Assembly (NCBI GenBank): GCA_965235115.1
Contig: OZ249436.1
Location: 26,042,001 to 26,106,000 of the forward strand
Length of the DNA: 64,000 nucleotides
Direction of reading: 5' to 3'
Origin: Laetmonice hystrix
Lineage: Eukaryota
Shown here: positions 1-64,000 of the stretch, piece by piece
How the letters are laid out: the number at the start of each line of letters is the position of its first letter
Numbering within the stretch: the first letter of the stretch is position 1
The notes under the pieces: model-generated
Seen by the model: only the letters and a program-made list of their open reading frames with translations
The model's database searches: none
Told to the model about the DNA's origin: nothing
Translations under genes and position numbers: made by a program

Positions 1-2024
1 TCTTGGTGCACTGCTTGAGGTAGGTGGCTTGACCTTAAGGACTGACATGTCTGATATTGGTACTGGCTTAATTCCATGAGTTCTTGGGGGAATGTGCCAT
101 TGCTGTGGAGCCGATGTTTTTGATGTGATGGGGGGAACAACTTTCAGTCCTAGGTTTTGGTAGTGCACCAGTTGATAAAGAAGAGCAAGAGCGTGATTGC
201 ACACTCCTTTACCTGCAGTGCAGGAGCAGTGACATGTGATGTCCATATCATCAATGAAGTGTAGCTGAAAGCAAAAGAAGATTATTTAGTTCTTACTGTA
301 TGTGCATCAATATATTATCAATCATAACATCGTGCAAAATATGATAAATTCGTCTCTCACTAAAGTAAAGGGTTGAAGGCCTACATAGGTCTGTTTCTTT
401 CATAAATGTAATGACTACACCTGTGATACCGATCTCAGGTTCCCGCTTCTGTCCCCCAGAGGATAATGCCAAGGCTGTGTTTAAAATCTGGTATTTTTTT
501 ATTATTTAAATACGGTATACAACAAATGTTATCTTACCTCATAAACAGATTAACACCTCATAGTCATAGGAACTCCTTTCCTAAGGAAAAAGCAAAAACT
601 TTAAAAAAACTGCAAGTTCAACATTCAGGAATTACTGAATTAGTAATATATATGCAAAACGCCAACGGTGAAAAAGAGTACTGTAACTAAAACAATAATA
701 ACACAATGTTAAAGACAAACTTGAAAAATTACCTGCAGGTCCTTTGGTGGGTCATTTTTTTTCATTGAGGGGTAACACTGTGCTCTTACCTCCACCTGAC
801 TGCCACTCTTTACTGCGCATAAAATGTAGAGAAATGTATTAGTTTTATTGCATACATTGTGTAGGCCCTATAGTACAGTTATTCCTTTCTTAGCACATTA
901 TCATGTTATAATATCTAATTATCAAAAGACTTATATTATAATCTTTTTTTTATTTCCCACTGGCCCTGTACTATAGTATAGTATCGTATAGCTGACCCAA
1001 GACAAATCTGTCAAAACTGACATAGGCTAGGGCCGACTTAGACAATGAAAATATTTGTTTATCATCAATTTAAGTTTATAGTCTACGAGTATGATCTGGA
1101 TTGATAACTATGAATGATTATGAATGGGTTCTTATGAATGACATTACAACACCACATATATGCCTGGGCCAGACTTGGTCTAGCCTAAGTTTGGTAGCCT
1201 AATTAAGTTCAGCCTTCAGGTGACTGTTGCAGGAGCCCGTTTCACTGACACCCTAAATTCCTAATCAAATGCCCTAATTTGTAAACGGTAACATCCCGAC
1301 TTGTTGACACCATGCACTCAAAACAAGTCAACTGTCAAGTGTTTCACTTTCACTAAAAAAAATGTCTCTCCTTGGAATTCAATGGCAATGTTAGGCCTAA
1401 TTGCAAGGATCGACATTTTTTTTGAAACGGTATGTCTCAATCAGAATCTTGGATGTCCCCACTAGGCCTACTTGACTTGTTGGGATGTCCTTGCTTGGTG
1501 AAACCTAAACTAAAGCAGGCAAAGCTGGCGTAGGCCCTACGGTCATTCCGACCATCCCCCGGGCCCGGCGGCGCAACACTGCCGCCAACGCAACAGTACG
1601 TCGAGCGGTAGCCTACTCTAGTCCTGGCCCCGGTCATGGCTAAACCTCTATGTCTACGAATAGGATTACCGAAAACAAATGTTGGAAAAAAAACCAGTTT
1701 AGGCATAATCTTATTCTAACTCACTTTTAAAAACTCACTGGCACATCCACTAGCACACTAACGTAGATCTAGTCGTGACAGAGTCGTGGACGTAGGGGTC
1801 AGTGATCGTAATCTACTTCAACAGTTCAAGCATTGCTTACCTTCTACGTTGTGAACATATGATCCAGAAAAAAACGCATCTATATAGCCTCTTGTCTGCA
1901 ACTTCTTTGGCACCTTGGCCTTTTCGTTGGCCCATTTCTCAATGAAGGAATGGGACAACGGAGGAACTTTTGACAAATTCCTTGTCCACACCGTCGGCAC
2001 CGTCGCCTGCTTCGCCATTGACAT
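1..2024 (-). CDS. SWIM-YqaJ exonuclease gene E0, partial: exons 2024-1841, 812-733, 264-<1
   Basis: Canonical GT-AG junctions join in frame: ..VHNVE|VKSGSQVEVRAQCYPSMKKNDPPKDLQ|LHFIDDMDITCHCSCTAGKGVCNH. Confidence 0.85.
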
Positions 2025-2091
2025 GTTGATCCCGCCCCAGTTTGTTTGCGTCATTAGCCTCGTTTTCGATTTTAATGGCCACTCCGTGATA
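1..2091 (+). mobile_element. ISL2EU-like transposon copy E0 (right part only)
   Basis: Matches 6991-9081; contains exons 1-3 of the exonuclease gene and the putative right TIR. Confidence 0.85.
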
Positions 2092-2190
2092 CACGACTCA
2101 TATCACGCCGACGTCATTACGTAACCTAAACGAGGCCAATGACGCAAACAACAAGGCCACTGTGCCACGTGACTGTGCTCAGCGGCGAAG
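2025..2190. promoter_or_regulatory. Putative CpG-rich bidirectional promoter between divergent ATGs (repeated at each junction)
   Basis: 166 bp between exonuclease ATG (2024, -) and transposase ATG (2191, +). CpG-dense, with TGACGCAA on both arms, GACGTCA and an E-box CACGTG near 2166. Confidence 0.5.
2042..2151. repeat. Unit junction: imperfect inverted repeats (putative TIR-R 2042-2091, TIR-L 2101-2151) around spacer CACGACTCA; present at all 7 junctions
   Basis: ttgtttgcgtcattagcctcgtttt pairs with aaaacgaggccaatgacgcaaacaa (24/25 in most copies). Inner cgtgata/tatcacg pair perfectly and taatg/catta are in register. Confidence 0.75.
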
Positions 2191-4846
2191 ATGGACGGTC
2201 GTCACGATCACTGCTGTGTCCCTCTCTGTAAAAGCGACTCGCGATACCACAGACACAGTGAAGTTAGCTTTCATGCCATCCCAAAAGATGAACAAAGGAG
2301 GCGTGCGTGGATTCATGCAATCAGGAGGGACCCTGGATCGAACTTTAAGGCGAATATTTAACCCGAAAAAAGTCGCAATATCAATCAATGTCAAGCCGAC
2401 TGCTAGATGATAGATGTAGATTCTAGACCTTGCTTGTCTGGCCTAGCCTAGTTAAGTTGTAGTCTATACTGTTGAGTGTTGTAGCTAGCATGATTAAAGA
2501 CTAGAGTATAGGATCGAGGGTATAGATCATGTAGAATTAAGTCTGGATTGACCACGACCTGCTCTGCTAGCGGGCCGCTGCTAGCACTGGCGCCAGGCCG
2601 AACCCCAGCGTCAGCGTGCTTTACGTTTAGTTCTGACATTTATTTACCTGTCTTGAGTGATTGTCATTGTGACTGTGAGTGTAACTGTCCGATCAGTCAA
2701 GTCGTTACCGAAACGAGTTGTAACTGAACCGATAGTGCAGTAGCCAAAACAAAATGGGGGTTAATTTTATTCATGTCAAAATTCTTTCTGGTGTGGTAGG
2801 CTCTGCGCCGGGAAGGGGGGCGGGGGTGACGATCTTAGACTTTGGAGGTTCATGTCAACAATAAACAAAGCATGTGTAGACTAGTCTATGTCGGCCTCTA
2901 TTCTTCAGTATCTAGATCTATATGCTAGGATTAGGAATAGGATTAGTTTTGATGGCAGTCTGTGACTTATGGCATGATACAATTTTACAAGACAGTATAG
3001 TCAACAATATCAACATTTGCAACAAATCAAGTGTTACTGCCAGGCCTAAGTAGCCTACTGCTTCCCTTATTGAATAAAAAACTTATTAGACCTACTTTAT
3101 TACTATTAGTCTAGTAGATGTAGTAGTAGTAGCAGATCTAGTACCCAAAATTCTGATTTAAATGAAAATTGAATCCACCCAGTGACCCTCCCAAGGCTGC
3201 TATTTTAATGCTGATGGGTTTAATAGCCAGGATAATTCAGTATGACGTATTCAATCAGTGTATCTATAGTTTACATGTAATTGTATATTAATTTGAATTT
3301 CTTTTCACACCCTAGATCACGTCTTCAACTAAGGTGTGCTCCATACATTTTGAGAAAGAAGAGATTGTGAGAAGCCTGTGTGGAAAGCGGGGTGTGATTA
3401 AGGGAGCAGTTCCTCACATATTTCCATGGACCAAGGAAGCAAAGAGCAGGAAGTCACCAAAAGAGCGAGTGTCATCTTCTAATGAACCAACTGACGATGG
3501 GTTCCAAATGGAATACACTGAAGAAAGGTAAATTCAAATGAATATCAAGGTTAGAAATTAGGCCAAAAAAAACTTTTTTGGAAGCACAGCAAAAGGCCAT
3601 CCAGCCTCCCGCTAACATCGATACCTGAATATGAAAGACACTTTATGTATTTGATAAAATATCAACTGGTTGGTAATGAAAAATTTCTTGGGTAATCTTT
3701 GGTAATCAACTTCGGTCAAAATGGCAGTGCTATTAGACTAATGACATTCCTTCTTTTTCAGTGAAGCAAGCAGAAGTGTACTCTGTCAACGGCCTCCGGA
3801 CCACGACTACACAGCATGTTCAAAACTGACACTTGAAGAGCAATTGGAAGCTGCCTTGGAACACATCAGTCTGCTGGAGAAGGAAAATGAACACCTGAAA
3901 TCGCTCCAGTTTGGTATCAATCGTTTCACCACAGATCCTGACATGATAGCTTTCTATACAGGCTTCAGATCATATGATATGTTCTTGACAACATATTTAG
4001 CCTTTCAACCAACCGCTGATAATCTTCTCACTTAATTGGTCACAGCTTCAGAGACAGAGGTCCGGTACTGCCTTAAACACAAGAGACATTCTCAAACATG
4101 AACATCTATCCACAATAGATCAATTTTTCTTATTTATGTGTCGCTGCAAGGCTGGCCTTTTTGAGAAGGATCTGGCCGAAAGGTTCCATGTAAGCTTCTC
4201 AACAGTGAGCAGAATCATCATCACCTGGGCAAACTATCTGTACCACCTTTTAGGAGCTTTGCCAATTTGGCCATCTTGTCATCAGATTCGTAAACATATT
4301 CCTGAATGTTTCAAAGAGTGTTATTCTACCACCAGAGTAATATTAGATTGCACTGAGATTAAGTGTCAAACTCCATCAGCGTTGTACTTGAACAGCCAGC
4401 TGTACTCGCACTACAAGGGTAGCACAACATTCAAGGGTCTGATAGGCATTACACCCTCAGGAGCAGTGTCATTTGTCAGTCAGCTGTACACGGGAAGCAT
4501 TTCTGATGTGGACATCACAGCAAGATGTGGCATTGTTGACCTTTTAGACTCACTGGACTCGGTCATGGCTGACAAGGGATTCACCATCCAAGACCTTTTG
4601 GCTACAAAAGGTGCCACTCTGACAATTCCGCCTTTTTTAACTGACAAACGTAACCAATTTGAAAGGGGTGAGGTTCAGCAAACACAGAATATTGCCAGGG
4701 TCAGGATCCACGTTGAACGCGCTATCAGGAGAGTAAAGGAGTATCACATATTTGATAGCATTGTACCACTAAGCCTGGCAGGTACCATCAACCAAATGTG
4801 GACTGTTTGTGCTCTTCTGACAAACTTCAGAGGTCCCCTTTTCTGA
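2191..4846 (+). pseudogene. THAP-HTH-DDE transposase E1, frameshifted (+4 bp near 4033). Exons 2191-2349, 3316-3527, 3762-4846
   Basis: The spliced N-terminus MDGRHDHCCVPLC..W..NFK|ITSSTKVCSIHF..GAVP is a C2CH THAP domain. cacttaattggt versus cacttggt in intact copies gives an immediate TAA. Confidence 0.9.
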
Positions 4847-5577
4847 CTGCATCATGAAGCATTTCTCAACAAATCGATCATCCCATCACAGTGTTAGTTG
4901 CTGTATCTGACGTGATACAGTATTTGCTGCCATGTCTTGAAAAATTAAAAATTGGTTGTCGGGTTGAAATAAGTTCCTTTTAAAAAGAATATGTACTTTG
5001 ATGATAAAATGTTATTTACGGTACATGTGAATTCTTTTTAATAGAAAAATGGAAGTTTACTTGACAATTTTACTGTCAAGGAGGGGAACATGTATTTCTT
5101 TAGATTTACCCCAGTGTAGTAACGAAAATAAAGATGAAGAATAATGGAAGACTCAAAAAATTCTTCAGTATTTTTAATTCATCCTGCAATAATTGATCGA
5201 TTTACAAATGGTTTACAGATGACATAAATACGGTTACATGATCTGGTCATGTAACATTTAAGTTACCTGTTATCTTACGGAGGGTTCTCCTTTTTTTTCT
5301 GTAATTAGTAAGTTTACCCATTTCATTCCACTCCGAGTTCCAGAACGTGAACATCGAACGTCTTCTTCCGTCTCCAACGCACCCAAGATCCTTATTTTAA
5401 AACATAATTTTACATTTCTATTGCCCTACCGTACCTACCTGACAACACAGTAGCATTAAGCAAGTTCTCACACTGTATATGACTGAAATCTTTTCCACAT
5501 TAAATATTTTGCAAAGCATTACTATCATCATCATACAGTAATATTTGGTCATCATGTACAGTTTGTGTCGTCACATT

Positions 5578-8500
5578 TCATTTCTTGGTAGATAACAAAC
5601 ATGGCAAGAAATGCTCAAAATAAAAGGCATCAATATTTTCTTTCATATCTGCAAAGAAAGCTTCATCAACATTAATTTTTTCAATTATGAAATCTTCTTC
5701 ACAGTAAACCATAAAGTCACACCAAGTGAATCCTGTAATGCCTAACTGTCCCATTATTTGGTAGTAGTACTCATGAGTGTGTTTTAATGTGTACTCCCCA
5801 TTCTGTCTTTGCTTCAAATATTTACAATCTTTATAGGTGTTGTTCCCAGGACACTTTATCTCAAGAAGCCCCCACTTTTGGTCATCTGCAGCAGATGGAT
5901 CATATACGAGACGATCAGGAGAGCATCCCAAATGACAAGCTGTGGGATTTATAACAAAGCCAATGCTGTACACATTCACTCCCTTGTTTCTGGCGTAAAC
6001 TTCTGCAGCTGTAGGTTCAAGTTCTAGCCCTCTTCTCATCAAACTGGTTTGCACAGTTTTGCCTGTTATCAGTCTTTGAGCCAGAGATTTAAAGTCTCCA
6101 CGTCTACAGCAAATCTGTTTGAATTTTGATGCAGTTAGACGTGACTCGCGAAGTTTTTTCCACTCAGGGCAAGCACTTTGTGTACGGGTTGAAAGTTCGT
6201 AATCTGATGACTCGAGCAATGAGCATGAAAGCCCATCATACAATGACTGAAGTTCATCCGTGAGGGTAGACACATCGTAAATCATAGGAAGAACAGGTCT
6301 CGGGCAAGGTGGTCGACTGGGGGCATCAGCTACCATTAGTATACGGTCTCCTGGGGTGGTTATCTGCTGCTGATGAGCAAGCGTAGAGCCAAATGGGACT
6401 GGACCAATCTCACTTGGAACAGCTACAGGCCAGTTATCCGGAAGTAGCTGCAAAATCTGGGGCTGTACAGCCTGTGTAGACATCATGCGCGATATTTTAC
6501 CAGCAAAGTTCCTCGAGACGTCATAAATCGGTTCTCTGATAGGGTTATACAGCGTAGATGTAATTCCTGAGATAAAAAGAAAATATTAAAAGACTATGAA
6601 CAATTTTTACAACATACAATGTTACAATTGCAACAATATTTATCCACTTGGGTAAAAAAACAGAAATCAAGTTTCACATGTTTTTAGCCCCAACCCCCTC
6701 GGGTTGTGGGGTAACAAGAACTGTTAGAAGCTAGAGGATGTGGTTAACCAATATTCTGGGGCTCACCTGCGCTAGATAATACATGATAAAATTCAATGAA
6801 AATATGATGTAAAACTTATTTCATATTTAATTCTTGAAAGGTTCTTGAATTAACAAAAAATTGTTAATCAAAACAGTTTAATCAAGTTAACCACAAAAAG
6901 GAATTTAAAATCAAATAATGCTTTAATTTATGTTTATTGTTTTGTATTTGAAAAACAATTCTCACCAGTGACAATTCTTTTCTTCTTGACTCTTGGTGCA
7001 CTGCTTGAGGTAGGTGGCTTGACCTTAAGGACTGACATGTCTGATATTGGTACTGGCTTAATTCCATGAGTTCTTGGGGGAATGTGCCATTGCTGTGGAG
7101 CCGATGTTTTTGATGTGATGGGGGGAACAACTTTCAGTCCTAGGTTTTGGTAGTGCACCAGTTGATAAAGAAGAGCAAGAGCGTGATTGCACACTCCTTT
7201 ACCTGCAGTGCAGGAGCAGTGACATGTGATGTCCATATCATCAATGAAGTGTAGCTGAAAGCAAAAGAAGATTATTTAGTTCTTACTGTATGTGCATCAA
7301 TATATTATCAATCATAACATCGTGCAAAATATGATAAATTCGTCTCTCACTAAAGTAAAGGGTTGAAGGCCTACATAGGTCTGTTTCTTTCATAAATGTA
7401 ATGACTACACCTGTGATACCGATCTCAGGTTCCCGCTTCTGTCCCCCAGAGGATAATGCCAAGGCTGTGTTTAAAATCTGGTATTTTTTTATTATTTAAA
7501 TACGGTATACAACAAATGTTATCTTACCTCATAAACAGATTAACACCTCATAGTCATAGGAACTCCTTTCCTAAGGAAAAAGCAAAAACTTTAAAAAAAC
7601 TGCAAGTTCAACATTCAGGAATTACTGAATTAGTAATATATATGCAAAACGCCAACGGTGAAAAAGAGTACTGTAACTAAAACAATAATAACACAATGTT
7701 AAAGACAAACTTGAAAAATTACCTGCAGGTCCTTTGGTGGGTCATTTTTTTTCATTGAGGGGTAACACTGTGCTCTTACCTCCACCTGACTGCCACTCTT
7801 TACTGCGCATAAAATGTAGAGAAATGTATTAGTTTTATTGCATACATTGTGTAGGCCCTATAGTACAGTTATTCCTTTCTTAGCACATTATCATGTTATA
7901 ATATCTAATTATCAAAAGACTTATATTATAATCTTTTTTTTATTTCCCACTGGCCCTGTACTATAGTATAGTATCGTATAGCTGACCCAAGACAAATCTG
8001 TCAAAACTGACATAGGCTAGGGCCGACTTAGACAATGAAAATATTTGTTTATCATCAATTTAAGTTTATAGTCTACGAGTATGATCTGGATTGATAACTA
8101 TGAATGATTATGAATGGGTTCTTATGAATGACATTACAACACCACATATATGCCTGGGCCAGACTTGGTCTAGCCTAAGTTTGGTAGCCTAATTAAGTTC
8201 AGCCTTCAGGTGACTGTTGCAGGAGCCCGTTTCACTGACACCCTAAATTCCTAATCAAATGCCCTAATTTGTAAACGGTAACATCCCGACTTGTTGACAC
8301 CATGCACTCAAAACAAGTCAACTGTCAAGTGTTTCACTTTCACTAAAAAAAATGTCTCTCCTTGGAATTCAATGGCAATGTTAGGCCTAATTGCAAGGAT
8401 CGACATTTTTTTTGAAACGGTATGTCTCAATCAGAATCTTGGATGTCCCCACTAGGCCTACTTGACTTGTTGGGATGTCCTTGCTTGGTGAAACCTAAAC

Positions 8501-9014
8501 TAAAGCAGGCAAAGCTGGCGTAGGCCCTACGGTCATTCCGACCATCCCCCGGGCCCGGCGGCGCAACACTGCCGCCAACGCAACAGTACGTCGAGCGGTA
8601 GCCTACTCTAGTCCTGGCCCCGGTCATGGCTAAACCTCTATGTCTACGAATAGGATTACCGAAAACAAATGTTGGAAAAAAAACCAGTTTAGGCATAATC
8701 TTATTCTAACTCACTTTTAAAAACTCACTGGCACATCCACTAGCACACTAACGTAGATCTAGTCGTGACAGAGTCGTGGACGTAGGGGTCAGTGATCGTA
8801 ATCTACTTCAACAGTTCAAGCATTGCTTACCTTCTACGTTGTGAACATATGATCCAGAAAAAAACGCATCTATATAGCCTCTTGTCTGCAACTTCTTTGG
8901 CACCTTGGCCTTTTCGTTGGCCCATTTCTCAATGAAGGAATGGGACAACGGAGGAACTTTTGACAAATTCCTTGTCCACACCGTCGGCACCGTCGCCTGC
9001 TTCGCCATTGACAT
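5578..9014 (-). CDS. SWIM zinc finger + YqaJ/lambda-exonuclease-like PD-(D/E)xK nuclease, 513 aa (E1). Exons 9014-8831, 7802-7723, 7254-6966, 6566-5578
   Basis: 184+80+289+989=1542 nt, open, all introns GT-AG. SWIM CSC-x6-CNH; YqaJ motifs W...R..RLTAS, G.ELE, SPDRLV, LLEIKCP, YYYQIMGQL. The start could be the ATG 6 nt downstream. Confidence 0.9.
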
Positions 9015-9180
9015 GTTGATCCCGCCCCAGTTTGTTTGCGTCATTAGCCTCGTTTTCGATTTTAATGGCCACTCCGTGATACACGACTCATATCACGCCG
9101 ACGTCATTACGTAACCAAAACGAGGCCAATGACGCAAACAACAAGGCCACTGTGCCACGTGACTGTGCTCAGCGGCGAAG

Positions 9181-11836
9181 ATGGACGGTCGTCACGATCA
9201 CTGCTGTGTCCCTCTCTGTAAAAGCGACTCGCGATACCACAGACACAGTGAAGTTAGCTTTCATGCCATCCCAAAAGATGAACAAAGGAGGCGTGCGTGG
9301 ATTCATGCAATCAGGAGGGACCCTGGATCGAACTTTAAGGCGAATATTTAACCCGAAAAAAGTCGCAATATCAATCAATGTCAAGCCGACTGCTAGATGA
9401 TAGATGTAGATTCTAGACCTTGCTTGTCTGGCCTAGCCTAGTTAAGTTGTAGTCTATACTGTTGAGTGTTGTAGCTAGCATGATTAAAGACTAGAGTATA
9501 GGATCGAGGGTATAGATCATGTAGAATTAAGTCTGGATTGACCACGACCTGCTCTGCTAGCGGGCCGCTGCTAGCACTGGCGCCAGGCCGAACCCCAGCG
9601 TCAGCGTGCTTTACGTTTAGTTCTGACATTTATTTACCTGTCTTGAGTGATTGTCATTGTGACTGTGAGTGTAACTGTCCGATCAGTCAAGTCGTTACCG
9701 AAACGAGTTGTAACTGAACCGATAGTGCAGTAGCCAAAACAAAATGGGGGTTAATTTTATTCATGTCAAAATTCTTTCTGGTGTGGTAGGCTCTGCGCCG
9801 GGAAGGGGGGCGGGGGTGACGATCTTAGACTTTGGAGGTTCATGTCAACAATAAACAAAGCATGTGTAGACTAGTCTATGTCGGCCTCTATTCTTCAGTA
9901 TCTAGATCTATATGCTAGGATTAGGAATAGGATTAGTTTTGATGGCAGTCTGTGACTTATGGCATGATACAATTTTACAAGACAGTATAGTCAACAATAT
10001 CAACATTTGCAACAAATCAAGTGTTACTGCCAGGCCTAAGTAGCCTACTGCTTCCCTTATTGAATAAAAAACTTATTAGACCTACTTTATTACTATTAGT
10101 CTAGTAGATGTAGTAGTAGTAGCAGATCTAGTACCCAAAATTCTGATTTAAATGAAAATTGAATCCACCCAGTGACCCTCCCAAGGCTGCTATTTTAATG
10201 CTGATGGGTTTAATAGCCAGGATAATTCAGTATGACGTATTCAATCAGTGTATCTATAGTTTACATGTAATTGTATATTAATTTGAATTTCTTTTCACAC
10301 CCTAGATCACGTCTTCAACTAAGGTGTGCTCCATACATTTTGAGAAAGAAGAGATTGTGAGAAGCCTGTGTGGAAAGCGGGGTGTGATTAAGGGAGCAGT
10401 TCCTCACATATTTCCATGGACCAAGGAAGCAAAGAGCAGGAAGTCACCAAAAGAGCGAGTGTCATCTTCTAATGAACCAACTGACGATGGGTTCCAAATG
10501 GAATACACTGAAGAAAGGTAAATTCAAATGAATATCAAGGTTAGAAATTAGGCCAAAAAAAACTTTTTTGGAAGCACAGCAAAAGGCCATCCAGCCTCCC
10601 GCTAACATCGATACCTGAATATGAAAGACACTTTATGTATTTGATAAAATATCAACTGGTTGGTAATGAAAAATTTCTTGGGTAATCTTTGGTAATCAAC
10701 TTCGGTCAAAATGGCAGTGCTATTAGACTAATGACATTCCTTCTTTTTCAGTGAAGCAAGCAGAAGTGTACTCTGTCAACGGCCTCCGGACCACGACTAC
10801 ACAGCATGTTCAAAACTGACACTTGAAGAGCAATTGGAAGCTGCCTTGGAACACATCAGTCTGCTGGAGAAGGAAAATGAACACCTGAAATCGCTCCAGT
10901 TTGGTATCAATCGTTTCACCACAGATCCTGACATGATAGCTTTCTATACAGGCTTCAGATCATATGATATGTTCTTGACAACATATTTAGCCTTTCAACC
11001 AACCGCTGATAATCTTCTCACTTAATTGGTCACAGCTTCAGAGACAGAGGTCCGGTACTGCCTTAAACACAAGAGACATTCTCAAACATGAACATCTATC
11101 CACAATAGATCAATTTTTCTTATTTATGTGTCGCTGCAAGGCTGGCCTTTTTGAGAAGGATCTGGCCGAAAGGTTCCATGTAAGCTTCTCAACAGTGAGC
11201 AGAATCATCATCACCTGGGCAAACTATCTGTACCACCTTTTAGGAGCTTTGCCAATTTGGCCATCTTGTCATCAGATTCGTAAACATATTCCTGAATGTT
11301 TCAAAGAGTGTTATTCTACCACCAGAGTAATATTAGATTGCACTGAGATTAAGTGTCAAACTCCATCAGCGTTGTACTTGAACAGCCAGCTGTACTCGCA
11401 CTACAAGGGTAGCACAACATTCAAGGGTCTGATAGGCATTACACCCTCAGGAGCAGTGTCATTTGTCAGTCAGCTGTACACGGGAAGCATTTCTGATGTG
11501 GACATCACAGCAAGATGTGGCATTGTTGACCTTTTAGACTCACTGGACTCGGTCATGGCTGACAAGGGATTCACCATCCAAGACCTTTTGGCTACAAAAG
11601 GTGCCACTCTGACAATTCCGCCTTTTTTAACTGACAAACGTAACCAATTTGAAAGGGGTGAGGTTCAGCAAACACAGAATATTGCCAGGGTCAGGATCCA
11701 CGTTGAACGCGCTATCAGGAGAGTAAAGGAGTATCACATATTTGATAGCATTGTACCACTAAGCCTGGCAGGTACCATCAACCAAATGTGGACTGTTTGT
11801 GCTCTTCTGACAAACTTCAGAGGTCCCCTTTTCTGA
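9181..11836 (+). pseudogene. Transposase E2, same +4 frameshift
   Basis: cacttaattggt near 11023; split ORFs 10834-11025 and 11126-11836. Confidence 0.9.
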
Positions 11837-12571
11837 CTGCATCATGAAGCATTTCTCAACAAATCGATCATCCCATCACAGTGTTAGTTGCTGTATCTGA
11901 CGTGATACAGTATTTGCTGCCATGTCTTGAAAAATTAAAAATTGGTTGTCGGGTTGAAATAAGTTCCTTTTAAAAAGAATATGTACTTTGATGATAAAAT
12001 GTTATTTACGGTACATGTGAATTCTTTTTAATAGAAAAATGGAAGTTTAAAAACTTGACAATTTTACTGTCAAGGAGGGGAACATGTATTTCTTTAGATT
12101 TACCCCAGTGTAGTAACGAAAATAAAGATGAAGAATAATGGAAGACTCAAAAAATTCTTCAGTATTTTTAATTCATCCTGCAATAATTGATCGATTTACA
12201 AATGGTTTACAGATGACATAAATACGGTTACATGATCTGGTCATGTAACATTTAAGTTACCTGTTATCTTACGGAGGGTTCTCCTTTTTTTTCTGTAATT
12301 AGTAAGTTTACCCATTTCATTCCACTCCGAGTTCCAGAACGTGAACATCGAACGTCTTCTTCCGTCTCCAACGCACCCAAGATCCTTATTTTAAAACATA
12401 ATTTTACATTTCTATTGCCCTACCGTACCTACCTGACAACACAGTAGCATTAAGCAAGTTCTCACACTGTATATGACTGAAATCTTTTCCACATTAAATA
12501 TTTTGCAAAGCATTACTATCATCATCATACAGTAATATTTGGTCATCATGTACAGTTTGTGTCGTCACATT

Positions 12572-15500
12572 TCATTTCTTGGTAGATAACAAACATGGCA
12601 AGAAATGCTCAAAATAAAAGGCATCAATATTTTCTTTCATATCTGCAAAGAAAGCTTCATCAACATTAATTTTTTCAATTATGAAATCTTCTTCACAGTA
12701 AACCATAAAGTCACACCAAGTGAATCCTGTAATGCCTAACTGTCCCATTATTTGGTAGTAGTACTCATGAGTGTGTTTTAATGTGTACTCCCCATTCTGT
12801 CTTTGCTTCAAATATTTACAATCTTTATAGGTGTTGTTCCCAGGACACTTTATCTCAAGAAGCCCCCACTTTTGGTCATCTGCAGCAGATGGATCATATA
12901 CGAGACGATCAGGAGAGCATCCCAAATGACAAGCTGTGGGATTTATAACAAAGCCAATGCTGTACACATTCACTCCCTTGTTTCTGGCGTAAACTTCTGC
13001 AGCTGTAGGTTCAAGTTCTAGCCCTCTTCTCATCAAACTGGTTTGCACAGTTTTGCCTGTTATCAGTCTTTGAGCCAGAGATTTAAAGTCTCCACGTCTA
13101 CAGCAAATCTGTTTGAATTTTGATGCAGTTAGACGTGACTCGCGAAGTTTTTTCCACTCAGGGCAAGCACTCTGTGTACGGGTTGAAAGTTCGTAATCTG
13201 ATGACTCGAGCAATGAGCATGAAAGCCCATCATACAATGACTGAAGTTCATCCGTGAGGGTAGACACATCGTAAATCATAGGAAGAACAGGTCTCGGGCA
13301 AGGTGGTCGACTGGGGGCATCAGCTACCATTAGTATACGGTCTCCTGGGGTGGTTATCTGCTGCTGATGAGCAAGCGTAGAGCCAAATGGGACTGGACCA
13401 ATCTCACTTGGAACAGCTACAGGCCAGTTATCCGGAAGTAGCTGCAAAATCTGGGGCTGTACAGCCTGTGTAGACATCATGCGCGATATTTTACCAGCAA
13501 AGTTCCTCGAGACGTCATAAATCGGTTCTCTGATAGGGTTATACAGCGTAGATGTAATTCCTGAGATAAAAAGAAAATATTAAAAGACTATGAACAATTT
13601 TTACAACATACAATGTTACAATTGCAACAATATTTATCCACTTGGGTAAAAAAACAGAAATCAAGTTTCACATGTTTTTAGCCCCAACCCCCTCGGGTTG
13701 TGGGGTAACAAGAACTGTTAGAAGCTAGAGGATGTGGTTAACCAATATTCTGGGGCTCACCTGCGCTAGATAATACATGATAAAATTCAATGAAAATATG
13801 ATGTAAAACTTATTTCATATTTAATTCTTGAAAGGTTCTTGAATTAACAAAAAATTGTTAATCAAAACAGTTTAATCAAGTTAACCACAAAAAGGAATTT
13901 AAAATCAAATAATGCTTTAATTTATGTTTATTGTTTTGTATTTGAAAAACAATTCTCACCAGTGACAATTCTTTTCTTCTTGACTCTTGGTGCACTGCTT
14001 GAGGTAGGTGGCTTGACCTTAAGGACTGACATGTCTGATATTGGTACTGGCTTAATTCCATGAGTTCTTGGGGGAATGTGCCATTGCTGTGGAGCCGATG
14101 TTTTTGATGTGATGGGGGGAACAACTTTCAGTCCTAGGTTTTGGTAGTGCACCAGTTGATAAAGAAGAGCAAGAGCGTGATTGCACACTCCTTTACCTGC
14201 AGTGCAGGAGCAGTGACATGTGATGTCCATATCATCAATGAAGTGTAGCTGAAAGCAAAAGAAGATTATTTAGTTCTTACTGTATGTGCATCAATATATT
14301 ATCAATCATAACATCGTGCAAAATATGATAAATTCGTCTCTCACTAAAGTAAAGGGTTGAAGGCCTACATAGGTCTGTTTCTTTCATAAATGTAATGACT
14401 ACACCTGTGATACCGATCTCAGGTTCCCGCTTCTGTCCCCCAGAGGATAATGCCAAGGCTGTGTTTAAAATCTGGTATTTTTTTATTATTTAAATACGGT
14501 ATACAACAAATGTTATCTTACCTCATAAACAGATTAACACCTCATAGTCATAGGAACTCCTTTCCTAAGGAAAAAGCAAAAACTTTAAAAAAACTGCAAG
14601 TTCAACATTCAGGAATTACTGAATTAGTAATATATATGCAAAACGCCAACGGTGAAAAAGAGTACTGTAACTAAAACAATAATAACACAATGTTAAAGAC
14701 AAACTTGAAAAATTACCTGCAGGTCCTTTGGTGGGTCATTTTTTTTCATTGAGGGGTAACACTGTGCTCTTACCTCCACCTGACTGCCACTCTTTACTGC
14801 GCATAAAATGTAGAGAAATGTATTAGTTTTATTGCATACATTGTGTAGGCCCTATAGTACAGTTATTCCTTTCTTAGCACATTATCATGTTATAATATCT
14901 AATTATCAAAAGACTTATATTATAATCTTTTTTTTATTTCCCACTGGCCCTGTACTATAGTATAGTATCGTATAGCTGACCCAAGACAAATCTGTCAAAA
15001 CTGACATAGGCTAGGGCCGACTTAGACAATGAAAATATTTGTTTATCATCAATTTAAGTTTATAGTCTACGAGTATGATCTGGATTGATAACTATGAATG
15101 ATTATGAATGGGTTCTTATGAATGACATTACAACACCACATATATGCCTGGGCCAGACTTGGTCTAGCCTAAGTTTGGTAGCCTAATTAAGTTCAGCCTT
15201 CAGGTGACTGTTGCAGGAGCCCGTTTCACTGACACCCTAAATTCCTAATCAAATGCCCTAATTTGTAAACGGTAACATCCCGACTTGTTGACACCATGCA
15301 CTCAAAACAAGTCAACTGTCAAGTGTTTCACTTTCACTAAAAAAAATGTCTCTCCTTGGAATTCAATGGCAATGTTAGGCCTAATTGCAAGGATCGACAT
15401 TTTTTTTGAAACGGTATGTCTCAATCAGAATCTTGGATGTCCCCACTAGGCCTACTTGACTTGTTGGGATGTCCTTGCTTGGTGAAACCTAAACTAAAGC

Positions 15501-16008
15501 AGGCAAAGCTGGCGTAGGCCCTACGGTCATTCCGACCATCCCCCGGGCCCGGCGGCGCAACACTGCCGCCAACGCAACAGTACGTCGAGCGGTAGCCTAC
15601 TCTAGTCCTGGCCCCGGTCATGGCTAAACCTCTATGTCTACGAATAGGATTACCGAAAACAAATGTTGGAAAAAAAACCAGTTTAGGCATAATCTTATTC
15701 TAACTCACTTTTAAAAACTCACTGGCACATCCACTAGCACACTAACGTAGATCTAGTCGTGACAGAGTCGTGGACGTAGGGGTCAGTGATCGTAATCTAC
15801 TTCAACAGTTCAAGCATTGCTTACCTTCTACGTTGTGAACATATGATCCAGAAAAAAACGCATCTATATAGCCTCTTGTCTGCAACTTCTTTGGCACCTT
15901 GGCCTTTTCGTTGGCCCATTTCTCAATGAAGGAATGGGACAACGGAGGAACTTTTGACAAATTCCTTGTCCACACCGTCGGCACCGTCGCCTGCTTCGCC
16001 ATTGACAT
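12572..16008 (-). CDS. SWIM-YqaJ exonuclease (E2), intact
   Basis: Same exons; one synonymous SNP near 13172. Confidence 0.9.
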
Positions 16009-16174
16009 GTTGATCCCGCCCCAGTTTGTTTGCGTCATTAGCCTCGTTTTCGATTTTAATGGCCACTCCGTGATACACGACTCATATCACGCCGACGTCA
16101 TTACGTAACCAAAACGAGGCCAATGACGCAAACAACAAGGCCACTGTGCCACGTGACTGTGCTCAGCGGCGAAG

Positions 16175-18830
16175 ATGGACGGTCGTCACGATCACTGCTG
16201 TGTCCCTCTCTGTAAAAGCGACTCGCGATACCACAGACACAGTGAAGTTAGCTTTCATGCCATCCCAAAAGATGAACAAAGGAGGCGTGCGTGGATTCAT
16301 GCAATCAGGAGGGACCCTGGATCGAACTTTAAGGCGAATATTTAACCCGAAAAAAGTCGCAATATCAATCAATGTCAAGCCGACTGCTAGATGATAGATG
16401 TAGATTCTAGACCTTGCTTGTCTGGCCTAGCCTAGTTAAGTTGTAGTCTATACTGTTGAGTGTTGTAGCTAGCATGATTAAAGACTAGAGTATAGGATCG
16501 AGGGTATAGATCATGTAGAATTAAGTCTGGATTGACCACGACCTGCTCTGCTAGCGGGCCGCTGCTAGCACTGGCGCCAGGCCGAACCCCAGCGTCAGCG
16601 TGCTTTACGTTTAGTTCTGACATTTATTTACCTGTCTTGAGTGATTGTCATTGTGACTGTGAGTGTAACTGTCCGATCAGTCAAGTCGTTACCGAAACGA
16701 GTTGTAACTGAACCGATAGTGCAGTAGCCAAAACAAAATGGGGGTTAATTTTATTCATGTCAAAATTCTTTCTGGTGTGGTAGGCTCTGCGCCGGGAAGG
16801 GGGGCGGGGGTGACGATCTTAGACTTTGGAGGTTCATGTCAACAATAAACAAAGCATGTGTAGACTAGTCTATGTCGGCCTCTATTCTTCAGTATCTAGA
16901 TCTATATGCTAGGATTAGGAATAGGATTAGTTTTGATGGCAGTCTGTGACTTATGGCATGATACAATTTTACAAGACAGTATAGTCAACAATATCAACAT
17001 TTGCAACAAATCAAGTGTTACTGCCAGGCCTAAGTAGCCTACTGCTTCCCTTATTGAATAAAAAACTTATTAGACCTACTTTATTACTATTAGTCTAGTA
17101 GATGTAGTAGTAGTAGCAGATCTAGTACCCAAAATTCTGATTTAAATGAAAATTGAATCCACCCAGTGACCCTCCCAAGGCTGCTATTTTAATGCTGATG
17201 GGTTTAATAGCCAGGATAATTCAGTATGACGTATTCAATCAGTGTATCTATAGTTTACATGTAATTGTATATTAATTTGAATTTCTTTTCACACCCTAGA
17301 TCACGTCTTCAACTAAGGTGTGCTCCATACATTTTGAGAAAGAAGAGATTGTGAGAAGCCTGTGTGGAAAGCGGGGTGTGATTAAGGGAGCAGTTCCTCA
17401 CATATTTCCATGGACCAAGGAAGCAAAGAGCAGGAAGTCACCAAAAGAGCGAGTGTCATCTTCTAATGAACCAACTGACGATGGGTTCCAAATGGAATAC
17501 ACTGAAGAAAGGTAAATTCAAATGAATATCAAGGTTAGAAATTAGGCCAAAAAAAACTTTTTTGGAAGCACAGCAAAAGGCCATCCAGCCTCCCGCTAAC
17601 ATCGATACCTGAATATGAAAGACACTTTATGTATTTGATAAAATATCAACTGGTTGGTAATGAAAAATTTCTTGGGTAATCTTTGGTAATCAACTTCGGT
17701 CAAAATGGCAGTGCTATTAGACTAATGACATTCCTTCTTTTTCAGTGAAGCAAGCAGAAGTGTACTCTGTCAACGGCCTCCGGACCACGACTACACAGCA
17801 TGTTCAAAACTGACACTTGAAGAGCAATTGGAAGCTGCCTTGGAACACATCAGTCTGCTGGAGAAGGAAAATGAACACCTGAAATCGCTCCAGTTTGGTA
17901 TCAATCGTTTCACCACAGATCCTGACATGATAGCTTTCTATACAGGCTTCAGATCATATGATATGTTCTTGACAACATATTTAGCCTTTCAACCAACCGC
18001 TGATAATCTTCTCACTTAATTGGTCACAGCTTCAGAGACAGAGGTCCGGTACTGCCTTAAACACAAGAGACATTCTCAAACATGAACATCTATCCACAAT
18101 AGATCAATTTTTCTTATTTATGTGTCGCTGCAAGGCTGGCCTTTTTGAGAAGGATCTGGCCGAAAGGTTCCATGTAAGCTTCTCAACAGTGAGCAGAATC
18201 ATCATCACCTGGGCAAACTATCTGTACCACCTTTTAGGAGCTTTGCCAATTTGGCCATCTTGTCATCAGATTCGTAAACATATTCCTGAATGTTTCAAAG
18301 AGTGTTATTCTACCACCAGAGTAATATTAGATTGCACTGAGATTAAGTGTCAAACTCCATCAGCGTTGTACTTGAACAGCCAGCTGTACTCGCACTACAA
18401 GGGTAGCACAACATTCAAGGGTCTGATAGGCATTACACCCTCAGGAGCAGTGTCATTTGTCAGTCAGCTGTACACGGGAAGCATTTCTGATGTGGACATC
18501 ACAGCAAGATGTGGCATTGTTGACCTTTTAGACTCACTGGACTCGGTCATGGCTGACAAGGGATTCACCATCCAAGACCTTTTGGCTACAAAAGGTGCCA
18601 CTCTGACAATTCCGCCTTTTTTAACTGACAAACGTAACCAATTTGAAAGGGGTGAGGTTCAGCAAACACAGAATATTGCCAGGGTCAGGATCCACGTTGA
18701 ACGCGCTATCAGGAGAGTAAAGGAGTATCACATATTTGATAGCATTGTACCACTAAGCCTGGCAGGTACCATCAACCAAATGTGGACTGTTTGTGCTCTT
18801 CTGACAAACTTCAGAGGTCCCCTTTTCTGA
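16175..18830 (+). pseudogene. Transposase E3, same +4 frameshift
   Basis: cacttaattggt near 18017; split ORFs. Confidence 0.9.
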
Positions 18831-19565
18831 CTGCATCATGAAGCATTTCTCAACAAATCGATCATCCCATCACAGTGTTAGTTGCTGTATCTGACGTGAT
18901 ACAGTATTTGCTGCCATGTCTTGAAAAATTAAAAATTGGTTGTCGGGTTGAAATAAGTTCCTTTTAAAAAGAATATGTACTTTGATGATAAAATGTTATT
19001 TACGGTACATGTGAATTCTTTTTAATAGAAAAATGGAAGTTTAAAAACTTGACAATTTTACTGTCAAGGAGGGGAACATGTATTTCTTTAGATTTACCCC
19101 AGTGTAGTAACGAAAATAAAGATGAAGAATAATGGAAGACTCAAAAAATTCTTCAGTATTTTTAATTCATCCTGCAATAATTGATCGATTTACAAATGGT
19201 TTACAGATGACATAAATACGGTTACATGATCTGGTCATGTAACATTTAAGTTACCTGTTATCTTACGGAGGGTTCTCCTTTTTTTTCTGTAATTAGTAAG
19301 TTTACCCATTTCATTCCACTCCGAGTTCCAGAACGTGAACATCGAACGTCTTCTTCCGTCTCCAACGCACCCAAGATCCTTATTTTAAAACATAATTTTA
19401 CATTTCTATTGCCCTACCGTACCTACCTGACAACACAGTAGCATTAAGCAAGTTCTCACACTGTATATGACTGAAATCTTTTCCACATTAAATATTTTGC
19501 AAAGCATTACTATCATCATCATACAGTAATATTTGGTCATCATGTACAGTTTGTGTCGTCACATT

Positions 19566-22500
19566 TCATTTCTTGGTAGATAACAAACATGGCAAGAAAT
19601 GCTCAAAATAAAAGGCATCAATATTTTCTTTCATATCTGCAAAGAAAGCTTCATCAACATTAATTTTTTCAATTATGAAATCTTCTTCACAGTAAACCAT
19701 AAAGTCACACCAAGTGAATCCTGTAATGCCTAACTGTCCCATTATTTGGTAGTAGTACTCATGAGTGTGTTTTAATGTGTACTCCCCATTCTGTCTTTGC
19801 TTCAAATATTTACAATCTTTATAGGTGTTGTTCCCAGGACACTTTATCTCAAGAAGCCCCCACTTTTGGTCATCTGCAGCAGATGGATCATATACGAGAC
19901 GATCAGGAGAGCATCCCAAATGACAAGCTGTGGGATTTATAACAAAGCCAATGCTGTACACATTCACTCCCTTGTTTCTGGCGTAAACTTCTGCAGCTGT
20001 AGGTTCAAGTTCTAGCCCTCTTCTCATCAAACTGGTTTGCACAGTTTTGCCTGTTATCAGTCTTTGAGCCAGAGATTTAAAGTCTCCACGTCTACAGCAA
20101 ATCTGTTTGAATTTTGATGCAGTTAGACGTGACTCGCGAAGTTTTTTCCACTCAGGGCAAGCACTTTGTGTACGGGTTGAAAGTTCGTAATCTGATGACT
20201 CGAGCAATGAGCATGAAAGCCCATCATACAATGACTGAAGTTCATCCGTGAGGGTAGACACATCGTAAATCATAGGAAGAACAGGTCTCGGGCAAGGTGG
20301 TCGACTGGGGGCATCAGCTACCATTAGTATACGGTCTCCTGGGGTGGTTATCTGCTGCTGATGAGCAAGCGTAGAGCCAAATGGGACTGGACCAATCTCA
20401 CTTGGAACAGCTACAGGCCAGTTATCCGGAAGTAGCTGCAAAATCTGGGGCTGTACAGCCTGTGTAGACATCATGCGCGATATTTTACCAGCAAAGTTCC
20501 TCGAGACGTCATAAATCGGTTCTCTGATAGGGTTATACAGCGTAGATGTAATTCCTGAGATAAAAAGAAAATATTAAAAGACTATGAACAATTTTTACAA
20601 CATACAATGTTACAATTGCAACAATATTTATCCACTTGGGTAAAAAAACAGAAATCAAGTTTCACATGTTTTTAGCCCCAACCCCCTCGGGTTGTGGGGT
20701 AACAAGAACTGTTAGAAGCTAGAGGATGTGGTTAACCAATATTCTGGGGCTCACCTGCGCTAGATAATACATGATAAAATTCAATGAAAATATGATGTAA
20801 AACTTATTTCATATTTAATTCTTGAAAGGTTCTTGAATTAACAAAAAATTGTTAATCAAAACAGTTTAATCAAGTTAACCACAAAAAGGAATTTAAAATC
20901 AAATAATGCTTTAATTTATGTTTATTGTTTTGTATTTGAAAAACAATTCTCACCAGTGACAATTCTTTTCTTCTTGACTCTTGGTGCACTGCTTGAGGTA
21001 GGTGGCTTGACCTTAAGGACTGACATGTCTGATATTGGTACTGGCTTAATTCCATGAGTTCTTGGGGGAATGTGCCATTGCTGTGGAGCCGATGTTTTTG
21101 ATGTGATGGGGGGAACAACTTTCAGTCCTAGGTTTTGGTAGTGCACCAGTTGATAAAGAAGAGCAAGAGCGTGATTGCACACTCCTTTACCTGCAGTGCA
21201 GGAGCAGTGACATGTGATGTCCATATCATCAATGAAGTGTAGCTGAAAGCAAAAGAAGATTATTTAGTTCTTACTGTATGTGCATCAATATATTATCAAT
21301 CATAACATCGTGCAAAATATGATAAATTCGTCTCTCACTAAAGTAAAGGGTTGAAGGCCTACATAGGTCTGTTTCTTTCATAAATGTAATGACTACACCT
21401 GTGATACCGATCTCAGGTTCCCGCTTCTGTCCCCCAGAGGATAATGCCAAGGCTGTGTTTAAAATCTGGTATTTTTTTATTATTTAAATACGGTATACAA
21501 CAAATGTTATCTTACCTCATAAACAGATTAACACCTCATAGTCATAGGAACTCCTTTCCTAAGGAAAAAGCAAAAACTTTAAAAAAACTGCAAGTTCAAC
21601 ATTCAGGAATTACTGAATTAGTAATATATATGCAAAACGCCAACGGTGAAAAAGAGTACTGTAACTAAAACAATAATAACACAATGTTAAAGACAAACTT
21701 GAAAAATTACCTGCAGGTCCTTTGGTGGGTCATTTTTTTTCATTGAGGGGTAACACTGTGCTCTTACCTCCACCTGACTGCCACTCTTTACTGCGCATAA
21801 AATGTAGAGAAATGTATTAGTTTTATTGCATACATTGTGTAGGCCCTATAGTACAGTTATTCCTTTCTTAGCACATTATCATGTTATAATATCTAATTAT
21901 CAAAAGACTTATATTATAATCTTTTTTTTATTTCCCACTGGCCCTGTACTATAGTATAGTATCGTATAGCTGACCCAAGACAAATCTGTCAAAACTGACA
22001 TAGGCTAGGGCCGACTTAGACAATGAAAATATTTGTTTATCATCAATTTAAGTTTATAGTCTACGAGTATGATCTGGATTGATAACTATGAATGATTATG
22101 AATGGGTTCTTATGAATGACATTACAACACCACATATATGCCTGGGCCAGACTTGGTCTAGCCTAAGTTTGGTAGCCTAATTAAGTTCAGCCTTCAGGTG
22201 ACTGTTGCAGGAGCCCGTTTCACTGACACCCTAAATTCCTAATCAAATGCCCTAATTTGTAAACGGTAACATCCCGACTTGTTGACACCATGCACTCAAA
22301 ACAAGTCAACTGTCAAGTGTTTCACTTTCACTAAAAAAAATGTCTCTCCTTGGAATTCAATGGCAATGTTAGGCCTAATTGCAAGGATCGACATTTTTTT
22401 TGAAACGGTATGTCTCAATCAGAATCTTGGATGTCCCCACTAGGCCTACTTGACTTGTTGGGATGTCCTTGCTTGGTGAAACCTAAACTAAAGCAGGCAA

Positions 22501-23002
22501 AGCTGGCGTAGGCCCTACGGTCATTCCGACCATCCCCCGGGCCCGGCGGCGCAACACTGCCGCCAACGCAACAGTACGTCGAGCGGTAGCCTACTCTAGT
22601 CCTGGCCCCGGTCATGGCTAAACCTCTATGTCTACGAATAGGATTACCGAAAACAAATGTTGGAAAAAAAACCAGTTTAGGCATAATCTTATTCTAACTC
22701 ACTTTTAAAAACTCACTGGCACATCCACTAGCACACTAACGTAGATCTAGTCGTGACAGAGTCGTGGACGTAGGGGTCAGTGATCGTAATCTACTTCAAC
22801 AGTTCAAGCATTGCTTACCTTCTACGTTGTGAACATATGATCCAGAAAAAAACGCATCTATATAGCCTCTTGTCTGCAACTTCTTTGGCACCTTGGCCTT
22901 TTCGTTGGCCCATTTCTCAATGAAGGAATGGGACAACGGAGGAACTTTTGACAAATTCCTTGTCCACACCGTCGGCACCGTCGCCTGCTTCGCCATTGAC
23001 AT
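19566..23002 (-). CDS. SWIM-YqaJ exonuclease (E3), intact
   Basis: Identical ORF-track peptides and splice sites. Confidence 0.9.
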
Positions 23003-23168
23003 GTTGATCCCGCCCCAGTTTGTTTGCGTCATTAGCCTCGTTTTCGATTTTAATGGCCACTCCGTGATACACGACTCATATCACGCCGACGTCATTACGT
23101 AACCAAAACGAGGCCAATGACGCAAACAACAAGGCCACTGTGCCACGTGACTGTGCTCAGCGGCGAAG

Positions 23169-25820
23169 ATGGACGGTCGTCACGATCACTGCTGTGTCCC
23201 TCTCTGTAAAAGCGACTCGCGATACCACAGACACAGTGAAGTTAGCTTTCATGCCATCCCAAAAGATGAACAAAGGAGGCGTGCGTGGATTCATGCAATC
23301 AGGAGGGACCCTGGATCGAACTTTAAGGCGAATATTTAACCCGAAAAAAGTCGCAATATCAATCAATGTCAAGCCGACTGCTAGATGATAGATGTAGATT
23401 CTAGACCTTGCTTGTCTGGCCTAGCCTAGTTAAGTTGTAGTCTATACTGTTGAGTGTTGTAGCTAGCATGATTAAAGACTAGAGTATAGGATCGAGGGTA
23501 TAGATCATGTAGAATTAAGTCTGGATTGACCACGACCTGCTCTGCTAGCGGGCCGCTGCTAGCACTGGCGCCAGGCCGAACCCCAGCGTCAGCGTGCTTT
23601 ACGTTTAGTTCTGACATTTATTTACCTGTCTTGAGTGATTGTCATTGTGACTGTGAGTGTAACTGTCCGATCAGTCAAGTCGTTACCGAAACGAGTTGTA
23701 ACTGAACCGATAGTGCAGTAGCCAAAACAAAATGGGGGTTAATTTTATTCATGTCAAAATTCTTTCTGGTGTGGTAGGCTCTGCGCCGGGAAGGGGGGCG
23801 GGGGTGACGATCTTAGACTTTGGAGGTTCATGTCAACAATAAACAAAGCATGTGTAGACTAGTCTATGTCGGCCTCTATTCTTCAGTATCTAGATCTATA
23901 TGCTAGGATTAGGAATAGGATTAGTTTTGATGGCAGTCTGTGACTTATGGCATGATACAATTTTACAAGACAGTATAGTCAACAATATCAACATTTGCAA
24001 CAAATCAAGTGTTACTGCCAGGCCTAAGTAGCCTACTGCTTCCCTTATTGAATAAAAAACTTATTAGACCTACTTTATTACTATTAGTCTAGTAGATGTA
24101 GTAGTAGTAGCAGATCTAGTACCCAAAATTCTGATTTAAATGAAAATTGAATCCACCCAGTGACCCTCCCAAGGCTGCTATTTTAATGCTGATGGGTTTA
24201 ATAGCCAGGATAATTCAGTATGACGTATTCAATCAGTGTATCTATAGTTTACATGTAATTGTATATTAATTTGAATTTCTTTTCACACCCTAGATCACGT
24301 CTTCAACTAAGGTGTGCTCCATACATTTTGAGAAAGAAGAGATTGTGAGAAGCCTGTGTGGAAAGCGGGGTGTGATTAAGGGAGCAGTTCCTCACATATT
24401 TCCATGGACCAAGGAAGCAAAGAGCAGGAAGTCACCAAAAGAGCGAGTGTCATCTTCTAATGAACCAACTGACGATGGGTTCCAAATGGAATACACTGAA
24501 GAAAGGTAAATTCAAATGAATATCAAGGTTAGAAATTAGGCCAAAAAAAACTTTTTTGGAAGCACAGCAAAAGGCCATCCAGCCTCCCGCTAACATCGAT
24601 ACCTGAATATGAAAGACACTTTATGTATTTGATAAAATATCAACTGGTTGGTAATGAAAAATTTCTTGGGTAATCTTTGGTAATCAACTTCGGTCAAAAT
24701 GGCAGTGCTATTAGACTAATGACATTCCTTCTTTTTCAGTGAAGCAAGCAGAAGTGTACTCTGTCAACGGCCTCCGGACCACGACTACACAGCATGTTCA
24801 AAACTGACACTTGAAGAGCAATTGGAAGCTGCCTTGGAACACATCAGTCTGCTGGAGAAGGAAAATGAACACCTGAAATCGCTCCAGTTTGGTATCAATC
24901 GTTTCACCACAGATCCTGACATGATAGCTTTCTATACAGGCTTCAGATCATATGATATGTTCTTGACAACATATTTAGCCTTTCAACCAACCGCTGATAA
25001 TCTTCTCACTTGGTCACAGCTTCAGAGACAGAGGTCTGGTACTGCCTTAAACACAAGAGACATTCTCAAACATGAACATCTATCCACAATAGATCAATTT
25101 TTCTTATTTATGTGTCGCTGCAAGGCTGGCCTTTTTGAGAAGGATCTGGCCGAAAGGTTCCATGTAAGCTTCTCAACAGTGAGCAGAATCATCATCACCT
25201 GGGCAAACTATCTGTACCACCTTTTAGGAGCTTTGCCAATTTGGCCATCTTGTCATCAGATTCGTAAACATATTCCTGAATGTTTCAAAGAGTGTTATTC
25301 TACCACCAGAGTAATATTAGATTGCACTGAGATTAAGTGTCAAACTCCATCAGCGTTGTACTTGAACAGCCAGCTGTACTCGCACTACAAGGGTAGCACA
25401 ACATTCAAGGGTCTGATAGGCATTACACCCTCAGGAGCAGTGTCATTTGTCAGTCAGCTGTACACGGGAAGCATTTCTGATGTGGACATCACAGCAAGAT
25501 GTGGCATTGTTGACCTTTTAGACTCACTGGACTCGGTCATGGCTGACAAGGGATTCACCATCCAAGACCTTTTGGCTACAAAAGGTGCCACTCTGACAAT
25601 TCCGCCTTTTTTAACTGACAAACGTAACCAATTTGAAAGGGGTGAGGTTCAGCAAACACAGAATATTGCCAGGGTCAGGATCCACGTTGAACGCGCTATC
25701 AGGAGAGTAAAGGAGTATCACATATTTGATAGCATTGTACCACTAAGCCTGGCAGGTACCATCAACCAAATGTGGACTGTTTGTGCTCTTCTGACAAACT
25801 TCAGAGGTCCCCTTTTCTGA
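23169..25820 (+). CDS. ISL2EU/Harbinger-type transposase (THAP + HCF-binding motif + coiled coil + HTH + DDE), 483 aa. Exons 23169-23327, 24294-24505, 24740-25820
   Basis: Phases are consistent (159+212+1081=1452 nt). Catalytic motifs ILDCTE, MADKGF and RIHVERAI; YSHYKG; HTH DLAERFHVSFSTVSRI; DHDY. Intron 1 is GC-AG. Confidence 0.9.
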
Positions 25821-26555
25821 CTGCATCATGAAGCATTTCTCAACAAATCGATCATCCCATCACAGTGTTAGTTGCTGTATCTGACGTGATACAGTATTTG
25901 CTGCCATGTCTTGAAAAATTAAAAATTGGTTGTCGGGTTGAAATAAGTTCCTTTTAAAAAGAATATGTACTTTGATGATAAAATGTTATTTACGGTACAT
26001 GTGAATTCTTTTTAATAGAAAAATGGAAGTTTAAAAACTTGACAATTTTACTGTCAAGGAGGGGAACATGTATTTCTTTAGATTTACCCCAGTGTAGTAA
26101 CGAAAATAAAGATGAAGAATAATGGAAGACTCAAAAAATTCTTCAGTATTTTTAATTCATCCTGCAATAATTGATCGATTTACAAATGGTTTACAGATGA
26201 CATAAATACGGTTACATGATCTGGTCATGTAACATTTAAGTTACCTGTTATCTTACGGAGGGTTCTCCTTTTTTTTCTGTAATTAGTAAGTTTACCCATT
26301 TCATTCCACTCCGAGTTCCAGAACGTGAACATCGAACGTCTTCTTCCGTCTCCAACGCACCCAAGATCCTTATTTTAAAACATAATTTTACATTTCTATT
26401 GCCCTACCGTACCTACCTGACAACACAGTAGCATTAAGCAAGTTCTCACACTGTATATGACTGAAATCTTTTCCACATTAAATATTTTGCAAAGCATTAC
26501 TATCATCATCATACAGTAATATTTGGTCATCATGTACAGTTTGTGTCGTCACATT

Positions 26556-29500
26556 TCATTTCTTGGTAGATAACAAACATGGCAAGAAATGCTCAAAATA
26601 AAAGGCATCAATATTTTCTTTCATATCTGCAAAGAAAGCTTCATCAACATTAATTTTTTCAATTATGAAATCTTCTTCACAGTAAACCATAAAGTCACAC
26701 CAAGTGAATCCTGTAATGCCTAACTGTCCCATTATTTGGTAGTAGTACTCATGAGTGTGTTTTAATGTGTACTCCCCATTCTGTCTTTGCTTCAAATATT
26801 TACAATCTTTATAGGTGTTGTTCCCAGGACACTTTATCTCAAGAAGCCCCCACTTTTGGTCATCTGCAGCAGATGGATCATATACGAGACGATCAGGAGA
26901 GCATCCCAAATGACAAGCTGTGGGATTTATAACAAAGCCAATGCTGTACACATTCACTCCCTTGTTTCTGGCGTAAACTTCTGCAGCTGTAGGTTCAAGT
27001 TCTAGCCCTCTTCTCATCAAACTGGTTTGCACAGTTTTGCCTGTTATCAGTCTTTGAGCCAGAGATTTAAAGTCTCCACGTCTACAGCAAATCTGTTTGA
27101 ATTTTGATGCAGTTAGACGTGACTCGCGAAGTTTTTTCCACTCAGGGCAAGCACTTTGTGTACGGGTTGAAAGTTCGTAATCTGATGACTCGAGCAATGA
27201 GCATGAAAGCCCATCATACAATGACTGAAGTTCATCCGTGAGGGTAGACACATCGTAAATCATAGGAAGAACAGGTCTCGGGCAAGGTGGTCGACTGGGG
27301 GCATCAGCTACCATTAGTATACGGTCTCCTGGGGTGGTTATCTGCTGCTGATGAGCAAGCGTAGAGCCAAATGGGACTGGACCAATCTCACTTGGAACAG
27401 CTACAGGCCAGTTATCCGGAAGTAGCTGCAAAATCTGGGGCTGTACAGCCTGTGTAGACATCATGCGCGATATTTTACCAGCAAAGTTCCTCGAGACGTC
27501 ATAAATCGGTTCTCTGATAGGGTTATACAGCGTAGATGTAATTCCTGAGATAAAAAGAAAATATTAAAAGACTATGAACAATTTTTACAACATACAATGT
27601 TACAATTGCAACAATATTTATCCACTTGGGTAAAAAAACAGAAATCAAGTTTCACATGTTTTTAGCCCCAACCCCCTCGGGTTGTGGGGTAACAAGAACT
27701 GTTAGAAGCTAGAGGATGTGGTTAACCAATATTCTGGGGCTCACCTGCGCTAGATAATACATGATAAAATTCAATGAAAATATGATGTAAAACTTATTTC
27801 ATATTTAATTCTTGAAAGGTTCTTGAATTAACAAAAAATTGTTAATCAAAACAGTTTAATCAAGTTAACCACAAAAAGGAATTTAAAATCAAATAATGCT
27901 TTAATTTATGTTTATTGTTTTGTATTTGAAAAACAATTCTCACCAGTGACAATTCTTTTCTTCTTGACTCTTGGTGCACTGCTTGAGGTAGGTGGCTTGA
28001 CCTTAAGGACTGACATGTCTGATATTGGTACTGGCTTAATTCCATGAGTTCTTGGGGGAATGTGCCATTGCTGTGGAGCCGATGTTTTTGATGTGATGGG
28101 GGGAACAACTTTCAGTCCTAGGTTTTGGTAGTGCACCAGTTGATAAAGAAGAGCAAGAGCGTGATTGCACACTCCTTTACCTGCAGTGCAGGAGCAGTGA
28201 CATGTGATGTCCATATCATCAATGAAGTGTAGCTGAAAGCAAAAGAAGATTATTTAGTTCTTACTGTATGTGCATCAATATATTATCAATCATAACATCG
28301 TGCAAAATATGATAAATTCGTCTCTCACTAAAGTAAAGGGTTGAAGGCCTACATAGGTCTGTTTCTTTCATAAATGTAATGACTACACCTGTGATACCGA
28401 TCTCAGGTTCCCGCTTCTGTCCCCCAGAGGATAATGCCAAGGCTGTGTTTAAAATCTGGTATTTTTTTATTATTTAAATACGGTATACAACAAATGTTAT
28501 CTTACCTCATAAACAGATTAACACCTCATAGTCATAGGAACTCCTTTCCTAAGGAAAAAGCAAAAACTTTAAAAAAACTGCAAGTTCAACATTCAGGAAT
28601 TACTGAATTAGTAATATATATGCAAAACGCCAACGGTGAAAAAGAGTACTGTAACTAAAACAATAATAACACAATGTTAAAGACAAACTTGAAAAATTAC
28701 CTGCAGGTCCTTTGGTGGGTCATTTTTTTTCATTGAGGGGTAACACTGTGCTCTTACCTCCACCTGACTGCCACTCTTTACTGCGCATAAAATGTAGAGA
28801 AATGTATTAGTTTTATTGCATACATTGTGTAGGCCCTATAGTACAGTTATTCCTTTCTTAGCACATTATCATGTTATAATATCTAATTATCAAAAGACTT
28901 ATATTATAATCTTTTTTTTATTTCCCACTGGCCCTGTACTATAGTATAGTATCGTATAGCTGACCCAAGACAAATCTGTCAAAACTGACATAGGCTAGGG
29001 CCGACTTAGACAATGAAAATATTTGTTTATCATCAATTTAAGTTTATAGTCTACGAGTATGATCTGGATTGATAACTATGAATGATTATGAATGGGTTCT
29101 TATGAATGACATTACAACACCACATATATGCCTGGGCCAGACTTGGTCTAGCCTAAGTTTGGTAGCCTAATTAAGTTCAGCCTTCAGGTGACTGTTGCAG
29201 GAGCCCGTTTCACTGACACCCTAAATTCCTAATCAAATGCCCTAATTTGTAAACGGTAACATCCCGACTTGTTGACACCATGCACTCAAAACAAGTCAAC
29301 TGTCAAGTGTTTCACTTTCACTAAAAAAAATGTCTCTCCTTGGAATTCAATGGCAATGTTAGGCCTAATTGCAAGGATCGACATTTTTTTTGAAACGGTA
29401 TGTCTCAATCAGAATCTTGGATGTCCCCACTAGGCCTACTTGACTTGTTGGGATGTCCTTGCTTGGTGAAACCTAAACTAAAGCAGGCAAAGCTGGCGTA

Positions 29501-29992
29501 GGCCCTACGGTCATTCCGACCATCCCCCGGGCCCGGCGGCGCAACACTGCCGCCAACGCAACAGTACGTCGAGCGGTAGCCTACTCTAGTCCTGGCCCCG
29601 GTCATGGCTAAACCTCTATGTCTACGAATAGGATTACCGAAAACAAATGTTGGAAAAAAAACCAGTTTAGGCATAATCTTATTCTAACTCACTTTTAAAA
29701 ACTCACTGGCACATCCACTAGCACACTAACGTAGATCTAGTCGTGACAGAGTCGTGGACGTAGGGGTCAGTGATCGTAATCTACTTCAACAGTTCAAGCA
29801 TTGCTTACCTTCTACGTTGTGAACATATGATCCAGAAAAAAACGCATCTATATAGCCTCTTGTCTGCAACTTCTTTGGCACCTTGGCCTTTTCGTTGGCC
29901 CATTTCTCAATGAAGGAATGGGACAACGGAGGAACTTTTGACAAATTCCTTGTCCACACCGTCGGCACCGTCGCCTGCTTCGCCATTGACAT
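26556..29992 (-). CDS. SWIM-YqaJ exonuclease (E4), intact
   Basis: Identical ORF-track peptides and splice sites. Confidence 0.9.
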
Positions 29993-30158
29993 GTTGATCC
30001 CGCCCCAGTTTGTTTGCGTCATTAGCCTCGTTTTCGATTTTAATGGCCACTCCGTGATACACGACTCATATCACGCCGACGTCATTACGTAACCAAAACG
30101 AGGCCAATGACGCAAACAACAAGGCCACTGTGCCACGTGACTGTGCTCAGCGGCGAAG

Positions 30159-32810
30159 ATGGACGGTCGTCAAGATCACTGCTGTGTCCCTCTCTGTAAA
30201 AGCGACTCGCGATACCACAGACACAGTGAAGTTAGCTTTCATGCCATCCCAAAAGATGAACAAAGGAGGCGTGCGTGGATTCATGCAATCAGGAGGGACC
30301 CTGGATCGAACTTTAAGGCGAATATTTAACCCGAAAAAAGTCGCAATATCAATCAATGTCAAGCCGACTGCTAGATGATAGATGTAGATTCTAGACCTTG
30401 CTTGTCTGGCCTAGCCTAGTTAAGTTGTAGTCTATACTGTTGAGTGTTGTAGCTAGCATGATTAAAGACTAGAGTATAGGATCGAGGGTATAGATCATGT
30501 AGAATTAAGTCTGGATTGACCACGACCTGCTCTGCTAGCGGGCCGCTGCTAGCACTGGCGCCAGGCCGAACCCCAGCGTCAGCGTGCTTTACGTTTAGTT
30601 CTGACATTTATTTACCTGTCTTGAGTGATTGTCATTGTGACTGTGAGTGTAACTGTCCGATCAGTCAAGTCGTTACCGAAACGAGTTGTAACTGAACCGA
30701 TAGTGCAGTAGCCAAAACAAAATGGGGGTTAATTTTATTCATGTCAAAATTCTTTCTGGTGTGGTAGGCTCTGCGCCGGGAAGGGGGGCGGGGGTGACGA
30801 TCTTAGACTTTGGAGGTTCATGTCAACAATAAACAAAGCATGTGTAGACTAGTCTATGTCGGCCTCTATTCTTCAGTATCTAGATCTATATGCTAGGATT
30901 AGGAATAGGATTAGTTTTGATGGCAGTCTGTGACTTATGGCATGATACAATTTTACAAGACAGTATAGTCAACAATATCAACATTTGCAACAAATCAAGT
31001 GTTACTGCCAGGCCTAAGTAGCCTACTGCTTCCCTTATTGAATAAAAAACTTATTAGACCTACTTTATTACTATTAGTCTAGTAGATGTAGTAGTAGTAG
31101 CAGATCTAGTACCCAAAATTCTGATTTAAATGAAAATTGAATCCACCCAGTGACCCTCCCAAGGCTGCTATTTTAATGCTGATGGGTTTAATAGCCAGGA
31201 TAATTCAGTATGACGTATTCAATCAGTGTATCTATAGTTTACATGTAATTGTATATTAATTTGAATTTCTTTTCACACCCTAGATCACGTCTTCAACTAA
31301 GGTGTGCTCCATACATTTTGAGAAAGAAGAGATTGTGAGAAGCCTGTGTGGAAAGCGGGGTGTGATTAAGGGAGCAGTTCCTCACATATTTCCATGGACC
31401 AAGGAAGCAAAGAGCAGGAAGTCACCAAAAGAGCGAGTGTCATCTTCTAATGAACCAACTGACGATGGGTTCCAAATGGAATACACTGAAGAAAGGTAAA
31501 TTCAAATGAATATCAAGGTTAGAAATTAGGCCAAAAAAAACTTTTTTGGAAGCACAGCAAAAGGCCATCCAGCCTCCCGCTAACATCGATACCTGAATAT
31601 GAAAGACACTTTATGTATTTGATAAAATATCAACTGGTTGGTAATGAAAAATTTCTTGGGTAATCTTTGGTAATCAACTTCGGTCAAAATGGCAGTGCTA
31701 TTAGACTAATGACATTCCTTCTTTTTCAGTGAAGCAAGCAGAAGTGTACTCTGTCAACGGCCTCCGGACCACGACTACACAGCATGTTCAAAACTGACAC
31801 TTGAAGAGCAATTGGAAGCTGCCTTGGAACACATCAGTCTGCTGGAGAAGGAAAATGAACACCTGAAATCGCTCCAGTTTGGTATCAATCGTTTCACCAC
31901 AGATCCTGACATGATAGCTTTCTATACAGGCTTCAGATCATATGATATGTTCTTGACAACATATTTAGCCTTTCAACCAACCGCTGATAATCTTCTCACT
32001 TGGTCACAGCTTCAGAGACAGAGGTCTGGTACTGCCTTAAACACAAGAGACATTCTCAAACATGAACATCTATCCACAATAGATCAATTTTTCTTATTTA
32101 TGTGTCGCTGCAAGGCTGGCCTTTTTGAGAAGGATCTGGCCGAAAGGTTCCATGTAAGCTTCTCAACAGTGAGCAGAATCATCATCACCTGGGCAAACTA
32201 TCTGTACCACCTTTTAGGAGCTTTGCCAATTTGGCCATCTTGTCATCAGATTCGTAAACATATTCCTGAATGTTTCAAAGAGTGTTATTCTACCACCAGA
32301 GTAATATTAGATTGCACTGAGATTAAGTGTCAAACTCCATCAGCGTTGTACTTGAACAGCCAGCTGTACTCGCACTACAAGGGTAGCACAACATTCAAGG
32401 GTCTGATAGGCATTACACCCTCAGGAGCAGTGTCATTTGTCAGTCAGCTGTACACGGGAAGCATTTCTGATGTGGACATCACAGCAAGATGTGGCATTGT
32501 TGACCTTTTAGACTCACTGGACTCGGTCATGGCTGACAAGGGATTCACCATCCAAGACCTTTTGGCTACAAAAGGTGCCACTCTGACAATTCCGCCTTTT
32601 TTAACTGACAAACGTAACCAATTTGAAAGGGGTGAGGTTCAGCAAACACAGAATATTGCCAGGGTCAGGATCCACGTTGAACGCGCTATCAGGAGAGTAA
32701 AGGAGTATCACATATTTGATAGCATTGTACCACTAAGCCTGGCAGGTACCATCAACCAAATGTGGACTGTTTGTGCTCTTCTGACAAACTTCAGAGGTCC
32801 CCTTTTCTGA
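30159..32810 (+). CDS. Transposase E5, open frame, 483 aa. Exons 30159-30317, 31284-31495, 31730-32810
   Basis: Same as E4 except H5Q; GC donor at 30318. Confidence 0.9.
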
Positions 32811-33545
32811 CTGCATCATGAAGCATTTCTCAACAAATCGATCATCCCATCACAGTGTTAGTTGCTGTATCTGACGTGATACAGTATTTGCTGCCATGTC
32901 TTGAAAAATTAAAAATTGGTTGTCGGGTTGAAATAAGTTCCTTTTAAAAAGAATATGTACTTTGATGATAAAATGTTATTTACGGTACATGTGAATTCTT
33001 TTTAATAGAAAAATGGAAGTTTAAAAACTTGACAATTTTACTGTCAAGGAGGGGAACATGTATTTCTTTAGATTTACCCCAGTGTAGTAACGAAAATAAA
33101 GATGAAGAATAATGGAAGACTCAAAAAATTCTTCAGTATTTTTAATTCATCCTGCAATAATTGATCGATTTACAAATGGTTTACAGATGACATAAATACG
33201 GTTACATGATCTGGTCATGTAACATTTAAGTTACCTGTTATCTTACGGAGGGTTCTCCTTTTTTTTCTGTAATTAGTAAGTTTACCCATTTCATTCCACT
33301 CCGAGTTCCAGAACGTGAACATCGAACGTCTTCTTCCGTCTCCAACGCACCCAAGATCCTTATTTTAAAACATAATTTTACATTTCTATTGCCCTACCGT
33401 ACCTACCTGACAACACAGTAGCATTAAGCAAGTTCTCACACTGTATATGACTGAAATCTTTTCCACATTAAATATTTTGCAAAGCATTACTATCATCATC
33501 ATACAGTAATATTTGGTCATCATGTACAGTTTGTGTCGTCACATT

Positions 33546-36500
33546 TCATTTCTTGGTAGATAACAAACATGGCAAGAAATGCTCAAAATAAAAGGCATCA
33601 ATATTTTCTTTCATATCTGCAAAGAAAGCTTCATCAACATTAATTTTTTCAATTATGAAATCTTCTTCACAGTAAACCATAAAGTCACACCAAGTGAATC
33701 CTGTAATGCCTAACTGTCCCATTATTTGGTAGTAGTACTCATGAGTGTGTTTTAATGTGTACTCCCCATTCTGTCTTTGCTTCAAATATTTACAATCTTT
33801 ATAGGTGTTGTTCCCAGGACACTTTATCTCAAGAAGCCCCCACTTTTGGTCATCTGCAGCAGATGGATCATATACGAGACGATCAGGAGAGCATCCCAAA
33901 TGACAAGCTGTGGGATTTATAACAAAGCCAATGCTGTACACATTCACTCCCTTGTTTCTGGCGTAAACTTCTGCAGCTGTAGGTTCAAGTTCTAGCCCTC
34001 TTCTCATCAAACTGGTTTGCACAGTTTTGCCTGTTATCAGTCTTTGAGCCAGAGATTTAAAGTCTCCACGTCTACAGCAAATCTGTTTGAATTTTGATGC
34101 AGTTAGACGTGACTCGCGAAGTTTTTTCCACTCAGGGCAAGCACTTTGTGTACGGGTTGAAAGTTCGTAATCTGATGACTCGAGCAATGAGCATGAAAGC
34201 CCATCATACAATGACTGAAGTTCATCCGTGAGGGTAGACACATCGTAAATCATAGGAAGAACAGGTCTCGGGCAAGGTGGTCGACTGGGGGCATCAGCTA
34301 CCATTAGTATACGGTCTCCTGGGGTGGTTATCTGCTGCTGATGAGCAAGCGTAGAGCCAAATGGGACTGGACCAATCTCACTTGGAACAGCTACAGGCCA
34401 GTTATCCGGAAGTAGCTGCAAAATCTGGGGCTGTACAGCCTGTGTAGACATCATGCGCGATATTTTACCAGCAAAGTTCCTCGAGACGTCATAAATCGGT
34501 TCTCTGATAGGGTTATACAGCGTAGATGTAATTCCTGAGATAAAAAGAAAATATTAAAAGACTATGAACAATTTTTACAACATACAATGTTACAATTGCA
34601 ACAATATTTATCCACTTGGGTAAAAAAACAGAAATCAAGTTTCACATGTTTTTAGCCCCAACCCCCTCGGGTTGTGGGGTAACAAGAACTGTTAGAAGCT
34701 AGAGGATGTGGTTAACCAATATTCTGGGGCTCACCTGCGCTAGATAATACATGATAAAATTCAATGAAAATATGATGTAAAACTTATTTCATATTTAATT
34801 CTTGAAAGGTTCTTGAATTAACAAAAAATTGTTAATCAAAACAGTTTAATCAAGTTAACCACAAAAAGGAATTTAAAATCAAATAATGCTTTAATTTATG
34901 TTTATTGTTTTGTATTTGAAAAACAATTCTCACCAGTGACAATTCTTTTCTTCTTGACTCTTGGTGCACTGCTTGAGGTAGGTGGCTTGACCTTAAGGAC
35001 TGACATGTCTGATATTGGTACTGGCTTAATTCCATGAGTTCTTGGGGGAATGTGCCATTGCTGTGGAGCCGATGTTTTTGATGTGATGGGGGGAACAACT
35101 TTCAGTCCTAGGTTTTGGTAGTGCACCAGTTGATAAAGAAGAGCAAGAGCGTGATTGCACACTCCTTTACCTGCAGTGCAGGAGCAGTGACATGTGATGT
35201 CCATATCATCAATGAAGTGTAGCTGAAAGCAAAAGAAGATTATTTAGTTCTTACTGTATGTGCATCAATATATTATCAATCATAACATCGTGCAAAATAT
35301 GATAAATTCGTCTCTCACTAAAGTAAAGGGTTGAAGGCCTACATAGGTCTGTTTCTTTCATAAATGTAATGACTACACCTGTGATACCGATCTCAGGTTC
35401 CCGCTTCTGTCCCCCAGAGGATAATGCCAAGGCTGTGTTTAAAATCTGGTATTTTTTTATTATTTAAATACGGTATACAACAAATGTTATCTTACCTCAT
35501 AAACAGATTAACACCTCATAGTCATAGGAACTCCTTTCCTAAGGAAAAAGCAAAAACTTTAAAAAAACTGCAAGTTCAACATTCAGGAATTACTGAATTA
35601 GTAATATATATGCAAAACGCCAACGGTGAAAAAGAGTACTGTAACTAAAACAATAATAACACAATGTTAAAGACAAACTTGAAAAATTACCTGCAGGTCC
35701 TTTGGTGGGTCATTTTTTTTCATTGAGGGGTAACACTGTGCTCTTACCTCCACCTGACTGCCACTCTTTACTGCGCATAAAATGTAGAGAAATGTATTAG
35801 TTTTATTGCATACATTGTGTAGGCCCTATAGTACAGTTATTCCTTTCTTAGCACATTATCATGTTATAATATCTAATTATCAAAAGACTTATATTATAAT
35901 CTTTTTTTTATTTCCCACTGGCCCTGTACTATAGTATAGTATCGTATAGCTGACCCAAGACAAATCTGTCAAAACTGACATAGGCTAGGGCCGACTTAGA
36001 CAATGAAAATATTTGTTTATCATCAATTTAAGTTTATAGTCTACGAGTATGATCTGGATTGATAACTATGAATGATTATGAATGGGTTCTTATGAATGAC
36101 ATTACAACACCACATATATGCCTGGGCCAGACTTGGTCTAGCCTAAGTTTGGTAGCCTAATTAAGTTCAGCCTTCAGGTGACTGTTGCAGGAGCCCGTTT
36201 CACTGACACCCTAAATTCCTAATCAAATGCCCTAATTTGTAAACGGTAACATCCCGACTTGTTGACACCATGCACTCAAAACAAGTCAACTGTCAAGTGT
36301 TTCACTTTCACTAAAAAAAATGTCTCTCCTTGGAATTCAATGGCAATGTTAGGCCTAATTGCAAGGATCGACATTTTTTTTGAAACGGTATGTCTCAATC
36401 AGAATCTTGGATGTCCCCACTAGGCCTACTTGACTTGTTGGGATGTCCTTGCTTGGTGAAACCTAAACTAAAGCAGGCAAAGCTGGCGTAGGCCCTACGG

Positions 36501-36982
36501 TCATTCCGACCATCCCCCGGGCCCGGCGGCGCAACACTGCCGCCAACGCAACAGTACGTCGAGCGGTAGCCTACTCTAGTCCTGGCCCCGGTCATGGCTA
36601 AACCTCTATGTCTACGAATAGGATTACCGAAAACAAATGTTGGAAAAAAAACCAGTTTAGGCATAATCTTATTCTAACTCACTTTTAAAAACTCACTGGC
36701 ACATCCACTAGCACACTAACGTAGATCTAGTCGTGACAGAGTCGTGGACGTAGGGGTCAGTGATCGTAATCTACTTCAACAGTTCAAGCATTGCTTACCT
36801 TCTACGTTGTGAACATATGATCCAGAAAAAAACGCATCTATATAGCCTCTTGTCTGCAACTTCTTTGGCACCTTGGCCTTTTCGTTGGCCCATTTCTCAA
36901 TGAAGGAATGGGACAACGGAGGAACTTTTGACAAATTCCTTGTCCACACCGTCGGCACCGTCGCCTGCTTCGCCATTGACAT
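33546..36982 (-). CDS. SWIM-YqaJ exonuclease (E5), intact
   Basis: Identical ORF-track peptides and splice sites. Confidence 0.9.
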
Positions 36983-37148
36983 GTTGATCCCGCCCCAGTT
37001 TGTTTGCGTCATTAGCCTCGTTTTCGATTTTAATGGCCACTCCGTGATACACGACTCATATCACGCCGACGTCATTACATAACCAAAACGAGGCCAATGA
37101 CGCAAACAACAAGGCCACTGTGCCACGTGACTGTGCTCAGCGGCGAAG

Positions 37149-39781
37149 ATGGACGGTCGTCACGATCACTGCTGTGTCCCTCTCTGTAAAAGCGACTCGC
37201 GATACCACAGACACAGTGAAGTTAGCTTTCATGCCATCCCAAAAGATGAACAAAGGAGGCGTGCGTGGATTCATGCAATCAGGAGGGACCCTGGATCGAA
37301 CTTTAAGGCGAATATTTAACCCGAAAAAAGTCGCAATATCAATCAATGTCAAGCCGACTGCTAGATGATAGATGTAGATTCTAGACCTTGCTTGTCTGGC
37401 CTAGCCTAGTTAAGTTGTAGTCTATACTGTTGAGTGTTGTAGCTAGCATGATTAAAGACTAGAGTATAGGATCGAGGGTATAGATCATGTAGAATTAAGT
37501 CTGGATTGACCACGACCTGCTCTGCTAGCGGGCCGCTGCTAGCACTGGCGCCAGGCCGAACCCCAGCGTCAGCGTGCTTTACGTTTAGTTCTGACATTTA
37601 TTTACCTGTCTTGAGTGATTGTCATTGTGACTGTGAGTGTAACTGTCCGATCAGTCAAGTCGTTACCGAAACGAGTTGTAACTGAACCGATAGTGCAGTA
37701 GCCAAAACAAAATGGGGGTTAATTTTATTCATGTCAAAATTCTTTCTGGTGTGGTAGGCTCTGCGCCGGGAAGGGGGGCGGGGGTGACGATCTTAGACTT
37801 TGGAGGTTCATGTCAACAATAAACAAAGCATGTGTAGACTAGTCTATGTCGGCCTCTATTCTTCAGTATCTAGATCTATATGCTAGGATTAGGAATAGGA
37901 TTAGTTTTGATGGCAGTCTGTGACTTATGGCATGATACAATTTTACAAGACAGTATAGTCAACAATATCAACATTTGCAACAAATCAAGTGTTACTGCCA
38001 GGCCTAAGTAGCCTACTGCTTCCCTTATTGAATAAAAAACTTATTAGACCTACTTTATTACTATTAGTCTAGTAGATGTAGTAGTAGTAGCAGATCTAGT
38101 ACCCAAAATTCTGATTTAAATGAAAATTGAATCCACCCAGTGACCCTCCCAAGGCTGCTATTTTAATGCTGATGGGTTTAATAGCCAGGATAATTCAGTA
38201 TGACGTATTCAATCAGTGTATCTATAGTTTACATGTAATTGTATATTAATTTGAATTTCTTTTCACACCCTAGATCACGTCTTCAACTAAGGTGTGCTCC
38301 ATACATTTTGAGAAAGAAGAGATTGTGAGAAGCCTGTGTGGAAAGCGGGGTGTGATTAAGGGAGCAGTTCCTCACATATTTCCATGGACCAAGGAAGCAA
38401 AGAGCAGGAAGTCACCAAAAGAGCGAGTGTCATCTTCTAATGAACCAACTGACGATGGGTTCCAAATGGAATACACTGAAGAAAGGTAAATTCAAATGAA
38501 TATCAAGGTTAGAAATTAGGCCAAAAAAAACTTTTTTGGAAGCACAGCAAAAGGCCATCCAGCCTCCCGCTAACATCGATACCTGAATATGAAAGACACT
38601 TTATGTATTTGATAAAATATCAACTGGTTGGTAATGAAAAATTTCTTGGGTAATCTTTGGTAATCAACTTCGGTCAAAATGGCAGTGCTATTAGACTAAT
38701 GACATTCCTTCTTTTTCAGTGAAGCAAGCAGAAGTGTACTCTGTCAACGGCCTCCGGACCACGACTACACAGCATGTTCAAAACTGACACTTGAAGAGCA
38801 ATTGGAAGCTGCCTTGGAACACATCAGTCTGCTGGAGAAGGAAAATGAACACCTGAAATCGCTCCAGTTTGGTATCAATCGTTTCACCACAGATCCTGAC
38901 ATGATAGCTTTCTATACAGGCTTCAGATCATATGATATGTTCTTGACAACATATTTAGCCTTTCAACCAACCGCTGATAATCTTCTCACTTGGTCACAGC
39001 TTCAGAGACAGAGGTCCGGTACTGCCTTAAACACAAGAGACATTCTCAAACATGAACATCTATCCACAATAGATCAATTTTTCTTATTTATGTGTCGCTG
39101 CAAGGCTGGCCTTTTTGAGAAGGATCTGGCCGAAAGGTTCCATGTAAGCTTCTCAACAGTGAGCAGAATCATCATCACCTGGGCAAACTATCTGTACCAC
39201 CTTTTAGGAGCTTTGCCAATTTGGCCATCTTGTCATCAGATTCGTAAACATATTCCTGAATGTTTCAAAGAGTGTTATTCTACCACCAGAGTAATATTAG
39301 ATTGCACTGAGATTAAGTGTCAAACTCCAGCCAGCTGTACTCGCACTACAAGGGTAGCACAACATTCAAGGGTCTGATAGGCATTACACCCTCAGGAGCA
39401 GTGTCATTTGTCAGTCAGCTGTACACGGGAAGCATTTCTGATGTGGACATCACAGCAAGATGTGGCATTGTTGACCTTTTAGACTCACTGGACTCGGTCA
39501 TGGCTGACAAGGGATTCACCATCCAAGACCTTTTGGCTACAAAAGGTGCCACTCTGACAATTCCGCCTTTTTTAACTGACAAACGTAACCAATTTGAAAG
39601 GGGTGAGGTTCAGCAAACACAGAATATTGCCAGGGTCAGGATCCACGTTGAACGCGCTATCAGGAGAGTAAAGGAGTATCACATATTTGATAGCATTGTA
39701 CCACTAAGCCTGGCAGGTACCATCAACCAAATGTGGACTGTTTGTGCTCTTCTGACAAACTTCAGAGGTCCCCTTTTCTGA
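37149..39781 (+). pseudogene. Transposase E6, 19-bp deletion frameshift near 39329
   Basis: caaactcca[tcagcgttgtacttgaaca]gccagc deleted; overlapping ORFs 38802-39377 and 39317-39781. Confidence 0.9.
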
Positions 39782-40516
39782 CTGCATCATGAAGCATTTC
39801 TCAACAAATCGATCATCCCATCACAGTGTTAGTTGCTGTATCTGACGTGATACAGTATTTGCTGCCATGTCTTGAAAAATTAAAAATTGGTTGTCGGGTT
39901 GAAATAAGTTCCTTTTAAAAAGAATATGTACTTTGATGATAAAATGTTATTTACGGTACATGTGAATTCTTTTTAATAGAAAAATGGAAGTTTAAAAACT
40001 TGACAATTTTACTGTCAAGGAGGGGAACATGTATTTCTTTAGATTTACCCCAGTGTAGTAACGAAAATAAAGATGAAGAATAATGGAAGACTCAAAAAAT
40101 TCTTCAGTATTTTTAATTCATCCTGCAATAATTGATCGATTTACAAATGGTTTACAGATGACATAAATACGGTTACATGATCTGGTCATGTAACATTTAA
40201 GTTACCTGTTATCTTACGGAGGGTTCTCCTTTTTTTTCTGTAATTAGTAAGTTTACCCATTTCATTCCACTCCGAGTTCCAGAACGTGAACATCGAACGT
40301 CTTCTTCCGTCTCCAACGCACCCAAGATCCTTATTTTAAAACATAATTTTACATTTCTATTGCCCTACCGTACCTACCTGACAACACAGTAGCATTAAGC
40401 AAGTTCTCACACTGTATATGACTGAAATCTTTTCCACATTAAATATTTTGCAAAGCATTACTATCATCATCATACAGTAATATTTGGTCATCATGTACAG
40501 TTTGTGTCGTCACATT

Positions 40517-43500
40517 TCATTTCTTGGTAGATAACAAACATGGCAAGAAATGCTCAAAATAAAAGGCATCAATATTTTCTTTCATATCTGCAAAGAAAGC
40601 TTCATCAACATTAATTTTTTCAATTATGAAATCTTCTTCACAGTAAACCATAAAGTCACACCAAGTGAATCCTGTAATGCCTAACTGTCCCATTATTTGG
40701 TAGTAGTACTCATGAGTGTGTTTTAATGTGTACTCCCCATTCTGTCTTTGCTTCAAATATTTACAATCTTTATAGGTGTTGTTCCCAGGACACTTTATCT
40801 CAAGAAGCCCCCACTTTTGGTCATCTGCAGCAGATGGATCATATACGAGACGATCAGGAGAGCATCCCAAATGACAAGCTGTGGGATTTATAACAAAGCC
40901 AATGCTGTACACATTCACTCCCTTGTTTCTGGCGTAAACTTCTGCAGCTGTAGGTTCAAGTTCTAGCCCTCTTCTCATCAAACTGGTTTGCACAGTTTTG
41001 CCTGTTATCAGTCTTTGAGCCAGAGATTTAAAGTCTCCACGTCTACAGCAAATCTGTTTGAATTTTGATGCAGTTAGACGTGACTCGCGAAGTTTTTTCC
41101 ACTCAGGGCAAGCACTTTGTGTACGGGTTGAAAGTTCGTAATCTGATGACTCGAGCAATGAGCATGAAAGCCCATCATACAATGACTGAAGTTCATCCGT
41201 GAGGGTAGACACATCGTAAATCATAGGAAGAACAGGTCTCGGGCAAGGTGGTCGACTGGGGGCATCAGCTACCATTAGTATACGGTCTCCTGGGGTGGTT
41301 ATCTGCTGCTGATGAGCAAGCGTAGAGCCAAATGGGACTGGACCAATCTCACTTGGAACAGCTACAGGCCAGTTATCCGGAAGTAGCTGCAAAATCTGGG
41401 GCTGTACAGCCTGTGTAGACATCATGCGCGATATTTTACCAGCAAAGTTCCTCGAGACGTCATAAATCGGTTCTCTGATAGGGTTATACAGCGTAGATGT
41501 AATTCCTGAGATAAAAAGAAAATATTAAAAGACTATGAACAATTTTTACAACATACAATGTTACAATTGCAACAATATTTATCCACTTGGGTAAAAAAAC
41601 AGAAATCAAGTTTCACATGTTTTTAGCCCCAACCCCCTCGGGTTGTGGGGTAACAAGAACTGTTAGAAGCTAGAGGATGTGGTTAACCAATATTCTGGGG
41701 CTCACCTGCGCTAGATAATACATGATAAAATTCAATGAAAATATGATGTAAAACTTATTTCATATTTAATTCTTGAAAGGTTCTTGAATTAACAAAAAAT
41801 TGTTAATCAAAACAGTTTAATCAAGTTAACCACAAAAAGGAATTTAAAATCAAATAATGCTTTAATTTATGTTTATTGTTTTGTATTTGAAAAACAATTC
41901 TCACCAGTGACAATTCTTTTCTTCTTGACTCTTGGTGCACTGCTTGAGGTAGGTGGCTTGACCTTAAGGACTGACATGTCTGATATTGGTACTGGCTTAA
42001 TTCCATGAGTTCTTGGGGGAATGTGCCATTGCTGTGGAGCCGATGTTTTTGATGTGATGGGGGGAACAACTTTCAGTCCTAGGTTTTGGTAGTGCACCAG
42101 TTGATAAAGAAGAGCAAGAGCGTGATTGCACACTCCTTTACCTGCAGTGCAGGAGCAGTGACATGTGATGTCCATATCATCAATGAAGTGTAGCTGAAAG
42201 CAAAAGAAGATTATTTAGTTCTTACTGTATGTGCATCAATATATTATCAATCATAACATCGTGCAAAATATGATAAATTCGTCTCTCACTAAAGTAAAGG
42301 GTTGAAGGCCTACATAGGTCTGTTTCTTTCATAAATGTAATGACTACACCTGTGATACCGATCTCAGGTTCCCGCTTCTGTCCCCCAGAGGATAATGCCA
42401 AGGCTGTGTTTAAAATCTGGTATTTTTTTATTATTTAAATACGGTATACAACAAATGTTATCTTACCTCATAAACAGATTAACACCTCATAGTCATAGGA
42501 ACTCCTTTCCTAAGGAAAAAGCAAAAACTTTAAAAAAACTGCAAGTTCAACATTCAGGAATTACTGAATTAGTAATATATATGCAAAACGCCAACGGTGA
42601 AAAAGAGTACTGTAACTAAAACAATAATAACACAATGTTAAAGACAAACTTGAAAAATTACCTGCAGGTCCTTTGGTGGGTCATTTTTTTTCATTGAGGG
42701 GTAACACTGTGCTCTTACCTCCACCTGACTGCCACTCTTTACTGCGCATAAAATGTAGAGAAATGTATTAGTTTTATTGCATACATTGTGTAGGCCCTAT
42801 AGTACAGTTATTCCTTTCTTAGCACATTATCATGTTATAATATCTAATTATCAAAAGACTTATATTATAATTTTTTTTTATTTCCCACTGGCCCTGTACT
42901 ATAGTATAGTATCGTATAGCTGACCCAAGACAAGTCTGTCAAAACTGACATAGGCTAGGGCCGACTTAGACAATGAAAATATTTGTTTATCATCAATTTA
43001 AGTTTATAGTCTACGAGTATGATCTGGATTGATAACTATGAATGATTATGAATGGGTTCTTATGAATGACATTACAACACCACATATATGCCTGGGCCAG
43101 ACTTGGTCTAGCCTAAGTTTGGTAGCCTAATTAAGTTCAGCCTTCAGGTGACTGTTGCAGGAGCCCGTTTCACTGACACCCTAAATTCCTAATCAAATGC
43201 CCTAATTTGTAAACGGTAACATCCCGACTTGTTGACACCATGCACTCAAAACAAGTCAACTGTCAAGTGTTTCACTTTCACTAAAAAAAATGTCTCTCCT
43301 TGGAATTCAATGGCAATGTTAGGCCTAATTGCAAGGATCGACATTTTTTTTGAAACGGTATGTCTCAATCAGAATCTTGGATGTCCCCACTAGGCCTACT
43401 TGACTTGTTGGGATGTCCTTGCTTGGTGAAACCTAAACTAAAGCAGGCAAAGCTGGCGTAGGCCCTACGGTCATTCCGACCATCCCCCGGGCCCGGCGGC

Positions 43501-43952
43501 GCAACACTGCCGCCAACGCAACAGTACGTCGAGCGGTAGCCTACTCTAGTCCTGGCCCCGGTCATGGCTAAACCTCTATGTCTACGAATAGGATTACCGA
43601 AAACAAATGTTGGAAAAAAAACCAGTTTAGGCATAATCTTATTCTAACTCACTTTTAAAAACTCACTGGCACATCCACTAGCACACTAACGTAGATCTAG
43701 TCGTGACAGAGTCGTGGACGTAGGGGTCAGTGATCGTAATCTACTTCAACAGTTCAAGCATTGCTTACCTTCTACGTTGTGAACATATGATCCAGAAAAA
43801 AACGCATCTATATAGCCTCTTGTCTGCAACTTCTTTGGCACCTTGGCCTTTTCGTTGGCCCATTTCTCAATGAAGGAATGGGACAACGGAGGAACTTTTG
43901 ACAAATTCCTTGTCCACACCGTCGGCACCGTCGCCTGCTTCGCCATTGACAT
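40517..43952 (-). CDS. SWIM-YqaJ exonuclease (E6), intact
   Basis: Identical ORF-track peptides and splice sites. Confidence 0.9.
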
Positions 43953-45092
43953 GTTGATCCCGCCCCAGTTTGTTTGCGTCATTAGCCTCGTTTTCGATTT
44001 TAATGGCCACTCCGTGATACACGACTCATATCACGCCGACGTCATTACGTAACCAAAACGAGGCCAATGACGCAAACAATACAAGGCCACTGTGCCACGT
44101 GACTGTGCTCAGCGGCGAAGATGGACGGTCGTCACGATCACTGCTGTGTCCCTCTCTGTAAAAGCGACTCGCGATACCACAGACACAGTGAAGTTAGCTT
44201 TCATGCCATCCCAAAAGATGAACAAAGGAGGCGTGCGTGGATTCATGCAATCAGGAGGGACCCTGGATCGAACTTTAAGGTGAATATTTAACCCGAAAAA
44301 AGTCGCAATATCAATCAATGTCAAGCCGACTGCTAGATGATAGATGTAGATTCTAGACCTTGCTTGTCTGGCCTAGCCTAGTTAAGTTGTAGTCTATACT
44401 GTTGAGTGTTGTAGCTAGCATGATTAAAGACTAGAGTATAGGATCGAGGGTATAGATCATGTAGAATTAAGTCTGGATTGACCACGACCTGCTCTGCTAG
44501 CGGGCCGCTGCTAGCACTGGCGCCAGGCCGAACCCCAGCGTCAGCGTGCTTTACGTTTAGTTCTGACATTTATTTACCTGTCTTGAGTGATTGTCATTGT
44601 GACTGTGAGTGTAACTGTCCGATCAGTCAAGTCGTTACCGAAACGAGTTGTAACTGAACCGATAGTGCAGTAGCCAAAACAAAATGGGGGTTAATTTTAT
44701 TCATGTCAAAATTCTTTCTGGTGTGGTAGGCTCTGCGCCGGGAAGGGGGGCGGGGGTGACGATCTTAGACTTTGGAGGTTCATGTCAACAATAAACAAAG
44801 CATGTGTAGACTAGTCTATGTCGGCCTCTATTCTTCAGTATCTAGATCTATATGCTAGGATTAGGAATAGGATTAGTTTTGATGGCAGTCTGTGACTTAT
44901 GGCATGATACAATTTTACAAGACAGTATAGTCAACAATATCAACATTTGCAACAAATCAAGTGTTACTGCCAGGCCTAAGTAGCCTACTGCTTCCCTTAT
45001 TGAATAAAAAACTTATTAGACCTACTTTATTATCCCATCCCCTATCCAGGGGATGGGATCTAGAAATTGTCTGGTTTCGGTTTCTGTATTAT

Positions 45093-47699
45093 TATCCCAT
45101 CCCCCCGATAGGGGGATGGGATCTTAAAATTGTATGGTTTCATCTTCCGTATTATTATTATTATTCCCGGTAGTAGTAGTAGTAGTAGTTGTAGTAGTTG
45201 CATTTGTGCATATATCTCAGTCATTGATAAAGATATCGAAAGGAAACTTGACAGGGACATTCATCATGGTAGGGAGAATCGACATATGTAATTATTACGT
45301 CATACGACGTCACGTCATGACGTCATGACGTATTTTGCATTTTATACTTATAAGCATTTGTTGAAGCAATAATCCATAGTTTCTCAAAACTTTTCATAGC
45401 CTAGTAATTGGGCATAGACCCTTTTTACTATTCTTCTTTATTTTGACCTTTGACCTTTGATGTCATGGGAAAGTAGGTCACATGTCCGAAACTGCTCAAA
45501 TCGTATCTCCTCTGCCATTTTTTTGCGAAAATATGATAATCTTTGGTAGCCAGGCCTTCTATAGTGAGCTTTGTTTGAAACCGCAGGGAATAAGCAATTT
45601 GACCTATTTTCGCTGTACCACGTGACTTTGAAGTTTTGTCACTTTTGACATTTTTTTCTCAAACTGCTTCAGTCATTTAGGAATCGTGTATTTGGTCATT
45701 AGATATGTGCTGCTATTGACGATTGATCACCTTGCATAATTCTTTTCATAAATTTACTAATAATTTTTCATTTATGATAAAATATGTGTAATCTGACTTT
45801 GACAGGCTCTACGTTAAAACATGTTTGAGATAGCCACATACAAATAGAACAATTACAAAGTCTATAGATTCAGGTATATCACTGACTGTTTAGTTCTTTT
45901 TTTGGAAAGGTAGTCTGGCCAGAATTCTAAGTTTTAATGGATAAGAATAATATGTTTACACTGACGGTTGGCATCTCTCAATACACAAACCACCCGCTGT
46001 GCATGGCCGGCCGCCTCTCCCTGCCCGGTGTTGGCAGCATTACGTAACTGCTGCTGATAAGGTCGGGCGGTGACTCCCAGTCAGGATGGGTTGACGTTGA
46101 TGGACCCTTGTGCTGGGAACAGACTTAATTGAATAGCTGGGCATTTGTATTTATATAAAACTGTAGGTATTACTGTCTAATATATTATATTCTTGTATCT
46201 TATATTGGAGGAGAGCGGAATAAAACAACACTGATGATATTAAGCCGTCTTCTTGAAGTTAAGAGAGAACAGTTTTTACTATTGTCCAGCTGCGCCCTAT
46301 ATTTCCCTCCCAGTGAGGGAGGGGTTGGAGGACTGTGATTGTGTATTCAGAATACACAAAGTGACAATTTGCCATAGGCCTAGAGCTAAACCCTTCCTAG
46401 TCGGGAAGTGAGCTAATGCTGAGATCACAGTGAGGTCACCTTTTCCTCACAGTTGTGAAGTCGCAATTATTATGATGTCAGTATGATCTCATGCGGTCAG
46501 AATGAGATATAATTCCGACATCACCCTGATATCACATAAATGTCAGCTGGTAAGATCACACATTGATCTCACAGCAATCCCATAATGATATCACTATGCG
46601 AGAACAAATAGTGAGATCTTTCTGATGTCAGAATGTTATAAAATTCCAACATCACCTTGATATCATGTAAATCTCAGCTGGTGAGGTCACACATTGGACT
46701 CACAGCAATCTCATAAAGACTTCACTATGTGAGAACAAATATTGAGATCTTTCTGATGTCAGAATGTTATAAAATTCCGACATCACCTTGACATCATGTA
46801 AATCTCAGCTGGTGGCGCTGTTATCATTGAGATTGACTAGACTGTCCGAAACACAATGGTTAGAACTGCCTAAGTTAGGATTTTTTCTAGAATGTCTCTG
46901 TGGGAACCCATGAAGGTGGTGCGACAACGTCATTTCAAAAATATATTGGTACTGTTATGTCAGAGAAATATCAAAATGATCTCACAGTGTTAGAAGAAGT
47001 TGAGATCATGGTTAGATCGCTATGAGATTGCTGTAAGATCGTATGCTTCTAAGGAAAGCCCAATATATTGGTACTGTATTATGTCAGAGAGATGTCAAAA
47101 TGATCTCACAGTGAGAGATCAAATGGTGAGATCACAGTGAGAATATAGCTGTAGGAAAGAAGAAATAGCTATAGGAAAGAAAAAATTGATTGTCAGGCGG
47201 TAGTCTTGCGCTAGCACTGAAGGGCCTGCCTGGTGCCGCCTGGCATGGGCACCTCCCTCTATATATCCCCACTCTTTCTTTTTGAAGAATTGACAAAAAT
47301 TATTGTTAGGCTAACTGCCCAGGATTTTCGGCAGAGGGGTCTCCAAAATCGAAATAAATATGAAAATCGATGTTGATAGATCACCAATATTATTGAAACA
47401 GCTATAACTCTGAAAGGGGGCCCGGTAGAGCTATGGTTACTATTGAAGCTATAATAGGAACATGTTCTTTCAAAAGATACCAAAATCTATTATGTAGGGT
47501 GACGTATTACGTGACAATGACGTCATTGATAGATTACCAATATTAATTATTGAGGTCATATAGGAAGTAATAATATATGCTCTTTCGATCTACGGGCCTA
47601 TTGATGACATGGAGGTAGTCTAACATGATAATGTATATATGATTTTCATTGCCAGGGGATGGGATACAAGATGTTGGCCCAAGCCACATCGGCGCTAGT
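45093..47699 (+). mobile_element. HINE-like element B (divergent relative, complete, no long satellite array)
   Basis: Head atcccatccccc-cgata-gggggatgggat, then (TAT)n and (GTA)n. Tail ggggatgggat..gatgttggc/gccacatc..CTAGT. Confidence 0.8.
46496..46815. repeat. 131-bp tandem repeat (~2.4 copies) inside element B
   Basis: gtcagaatg at 46496, 46627 and 46758. Confidence 0.85.
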
Positions 47700-47912
47700 T
47701 ATCCCATCCCCTATCCAGGGGATGGGATCTAGAAATTGTGTGGTTTCGGTTTCCGTATTATTATTATTATTATTATTATTATCCCATCCCCTATCCAGGG
47801 GATGGGATCTAGAAATTGTCTGGTTTCGGTTTCCGTATTATTATTATTATCCCATCCCCTATCCAGGGGATGGGATCTAGAAATTGTCTGGTTTCGGTTT
47901 CCGTATTATTAT
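47700..47912 (+). repeat. Three stacked HINE 5' heads (starts 47700, 47780, 47848), each followed by (TAT)n; a fourth of this type at 45031
   Basis: tatcccatcccctatccaggggatgggatctagaaattgt(c/g)tggtttcggtttccg repeated three times. Confidence 0.92.
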
Positions 47913-50898
47913 TCGCGTAGTAGTAGTAGTAGTAGTAGTAGTTGTTAACAATTGTTAACAGGGGTCATAACTCGGTCATTTTTCAAGATATCTAAGTCAA
48001 ACTTGGTGGGCATGTTGCCAGTCACCAACTCTGATGTGACAATGAGTCATGATGTCACATGACGTAACGTCATGACGTCATGACGTCATTCGTGTTGTGA
48101 CTATTAGGACGGTTTTCAAAGTCAATATGGATACTATCCAAAAACTGATGACACTGTCAGAATTGGGCAAGGTCCTGATAATTTTTTGCAAATATTTTGA
48201 CCTTTGACCTTTGACCTGTCTGAAATCAGGGTCAAAGGTCATAAAATGCTTAAATCCCTCTTTCTTCCTTAATTTTCATTAAAATTTTATGAAATTGCAC
48301 AGGAATGGTGTCTAATTAGAGTTCCAAAGGAATCCGCCTTTCTACAATTGTTTGACCTACATTCACTGAGTCACGCGACCTCAAAATTTTGAACAGTGGT
48401 CAATTTGGCTATCTATGGCTACAACTCATAAACGGTGCCGGTAAGGGCCATGGTTACTATTGAACACGAATAGGAAGTCATGCATGCTCTTTCATTTGAC
48501 GCCAAGTTTGATGACGTAGTGTGACGTATGACGTCATAATGACATCATCAATGTTTTCTAAGGCCTATAACTCCTAAACGATGGGAGATAAAGCCATGGT
48601 TACTATTGAACATGCATAGGAAGTCATACATGCTCCTTCAATTGACACCAATATTCATTAGGTAGCGTGACGTATGACGTCATAATGACGTAATTGGTAT
48701 CTTCTATGGCCTATAACTCGAAAACGGTGCAAGATAGGGTCATAGTTACCATTGAACATGAATAGGAAGTCATACAAGCTCTTTCCACTGACACCAAGTT
48801 TAAGGATGTAGCTTGACGTATGACGTCATAATGACGTCATCAATATTTTCTAAGGGCTGTAACTCCTAAACGGTGGGAGATAAAGGCATGGTTACTATTG
48901 AACATGAATAGGAAGTCATATGCACTTTCAAATGACACCATCATTTATTAGGTAGCGTGACATATGACGTCATAATGACGTCATTGGTGTCTTCCATGGC
49001 CTATAACTCGAGAACAGTGCAAGATAGAACCATAGTTACTATTGAAGACGAATAGGAAATCATGCATGCTCTTTCTATTGAGGCCAAGTTTGATGACGTA
49101 GGATGACGTATGACGTAATGACGTCATCAATATTTTCTAAGGCCTGTAACTCCTAAACGGTGGGAGATAAAGCCATGGTTACTATTGGACATGAATAGGA
49201 AGTCATACATGGTCTTTCAATTGACACCAACATTTATTAGGTAGCGTGACGTATGACGTCATAATGACGTCATTGGTATCTTCTATGGCCTATAAGTCGA
49301 AAACAGTGCAAGATAGGACCATAGTTACTATTGAACACGAATAGGAAGTCATACATGCTCTTTCAATTGAGGCCAAGTTTGATGACGTAGCGTGACGTAT
49401 GACGTCATAATGACGTCATCAATATTTTCTAGGGCCTTTACCTCCTAAACGGTGGGAGATAAACCCATGGTTACTATTGGACATGAGTAGGAAGTCATAC
49501 ATGCTCTTTCAATTGACACCTACATTTATTAGGTAGCGTGACGTATGACGTAATAATGACGTCAGGAGTCATATCTCGGTCGTTTTTCAAGATATCTAAG
49601 TCAAACTTGGTGGACATGTTGATAGTCACCAACTCTGATTTGACAATGAGTCATGACGTCACATGACCTAACGTCATGACGTACAATGACGTCATCAATA
49701 TTTTGTAGGGCCTATAACTCCTAAACGGTCGGAGATAAAGCCATGGTTACTATTGAACATAAATAGGAAGTCATACATGCTCTTTCAATTGACACCAACA
49801 TTTATTAGGTAGCGTGACGTATGACGTCATAATGACGTCATTGGTATCTTCTATGGCCTATAAGTCGAAAACAGTGCAAGATAGAACCATAGTTACTATT
49901 GAACACGAATAGGAAGTCATACATGATCTTTCAATTGAGGCCAAGTTTGATGACGTAGCGTGATGTATTACGTCATAATGACGTCATCTATATTTTCTAA
50001 GGCCTATAACTCCTAAACGGTGGGAGATAAACCCATGGTTACTATTGGACATGAGTAGGAAGTCATACATGCTCTTTCAATTGACACCTACATTTATTAG
50101 GTAGCGTGACGTATGACATAATAATGACGTCAGGAGTCATATCTCGGTCGTTTTTCAAGATATCTAAGTCAAACTTGGTGGACATGTTGATAGTCACCAA
50201 CTCTGTTTTGACAATGAGTCATGATGTCACATGACGTAACGTCATGACGTACAATGACGTCATCAATATTTTGTAGGGCCTATAATTCCTAAACGGTTGG
50301 AGATAAAGCCATGGTTACTATTGAACATGAATAGGAAGTCATACATGCTCTTTCAATTGACGCCAACATTTATTAGGTAGCGTGACGTATGATGTCATAA
50401 TGACGTCATTGGTATCTTCTATGGCCTATAAGTTGAAAACAGTGCAAGATAAGACCATAGTTACTATTGAACACGAATAGGAAGTCCTACATGTTCTTTC
50501 AATTGAGGCCAAGTTTGATGACGTAGCGTGACGTATGACGTCATAATGACGTCATCAGTATTTTCTAGGGCCTATAACTCTTAAACGGTGGGAGATAAAG
50601 CCACAGTTACTATTGAACACGAATAGGAAGTCATGCATGCTCTTTCAACTGAGGCCAAGATTAATGACGTAGCATGACGTATGACGTCATAGTGGCGTTA
50701 TCTATATTTTCTAAGGCCTAATAACTCCTAAACGGTGGGAGATAAAACCATGGTTACTACTGAACATGACTAGGAAATCATACATGCTCTTTCAATTGAC
50801 ACCAACATTTATAAACGTCATAATGACCTTACTAAGTCATAGGGACATGCCCCCCAAGGGATGGGATCCATCGTGGTTTTTACCACGACAGGTCTAGT
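47848..50898 (+). mobile_element. Innermost complete HINE (head + body 1)
   Basis: Head, (GTA)n, conserved ~480-bp block, 146-bp array, then ggggatgggat + tcgtggt/accacga hairpin + CTAGT. Confidence 0.82.
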
Positions 50899-53310
50899 TC
50901 GCGTAGTAGTAGTAGTAGTAGTTGTTAACAATTGTTAACAGGGGTCATAACTCGGTCATTTTTCAAGATATCTAAGTCAAACTTGGTGGGCATGTTGCCA
51001 GTCACCAACTCTGATGTGACAATGAGTCATGACGTCACATGACGTAACGTCCTGACGTCATGACGTCATTCGTGTTGTGACTATTAGGACGGTTTTCAAA
51101 GTCAATATGGATACTATCCAAAAACTGATGACACTGTCAGAATTGGGCAAGGTCCTGATAATTTTTTTGCAAATATTTTGACCTTTGACCTTTGACCTGT
51201 CTGAAATCAGGGTCAAAGGTCATAAAATGCTTAAATCCCTCTTTCTTCCTTAATTTTCATTAAAATTTTATGAAATTGCACAGGAATGGTGTCTAATTAG
51301 AGTTCCAAAGGAATCCGCCTTTCTACAATTGTTTGACCTACATTCGCTGAGTCACGTGACCTCAAAATTTTGAACAGTGGTCAATTTGGCTATCTATGGC
51401 TACAACTCATAAACGGTGCCGGTAAGGGCCATGGTTACTATTGAACACGAATAGGAAGTCATGCATGCTCTTTCATTTGACGCCAAGTTTGATGACGTAG
51501 TGTGACGTATGACGTCATAATGACATCATCAATGTTTTCTAAGGCCTATAACTCCTAAACGATGGGAGATAAAGCCATGGTTACTATTGAACATGCATAG
51601 GAAGTCATACATGCTCCTTCAATTGACACCAATATTCATTAGGTAGCGTGACGTATGACGTCATAATGACGTAATTGGTATCTTCTATGGCCTATAACTC
51701 GAAAACGGTGCAAGATAGGGTCATAGTTACCATTGAACATGAATAGGCAGTCATACAAGCTCTTTCCACTGACACCAAGTTTAAGGATGTAGCTTGACGT
51801 ATGACGTCATAATGACGTCATCAATATTTTCTAAGGACTGTAACTCCTAAACGGTGGGAGATAAAGGCATGGTTACTATTGAACATGAATAGGAAGTCAT
51901 ATGCACTTTCAAATGACACCATCATTTATTAGGTAGCGTGACATATGACGTCATAATGACGTCATTGGTGTCTTCCATGGCCTATAACTCGAGAACAGTG
52001 CAAGATAGAACCATAGTTACTATTAAAGACGAATAGGAAATCATGCAGGCTCTTTCTATTGAGGCCAAGTTTGATGACGTAGGATGAAGTATGACGTAAT
52101 GACGTCATCAATATTTTCTAAGGCCTGTAACTCCTAAACGGTGGGAGATAAAGCCATGGTTACTATTGAACATGAATAGGAAGTCATACATGGTCTTTCA
52201 ATTGACACCAACATTTATTAGGTAGCGTGACGTATGACGTCATAATGACGTCATTGGTATCTTCTATGGCCTATAAGTCGAAAACAGTGCAAGATAGGAC
52301 CATAGTTACTATTGAACACGAATAGGAAGTCATACATGCTCTTTCAATTGAGGCCAAGTTTGATGACGTAGCGTGACGTATGACGTCATAATGACGTCAT
52401 CAATATTTTCTAGGGCCTTTAACTCCTAAACGGTGGGAGATAAACCCATGGTTACTATTGGACATGAGTAGGAAGTCATACATGCTCTTTCAATTGACAC
52501 CTACATTTATTAGGTAGCGTGACGTATGACGTAATAATGACGCCAGGAGTCATATCTCGGTCGTTTTTCAAGATATCTAAGTCAAACTTGGTGGACATGT
52601 TGATAGTCACCAACTCTGTTTTGACAATGAGTCATGACGTCACATGACGTAACGTCATGACGTACAATGACGTCATCAATATTTTGTAGGGCCTATAATT
52701 CCTAAACGGTTGGAGATAAAGCCATGGTTACTATTGAACATAAATAGGAAGTCATACATGATCTTTCAATTGACGCCAACATTTATTAGGTAGCGTGACG
52801 TATGATGTCATAATAACGTCATTACTATCTTCTATGGCCTATAAGTCGAAAACAGTGCAAGATAGGACCATAGTTACTATTGAACACGAATAGGAAGTCC
52901 TACATGCTCTTTCAATTGAGGCCAAGTTTGATGACGTAGCGTGACGTATGACGTCATAATGACGTCATCAGTATTTTCTAGGGCCTATAACTCTTAAACG
53001 GTGGGAGATAAAGTCACAGTTACTATTGAGCACGAATAGGAAGTCATGCATGCTCTTTTAACTGAGGCCAAGTTTAATGACGTAGCATGACGTATGACGT
53101 CATAGTGGCGTTATCTATATTTTCTAAGGCCTATAACTCCTAAACGGTGGGAGATAAAGCCATGGTTACTACTGAACATGAATAGGAAATCATACATGCT
53201 CTTTCAATTGACACCAACATTTATAAACATCATAATGACCTTACTAAGTCATAGGGACATGCCCCCCAAGGGATGGGATCCATCGTGGTTTTCACCACGA
53301 CAGGTCTAGT
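50899..53310 (+). mobile_element. HINE body 2 (head displaced, probably 47780)
   Basis: Starts tcgcg(gta)n, near-identical to body 1, same 3' terminus. Confidence 0.8.
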
Positions 53311-53314
53311 TCGC

Positions 53315-53346
<32 letters not shown>

Positions 53347-55733
53347 TGTTAACAATTGTTAACAGGGGTCATAACTCGGTCATTTTTCAAGATATCTAAG
53401 TCAAACTTGGTGGGCATGTTGCCAGTCACCAACTCTGATGTGACAATGAGTCATGACGTCACATGACGTAACGTCATGACGTCATGACGTCATTCGTGTT
53501 GTGACTATTAGGACGGTTTTCAAAGTCAATATGGATACTATCCAAAAACTGATGACACTGTCAGAATTGGGCAAGGTCCTGTGAATTTTTTTGCAAATAT
53601 TTTGACCTTTGACCTTTGACCTGTCTGAAATCAGGGTCAAAGGTCATAAAATGCTTAAATCCCTCTTTCTTCCTTAATTTTCATTAAAATTTTATGAAAT
53701 TGCACAGGAATGGTGTCTAATTAGAGTTCCAAAGGAATCCGCCTTTCTACAATTGTTTGACCTACATTCGCTGAGTCACGTGACCTCAAAATTTTGAACA
53801 GTGGTCAATTTGGCTATCTATGGCTACAACTCATAAACGGTGCCGGTAAGGGCCATGGTTACTATTGAACACGAATAGGAAGTCATGCATGCTCTTTCAT
53901 TTGACGCCAAGTTTGATGACGTAGTGTGACGTATGACGTCATAATGACATCATCAATGTTTTCTAAGGCCTATAACTCCTAAACGATGGGAGATAAAGCC
54001 ATGGTTACTATTGAACATGCATAGGAAGTCATACATGCTCCTTCAATTGACACCAATATTCATTAGGTAGCGTGACGTATGACGTCATAATGACGTAATT
54101 GGTATCTTCTATGGCCTATAACTCGAAAACGGTGCAAGATAGGGTCATAGTTACCATTGAACATGAATAGGAAGTCATACAAGCTCTTTCCACTGACACC
54201 AAGTTTAAGGATGTAGCTTGACGTATGACGTCATAATGACGTCATCAATATTTTCTAAGGGCTGTAACTCCTAAACGGTGGGAGATAAAGGCATGGTTAC
54301 TATTGAACATGAATAGGAAGTCGTATGCACTTTCAAATGACACCATCATTTATTAGGTAGCGTGACATATGACGTCATAATGACGTCATTGGTGTCTTCC
54401 ATGGCCTATAACTCGAGAACAGTGCAAGATAGAACCATAGTTACTATTAAAAACGAATAGGAAATCATGCATGCTCTTTCTATTGAGGCCAAGTTTGATG
54501 ACGTAGGATGACGTATGACGTAATGACGTCATCAATATTTTCTAAGGCCTGTAACTTCTAAACGGTGGGAGATAAAGCCTTGGTTACTATTGAACATGAA
54601 TAGGAAGTCATACATGGTCTTTCAATTGACACCAACATTTATTAGGTAGCGTGACGTATGACGTCATAATGACGTCATTGGTATCTTCTATGGCCTATAA
54701 GTCGAAAACAGTGCAAGATAGGACCATAGTTACTATTGAACACGAATAGGAAGTCATACATGCTCTTTTAATTGAGGCCAAGTTTGATGACGTAGCGTGA
54801 CGTATGACGTCATAATGACGTCATCAATACTTTCTAGGGCCTTTAACTCCTAAACGGTTGGAGACAAACCCATGGTTACTATTGGACATGAATAGGAAGT
54901 CATACATGCTCTTTCAATTGACACCTACATTTACTAGGTAGCGTGACGTATGACGTAATAATAACGTCAGGAATCATATCTCGGTCGTTTTTCCAGATAT
55001 CTAAGTCAAACTTGGTGGACATGTTGATAGTCACCAACTCTGTTTTGACAATGAGTCATGACGTCACATGACGTAACGTCATGACGTACAATGACGTCAT
55101 CAATATTTTGTAGGGCCTCTAATTCCTAAACGGTTGGAGATAAAGCCATGGTTACTATTGAACATGAATAGGAAGTCATACATGCTCTTTCAATGGACGC
55201 CAACATTTATTAGGTAGCGTGACGTATGATGTCATAATGACGTCATTGGTATCTTCTATGGCCTATAAGTCGAAAACAGTGCAAGATAGAACCATAGTTA
55301 CTATTGAACACGAATAGGAAGTCCTACATGTTCTTTCAATTGAGGCCAAGTTTGATGACGTAGCGTGACGTATGACGTCATAATGACGTCATCAGTATTT
55401 TCTAGGGCCTCTAACTCTTAAACGGTGGGAGATAAAGCCACAGTTACTATTGAACACGAATAGGAAGTCATGCATGCTCTTTCAACTGAGGCCAAGTTTA
55501 ATGACGTAGCATGACGTATGACGTCATAGTGGCGTTATCTATATTTTCTAAGGCCTATAACTCCTAAACGGTGGGAGATAAAGCCATGGTTACTACTGAA
55601 CATGAATAGGAAATCATACATGCTCTTTCAATGACACCAACATTTATAAACGTCATAATGACCTTACTAAGTCATAGGGACATGCCCCCCAAGGGATGGG
55701 ATCCATCGTGGTTTTCACCACGACAGGTCTAGT
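53311..55733 (+). mobile_element. HINE body 3 (head displaced, probably 47700)
   Basis: As body 2. Confidence 0.8.
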
Positions 55734-58265
55734 TATTATTTGCGTAGTAGTAGTAGTAGTAGTAGTAGTTGTTAACAATTGTTAACAGGGGTCATAACTC
55801 GGTCATTTTTCAAGATATCTAAGTCAAACTTGGTGGGCATGTTGCCAGTCACTAACTCTGATGTGACAATGAGTCATGACGTCACATGACGTAACGTCAT
55901 GACGTCATGACGTCATTCGTGTTGTGACTATTAGGACGGTTTTCAAAGTCAATATGGATACTTTCCAGGAACTGATGACACTGTCAGAATTGGGCAAGGT
56001 CCTGATAATTCTTTTGCAAATATTTTGACCTTTGACCTATGACCTGTCTGAAATCTGGGTCAAAGGTCATAAAATGCTTAAATCCCTCCTTCTTCCTTAA
56101 TTTTCATTAAAATTTTATGAAATTGCACAGGAATGGTGTCTAATGAGAGTTCCAAAGGAATCCGCCTTGCTACAATTGATTTGACCTACATTCGCTGAGT
56201 CACGTGACCTCAAAGTTTTGAACAGTGGTCAATTTGGCTATCTATGGCTATAACTCATAAACGGTGCCAGTAAGGGCCATAGTTACTATTGAAGACGAAT
56301 AGGAAGTCATGCATGCTCTTTCATTTGACACCAATATTTATTAGGTAGCGTGACGTATGACGTCATAATGACGTCATTGGTATCTTCTATGGCCTATAAG
56401 TCGAAAACAGTGCAAGATAGGACCATAGTTACTATTGAACACGAATAGGAAGTCATACATGCTCTTTCATTTGAGGCCAAGTTTAATGACGTAGCGTGAC
56501 GTATGACGTCATAATGAAGTCATCAATATTTTCTAGGGCCTATCACTCTTAAACGGTGGGAGGTAAAGCCAGAGTTACTATTAAACACGAATAGGAAGTC
56601 ATGAATGCTCTTTCAGTTGACGCCAAGTTTGATGACATAGCGTGACCTATGACGTCACAATGACGTCATCCGTATTTTCTAGGGTCTATACGTCCTAAAT
56701 GGTGGAAGATAAAGCCATGGTTACTATTGAAAACAAATAGGAAGTCATGGATGCTCTTTCAACTGAGGCCAAGTTTAATGACGTAGCTTGACGTTTGACG
56801 TCATAGTGACGTCATCAATATTTTCTAAGGCCTATAACTCCTAAACGGTGGGAGATAAAACCATGGTTACTATTGGACATGAATAGGAAGTCATGCATGC
56901 TCTTTCAATAATTATATATATTGACGCCAAGTTTGATGACGTAGTGTGACGTATGACGTCAAAATGACATCATCAATGTTTTCTAAGGCCTATAACTCCT
57001 AAACGGTGGGAGATAAAGCCATGGTTACTATTGAACATGCATAGGAAGTCATACATGCTCTTTCAATTGACACCAACATTTATTAGGTAGCGTGACGTAT
57101 GACGTCATAATGACGTCATTGGTATCTTCTATGGCCTATAAGTCGAAAACGGTGCAAGATAGGACCATAGTTACTATTGAACACGAATAGGAAGTCATAC
57201 ATGCTCTTTCAATTGAGGCCAAGTTTAATGATGTAGCGTGACGTATGACGTCATAATGAAGTCATCAATATTTTCTAGGGCCTATCACTCTTAAACGGTG
57301 GGAGGTAAAGGCAGAGTTACTATTAAACACGAATAGGAAGTCATGAATGCTCTTTCAGTTGACGCCAAGTTTGATGACATAGCGTGACCTATGACGTCAC
57401 AATGACGTCATCCGTATTTTCTAGGGTATATACGTCCTAAATGGTGGGAGATAAAGCCATGGTTACTATTGAAAACATATAGGAAGTCATGGATGCTCTT
57501 TCAACTGAGGCCAAGTTTAATGACGTAGCTTGACGTTTGACGTCATAGTGACGTCATCAATATTTTCTAAGGCCTATAACTCCTAAACGGTGGGAGATAA
57601 AACCATGGTTACTATTGGACATGAATAGGAAGTCATGCATGCTCTTTCAATTGACACCAACATTTATTAGGTAGCGTGACGTATGACGTAATAATGACGT
57701 CATTGGTATCTTCTATGGCCTATAAGTCGAAAACAGTGCAAGATAGGACCATAGTTACTATTGAACATGTATAGGAAGTCATACATGCTCTTTCAATTAA
57801 AGCCAAGTTTGATGAGGTAGCGTGATGTATGACGTCATGTGACGTCATCAATATTTTCTAGGGCCTATAACTCTTAAACGGTGGAAGATAAAGCCATGGT
57901 TACTATTGAACATGAATAGGAAGTCATACATGCTCCTTCAAGTGACACCAATATTCATTAGGTAGCGTGACGTATTACGACATAATGACGTCATTGGCAT
58001 CTTGTAAGACCTATAACTCAAAGGCGGTGCAAGATATGGCCATAGTTAATATTGAACGTGAATAGGAAGTCATGCTCTTTCAATTGACGCCAAGTTAGAT
58101 GACATAGCATTACGTATGACGTCATAAATACATATCCTGACATCATACATCATAATGACATCATTTAGTCGATAGAGCCATAGTTAACCCTACTCAGAAC
58201 ATTACGGAAAGGACATGTCGCCCAGGGGATGGGATCCATCGTGGTCTAGCCACGACATGTCTAGT
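55734..58265 (+). mobile_element. HINE body 4 (different subfamily; head probably 45031)
   Basis: Residual (TAT)n then (GTA)n; tail tcgtgg-tctag-ccacga..CTAGT. Confidence 0.78.
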
Positions 58266-60418
58266 TATTATTATTATTTGCGGCGTAGTAGTAGTAGTAG
58301 TAGTAGTAGTAAACAGGGGTCGTGTATCTCGGCCGTTTTTCAAGATATCTAAGTCAAACTTGGTGGACATGTTAATAGTCACCAACTCTGATCTGACAAT
58401 GAGTCATGACGTCACACGACGTAACGTCATGACGTCATGACGTCATTCGTGTTCTGAATATTAGGACGGCTTTCAAGGTCACTATTGATACTTTTGAGGA
58501 ACTGATGACACAGTCTAAATTGGGCAAGGACCTAATTGATTTTTTTCAAAAATTTTGACCTTTGACCTTTGACATGTCTAAAAGCTAGGTCGACTTCCTC
58601 AATTTTCATTAGAATTTCATGAAATTGCACAGGGATGGTCTCTAACGAGAGCTTCAAAGGAATCCGCTTCGCTACAATTGATTTGACCTATATTCGTTGA
58701 GTCACGTGACCTGAAAGATTTGAACAGAGGTCAATATAGATATATATGGCTATAACTAAGAAACGGTGCCAGATAGGGCCATAGTTACTATTGAACACGA
58801 ATAGGAAGTCATGTATGCTCTTTCAATTGACGCCAAGTTTGATGACGTAGCATGAAGTATGACGTCATAATGACGTCATCTATATTTTCTAAGGCCTAGA
58901 ACTCCTCAATGGTGGGAGATAAAGCCATGATTACTATTGAACACGAATAGGAAGTCATGTATGCTCTTTTAATTGACGTCAAGTTTGATGACGTATCGTG
59001 ACGTATGACGTCATAATGACGTCATTGGTATCTTCTATGGCCTATAACTCGAAAACGGTGCAGCATAGGACCATAGTTACTATTGAACACGAATAGGAAG
59101 TCATATGTGCTCTTTCAATTGAGACCAAGTTTGATGACGTAGCGTGACGTATGACGTCATAAGGACGTCATCAATATTTTCTAAGGCCTATAGCTTGTAA
59201 ATGGTGGGAGATAAAGCCATGGTTACTTTTGAACATGAATAGGAAGTCATAGATCCTCTTTTAAATGACATCAAGATTCATGACGTAGCATGACGTAGGT
59301 CATAAAGAGTGACATCAATATTTTCTAAGGTTTATGACTCCTAAACGGTTGGAGATAAAGCCATGGTTACTATTGAACTTCAATAGGAAGTCATACATGC
59401 TCTTTCAATTGACACCAACATTTATTAGGTAGCGTGACGTATGACGTCATAATGACGTCATTTGTATCTTCTATGGCCTATAACTCATAAACGGTGCCAT
59501 ATAGGCCCATAGTTACTATTGAACACGAATAGGAAGTCATATATGTTCTTTCCATTGTGGCAAGTTTGATGACGTAGCGTGAAGTATGACGTCATAATGA
59601 TGCCATCAATATGTTCTAAGGCCTCTAACTCGGAAATGGAGGGCGATAAAGCCATGGTTACTACTGAACATGAATAGAAAGTCATAGATCCTCTTTTAAA
59701 TGACATCACGATTCATGACGTAGCATGACGTATAATGACGTCATCAATATATTCTAAGGCTTATGACTCCTAAACGGTGGGCGATAAAGCCATGGTTACT
59801 ATTGAACTTGAATAGGAAGTCATACATGCTCTTTCCATTGCCACTAACATTTATTAGGTACCGTGACGTATGACGTTATAATGATGTCTTTGGTATCTTC
59901 TATGGCCTATAACTCGAGAACGGTGCAAGATATGACCATATTTACTACTGAAGGCGAATAGGAAGTCATATATGCTCTTTCAATTGACACCAAGATTAAT
60001 GATGTAGCATCACATATGACGTCATAATGACATCATCAATATTTTCTAAGGAATATAACTCCTAAACGGTGGCAGATAAAGCCATGGTTACTATTGAACA
60101 TGAATAGGAAGTTATATGCTCTTTGAATTGACACCAACATTTATTAGGTAGCGTGACGTATGACGTCGTAATTACGTCATTGCCATCTTCTAAGGATTTT
60201 CAGAGGCCTGTAACTACCAAACGGTGCTAGATAGCACCATAGTTACTATTGAACATGAATAGTAATAGTCATAGATCATAATGACGAAATTTGCATCTTC
60301 TAAGGCTTATCATCACGGGTGCAAGATAGCACCATACCTAGTTATCCCTACTCAGAACATGTTGGACGGGACACCCCGGGGATGGGATCCATTGTGGTAT
60401 CGCCACAACGAATCTAGT
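58266..60418 (+). mobile_element. HINE body 5 (most divergent, outermost 3' end)
   Basis: Residual (TAT)n, (GTA)n, diverged conserved block; tail ttgtgg-tatcg-ccacaa..CTAGT. Confidence 0.78.
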
Positions 60419-62894
60419 TACTATTAGTCTAGTAGATGTAGTAGTAGTAGCAGATCTAGTACCCAAAATTCTGATTTAAATGAAAATTGAATCCACCCAG
60501 TGACCCTCCCAAGGCTGCTATTTTAATGCTGATGGGTTTAATAGCCAGGATAATTCAGTATGACGTATTCAATCAGTGTATCTATAGTTTACATGTAATT
60601 GTATATTAATTTGAATTTCTTTTCACACCCTAGATCACGTCTTCAACTAAGGTGTGCTCCATACATTTTGAGAAAGAAGAGATTGTGAGAAGCCTGTGTG
60701 GAAAGCGGGGTGTGATTAAGGGAGCAGTTCCTCACATATTTCCATGGACCAAGGAAGCAAAGAGCAGGAAGTCACCAAAAGAGCGAGTGTCATCTTCTAA
60801 TGAACCAACTGACGATGGGTTCCAAATGGAATACACTGAAGAAAGGTAAATTCAAATGAATATCAAGGTTAGAAATTAGGCCAAAAAAAACTTTTTTGGA
60901 AGCACAGCAAAAGGCCATCCAGCCTCCCGCTAACATCGATACCTGAATATGAAAGACACTTTATGTATTTGATAAAATATCAACTGGTTGGTAATGAAAA
61001 ATTTCTTGGGTAATCTTTGGTAATCAACTTCGGTCAAAATGGCAGTGCTATTAGACTAATGACATTCCTTCTTTTTCAGTGAAGCAAGCAGAAGTGTACT
61101 CTGTCAACGGCCTCCGGACCACGACTACACAGCATGTTCAAAACTGACACTTGAAGAGCAATTGGAAGCTGCCTTGGAACACATCAGTCTGCTGGAGAAG
61201 GAAAATGAACACCTGAAATCGCTCCAGTTTGGTATCAATCGTTTCACCACAGATCCTGACATGATAGCTTTCTATACAGGCTTCAGATCATATGATATGT
61301 TCTTGACAACATATTTAGCCTTTCAACCAACCGCTGATAATCTTCTCACTTGGTCACAGCTTCAGAGACAGAGGTCCGGTACTGCCTTAAACACAAGAGA
61401 CATTCTCAAACATGAACATCTATCCACAATAGATCAATTTTTCTTATTTATGTGTCGCTGCAAGGCTGGCCTTTTTGAGAAGGATCTGGCCGAAAGGTTC
61501 CATGTAAGCTTCTCAACAGTGAGCAGAATCATCATCACCTGGGCAAACTATCTGTACCACCTTTTAGGAGCTTTGCCAATTTGGCCATCTTGTCATCAGA
61601 TTCGTAAACATATTCCTGAATGTTTCAAAGAGTGTTATTCTACCACCAGAGTAATATTAGATTGCACTGAGATTAAGTGTCAAACTCCATCAGCGTTGTA
61701 CTTGAACAGCCAGCTGTACTCGCACTACAAGGGTAGCACAACATTCAAGGGTCTGATAGGCATTACACCCTCAGGAGCAGTGTCATTTGTCAGTCAGCTG
61801 TACACGGGAAGCATTTCTGATGTGGACATCACAGCAAGATGTGGCATTGTTGACCTTTTAGACTCACTGGACTCGGTCATGGCTGACAAGGGATTCACCA
61901 TCCAAGACCTTTTGGCTACAAAAGGTGCCACTCTGACAATTCCGCCTTTTTTAACTGACAAACGTAACCAATTTGAAAGGGGTGAGGTTCAGCAAACACA
62001 GAATATTGCCAGGGTCAGGATCCACGTTGAACGCGCTATCAGGAGAGTAAAGGAGTATCACATATTTGATAGCATTGTACCACTAAGCCTGGCAGGTACC
62101 ATCAACCAATGTGGACTGTTTGTGCTCTTCTGACAAACTTCAGAGGTCCCCTTTTCTGACTGCATCATGAAGCATTTCTCAACAAATCGATCATCCCATC
62201 ACAGTGTTAGTTGCTGTATCTGACGTGATACAGTATTTGCTGCCATGTCTTGAAAAATTAAAAATTGGTTGTCGGGTTGAAATAAGTTCCTTTTAAAAAG
62301 AATATGTACTTTGATGATAAAATGTTATTTACGGTACATGTGAATTCTTTTTAATAGAAAAATGGAAGTTTAAAAACTTGACAATTTTACTGTCAAGGAG
62401 GGGAACATGTATTTCTTTAGATTTACCCCAGTGTAGTAACGAAAATAAAGATGAAGAATAATGGAAGACTCAAAAAATTCTTCAGTATTTTTAATTCATC
62501 CTGCAATAATTGATCGATTTACAAATGGTTTACAGATGACATAAATACGGTTACATGATCTGGTCATGTAACATTTAAGTTACCTGTTATCTTACGGAGG
62601 GTTCTCCTTTTTTTTCTGTAATTAGTAAGTTTACCCATTTCATTCCACTCCGAGTTCCAGAACGTGAACATCGAACGTCTTCTTCCGTCTCCAACGCACC
62701 CAAGATCCTTATTTTAAAACATAATTTTACATTTCTATTGCCCTACCGTACCTACCTGACAACACAGTAGCATTAAGCAAGTTCTCACACTGTATATGAC
62801 TGAAATCTTTTCCACATTAAATATTTTGCAAAGCATTACTATCATCATCATACAGTAATATTTGGTCATCATGTACAGTTTGTGTCGTCACATT

Positions 62895-63883
62895 TCATTT
62901 CTTGGTAGATAACAAACATGGCAAGAAATGCTCAAAATAAAAGGCATCAATATTTTCTTTCATATCTGCAAAGAAAGCTTCATCAACATTAATTTTTTCA
63001 ATTATGAAATCTTCTTCACAGTAAACCATAAAGTCACACCAAGTGAATCCTGTAATGCCTAACTGTCCCATTATTTGGTAGTAGTACTCATGAGTGTGTT
63101 TCAATGTGTACTCCCCATTCTGTCTTTGCTTCAAATATTTACACTCTTTATAGGTGTTGTTCCCAGGACACTTTATCTCAAGAAGCCCCCACTTTTGGTC
63201 ATTTGCAGCAGATGGATCATATACGAGACGATCAGGAGAGCATCCCAAATGACAAGCTGTGGGATTTATAACAAAGCCAATGCTGTACACATTCACTCCC
63301 TTGTTTCTGGCGTAAACTTCTGCAGCTGTAGGTTCAAGTTCTAGCCCTCTTCTCATCAAACTGGTTTGCACAGTTTTGCCTGTTATCAGTCTTTGAGCCA
63401 GAGATTTAAAGTCTCCACGTCTACAGCAAATCTGTTTGAATTTTGATGCAGTTAGACGTGACTCGCGAAGTTTTTTCCACTCAGGGCAAGCACTTTGTGT
63501 ACGGGTTGAAAGTTCGTAATCTGATGACTCGAGCAATGAGCATGAAAGCCCATCATACAATGACTGAAGTTCATCCGTGAGGGTAGACACATCATAAATC
63601 ATAGGAAGAACAGGTCTCGGGCAAGGTGGTCGACTGGGGGCATCAGCTACCATTAGTATACGGTCTCCTGGGGTGGTTATCTGCTGCTGATGAGCAAGCG
63701 TAGAGCCAAATGGGACTGGACCAATCTCACTTGGAACAGCTACAGGCCAGTTATCCGGAAGTAGCTGCAAAATCTGGGGCTGTACAGCCTGTGTAGACAT
63801 CATGCGCGATATTTTACCAGCAAAGTTCCTCGAGACGTCATAAATCGGTTCTCTGATAGGGTTATACAGCGTAGATGTAATTC
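62895..63883 (-). CDS. SWIM-YqaJ exonuclease (E7), last exon only (rest lies beyond the window)
   Basis: Open frame; two substitutions (D>N, D>E) and two synonymous SNPs relative to other copies. Confidence 0.88.
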
Positions 63884-64000
63884 CTGAGATAAAAAGAAAA
63901 TATTAAAAGACTATGAACAATTTTTACAACATACAATGTTACAATTGCAACAATATTTATCCACTTGGGTAAAAAAACAGAAATCAAGTTTCACATGTTT

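Follow-up and report, generated by a model that had tools for sequence, protein, structure and literature searches.

A nine-copy head-to-tail array of an ISL2EU transposon in Laetmonice hystrix, probably grown from one end-joined dimer

The 64,000-nucleotide stretch of the Laetmonice hystrix genome that we analysed (the window) raises the question of how whole copies of a two-gene DNA transposon come to lie head-to-tail, and whether the exonuclease encoded by its second gene has any part in this.

Extent of the array

Reading the window together with 60 kb of flanking sequence to its left and right, we found a closed run of nine copies of a 7.0-kb ISL2EU element, eight of them uninterrupted and the last (A9) split by an insert; the exact copy number is that of one assembly. 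All copies share one orientation, with a period of 6970–6994 nt and 99.6–100% identity, in agreement with the ~7-kb same-orientation tandem repeat described in the first-pass annotation, and self-alignment of the window gives 38 kb at 99.9% with an offset of 6,990, far above chance. The annotation's count of at least eight full-length copies is too high for the window, which holds six whole copies (2099–44026), one cut at the window start and one interrupted. Both array ends, whose location had been proposed as a check, are intact full element ends with an AT duplication on either side: the left end of A1 lies upstream of the window (G000:C1:26030109) and the right end of A9 at window-equivalent position 66420. 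Within the window, all on the forward strand, lie the 3′ part of A2 (1–2098), A3 (2099–9088; 6,990 nt), A4 (9089–16082; 6,994 nt and identical to A2), A5 (16083–23076), A6 (23077–30066), A7 (30067–37056), A8 (37057–44026) and A9 in two pieces (its first 1 kb at 44027–45029 and its continuation at 60418–64000). Interior copies differ by 0–6 events. The search for dispersed versus tandem copies, also proposed earlier, gave both: three single copies elsewhere in the genome (C20, C29 and C30) and this one nine-copy array.

The insert in A9 (45030–60417, forward strand; 15,388 bp) lies within intron 1 of the transposase gene and consists of other repeats, contrary to the earlier statement that no host DNA separates the copies. 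It comprises approximately seven nested, head-to-tail units of HINE-like (non-autonomous Helentron-like) type, whose features are 146-bp central repeats, a (GTA)n microsatellite, a GGGGATGGGAT subterminal repeat, a 3′ hairpin and a CTAG end. By motif layout only, these resemble published HINEs, which have subterminal inverted repeats, a microsatellite, central tandem repeats, a 3′ palindrome and a T-rich insertion site (PMC7492417). An Rfam scan of 37000–64000 returned no matches.

Genes and family of the element

Domains and target duplication support the assignment of the element to the ISL2EU group (PHIS), as the first reading had it, with the THAP–DDE transposase and YqaJ domains all matched. 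In A4, the transposase gene (9181–11836, forward strand; exons 9181–9339, 10306–10517 and 10752–11836) has a spliced frame of 483 aa with THAP (E=9.5e-11), HTH_Tnp_4 (E=4.1e-11) and DDE_Tnp_4 (E=1.7e-41) domains, and both introns are spliced in run X4 (no run is labelled RNA). Convergent with it, the SWIM-YqaJ exonuclease gene (12572–16008, reverse strand; exons 16008–15825, 14796–14717, 14248–13960 and 13560–12572) yields a four-exon, 513-aa model that matches a Branchiostoma protein at 62%. Its YqaJ domain (PF09588, E=1.3e-21) and its match to PDB 3syy (E=3.5e-14, with matching ELEP, SPD, EIK and YYQ blocks) place it in the lambda-exonuclease family, while its SWIM finger scores under the Pfam cut-off (E=0.004); longer fused forms were not found at E<=1e-20, which is weak evidence. 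The exonuclease frame is open in A1–A8, whereas the transposase is broken in six of the nine copies: it is frameshifted in A3, A4 and A5 and broken by a 19-nt deletion in A8, and A9 has a 1-nt deletion near the transposase end. The 483-aa frame is open in A6 and A7, both with a GC donor at intron 1.

Published ISL2EU elements likewise inhabit animals and combine a THAP–HTH–DDE transposase, a YqaJ second gene and an AT duplication in A|AT|T (PMC4482050, PMC4122938, PMC9179366), the function of the second gene being stated as unknown (PMC4482050). The present element differs in its length (7.0 kb, where the group averages 4.8 kb) and in its ends, which begin AC and AG rather than the GG that is usual, a tendency and not a defining rule (PMC4482050); its imperfect terminal inverted repeats of ~58 bp (42 of 59 aligned positions match) fall within the ISL2EU range of 6–259 bp. 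Two other YqaJ families in this genome have ends beginning AAGC.

Junctions and target sites

All eight junctions are identical. At 9031–9142, for example, the right terminal repeat runs complete to 9088 and is joined directly to a left repeat that lacks its first 5 nt, with no AT between them; the same structure recurs at 2098/2099, 16082/3, 23076/7, 30066/7, 37056/7 and 44026/7 and at one junction upstream of the window. The invariant 9 bp between the TGATA/TATCA arms (9082–9090), previously taken for host sequence, are the element's own ends (7 nt of the right and 2 nt of the left), as the dispersed copies place the true ends further out. A 25-bp inverted-repeat pair 60 nt apart was rejected as the element ends, since it belongs to the interior of the terminal repeats. 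The array, C29 and C30 have AT on both sides in an A|AT|T site, the duplication at C30 being proven by comparison with empty paralogous sites (68 of 68); C20 deviates (one of four loci), with AT on the left and AA on the right.

The locus thus has the form of a transposon-derived tandem array, that is, whole elements head-to-tail with one shared junction sequence. A clean double insertion would have left a junction that keeps the target duplication and in which neither end is damaged; as AT is absent and 5 nt are missing, an end-joining step is needed. Nor is this a multimer of the KolobokP kind, whose units share long terminal direct repeats (PMC9587614): the unit here has no long direct repeat, gives nothing but whole-copy alignments to the array and meets its neighbour at a damaged end-to-end joint.

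Two lineages and the order of variants

Thirteen sites in the right 3.3 kb set A1–A8 apart from A9, which carries the dispersed-type haplotype, and from the three dispersed copies. Comparison with a homologue and with relic copies shows the array type to be ancestral at 5 of these 13 sites and derived at at least 3, a mixture that points to a second lineage rather than to decay in place. The first and last copies carry a different lineage in their outer parts, and two different element lineages took part in the array. Because 13 of the 15–16 differing sites cluster in the right half (p=0.002–0.006), every model of the seed needs an extra step, either a conversion of 2.7 kb or a donor of mosaic type. 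Other variants are shared between neighbours: a 4-nt insertion occurs in A2–A5 only, one SNP is common to A6 and A7 and another to A2 and A4, the donor change is present in A2–A8 and absent from A1 and A9, and A8 holds one dispersed-type allele in a short tract. Such blocks suggest that a single seed junction was multiplied step by step through unequal exchange.

Other tandems in the genome

Four further end-to-end PHIS tandems were found, two with YqaJ and two belonging to Harbinger families without a nearby YqaJ match, one of which has a confirmed MADF gene; for the other (C10), the transposase class and the absence of a nearby YqaJ match are established, and a MADF domain was not confirmed. 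An exact target duplication stands at the junction in none of the five PHIS tandems (the array included), and the two Harbinger tandems have TA at the junction, with each flank contributing one base. Tandem copies are more alike mutually than to a dispersed copy in three of three families tested. Such similarity favours an origin on the spot, with no single seed picked out. The count leaves out pairs at C8:30.97 Mb (1.4 kb apart), on C30 (108 kb apart) and at C4:34.83 Mb, as well as five closely spaced pairs whose members differ in score or strand. Candidates rejected for not being elements joined end to end comprise a ~13-kb array of ~24 units on C12, in which a transposase of Harbinger type is carried within the unit of an LTR retroelement, segmental duplications at C2:36.16 Mb (17 kb) and C3:16.95 Mb (26 kb), internal duplications (five-fold at C5:29.18 Mb, two-fold at C4:35.75 Mb), and a locus at C10:4.13 Mb where no duplication was seen. 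The genome also has tandem duplications that ignore transposon ends, and is therefore duplication-prone in general.

Origin of the array

We consider it likely that the array arose from a single insertion, an end-joined dimer seed and expansion by unequal exchange to nine copies. The data show a single insertion of an ordinary ISL2EU element into A|AT|T. One end-joining event, most likely on transposase-cut ends, would then have united a right with a left terminus, and the junction shows the loss of AT and 5 nt; the product would be a head-to-tail dimer, to which two element lineages demonstrably contributed. Host homologous recombination, through repeated unequal exchange and short gene conversion, could then have raised the dimer to nine copies, and the HINE-like nest would have landed in A9 later. 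The earlier proposal of an end-joined circle or double insertion that then expanded is upheld as to a single seeding and expansion and fails as to a clean double insertion. For the seed itself, an excised copy may have closed into a circle and crossed over into a resident copy, the ends of sister or homologous chromatids may have been joined, or a second insertion at the same site may have been trimmed afterwards, giving an identical picture; we weigh the circle and the trimmed insertion equally and the chromatid join only slightly lower. No circle was observed, and in contigs a circle looks the same as a tandem.

Close parallels exist in Drosophila. Tandem hobo dimers with terminal deletions make up 24 of 36, and a hobo array of ~16 copies is recorded alongside the Bari1 arrays (PMC5932611); most circles of hobo are either incomplete at one end or longer by 1–20 nucleotides (PMC2803484). 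The ~16-copy hobo array and the tandem dimers of P and hobo share the route of one dimer junction followed by unequal exchange (McGurk and Barbash 2018, PMC5932611), although P dimers and the hobo array keep an exact target duplication at the junction, unlike the PHIS tandems here. Bari1 of Drosophila melanogaster (Tc1/mariner) likewise forms head-to-tail arrays of full-length DNA transposons in which every junction lacks the first nucleotides of one terminal repeat and another element inserted later (PMC8834629, PMC5932611). It differs in its 1.7-kb unit, 32–130 copies, fixation, partial edge elements and loss of 2 nt, against a 7-kb two-gene unit, nine copies, very young age, intact outer ends with the canonical duplication and loss of 5 nt plus AT. 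KolobokP multimers are also flanked by one target duplication, with circle re-entry discussed (PMC9587614).

An alternative that we regard as improbable gives the element's own exonuclease the leading part: it would resect ends or circles and so promote recombinational re-entry and amplification, a second mode of propagation. A similar idea has been published for KolobokP, where a second element-encoded nuclease is speculatively proposed to induce unequal crossover (PMC9587614). For the ISL2EU protein, membership of the lambda-exonuclease family, its stated lack of known function, a frame open in A1–A8 while the transposase is broken in six of nine copies, and the occurrence of real tandems in three separate YqaJ families, the longest end-to-end one included, speak in favour. 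However, the contrast between the genes amounts to three frameshift events against one splice change, two Harbinger families without a nearby YqaJ match make the same kind of tandem, and the genome is prone to duplication in general. The enrichment of tandems in YqaJ families that had been proposed as a test is not shown in this genome (3/72 loci versus 2/111, p=0.38, or versus 2/188, p=0.13); the odds ratio of 2.4–4.0 leans positive in what is a weak test. To our knowledge, hobo and Bari1, which form such arrays, have not been described as carrying a YqaJ-type gene. The claim that the exonuclease promotes amplification thus finds no support here, and the YqaJ protein is unnecessary to explain the array. 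A broader reading is about as doubtful: PHIS elements would routinely join their own cut ends (as circles or chromatid joins) rather than re-insert at the same site, which would account for the missing exact duplications and the TA at both Harbinger junctions, and SWIM-YqaJ would resect ends and drive recombination into resident copies.

Rolling-circle replication of one circularised copy, with the concatemer inserted in one step (the Bari1 model), is less probable still. It would account for junctions that are all alike and share a terminal loss, a feature also of Bari1 (PMC8834629, PMC5932611), and for the few differences between interior copies; yet a one-circle concatemer has no intact left end, which A1 has, both array ends are full with the canonical duplication, unlike the partial ends of Bari1 arrays, the outer parts of the first and last copies belong to a different lineage, and variants shared between neighbours require later duplications and would not result from a single burst. 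The pure form is at odds with the data, and the model survives only as a circle that crossed over into a resident copy.

Least likely of all is an assembly artefact (with one or two true copies, or with haplotypes assembled one behind the other), for although A2 and A4 are identical, copy structure was read from the assembly and contigs rather than long reads and the sequencing runs all come from one study, possibly the assembly's own sample, contig depth over the element is 3.8–6.7 times that of its flank (itself at two loci), which gives ~8–13 copies per diploid genome against 12 assembled (depth being no strict copy number), contigs of X1 and X2 cross the junction by 30 letters (one below the 31-letter rule), and stitching dispersed copies could produce neither the junction nor the array-only 4-nt insertion, which is present in run X4.

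Implications

The array is of the Bari1 and hobo kind, and a transposon that joins and then multiplies into a satellite-like array follows an already-known route; the array alone does not establish a new mechanism. Two ISL2EU papers searched for the word 'tandem' make no mention of tandem arrays, and the literature searched held no whole-element array of ISL2EU or Harbinger, so that the case is new for ISL2EU to that extent; Repbase entries and supplements may record such arrays. It offers a fully bounded and very young instance of a coding DNA transposon turning into a macro-repeat, in which one can read the seed junction, the two ends and how the variants are ordered. If the broader reading were true, end-joining by PHIS together with YqaJ resection would explain what the second gene does and provide another route of multiplication for the element. 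Together with its four sister cases in one genome, the array forms a small natural test set for double insertion versus end-joining as the start of tandems, and the same set bears on the role of the ISL2EU YqaJ gene.

A bounded nine-copy array

Self-comparison of the window gave a period of approximately 6,990 nt across positions 1–45,032, followed by other repeats, with the array unit resuming at 60,418. Once 60 kb of own-genome flank was added on each side, both ends of the array were located and it closed at nine copies (A1–A9 in order; G000:C1:26,030,109 to 26,108,420), with only A3–A8 lying whole inside the window. Across the 627-Mb assembly, pattern searches with each end recovered 12 left and 13 right ends, belonging to the nine array copies, to single copies on contigs C20, C29 and C30, and to one right-end relic on C5, so that the element is both dispersed (three single copies) and tandem, the two arrangements that the annotation had distinguished.

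Contig depth in three sequencing runs was 607 (X1), 507 (X2) and 279–375 (X3) over the element and 91, 93 and 73, respectively, over the flank. As this flank has a counterpart locus on C11 (99.4% identity), its depth was halved. This yields about 13 (X1), 11 (X2) and 8–10 (X3) element copies, near the 12 assembled, with the proviso that contig depth is no true measure of copy number and that all runs come from one sample and one study. Two contigs pass through the junction by 30 letters, a single letter under the bridging threshold. A genome holding only one or two copies, in which the array would be an assembly artefact, is unlikely, and a count of exactly nine is unproven. We conclude that this is a real, young and bounded nine-copy ISL2EU array of the Bari1 or hobo kind.

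The insert at 45,030–60,417, which is flanked by TTA, is a run of units built from a subterminal repeat, a (GTA)n tract, central repeats of 146 bp, a 3′ hairpin and a terminal CTAG, a layout that agrees with the one in the available text on HINE elements (PMC7492417). It forms a HINE-like head-to-tail nest of approximately seven units with internal duplications of 2.4 kb and 3.0 kb.

Element ends and coding capacity

The dispersed copies display the true ends of the element (starting ACACCC and ending CGACT, with imperfect terminal repeats of about 58 bp), and the invariant 9 bp between array copies, previously read as host DNA, consists instead of element termini. Given that the C30 copy is inserted in a common repeat in which 68 of 68 empty versions of the site carry a single AT, AT was duplicated upon insertion. 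The outer ends of the array are intact (A-AT ... AT-T) and match the ISL2EU site consensus in the portion of PMC4482050 available; at all eight inner junctions, a full right end is fused to a left end from which 5 nt are missing, and AT is absent. The C20 copy (G000:C20:11663953-11670800) has AT at its left and AA at its right, where the outer T and A may be carried by the element rather than duplicated from the target.

The transposase gene (three exons, 483 aa; THAP, HTH_Tnp_4 and DDE_Tnp_4) begins at the left end and converges with a SWIM-YqaJ gene (four exons, 513 aa) that begins at the right end, the YqaJ domain of which matches the solved lambda-family exonuclease structure 3syy (E=3.5e-14). 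The best homologue of the latter protein is from Branchiostoma (62%), and excerpts of PMC4482050, PMC4122938 and PMC9179366 give the function of the second ISL2EU gene as unknown. At each junction (for example, window 9008–9181) the two start codons stand back to back, approximately 170 nt apart, and every joint may thus be a two-way promoter. An open transposase frame occurs in A1, A6, A7, C29 and C20 (with a GC donor in A6 and A7), and a broken one in A2–A5, A8, A9 and C30. For YqaJ, all of A1–A8 have an open frame, A9 shows an altered splice acceptor, and the frame is broken in C30, which carries a 2,171-bp insertion in YqaJ intron 2 (G000:C30:9169914-9172082). A short hairpin resembling HINE-type units opens this insertion.

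Run X4, for which the kind of library is not on record, skips exactly both predicted transposase introns (GT..AG), as X1–X3 do not, from which we infer an RNA library. Its main contig has a 4-nt insertion found, among the 12 assembled copies, only in A2–A5, which suggests that the array interior is transcribed into a largely broken message. One spliced X4 contig (depth 13.7; L058:2579-2862) begins in the host flank of A1; this single contig has a C>T change, not in the assembly, that makes an early stop.

Variant history and seed

Interior copies differ by 0–7 events per 7 kb, and the variants are grouped by neighbours (A2–A5; A6–A7; A2 with A4; A2–A8), with a single isolated dispersed-type allele in A8; these blocks and the isolated allele argue for repeated unequal exchange and conversion rather than a single burst. 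At thirteen sites within the right 3.3 kb, A1–A8 are set apart from both A9 and all three dispersed copies; the left part of A1 is of the dispersed type, and A9 has two left-part marks in common with A2–A8. As judged from relic copies and a homologue, five sites have the ancestral state in the array type and others the derived one, indicating that two lineages met at the array. The concentration of lineage differences in the right half (p=0.002–0.006) means that every seed model needs one further step. The observed order, with the dispersed type outside and the second type around the junction, is what would follow if a circle recombined by crossover with a resident copy. Unequal exchange acting on any dimer, however, would equally make interior units from the left of the last copy and the right of the first. 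End joining between sister chromatids may have been a seed step, by analogy with the alternative transposition reportedly undergone by P and Ac.

Other tandems and the exonuclease

Two ISL2EU families other than that of the array also form end-to-end tandems, one of three copies (G000:C11:22.36-22.38 Mb, L076-L078; junction AAT versus an AT duplication) and one of two (C2:37.88-37.90 Mb, L083-L085; AATG versus AT), as do a MADF-bearing Harbinger element in three copies (G000:C5:26.52-26.55 Mb, L087-L090; outer TTA, junction TA) and a Harbinger element in two (C10:14.45-14.48 Mb, L110-L112 and L119; outer TAA, junction TA). Among the best candidates scored in genome-wide searches (for the Harbinger queries, the best 136 of 392 and the best 117 of 682), 3 of 72 YqaJ loci and 2 of 111 Harbinger loci were tandem (Fisher p=0.38); with 77 more loci among the best candidates scored, p=0.13, or 0.35 if an array on C12 is included. 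This weak test leans towards the earlier proposal that the element's own YqaJ exonuclease promotes recombination-based tandem amplification, but not significantly. YqaJ is not required for tandem formation, and we consider a YqaJ-driven amplification mode improbable.

Tandem duplications that disregard element ends were kept out of this count. Near-identical ones of 4–26 kb cut across transposons at C5:29.18-29.21 Mb, C4:35.75 Mb, C2:36.16 Mb and C3:16.95 Mb, and large tandem duplications seem to arise readily in this genome. The C12 array (27.55-27.94 Mb, L091-L104), far larger than the ISL2EU one, has approximately 24 copies of a unit of about 13 kb, which holds an LTR retroelement, with 545-bp repeats and frames resembling gag/pol and env, in which a Harbinger-type transposase is nested.

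According to the available portions of the literature, P dimers hold the target duplication at the junction, 24 of 36 hobo dimers have terminal deletions, arrays reach approximately 16 copies for hobo and 32–130 for Bari1, and an absent target duplication does not rule out double insertion (McGurk and Barbash, PMC5932611); each Bari1 unit lacks its first 2 nt (PMC8834629), and 38 hobo circles comprise 3 perfect joins, 12 with 1–20 extra nt and 23 with a partial end (PMC2803484). For KolobokP multimers, a nuclease-induced crossover model is put forward as speculative (PMC9587614, in part), and the sections available of PMC12628747, PMC2871265 and PMC12730594 make no mention of an ISL2EU array.

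In none of the five end-to-end tandems, our array included, does the junction equal the target duplication, the difference being −7 nt in the array, +1 on C11, +2 on C2, and −1 on both C5 and C10. Both Harbinger junctions, one base under the 3-bp duplication, correspond to one flanking base per end; at the C5 tandem, an intact TTA is followed immediately by the terminus of a distinct Harbinger-like element. It is this set of junctions across the five tandems that we consider most worth following.

Follow-up and report, generated by a model that had tools for sequence, protein, structure and literature searches.

A nest of Helentron-like elements in an intron of a tandemly repeated ISL2EU-like unit of Laetmonice hystrix

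The window analysed was a stretch of 64,000 nucleotides of Laetmonice hystrix (GenBank assembly GCA_965235115.1, contig OZ249436.1, positions 26,042,001 to 26,106,000 of the forward strand). The block at positions 45031 to 60418 of this window very probably consists of six stacked non-autonomous Helitron2/Helentron-type elements (five family A, one family B) that accumulated by repeated insertion without target duplication. The elements have the corresponding end architecture, are joined at T^T, face empty sites in sister units of the host array, and derive from distinct donors. A preliminary description had proposed a nest of self-inserted Helentron-like elements at this place. The nest proved real, with corrections, among them that one element belongs to family B and that family A has one body more than it has heads.

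Layout of the nest and its host unit

The features of the window are given below with coordinates, strand and description.
1..45030, transposase on +, YqaJ on -: host tandem array of ~6,990-bp units, ISL2EU-like, with THAP/HTH/DDE transposase
3100/3101, 10090/10091, 17084/17085, 24078/24079, 31068/31069, 38058/38059: empty insertion sites in the array
44121..44279, +: first THAP half, encoded by exon 1 of the host transposase gene (PF05485 positions 1-43, E 9.5e-11)
45031..45092, +: left edge of the nest, family A head H1 (5' ATIR hairpin, core) with (TAT)2
45093..47699, +: complete family B element, 2,607 bp
47700..47779, +: family A head H2 and (TAT)8
47780..47847, +: family A head H3 and (TAT)4
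47848..50898, +: innermost complete family A element, 3,051 bp
50899..53310, +: headless body 2, first bases TCGC-(GTA)n
53311..55733, +: headless body 3, first bases TCGC-(GTA)n
55734..58265, +: headless body 4, first bases (TAT)2
58266..60418, +: headless body 5, first bases (TAT)4; the nest closes on the right with its tail
60419..60449, +: host target site, right half, TAT/TAG-rich, (GTA)4 at its end
60634..60783, +: second THAP half, encoded by exon 2 of the host transposase gene, with AG just before it
61063..62133, +: exon with HTH and DDE in the interrupted host copy (domains assigned by Pfam in sister copy 31713-32807)
62895..63902, -: host-unit ORF with YqaJ domain (assigned by Pfam in sister copy 33549-34553)

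Hairpin heads at 45031, 45093, 47700, 47780 and 47848 and CTAGT tails at 50898, 53310, 55733, 58265 and 60418 were found as described previously. The one-to-one matching of these five heads with five bodies had to be abandoned: the head at 45093 has its own body and a hairpin-CTAGT tail at 47699, so that family A comprises four heads and five bodies. The family B element consists of its own head, (TAT)5, (GTA)n, a body with 131-bp repeats, a 3' ATIR, a hairpin and CTAGT, and contains a 12-nt inverted pair (45093-45104/47655-47666). The innermost family A element is composed of head H4, (TAT)3, (GTA)8, a core of ~490 bp, an array of 146-bp monomers, a 3' ATIR, a hairpin and CTAGT; each element carries the 146-bp satellite inside it as cargo. 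Identity between the two families was 67-75% (head/core start plus one monomer). The head at 45093 differed from the other four in 13-14 of 58 columns. Those four differed among themselves in 0-2 of 57, H3 and H4 being identical, H2 one base apart, and H1 differing from H2-H4 in 1-2 of 57 columns. The heads are near-perfect direct repeats of 68-80 bases. No ORF of at least 120 aa was present in 45031-60418, the nest being non-coding, and no Rfam hit was obtained in 44000-61000.

All junctions had been placed in the (TAT)n tract behind a head. This holds for the inner ones, which are TAT^T, but not for 47699/47700, where a tail meets a head and no intact TAT tract is present. In silico removal of 47848-50898 gave back head-(TAT)n-TCGC-(GTA)n, as claimed. 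Removal of 47780-53310 restored the tract again, but the third outward step needed separate removal of the family B element; after it, body 5 was left without a head. At two of the six right-hand junctions TTC was found rather than TTA.

The nest is located in intron 1 of the THAP-DDE transposase gene, within one unit of a young array. The preliminary description had overlooked this tandem array of ~6,990-bp units, of which one is interrupted here and six keep the empty site. The sister sites were empty in six of six cases and matched the joined flanks of the nest, with insertion at T^T and without target duplication; the register is ambiguous by one base each way, and A^T, T^T and T^N are all compatible. 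The nest flanks (700 plus 900 bases) showed no difference from each of the six empty units, and unit-to-unit divergence in the array was 0-0.14% substitutions. Exon 1 is directly followed by GT (from 44280). Exon 2 matched PF05485 positions 50-87 (E 8.7e-4, 20.4 bits), which alone is below the curated cut-off. The HTH/DDE exon has a 1-base deletion compared to the sister units, and this DDE_Tnp_4 gene adjoins the nest.

The host unit carries the gene set of ISL2EU, i.e., a THAP, HTH and DDE transposase and a YqaJ ORF. ISL2EU transposons are described in the accessible part of PMC4482050 as encoding a THAP/HTH/DDE transposase plus a second, YqaJ ORF; the content is the same here, but the 7-kb units form a head-to-tail array. 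No clear junction with the GG-starting TIRs and AT duplication of ISL2EU was located in the host array. A 25-nt inverted pair (96%) was observed between the two start regions of the host unit (37000-37109).

Body divergence and build-up

Core divergence was 0.6-1.0% among bodies 1-3, while body 4 stood at 2.9-3.3% and body 5 at 12.7-14.5%; the tail of body 4 differed in 12 of 61 columns. The earlier statement that inner bodies are alike and outer ones diverged was correct as a gradient with depth, but this divergence is not age in place. It amounts to 1.3-15% and predates arrival at this site, because the flanks are identical to those of the six empty units. Pairwise comparison of bodies 1-3 over ~2,373 bases gave 30-35 differences, with 15, 16 and 20 private sites in interleaved order, and the array clock predicts at most ~3.3 differences (Poisson p 7e-19). 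In an unequal-crossover test, no mosaic blocks were detected among bodies 1-3 (body 1 minus its extra block of 568 bases). In-place tandem duplication is excluded by such body divergence next to 1,600 flanking bases identical to empty units. The proposed origin by insertion rather than by unequal crossover in place is supported by body divergence far above the array clock. Part of the nest was probably pre-built before arrival.

The elements would be copied as single strands, from head to tail, by a RepHel transposase from another genomic location, and would integrate into TAT-rich simple sequence, at TAT^T, immediately ahead of a (GTA)n run. With such a tract in each element, ~56 bases behind the head, a new copy would cut the resident one in two, leaving its head to the left and its body, now headless, to the right. 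The most likely route, held tentatively, is the arrival of a composite of H1, body 4 and body 5, followed by later copies that landed in place. This composite would have been made at another locus, where a 3' end was read through once and body 5's own head was left behind. Three young A copies and the B element would then have entered the composite's tract in place, while array divergence was at most 0.14%. For Helraiser, a Helitron1, ~11.7% of events read through one 3' end (PMC4778049). The divergence of H1 is in line with the core of body 4 (3%) and not with that of body 5 (14%). H1 could also be the own head of body 5, since a contig joint (45070->47979, two of three runs) connects an A-like head to a body-5-like start. 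In-place stacking would require several hits on one tract, with none on the six sister tracts, which speaks against it.

The contigs were derived from three runs of one sample, possibly that of the assembly itself, and do not provide independent support. At least 15 joints were recorded; 6 were dropped at repeats, exactly at the TAT/GTA tracts, which renders nested joins uncountable. Among the joints listed, a head-to-head join absent from the window (45092->45029) was present in two of three runs at single-copy-like depth. Joint 45097->45031 was ambiguous and set aside, and 47855->47804 is a variant head loop and not a join. Since no contig among those listed spans the whole nest, its order rests on the assembly and not on reads. 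An assembly artefact, which the near-identity of the array units might also have favoured, is nevertheless highly improbable. Each body has its own differences, and a 7,021-base contig matching the empty unit had a depth of 507 versus about 51-64 for single-copy-like contigs of the same run, which roughly fits the 7-plus units in the window, depth being no copy number.

It is unlikely that the whole 15.4-kb nest was built at another locus over a longer time and moved here in one event, from H1 to the tail of body 5. Such a move would agree with the monotonic outward climb of divergence, with body 5 outermost and body 4 next (1-in-20 for random donor order), with the occupation of one of seven host tracts in the window, and with the composite transposition proposed for nested FoHeli copies in the accessible part of PMC5148889; no exceptional insertion rate would be required. 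However, five internal 3' ends would have to be passed (~2e-5 at 11.7% each, if independent, although Helitron2 termination may differ from that of Helraiser). Self-insertion would still have built the nest, and the array clock would date the last jump alone. Single insertion of all elements in place, with later loss of one ~70-base head via slippage between near-identical tandem heads, is rather improbable. Near-perfect direct repeats of this length are easily lost, and A-like heads on body-5-like elements occur among the contigs, but six hits on one site would have to fall within a divergence of no more than 0.14%, and the outward rise in body divergence would be left unaccounted for.

It is very unlikely that heads and bodies multiplied through separate tandem duplications (by slippage or unequal crossover) or that a single element was amplified by aberrant rolling-circle replication. 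The identity of H3 and H4, with H2 one base off, and the common start junction of bodies 2 and 3 would fit duplication, and plant arrays that combine many 5' ends with a single 3' end have been reported (Xiong et al. 2016, via the accessible part of PMC12628747). Rolling-circle arrays, however, gain additional heads and not additional complete 3' ends, bodies 1-3 each have 15-20 private differences without mosaic structure at ~10x the array divergence, and bodies 4, 5 and B are different subfamilies. Bodies 1-3 may have been duplicated before arrival. A cut-and-paste MITE of the PIF/Harbinger type that duplicates a 3-bp TTA target, and that the DDE transposase next to it might have mobilised, hardly comes into question. 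The outer junction is formally readable as a TTA duplication and a DDE_Tnp_4 gene flanks the nest, but TTC at two of six right-hand junctions already contradicts this reading, and the 3' inverted repeat is subterminal, lying about 31 bases from the end and followed by a hairpin.

The six empty sister sites provide a base-exact target and a clock; most HINE nests are neither datable nor can they be un-nested with certainty. A 15-kb satellite-rich block can arise in an intron within at most 0.14% divergence via insertion, not local duplication. The locus also allows a test of whether DINE-1-like elements carry their conserved microsatellite passively or whether it serves as a preferred target.

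Target preference

The intact element contains 482 T^T sites (both strands) and 57 TAT^T sites. For four inner hits in the TAT tract (3-10 sites), p, uncorrected for the choice of the region by eye, was ~1.5e-9 to 1.9e-7 under a preference for TT only, and 7.7e-6 to 9.5e-4 under a TAT^T preference. The host sequence at the right half of the target site resembles the element's internal tract. When all 1,345 T^T sites of the host unit were scored for likeness to the downstream tract of both families, the outer site came first, as it did among the 94 TAT^T sites; the test covers a single event, with a score selected once the resemblance had been noticed. Under the first scoring the site was at rank 2 of 1,345, and the top rank went to another position of this tract at a distance of 6 bases. 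The preliminary description had named the element's own TAT/(GTA)n tract as preferred target, and the outer host site adds one independent data point to this view. As the best match to this tract among host sites, it supports a target preference wider than TT. The tract itself is dispensable for spread, since an abundant form without TAT/GTA tract is present among the contigs (joint 45070->47964, depth 2,936, one of three runs).

The microsatellite of DINE-1/HINE elements might possibly be a functional landing pad, with RepHel strongly recognising TAT^T upstream of (GTA)n. TAGT repeats in the (GTA)n run would then mimic the element's own CTAGT end, and one pad would have taken up four to five insertions, contributed by two families, while neutral divergence did not exceed 0.14%. 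Self-targeting would be a safe-harbour strategy that gathers satellite-bearing elements into growing blocks, and would account for retention of the microsatellite behind the head.

Element class and comparison with known systems

Judged by their termini, the elements of the nest are non-autonomous and of the Helitron2/Helentron type (HINE/DINE-1-like). In the heads of families A and B, the 12-bp stems of the 5' ATIR start 1 base from the end (hairpins -15.3 and -14.8 kcal/mol). A 3' ATIR is present in six of six tails, about 31-33 bases from the end, followed by 6-8-bp hairpin stems. Features of DINE-1-like and Cg_HINE elements are present, i.e., a microsatellite behind the head, central tandem repeats and no coding capacity. 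The elements may belong to a dispersed multi-copy family: per run, 1,400-2,108 contigs matched 44800-48440, at depths far above single-copy-like values, depth giving neither copy number nor position. No autonomous RepHel partner was found within the window. Helitron2/HLE2 is characterised by an autonomous partner with the same ends that encodes an HLE2-clade RepHel, and Helentrons in the strict sense by a partner transposase with an apurinic-apyrimidinic endonuclease domain. Helitron1, defined by 5' TC, 3' CTRR after a single hairpin, an A^T target and no inverted repeats, was considered and rejected: the CTAG end and hairpin are present and A^T is formally possible, but the 5' end would then be TT, and the ATIRs and the 5' hairpin contradict it further. 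A search of metagenome loci for the head hairpin gave 0 loci with a first pattern and 29 with a looser one; these were unrelated hairpins, none of which continued into the head core/TAT or aligned to the nest over at least 40 bases.

As far as the accessible parts of PMC4067079 and PMC7492417 describe HINEs/DINE-1 and oyster Cg_HINEs, these share with the elements studied here a 5' subTIR with adjacent inverted repeat, a post-head microsatellite, a 3' subTIR with palindrome, lack of coding capacity, central tandem repeats of 140-180 bp, and a TT target without duplication. The satellite is internal cargo as in oyster Cg_HINEs. The microsatellite is (TAT)n/(GTA)n here versus GTCY-type in HINEs, and for HINEs these texts report clustering and insertion into other repeats, as against stacking in the element's own microsatellite here. 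With Helitron2/HLE2, according to the available text of PMC3627910 and PMC11417382, they share a 5' ATIR 0-2 bases from the end that forms a hairpin, a 3' ATIR just upstream of the 3' hairpin, a 5' T and T^T insertion. The 3' ATIR lies about 31 bases from the end instead of 20-30, and the target is TAT^T instead of TTTT^T/C in Chlamydomonas. Paramecium Helitrons, in the portion of PMC13085455 at hand, likewise prefer simple repeats, in a strand-specific manner, and are rich in internal satellites, but form a separate clade with the host telomere repeat, not an element-borne tract, as proposed target.

Element type and self-insertion have already been described; the added value of the present locus is its natural controls. 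In the literature searched for microsatellite self-targeting by Helentrons (mostly open papers), self-insertion was found for FoHeli only. This Helitron2-type element of Fusarium oxysporum has stacked 5' termini of less than 200 bp each, up to five per copy, which are attributed to self-insertion and composite transposition in the accessible parts of PMC5148889 and PMC13342296. There, several 5' ends share one common 3' end, whereas here the displaced bodies and their 3' ends were all kept, bodies outnumber heads, and one site is common to two families.

Host array and insertion site

Positions 1-45030 and 60419-64000 were occupied by a head-to-tail array of ISL2EU-like units of ~6,990 bp (seven-plus units in the window), with substitution differences of 0-0.14% plus a few indels, i.e. 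99.86-100% identity in substitutions. Each unit encoded a DDE_Tnp_4/HTH_Tnp_4 protein, a YqaJ protein and a THAP domain split across two exons. This corresponds to the THAP/HTH/DDE plus YqaJ coding content by which ISL2EU is defined in excerpts of PMC4482050; ISL2EU ends or a TIR junction were looked for in the host units, and none was located. A two-gene DNA transposon found as such a young tandem array may merit study of its own. A 7,021-base contig (run X2) suggests, in the assembly graph, a loop formed by one whole host unit.

Several units had a frameshifted transposase exon (alignment columns 932-935, 1274-1292 and 1694): three carried a 4-base insertion (TTAA), and 19 bases were deleted from the unit at 38059. 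The nest-bearing copy carried a 1-base deletion in this exon, and the 365-aa frame was kept in the units at 24079 and 31069. An imperfect palindrome of ~110 bp (37000-37109, arms of 25 nt, 96% complementary) recurred in every unit, e.g. at about 43970-44080, upstream of the THAP start at 44121 and on the side where the opposite-strand YqaJ gene appears to start. It may represent either a bidirectional promoter or the joined element ends.

The nest of Helentron-like elements (45031-60418) was located in the intron separating the two THAP exons. An empty site was present in all six sister units (the other units of the array), and joining 45030 to 60419 reproduced it exactly; insertion therefore occurred at TAT^T (^ denoting the joint) without target duplication. 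The flanks of the nest (700 bases left, 900 right) showed no differences to any of the six. A 3-bp TTA target duplication was also considered, which fitted four of six right junctions and failed at the two reading TTC.

Element architecture and origin of the bodies

Hairpin heads were placed by motif scans at 45031, 45093, 47700, 47780 and 47848, and CTAGT tails at 47699, 50898, 53310, 55733, 58265 and 60418; the preliminary description had listed all of these except the tail at 47699. Four heads (H1-H4, at 45031, 47700, 47780 and 47848) mutually differed at 0-2 of 57 columns, and the head at 45093 differed from them at 13-14 of 58. Since the latter begins a complete element of its own (family B), family A comprises four heads and five bodies. 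The complete elements were as follows.

47848-50898: family A copy, with 12-bp 5' hairpin, (TAT)3, (GTA)8, ~490-bp core, monomer array and 3' end
From the head at 45093, 2,607 bp: family B element, recognised by its own head and the inverted-repeat partner of that head at 47655-47666

The monomer array of the family A copy contained about 15 monomers, mostly of 146 bp; at the 3' end of the copy, the 5' arm recurred in inverted, subterminal form, followed by a second hairpin and CTAGT. Family B matched family A at 67-75% over the first 410 bases and one monomer; at 46400-47140, different internal repeats (131-bp units, inverted copies) replaced most of the 146-bp array. The end design of the nest elements is that of Helitron2 as defined in parts of PMC3627910 and PMC11417382. 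Body plan, TT target and lack of duplication are common to these elements and HINE/DINE-1 (excerpts of PMC4067079, PMC7492417 and PMC8268682). The nest elements contained no ORF of at least 120 aa and gave no match in Rfam; their mobilising enzyme is one that we infer.

Cutting out 47848-50898 and next 47780-53310 gave back head-(TAT)n-TCGC-(GTA)n, in agreement with the stepwise un-nesting proposed previously. Excision of 45093-55733 gave back H1-(TAT)4-body 4, and body 5 remained over.

Bodies 1-3 (numbered from the inside outwards, tails at 50898, 53310 and 55733) differed pairwise at 30, 33 and 35 of ~2,373 bases, body 1 being compared without its extra 568-base block. The 51 variable columns were interleaved, with 15, 16 and 20 private to bodies 1, 2 and 3, and contained no crossover block. 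Had duplication taken place here after array formation, no more than about 3 differences would be expected (Poisson p 7e-19), which bears out the earlier preference for insertion over unequal crossover. In body 4 (tail at 58265), the core was about 3% diverged and the tail differed at 12 of 61 columns; in body 5 (tail at 60418), the values were 12.7-14.5% and 17-18 of 61. Judged by sequence, these two are other subfamilies. Private differences and subfamily status together indicate distinct donors for the bodies, and their divergence does not reflect age in place, contrary to what had been supposed.

Body 4 (55734-58265) looked chimeric, its core being 97% like bodies 1-3 but its tail different at the 12 of 61 columns given above, and carried an internal five-monomer duplication. 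Copies of ~130 bp of the elements' own core start were observed inside the 146-bp array of bodies 1-3 (49565, 50133, 52546 and 54970), giving monomers of 276 bp. These differed slightly less from the body 5 core (5-6 of 111) than from the core of their own body (8-10 of 114-118), a hint of possible template switching between subfamilies.

Target preference and routes of assembly

In an intact element, T^T sites numbered 482 and TAT^T sites 57. All four inner insertions were confined to the 3-10 sites that make up the TAT tract behind a head (p <= 2e-7 for a TT-only preference, <= 1e-3 for TAT^T; region picked beforehand by eye, selection uncorrected). The outer site, whose sequence is independent of that of the element, ranked first among 1,345 T^T and 94 TAT^T sites of the host unit when 33 downstream bases were compared with either family's tract, a test of one event scored after the likeness had been noticed. 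An earlier score, ungapped and two-sided, placed it second of 1,345, the top site lying 6 bases off in the same tract. That the transposase recognises a landing pad borne by the element is conceivable, though we lean against it.

Contigs of the organism originated from three runs of one sample; rows at the repeats were left out. Both families were present at high depth, and none of the contigs listed spanned the nest. A head-to-head join at AT^T, absent from the window, occurred at a depth of 62-70 in two of three runs. In one of three runs, an abundant subfamily (depth 2,936) had the head directly joined to the body without a TAT/GTA tract (45070->47964). The tract is thus dispensable for spreading, and this subfamily provides a natural pad-less control.

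Three routes of assembly were weighed, all of which are self-insertion. The leading one, to which we give nearly an even chance, is mixed: H1, body 4 and body 5 would have come in together, as a composite resulting from one 3' read-through, and bodies 1-3 with H2-H4, as well as family B, would later have inserted in place. It accounts for most of the outward gradient, for the missing head and for the likeness between H1 and the young heads, and a single read-through is plausible at the 11.7% given for Helraiser in part of PMC4778049, though Helraiser is a Helitron1; against it, contigs of two of three runs contained a body-5-like start with an A-like head attached to it. Insertion of everything in place, with one head lost through slippage, is unlikely and would require six hits on one site while six sister tracts took none. 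Arrival of the whole nest pre-built is about equally improbable: the outward divergence gradient (1 in 20 by chance) speaks for it, but five read-throughs would be required, about 2e-5 at the rate of Helraiser.

Comparison with known systems

Literature naming a HINE's own microsatellite as its target was not found, most subscription journals and supplements being outside the scope of the search. Metagenome scans for relatives returned 0 loci in the first and 0 related among 29 loci in the second. A simple-repeat target was proposed for Paramecium Helitrons (excerpt of PMC13085455), and truncated, tandemised Helitron parts inserted inside other elements were described in oyster (excerpt of PMC12628747). 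Stacking of short 5' termini through self-insertion and composite transposition is already known from FoHeli of Fusarium (PMC5148889), with up to five 5' termini per copy (PMC13342296, in part). The nest described here is real; its two families form a new HINE-type pair, for which the internal controls are unusually good.
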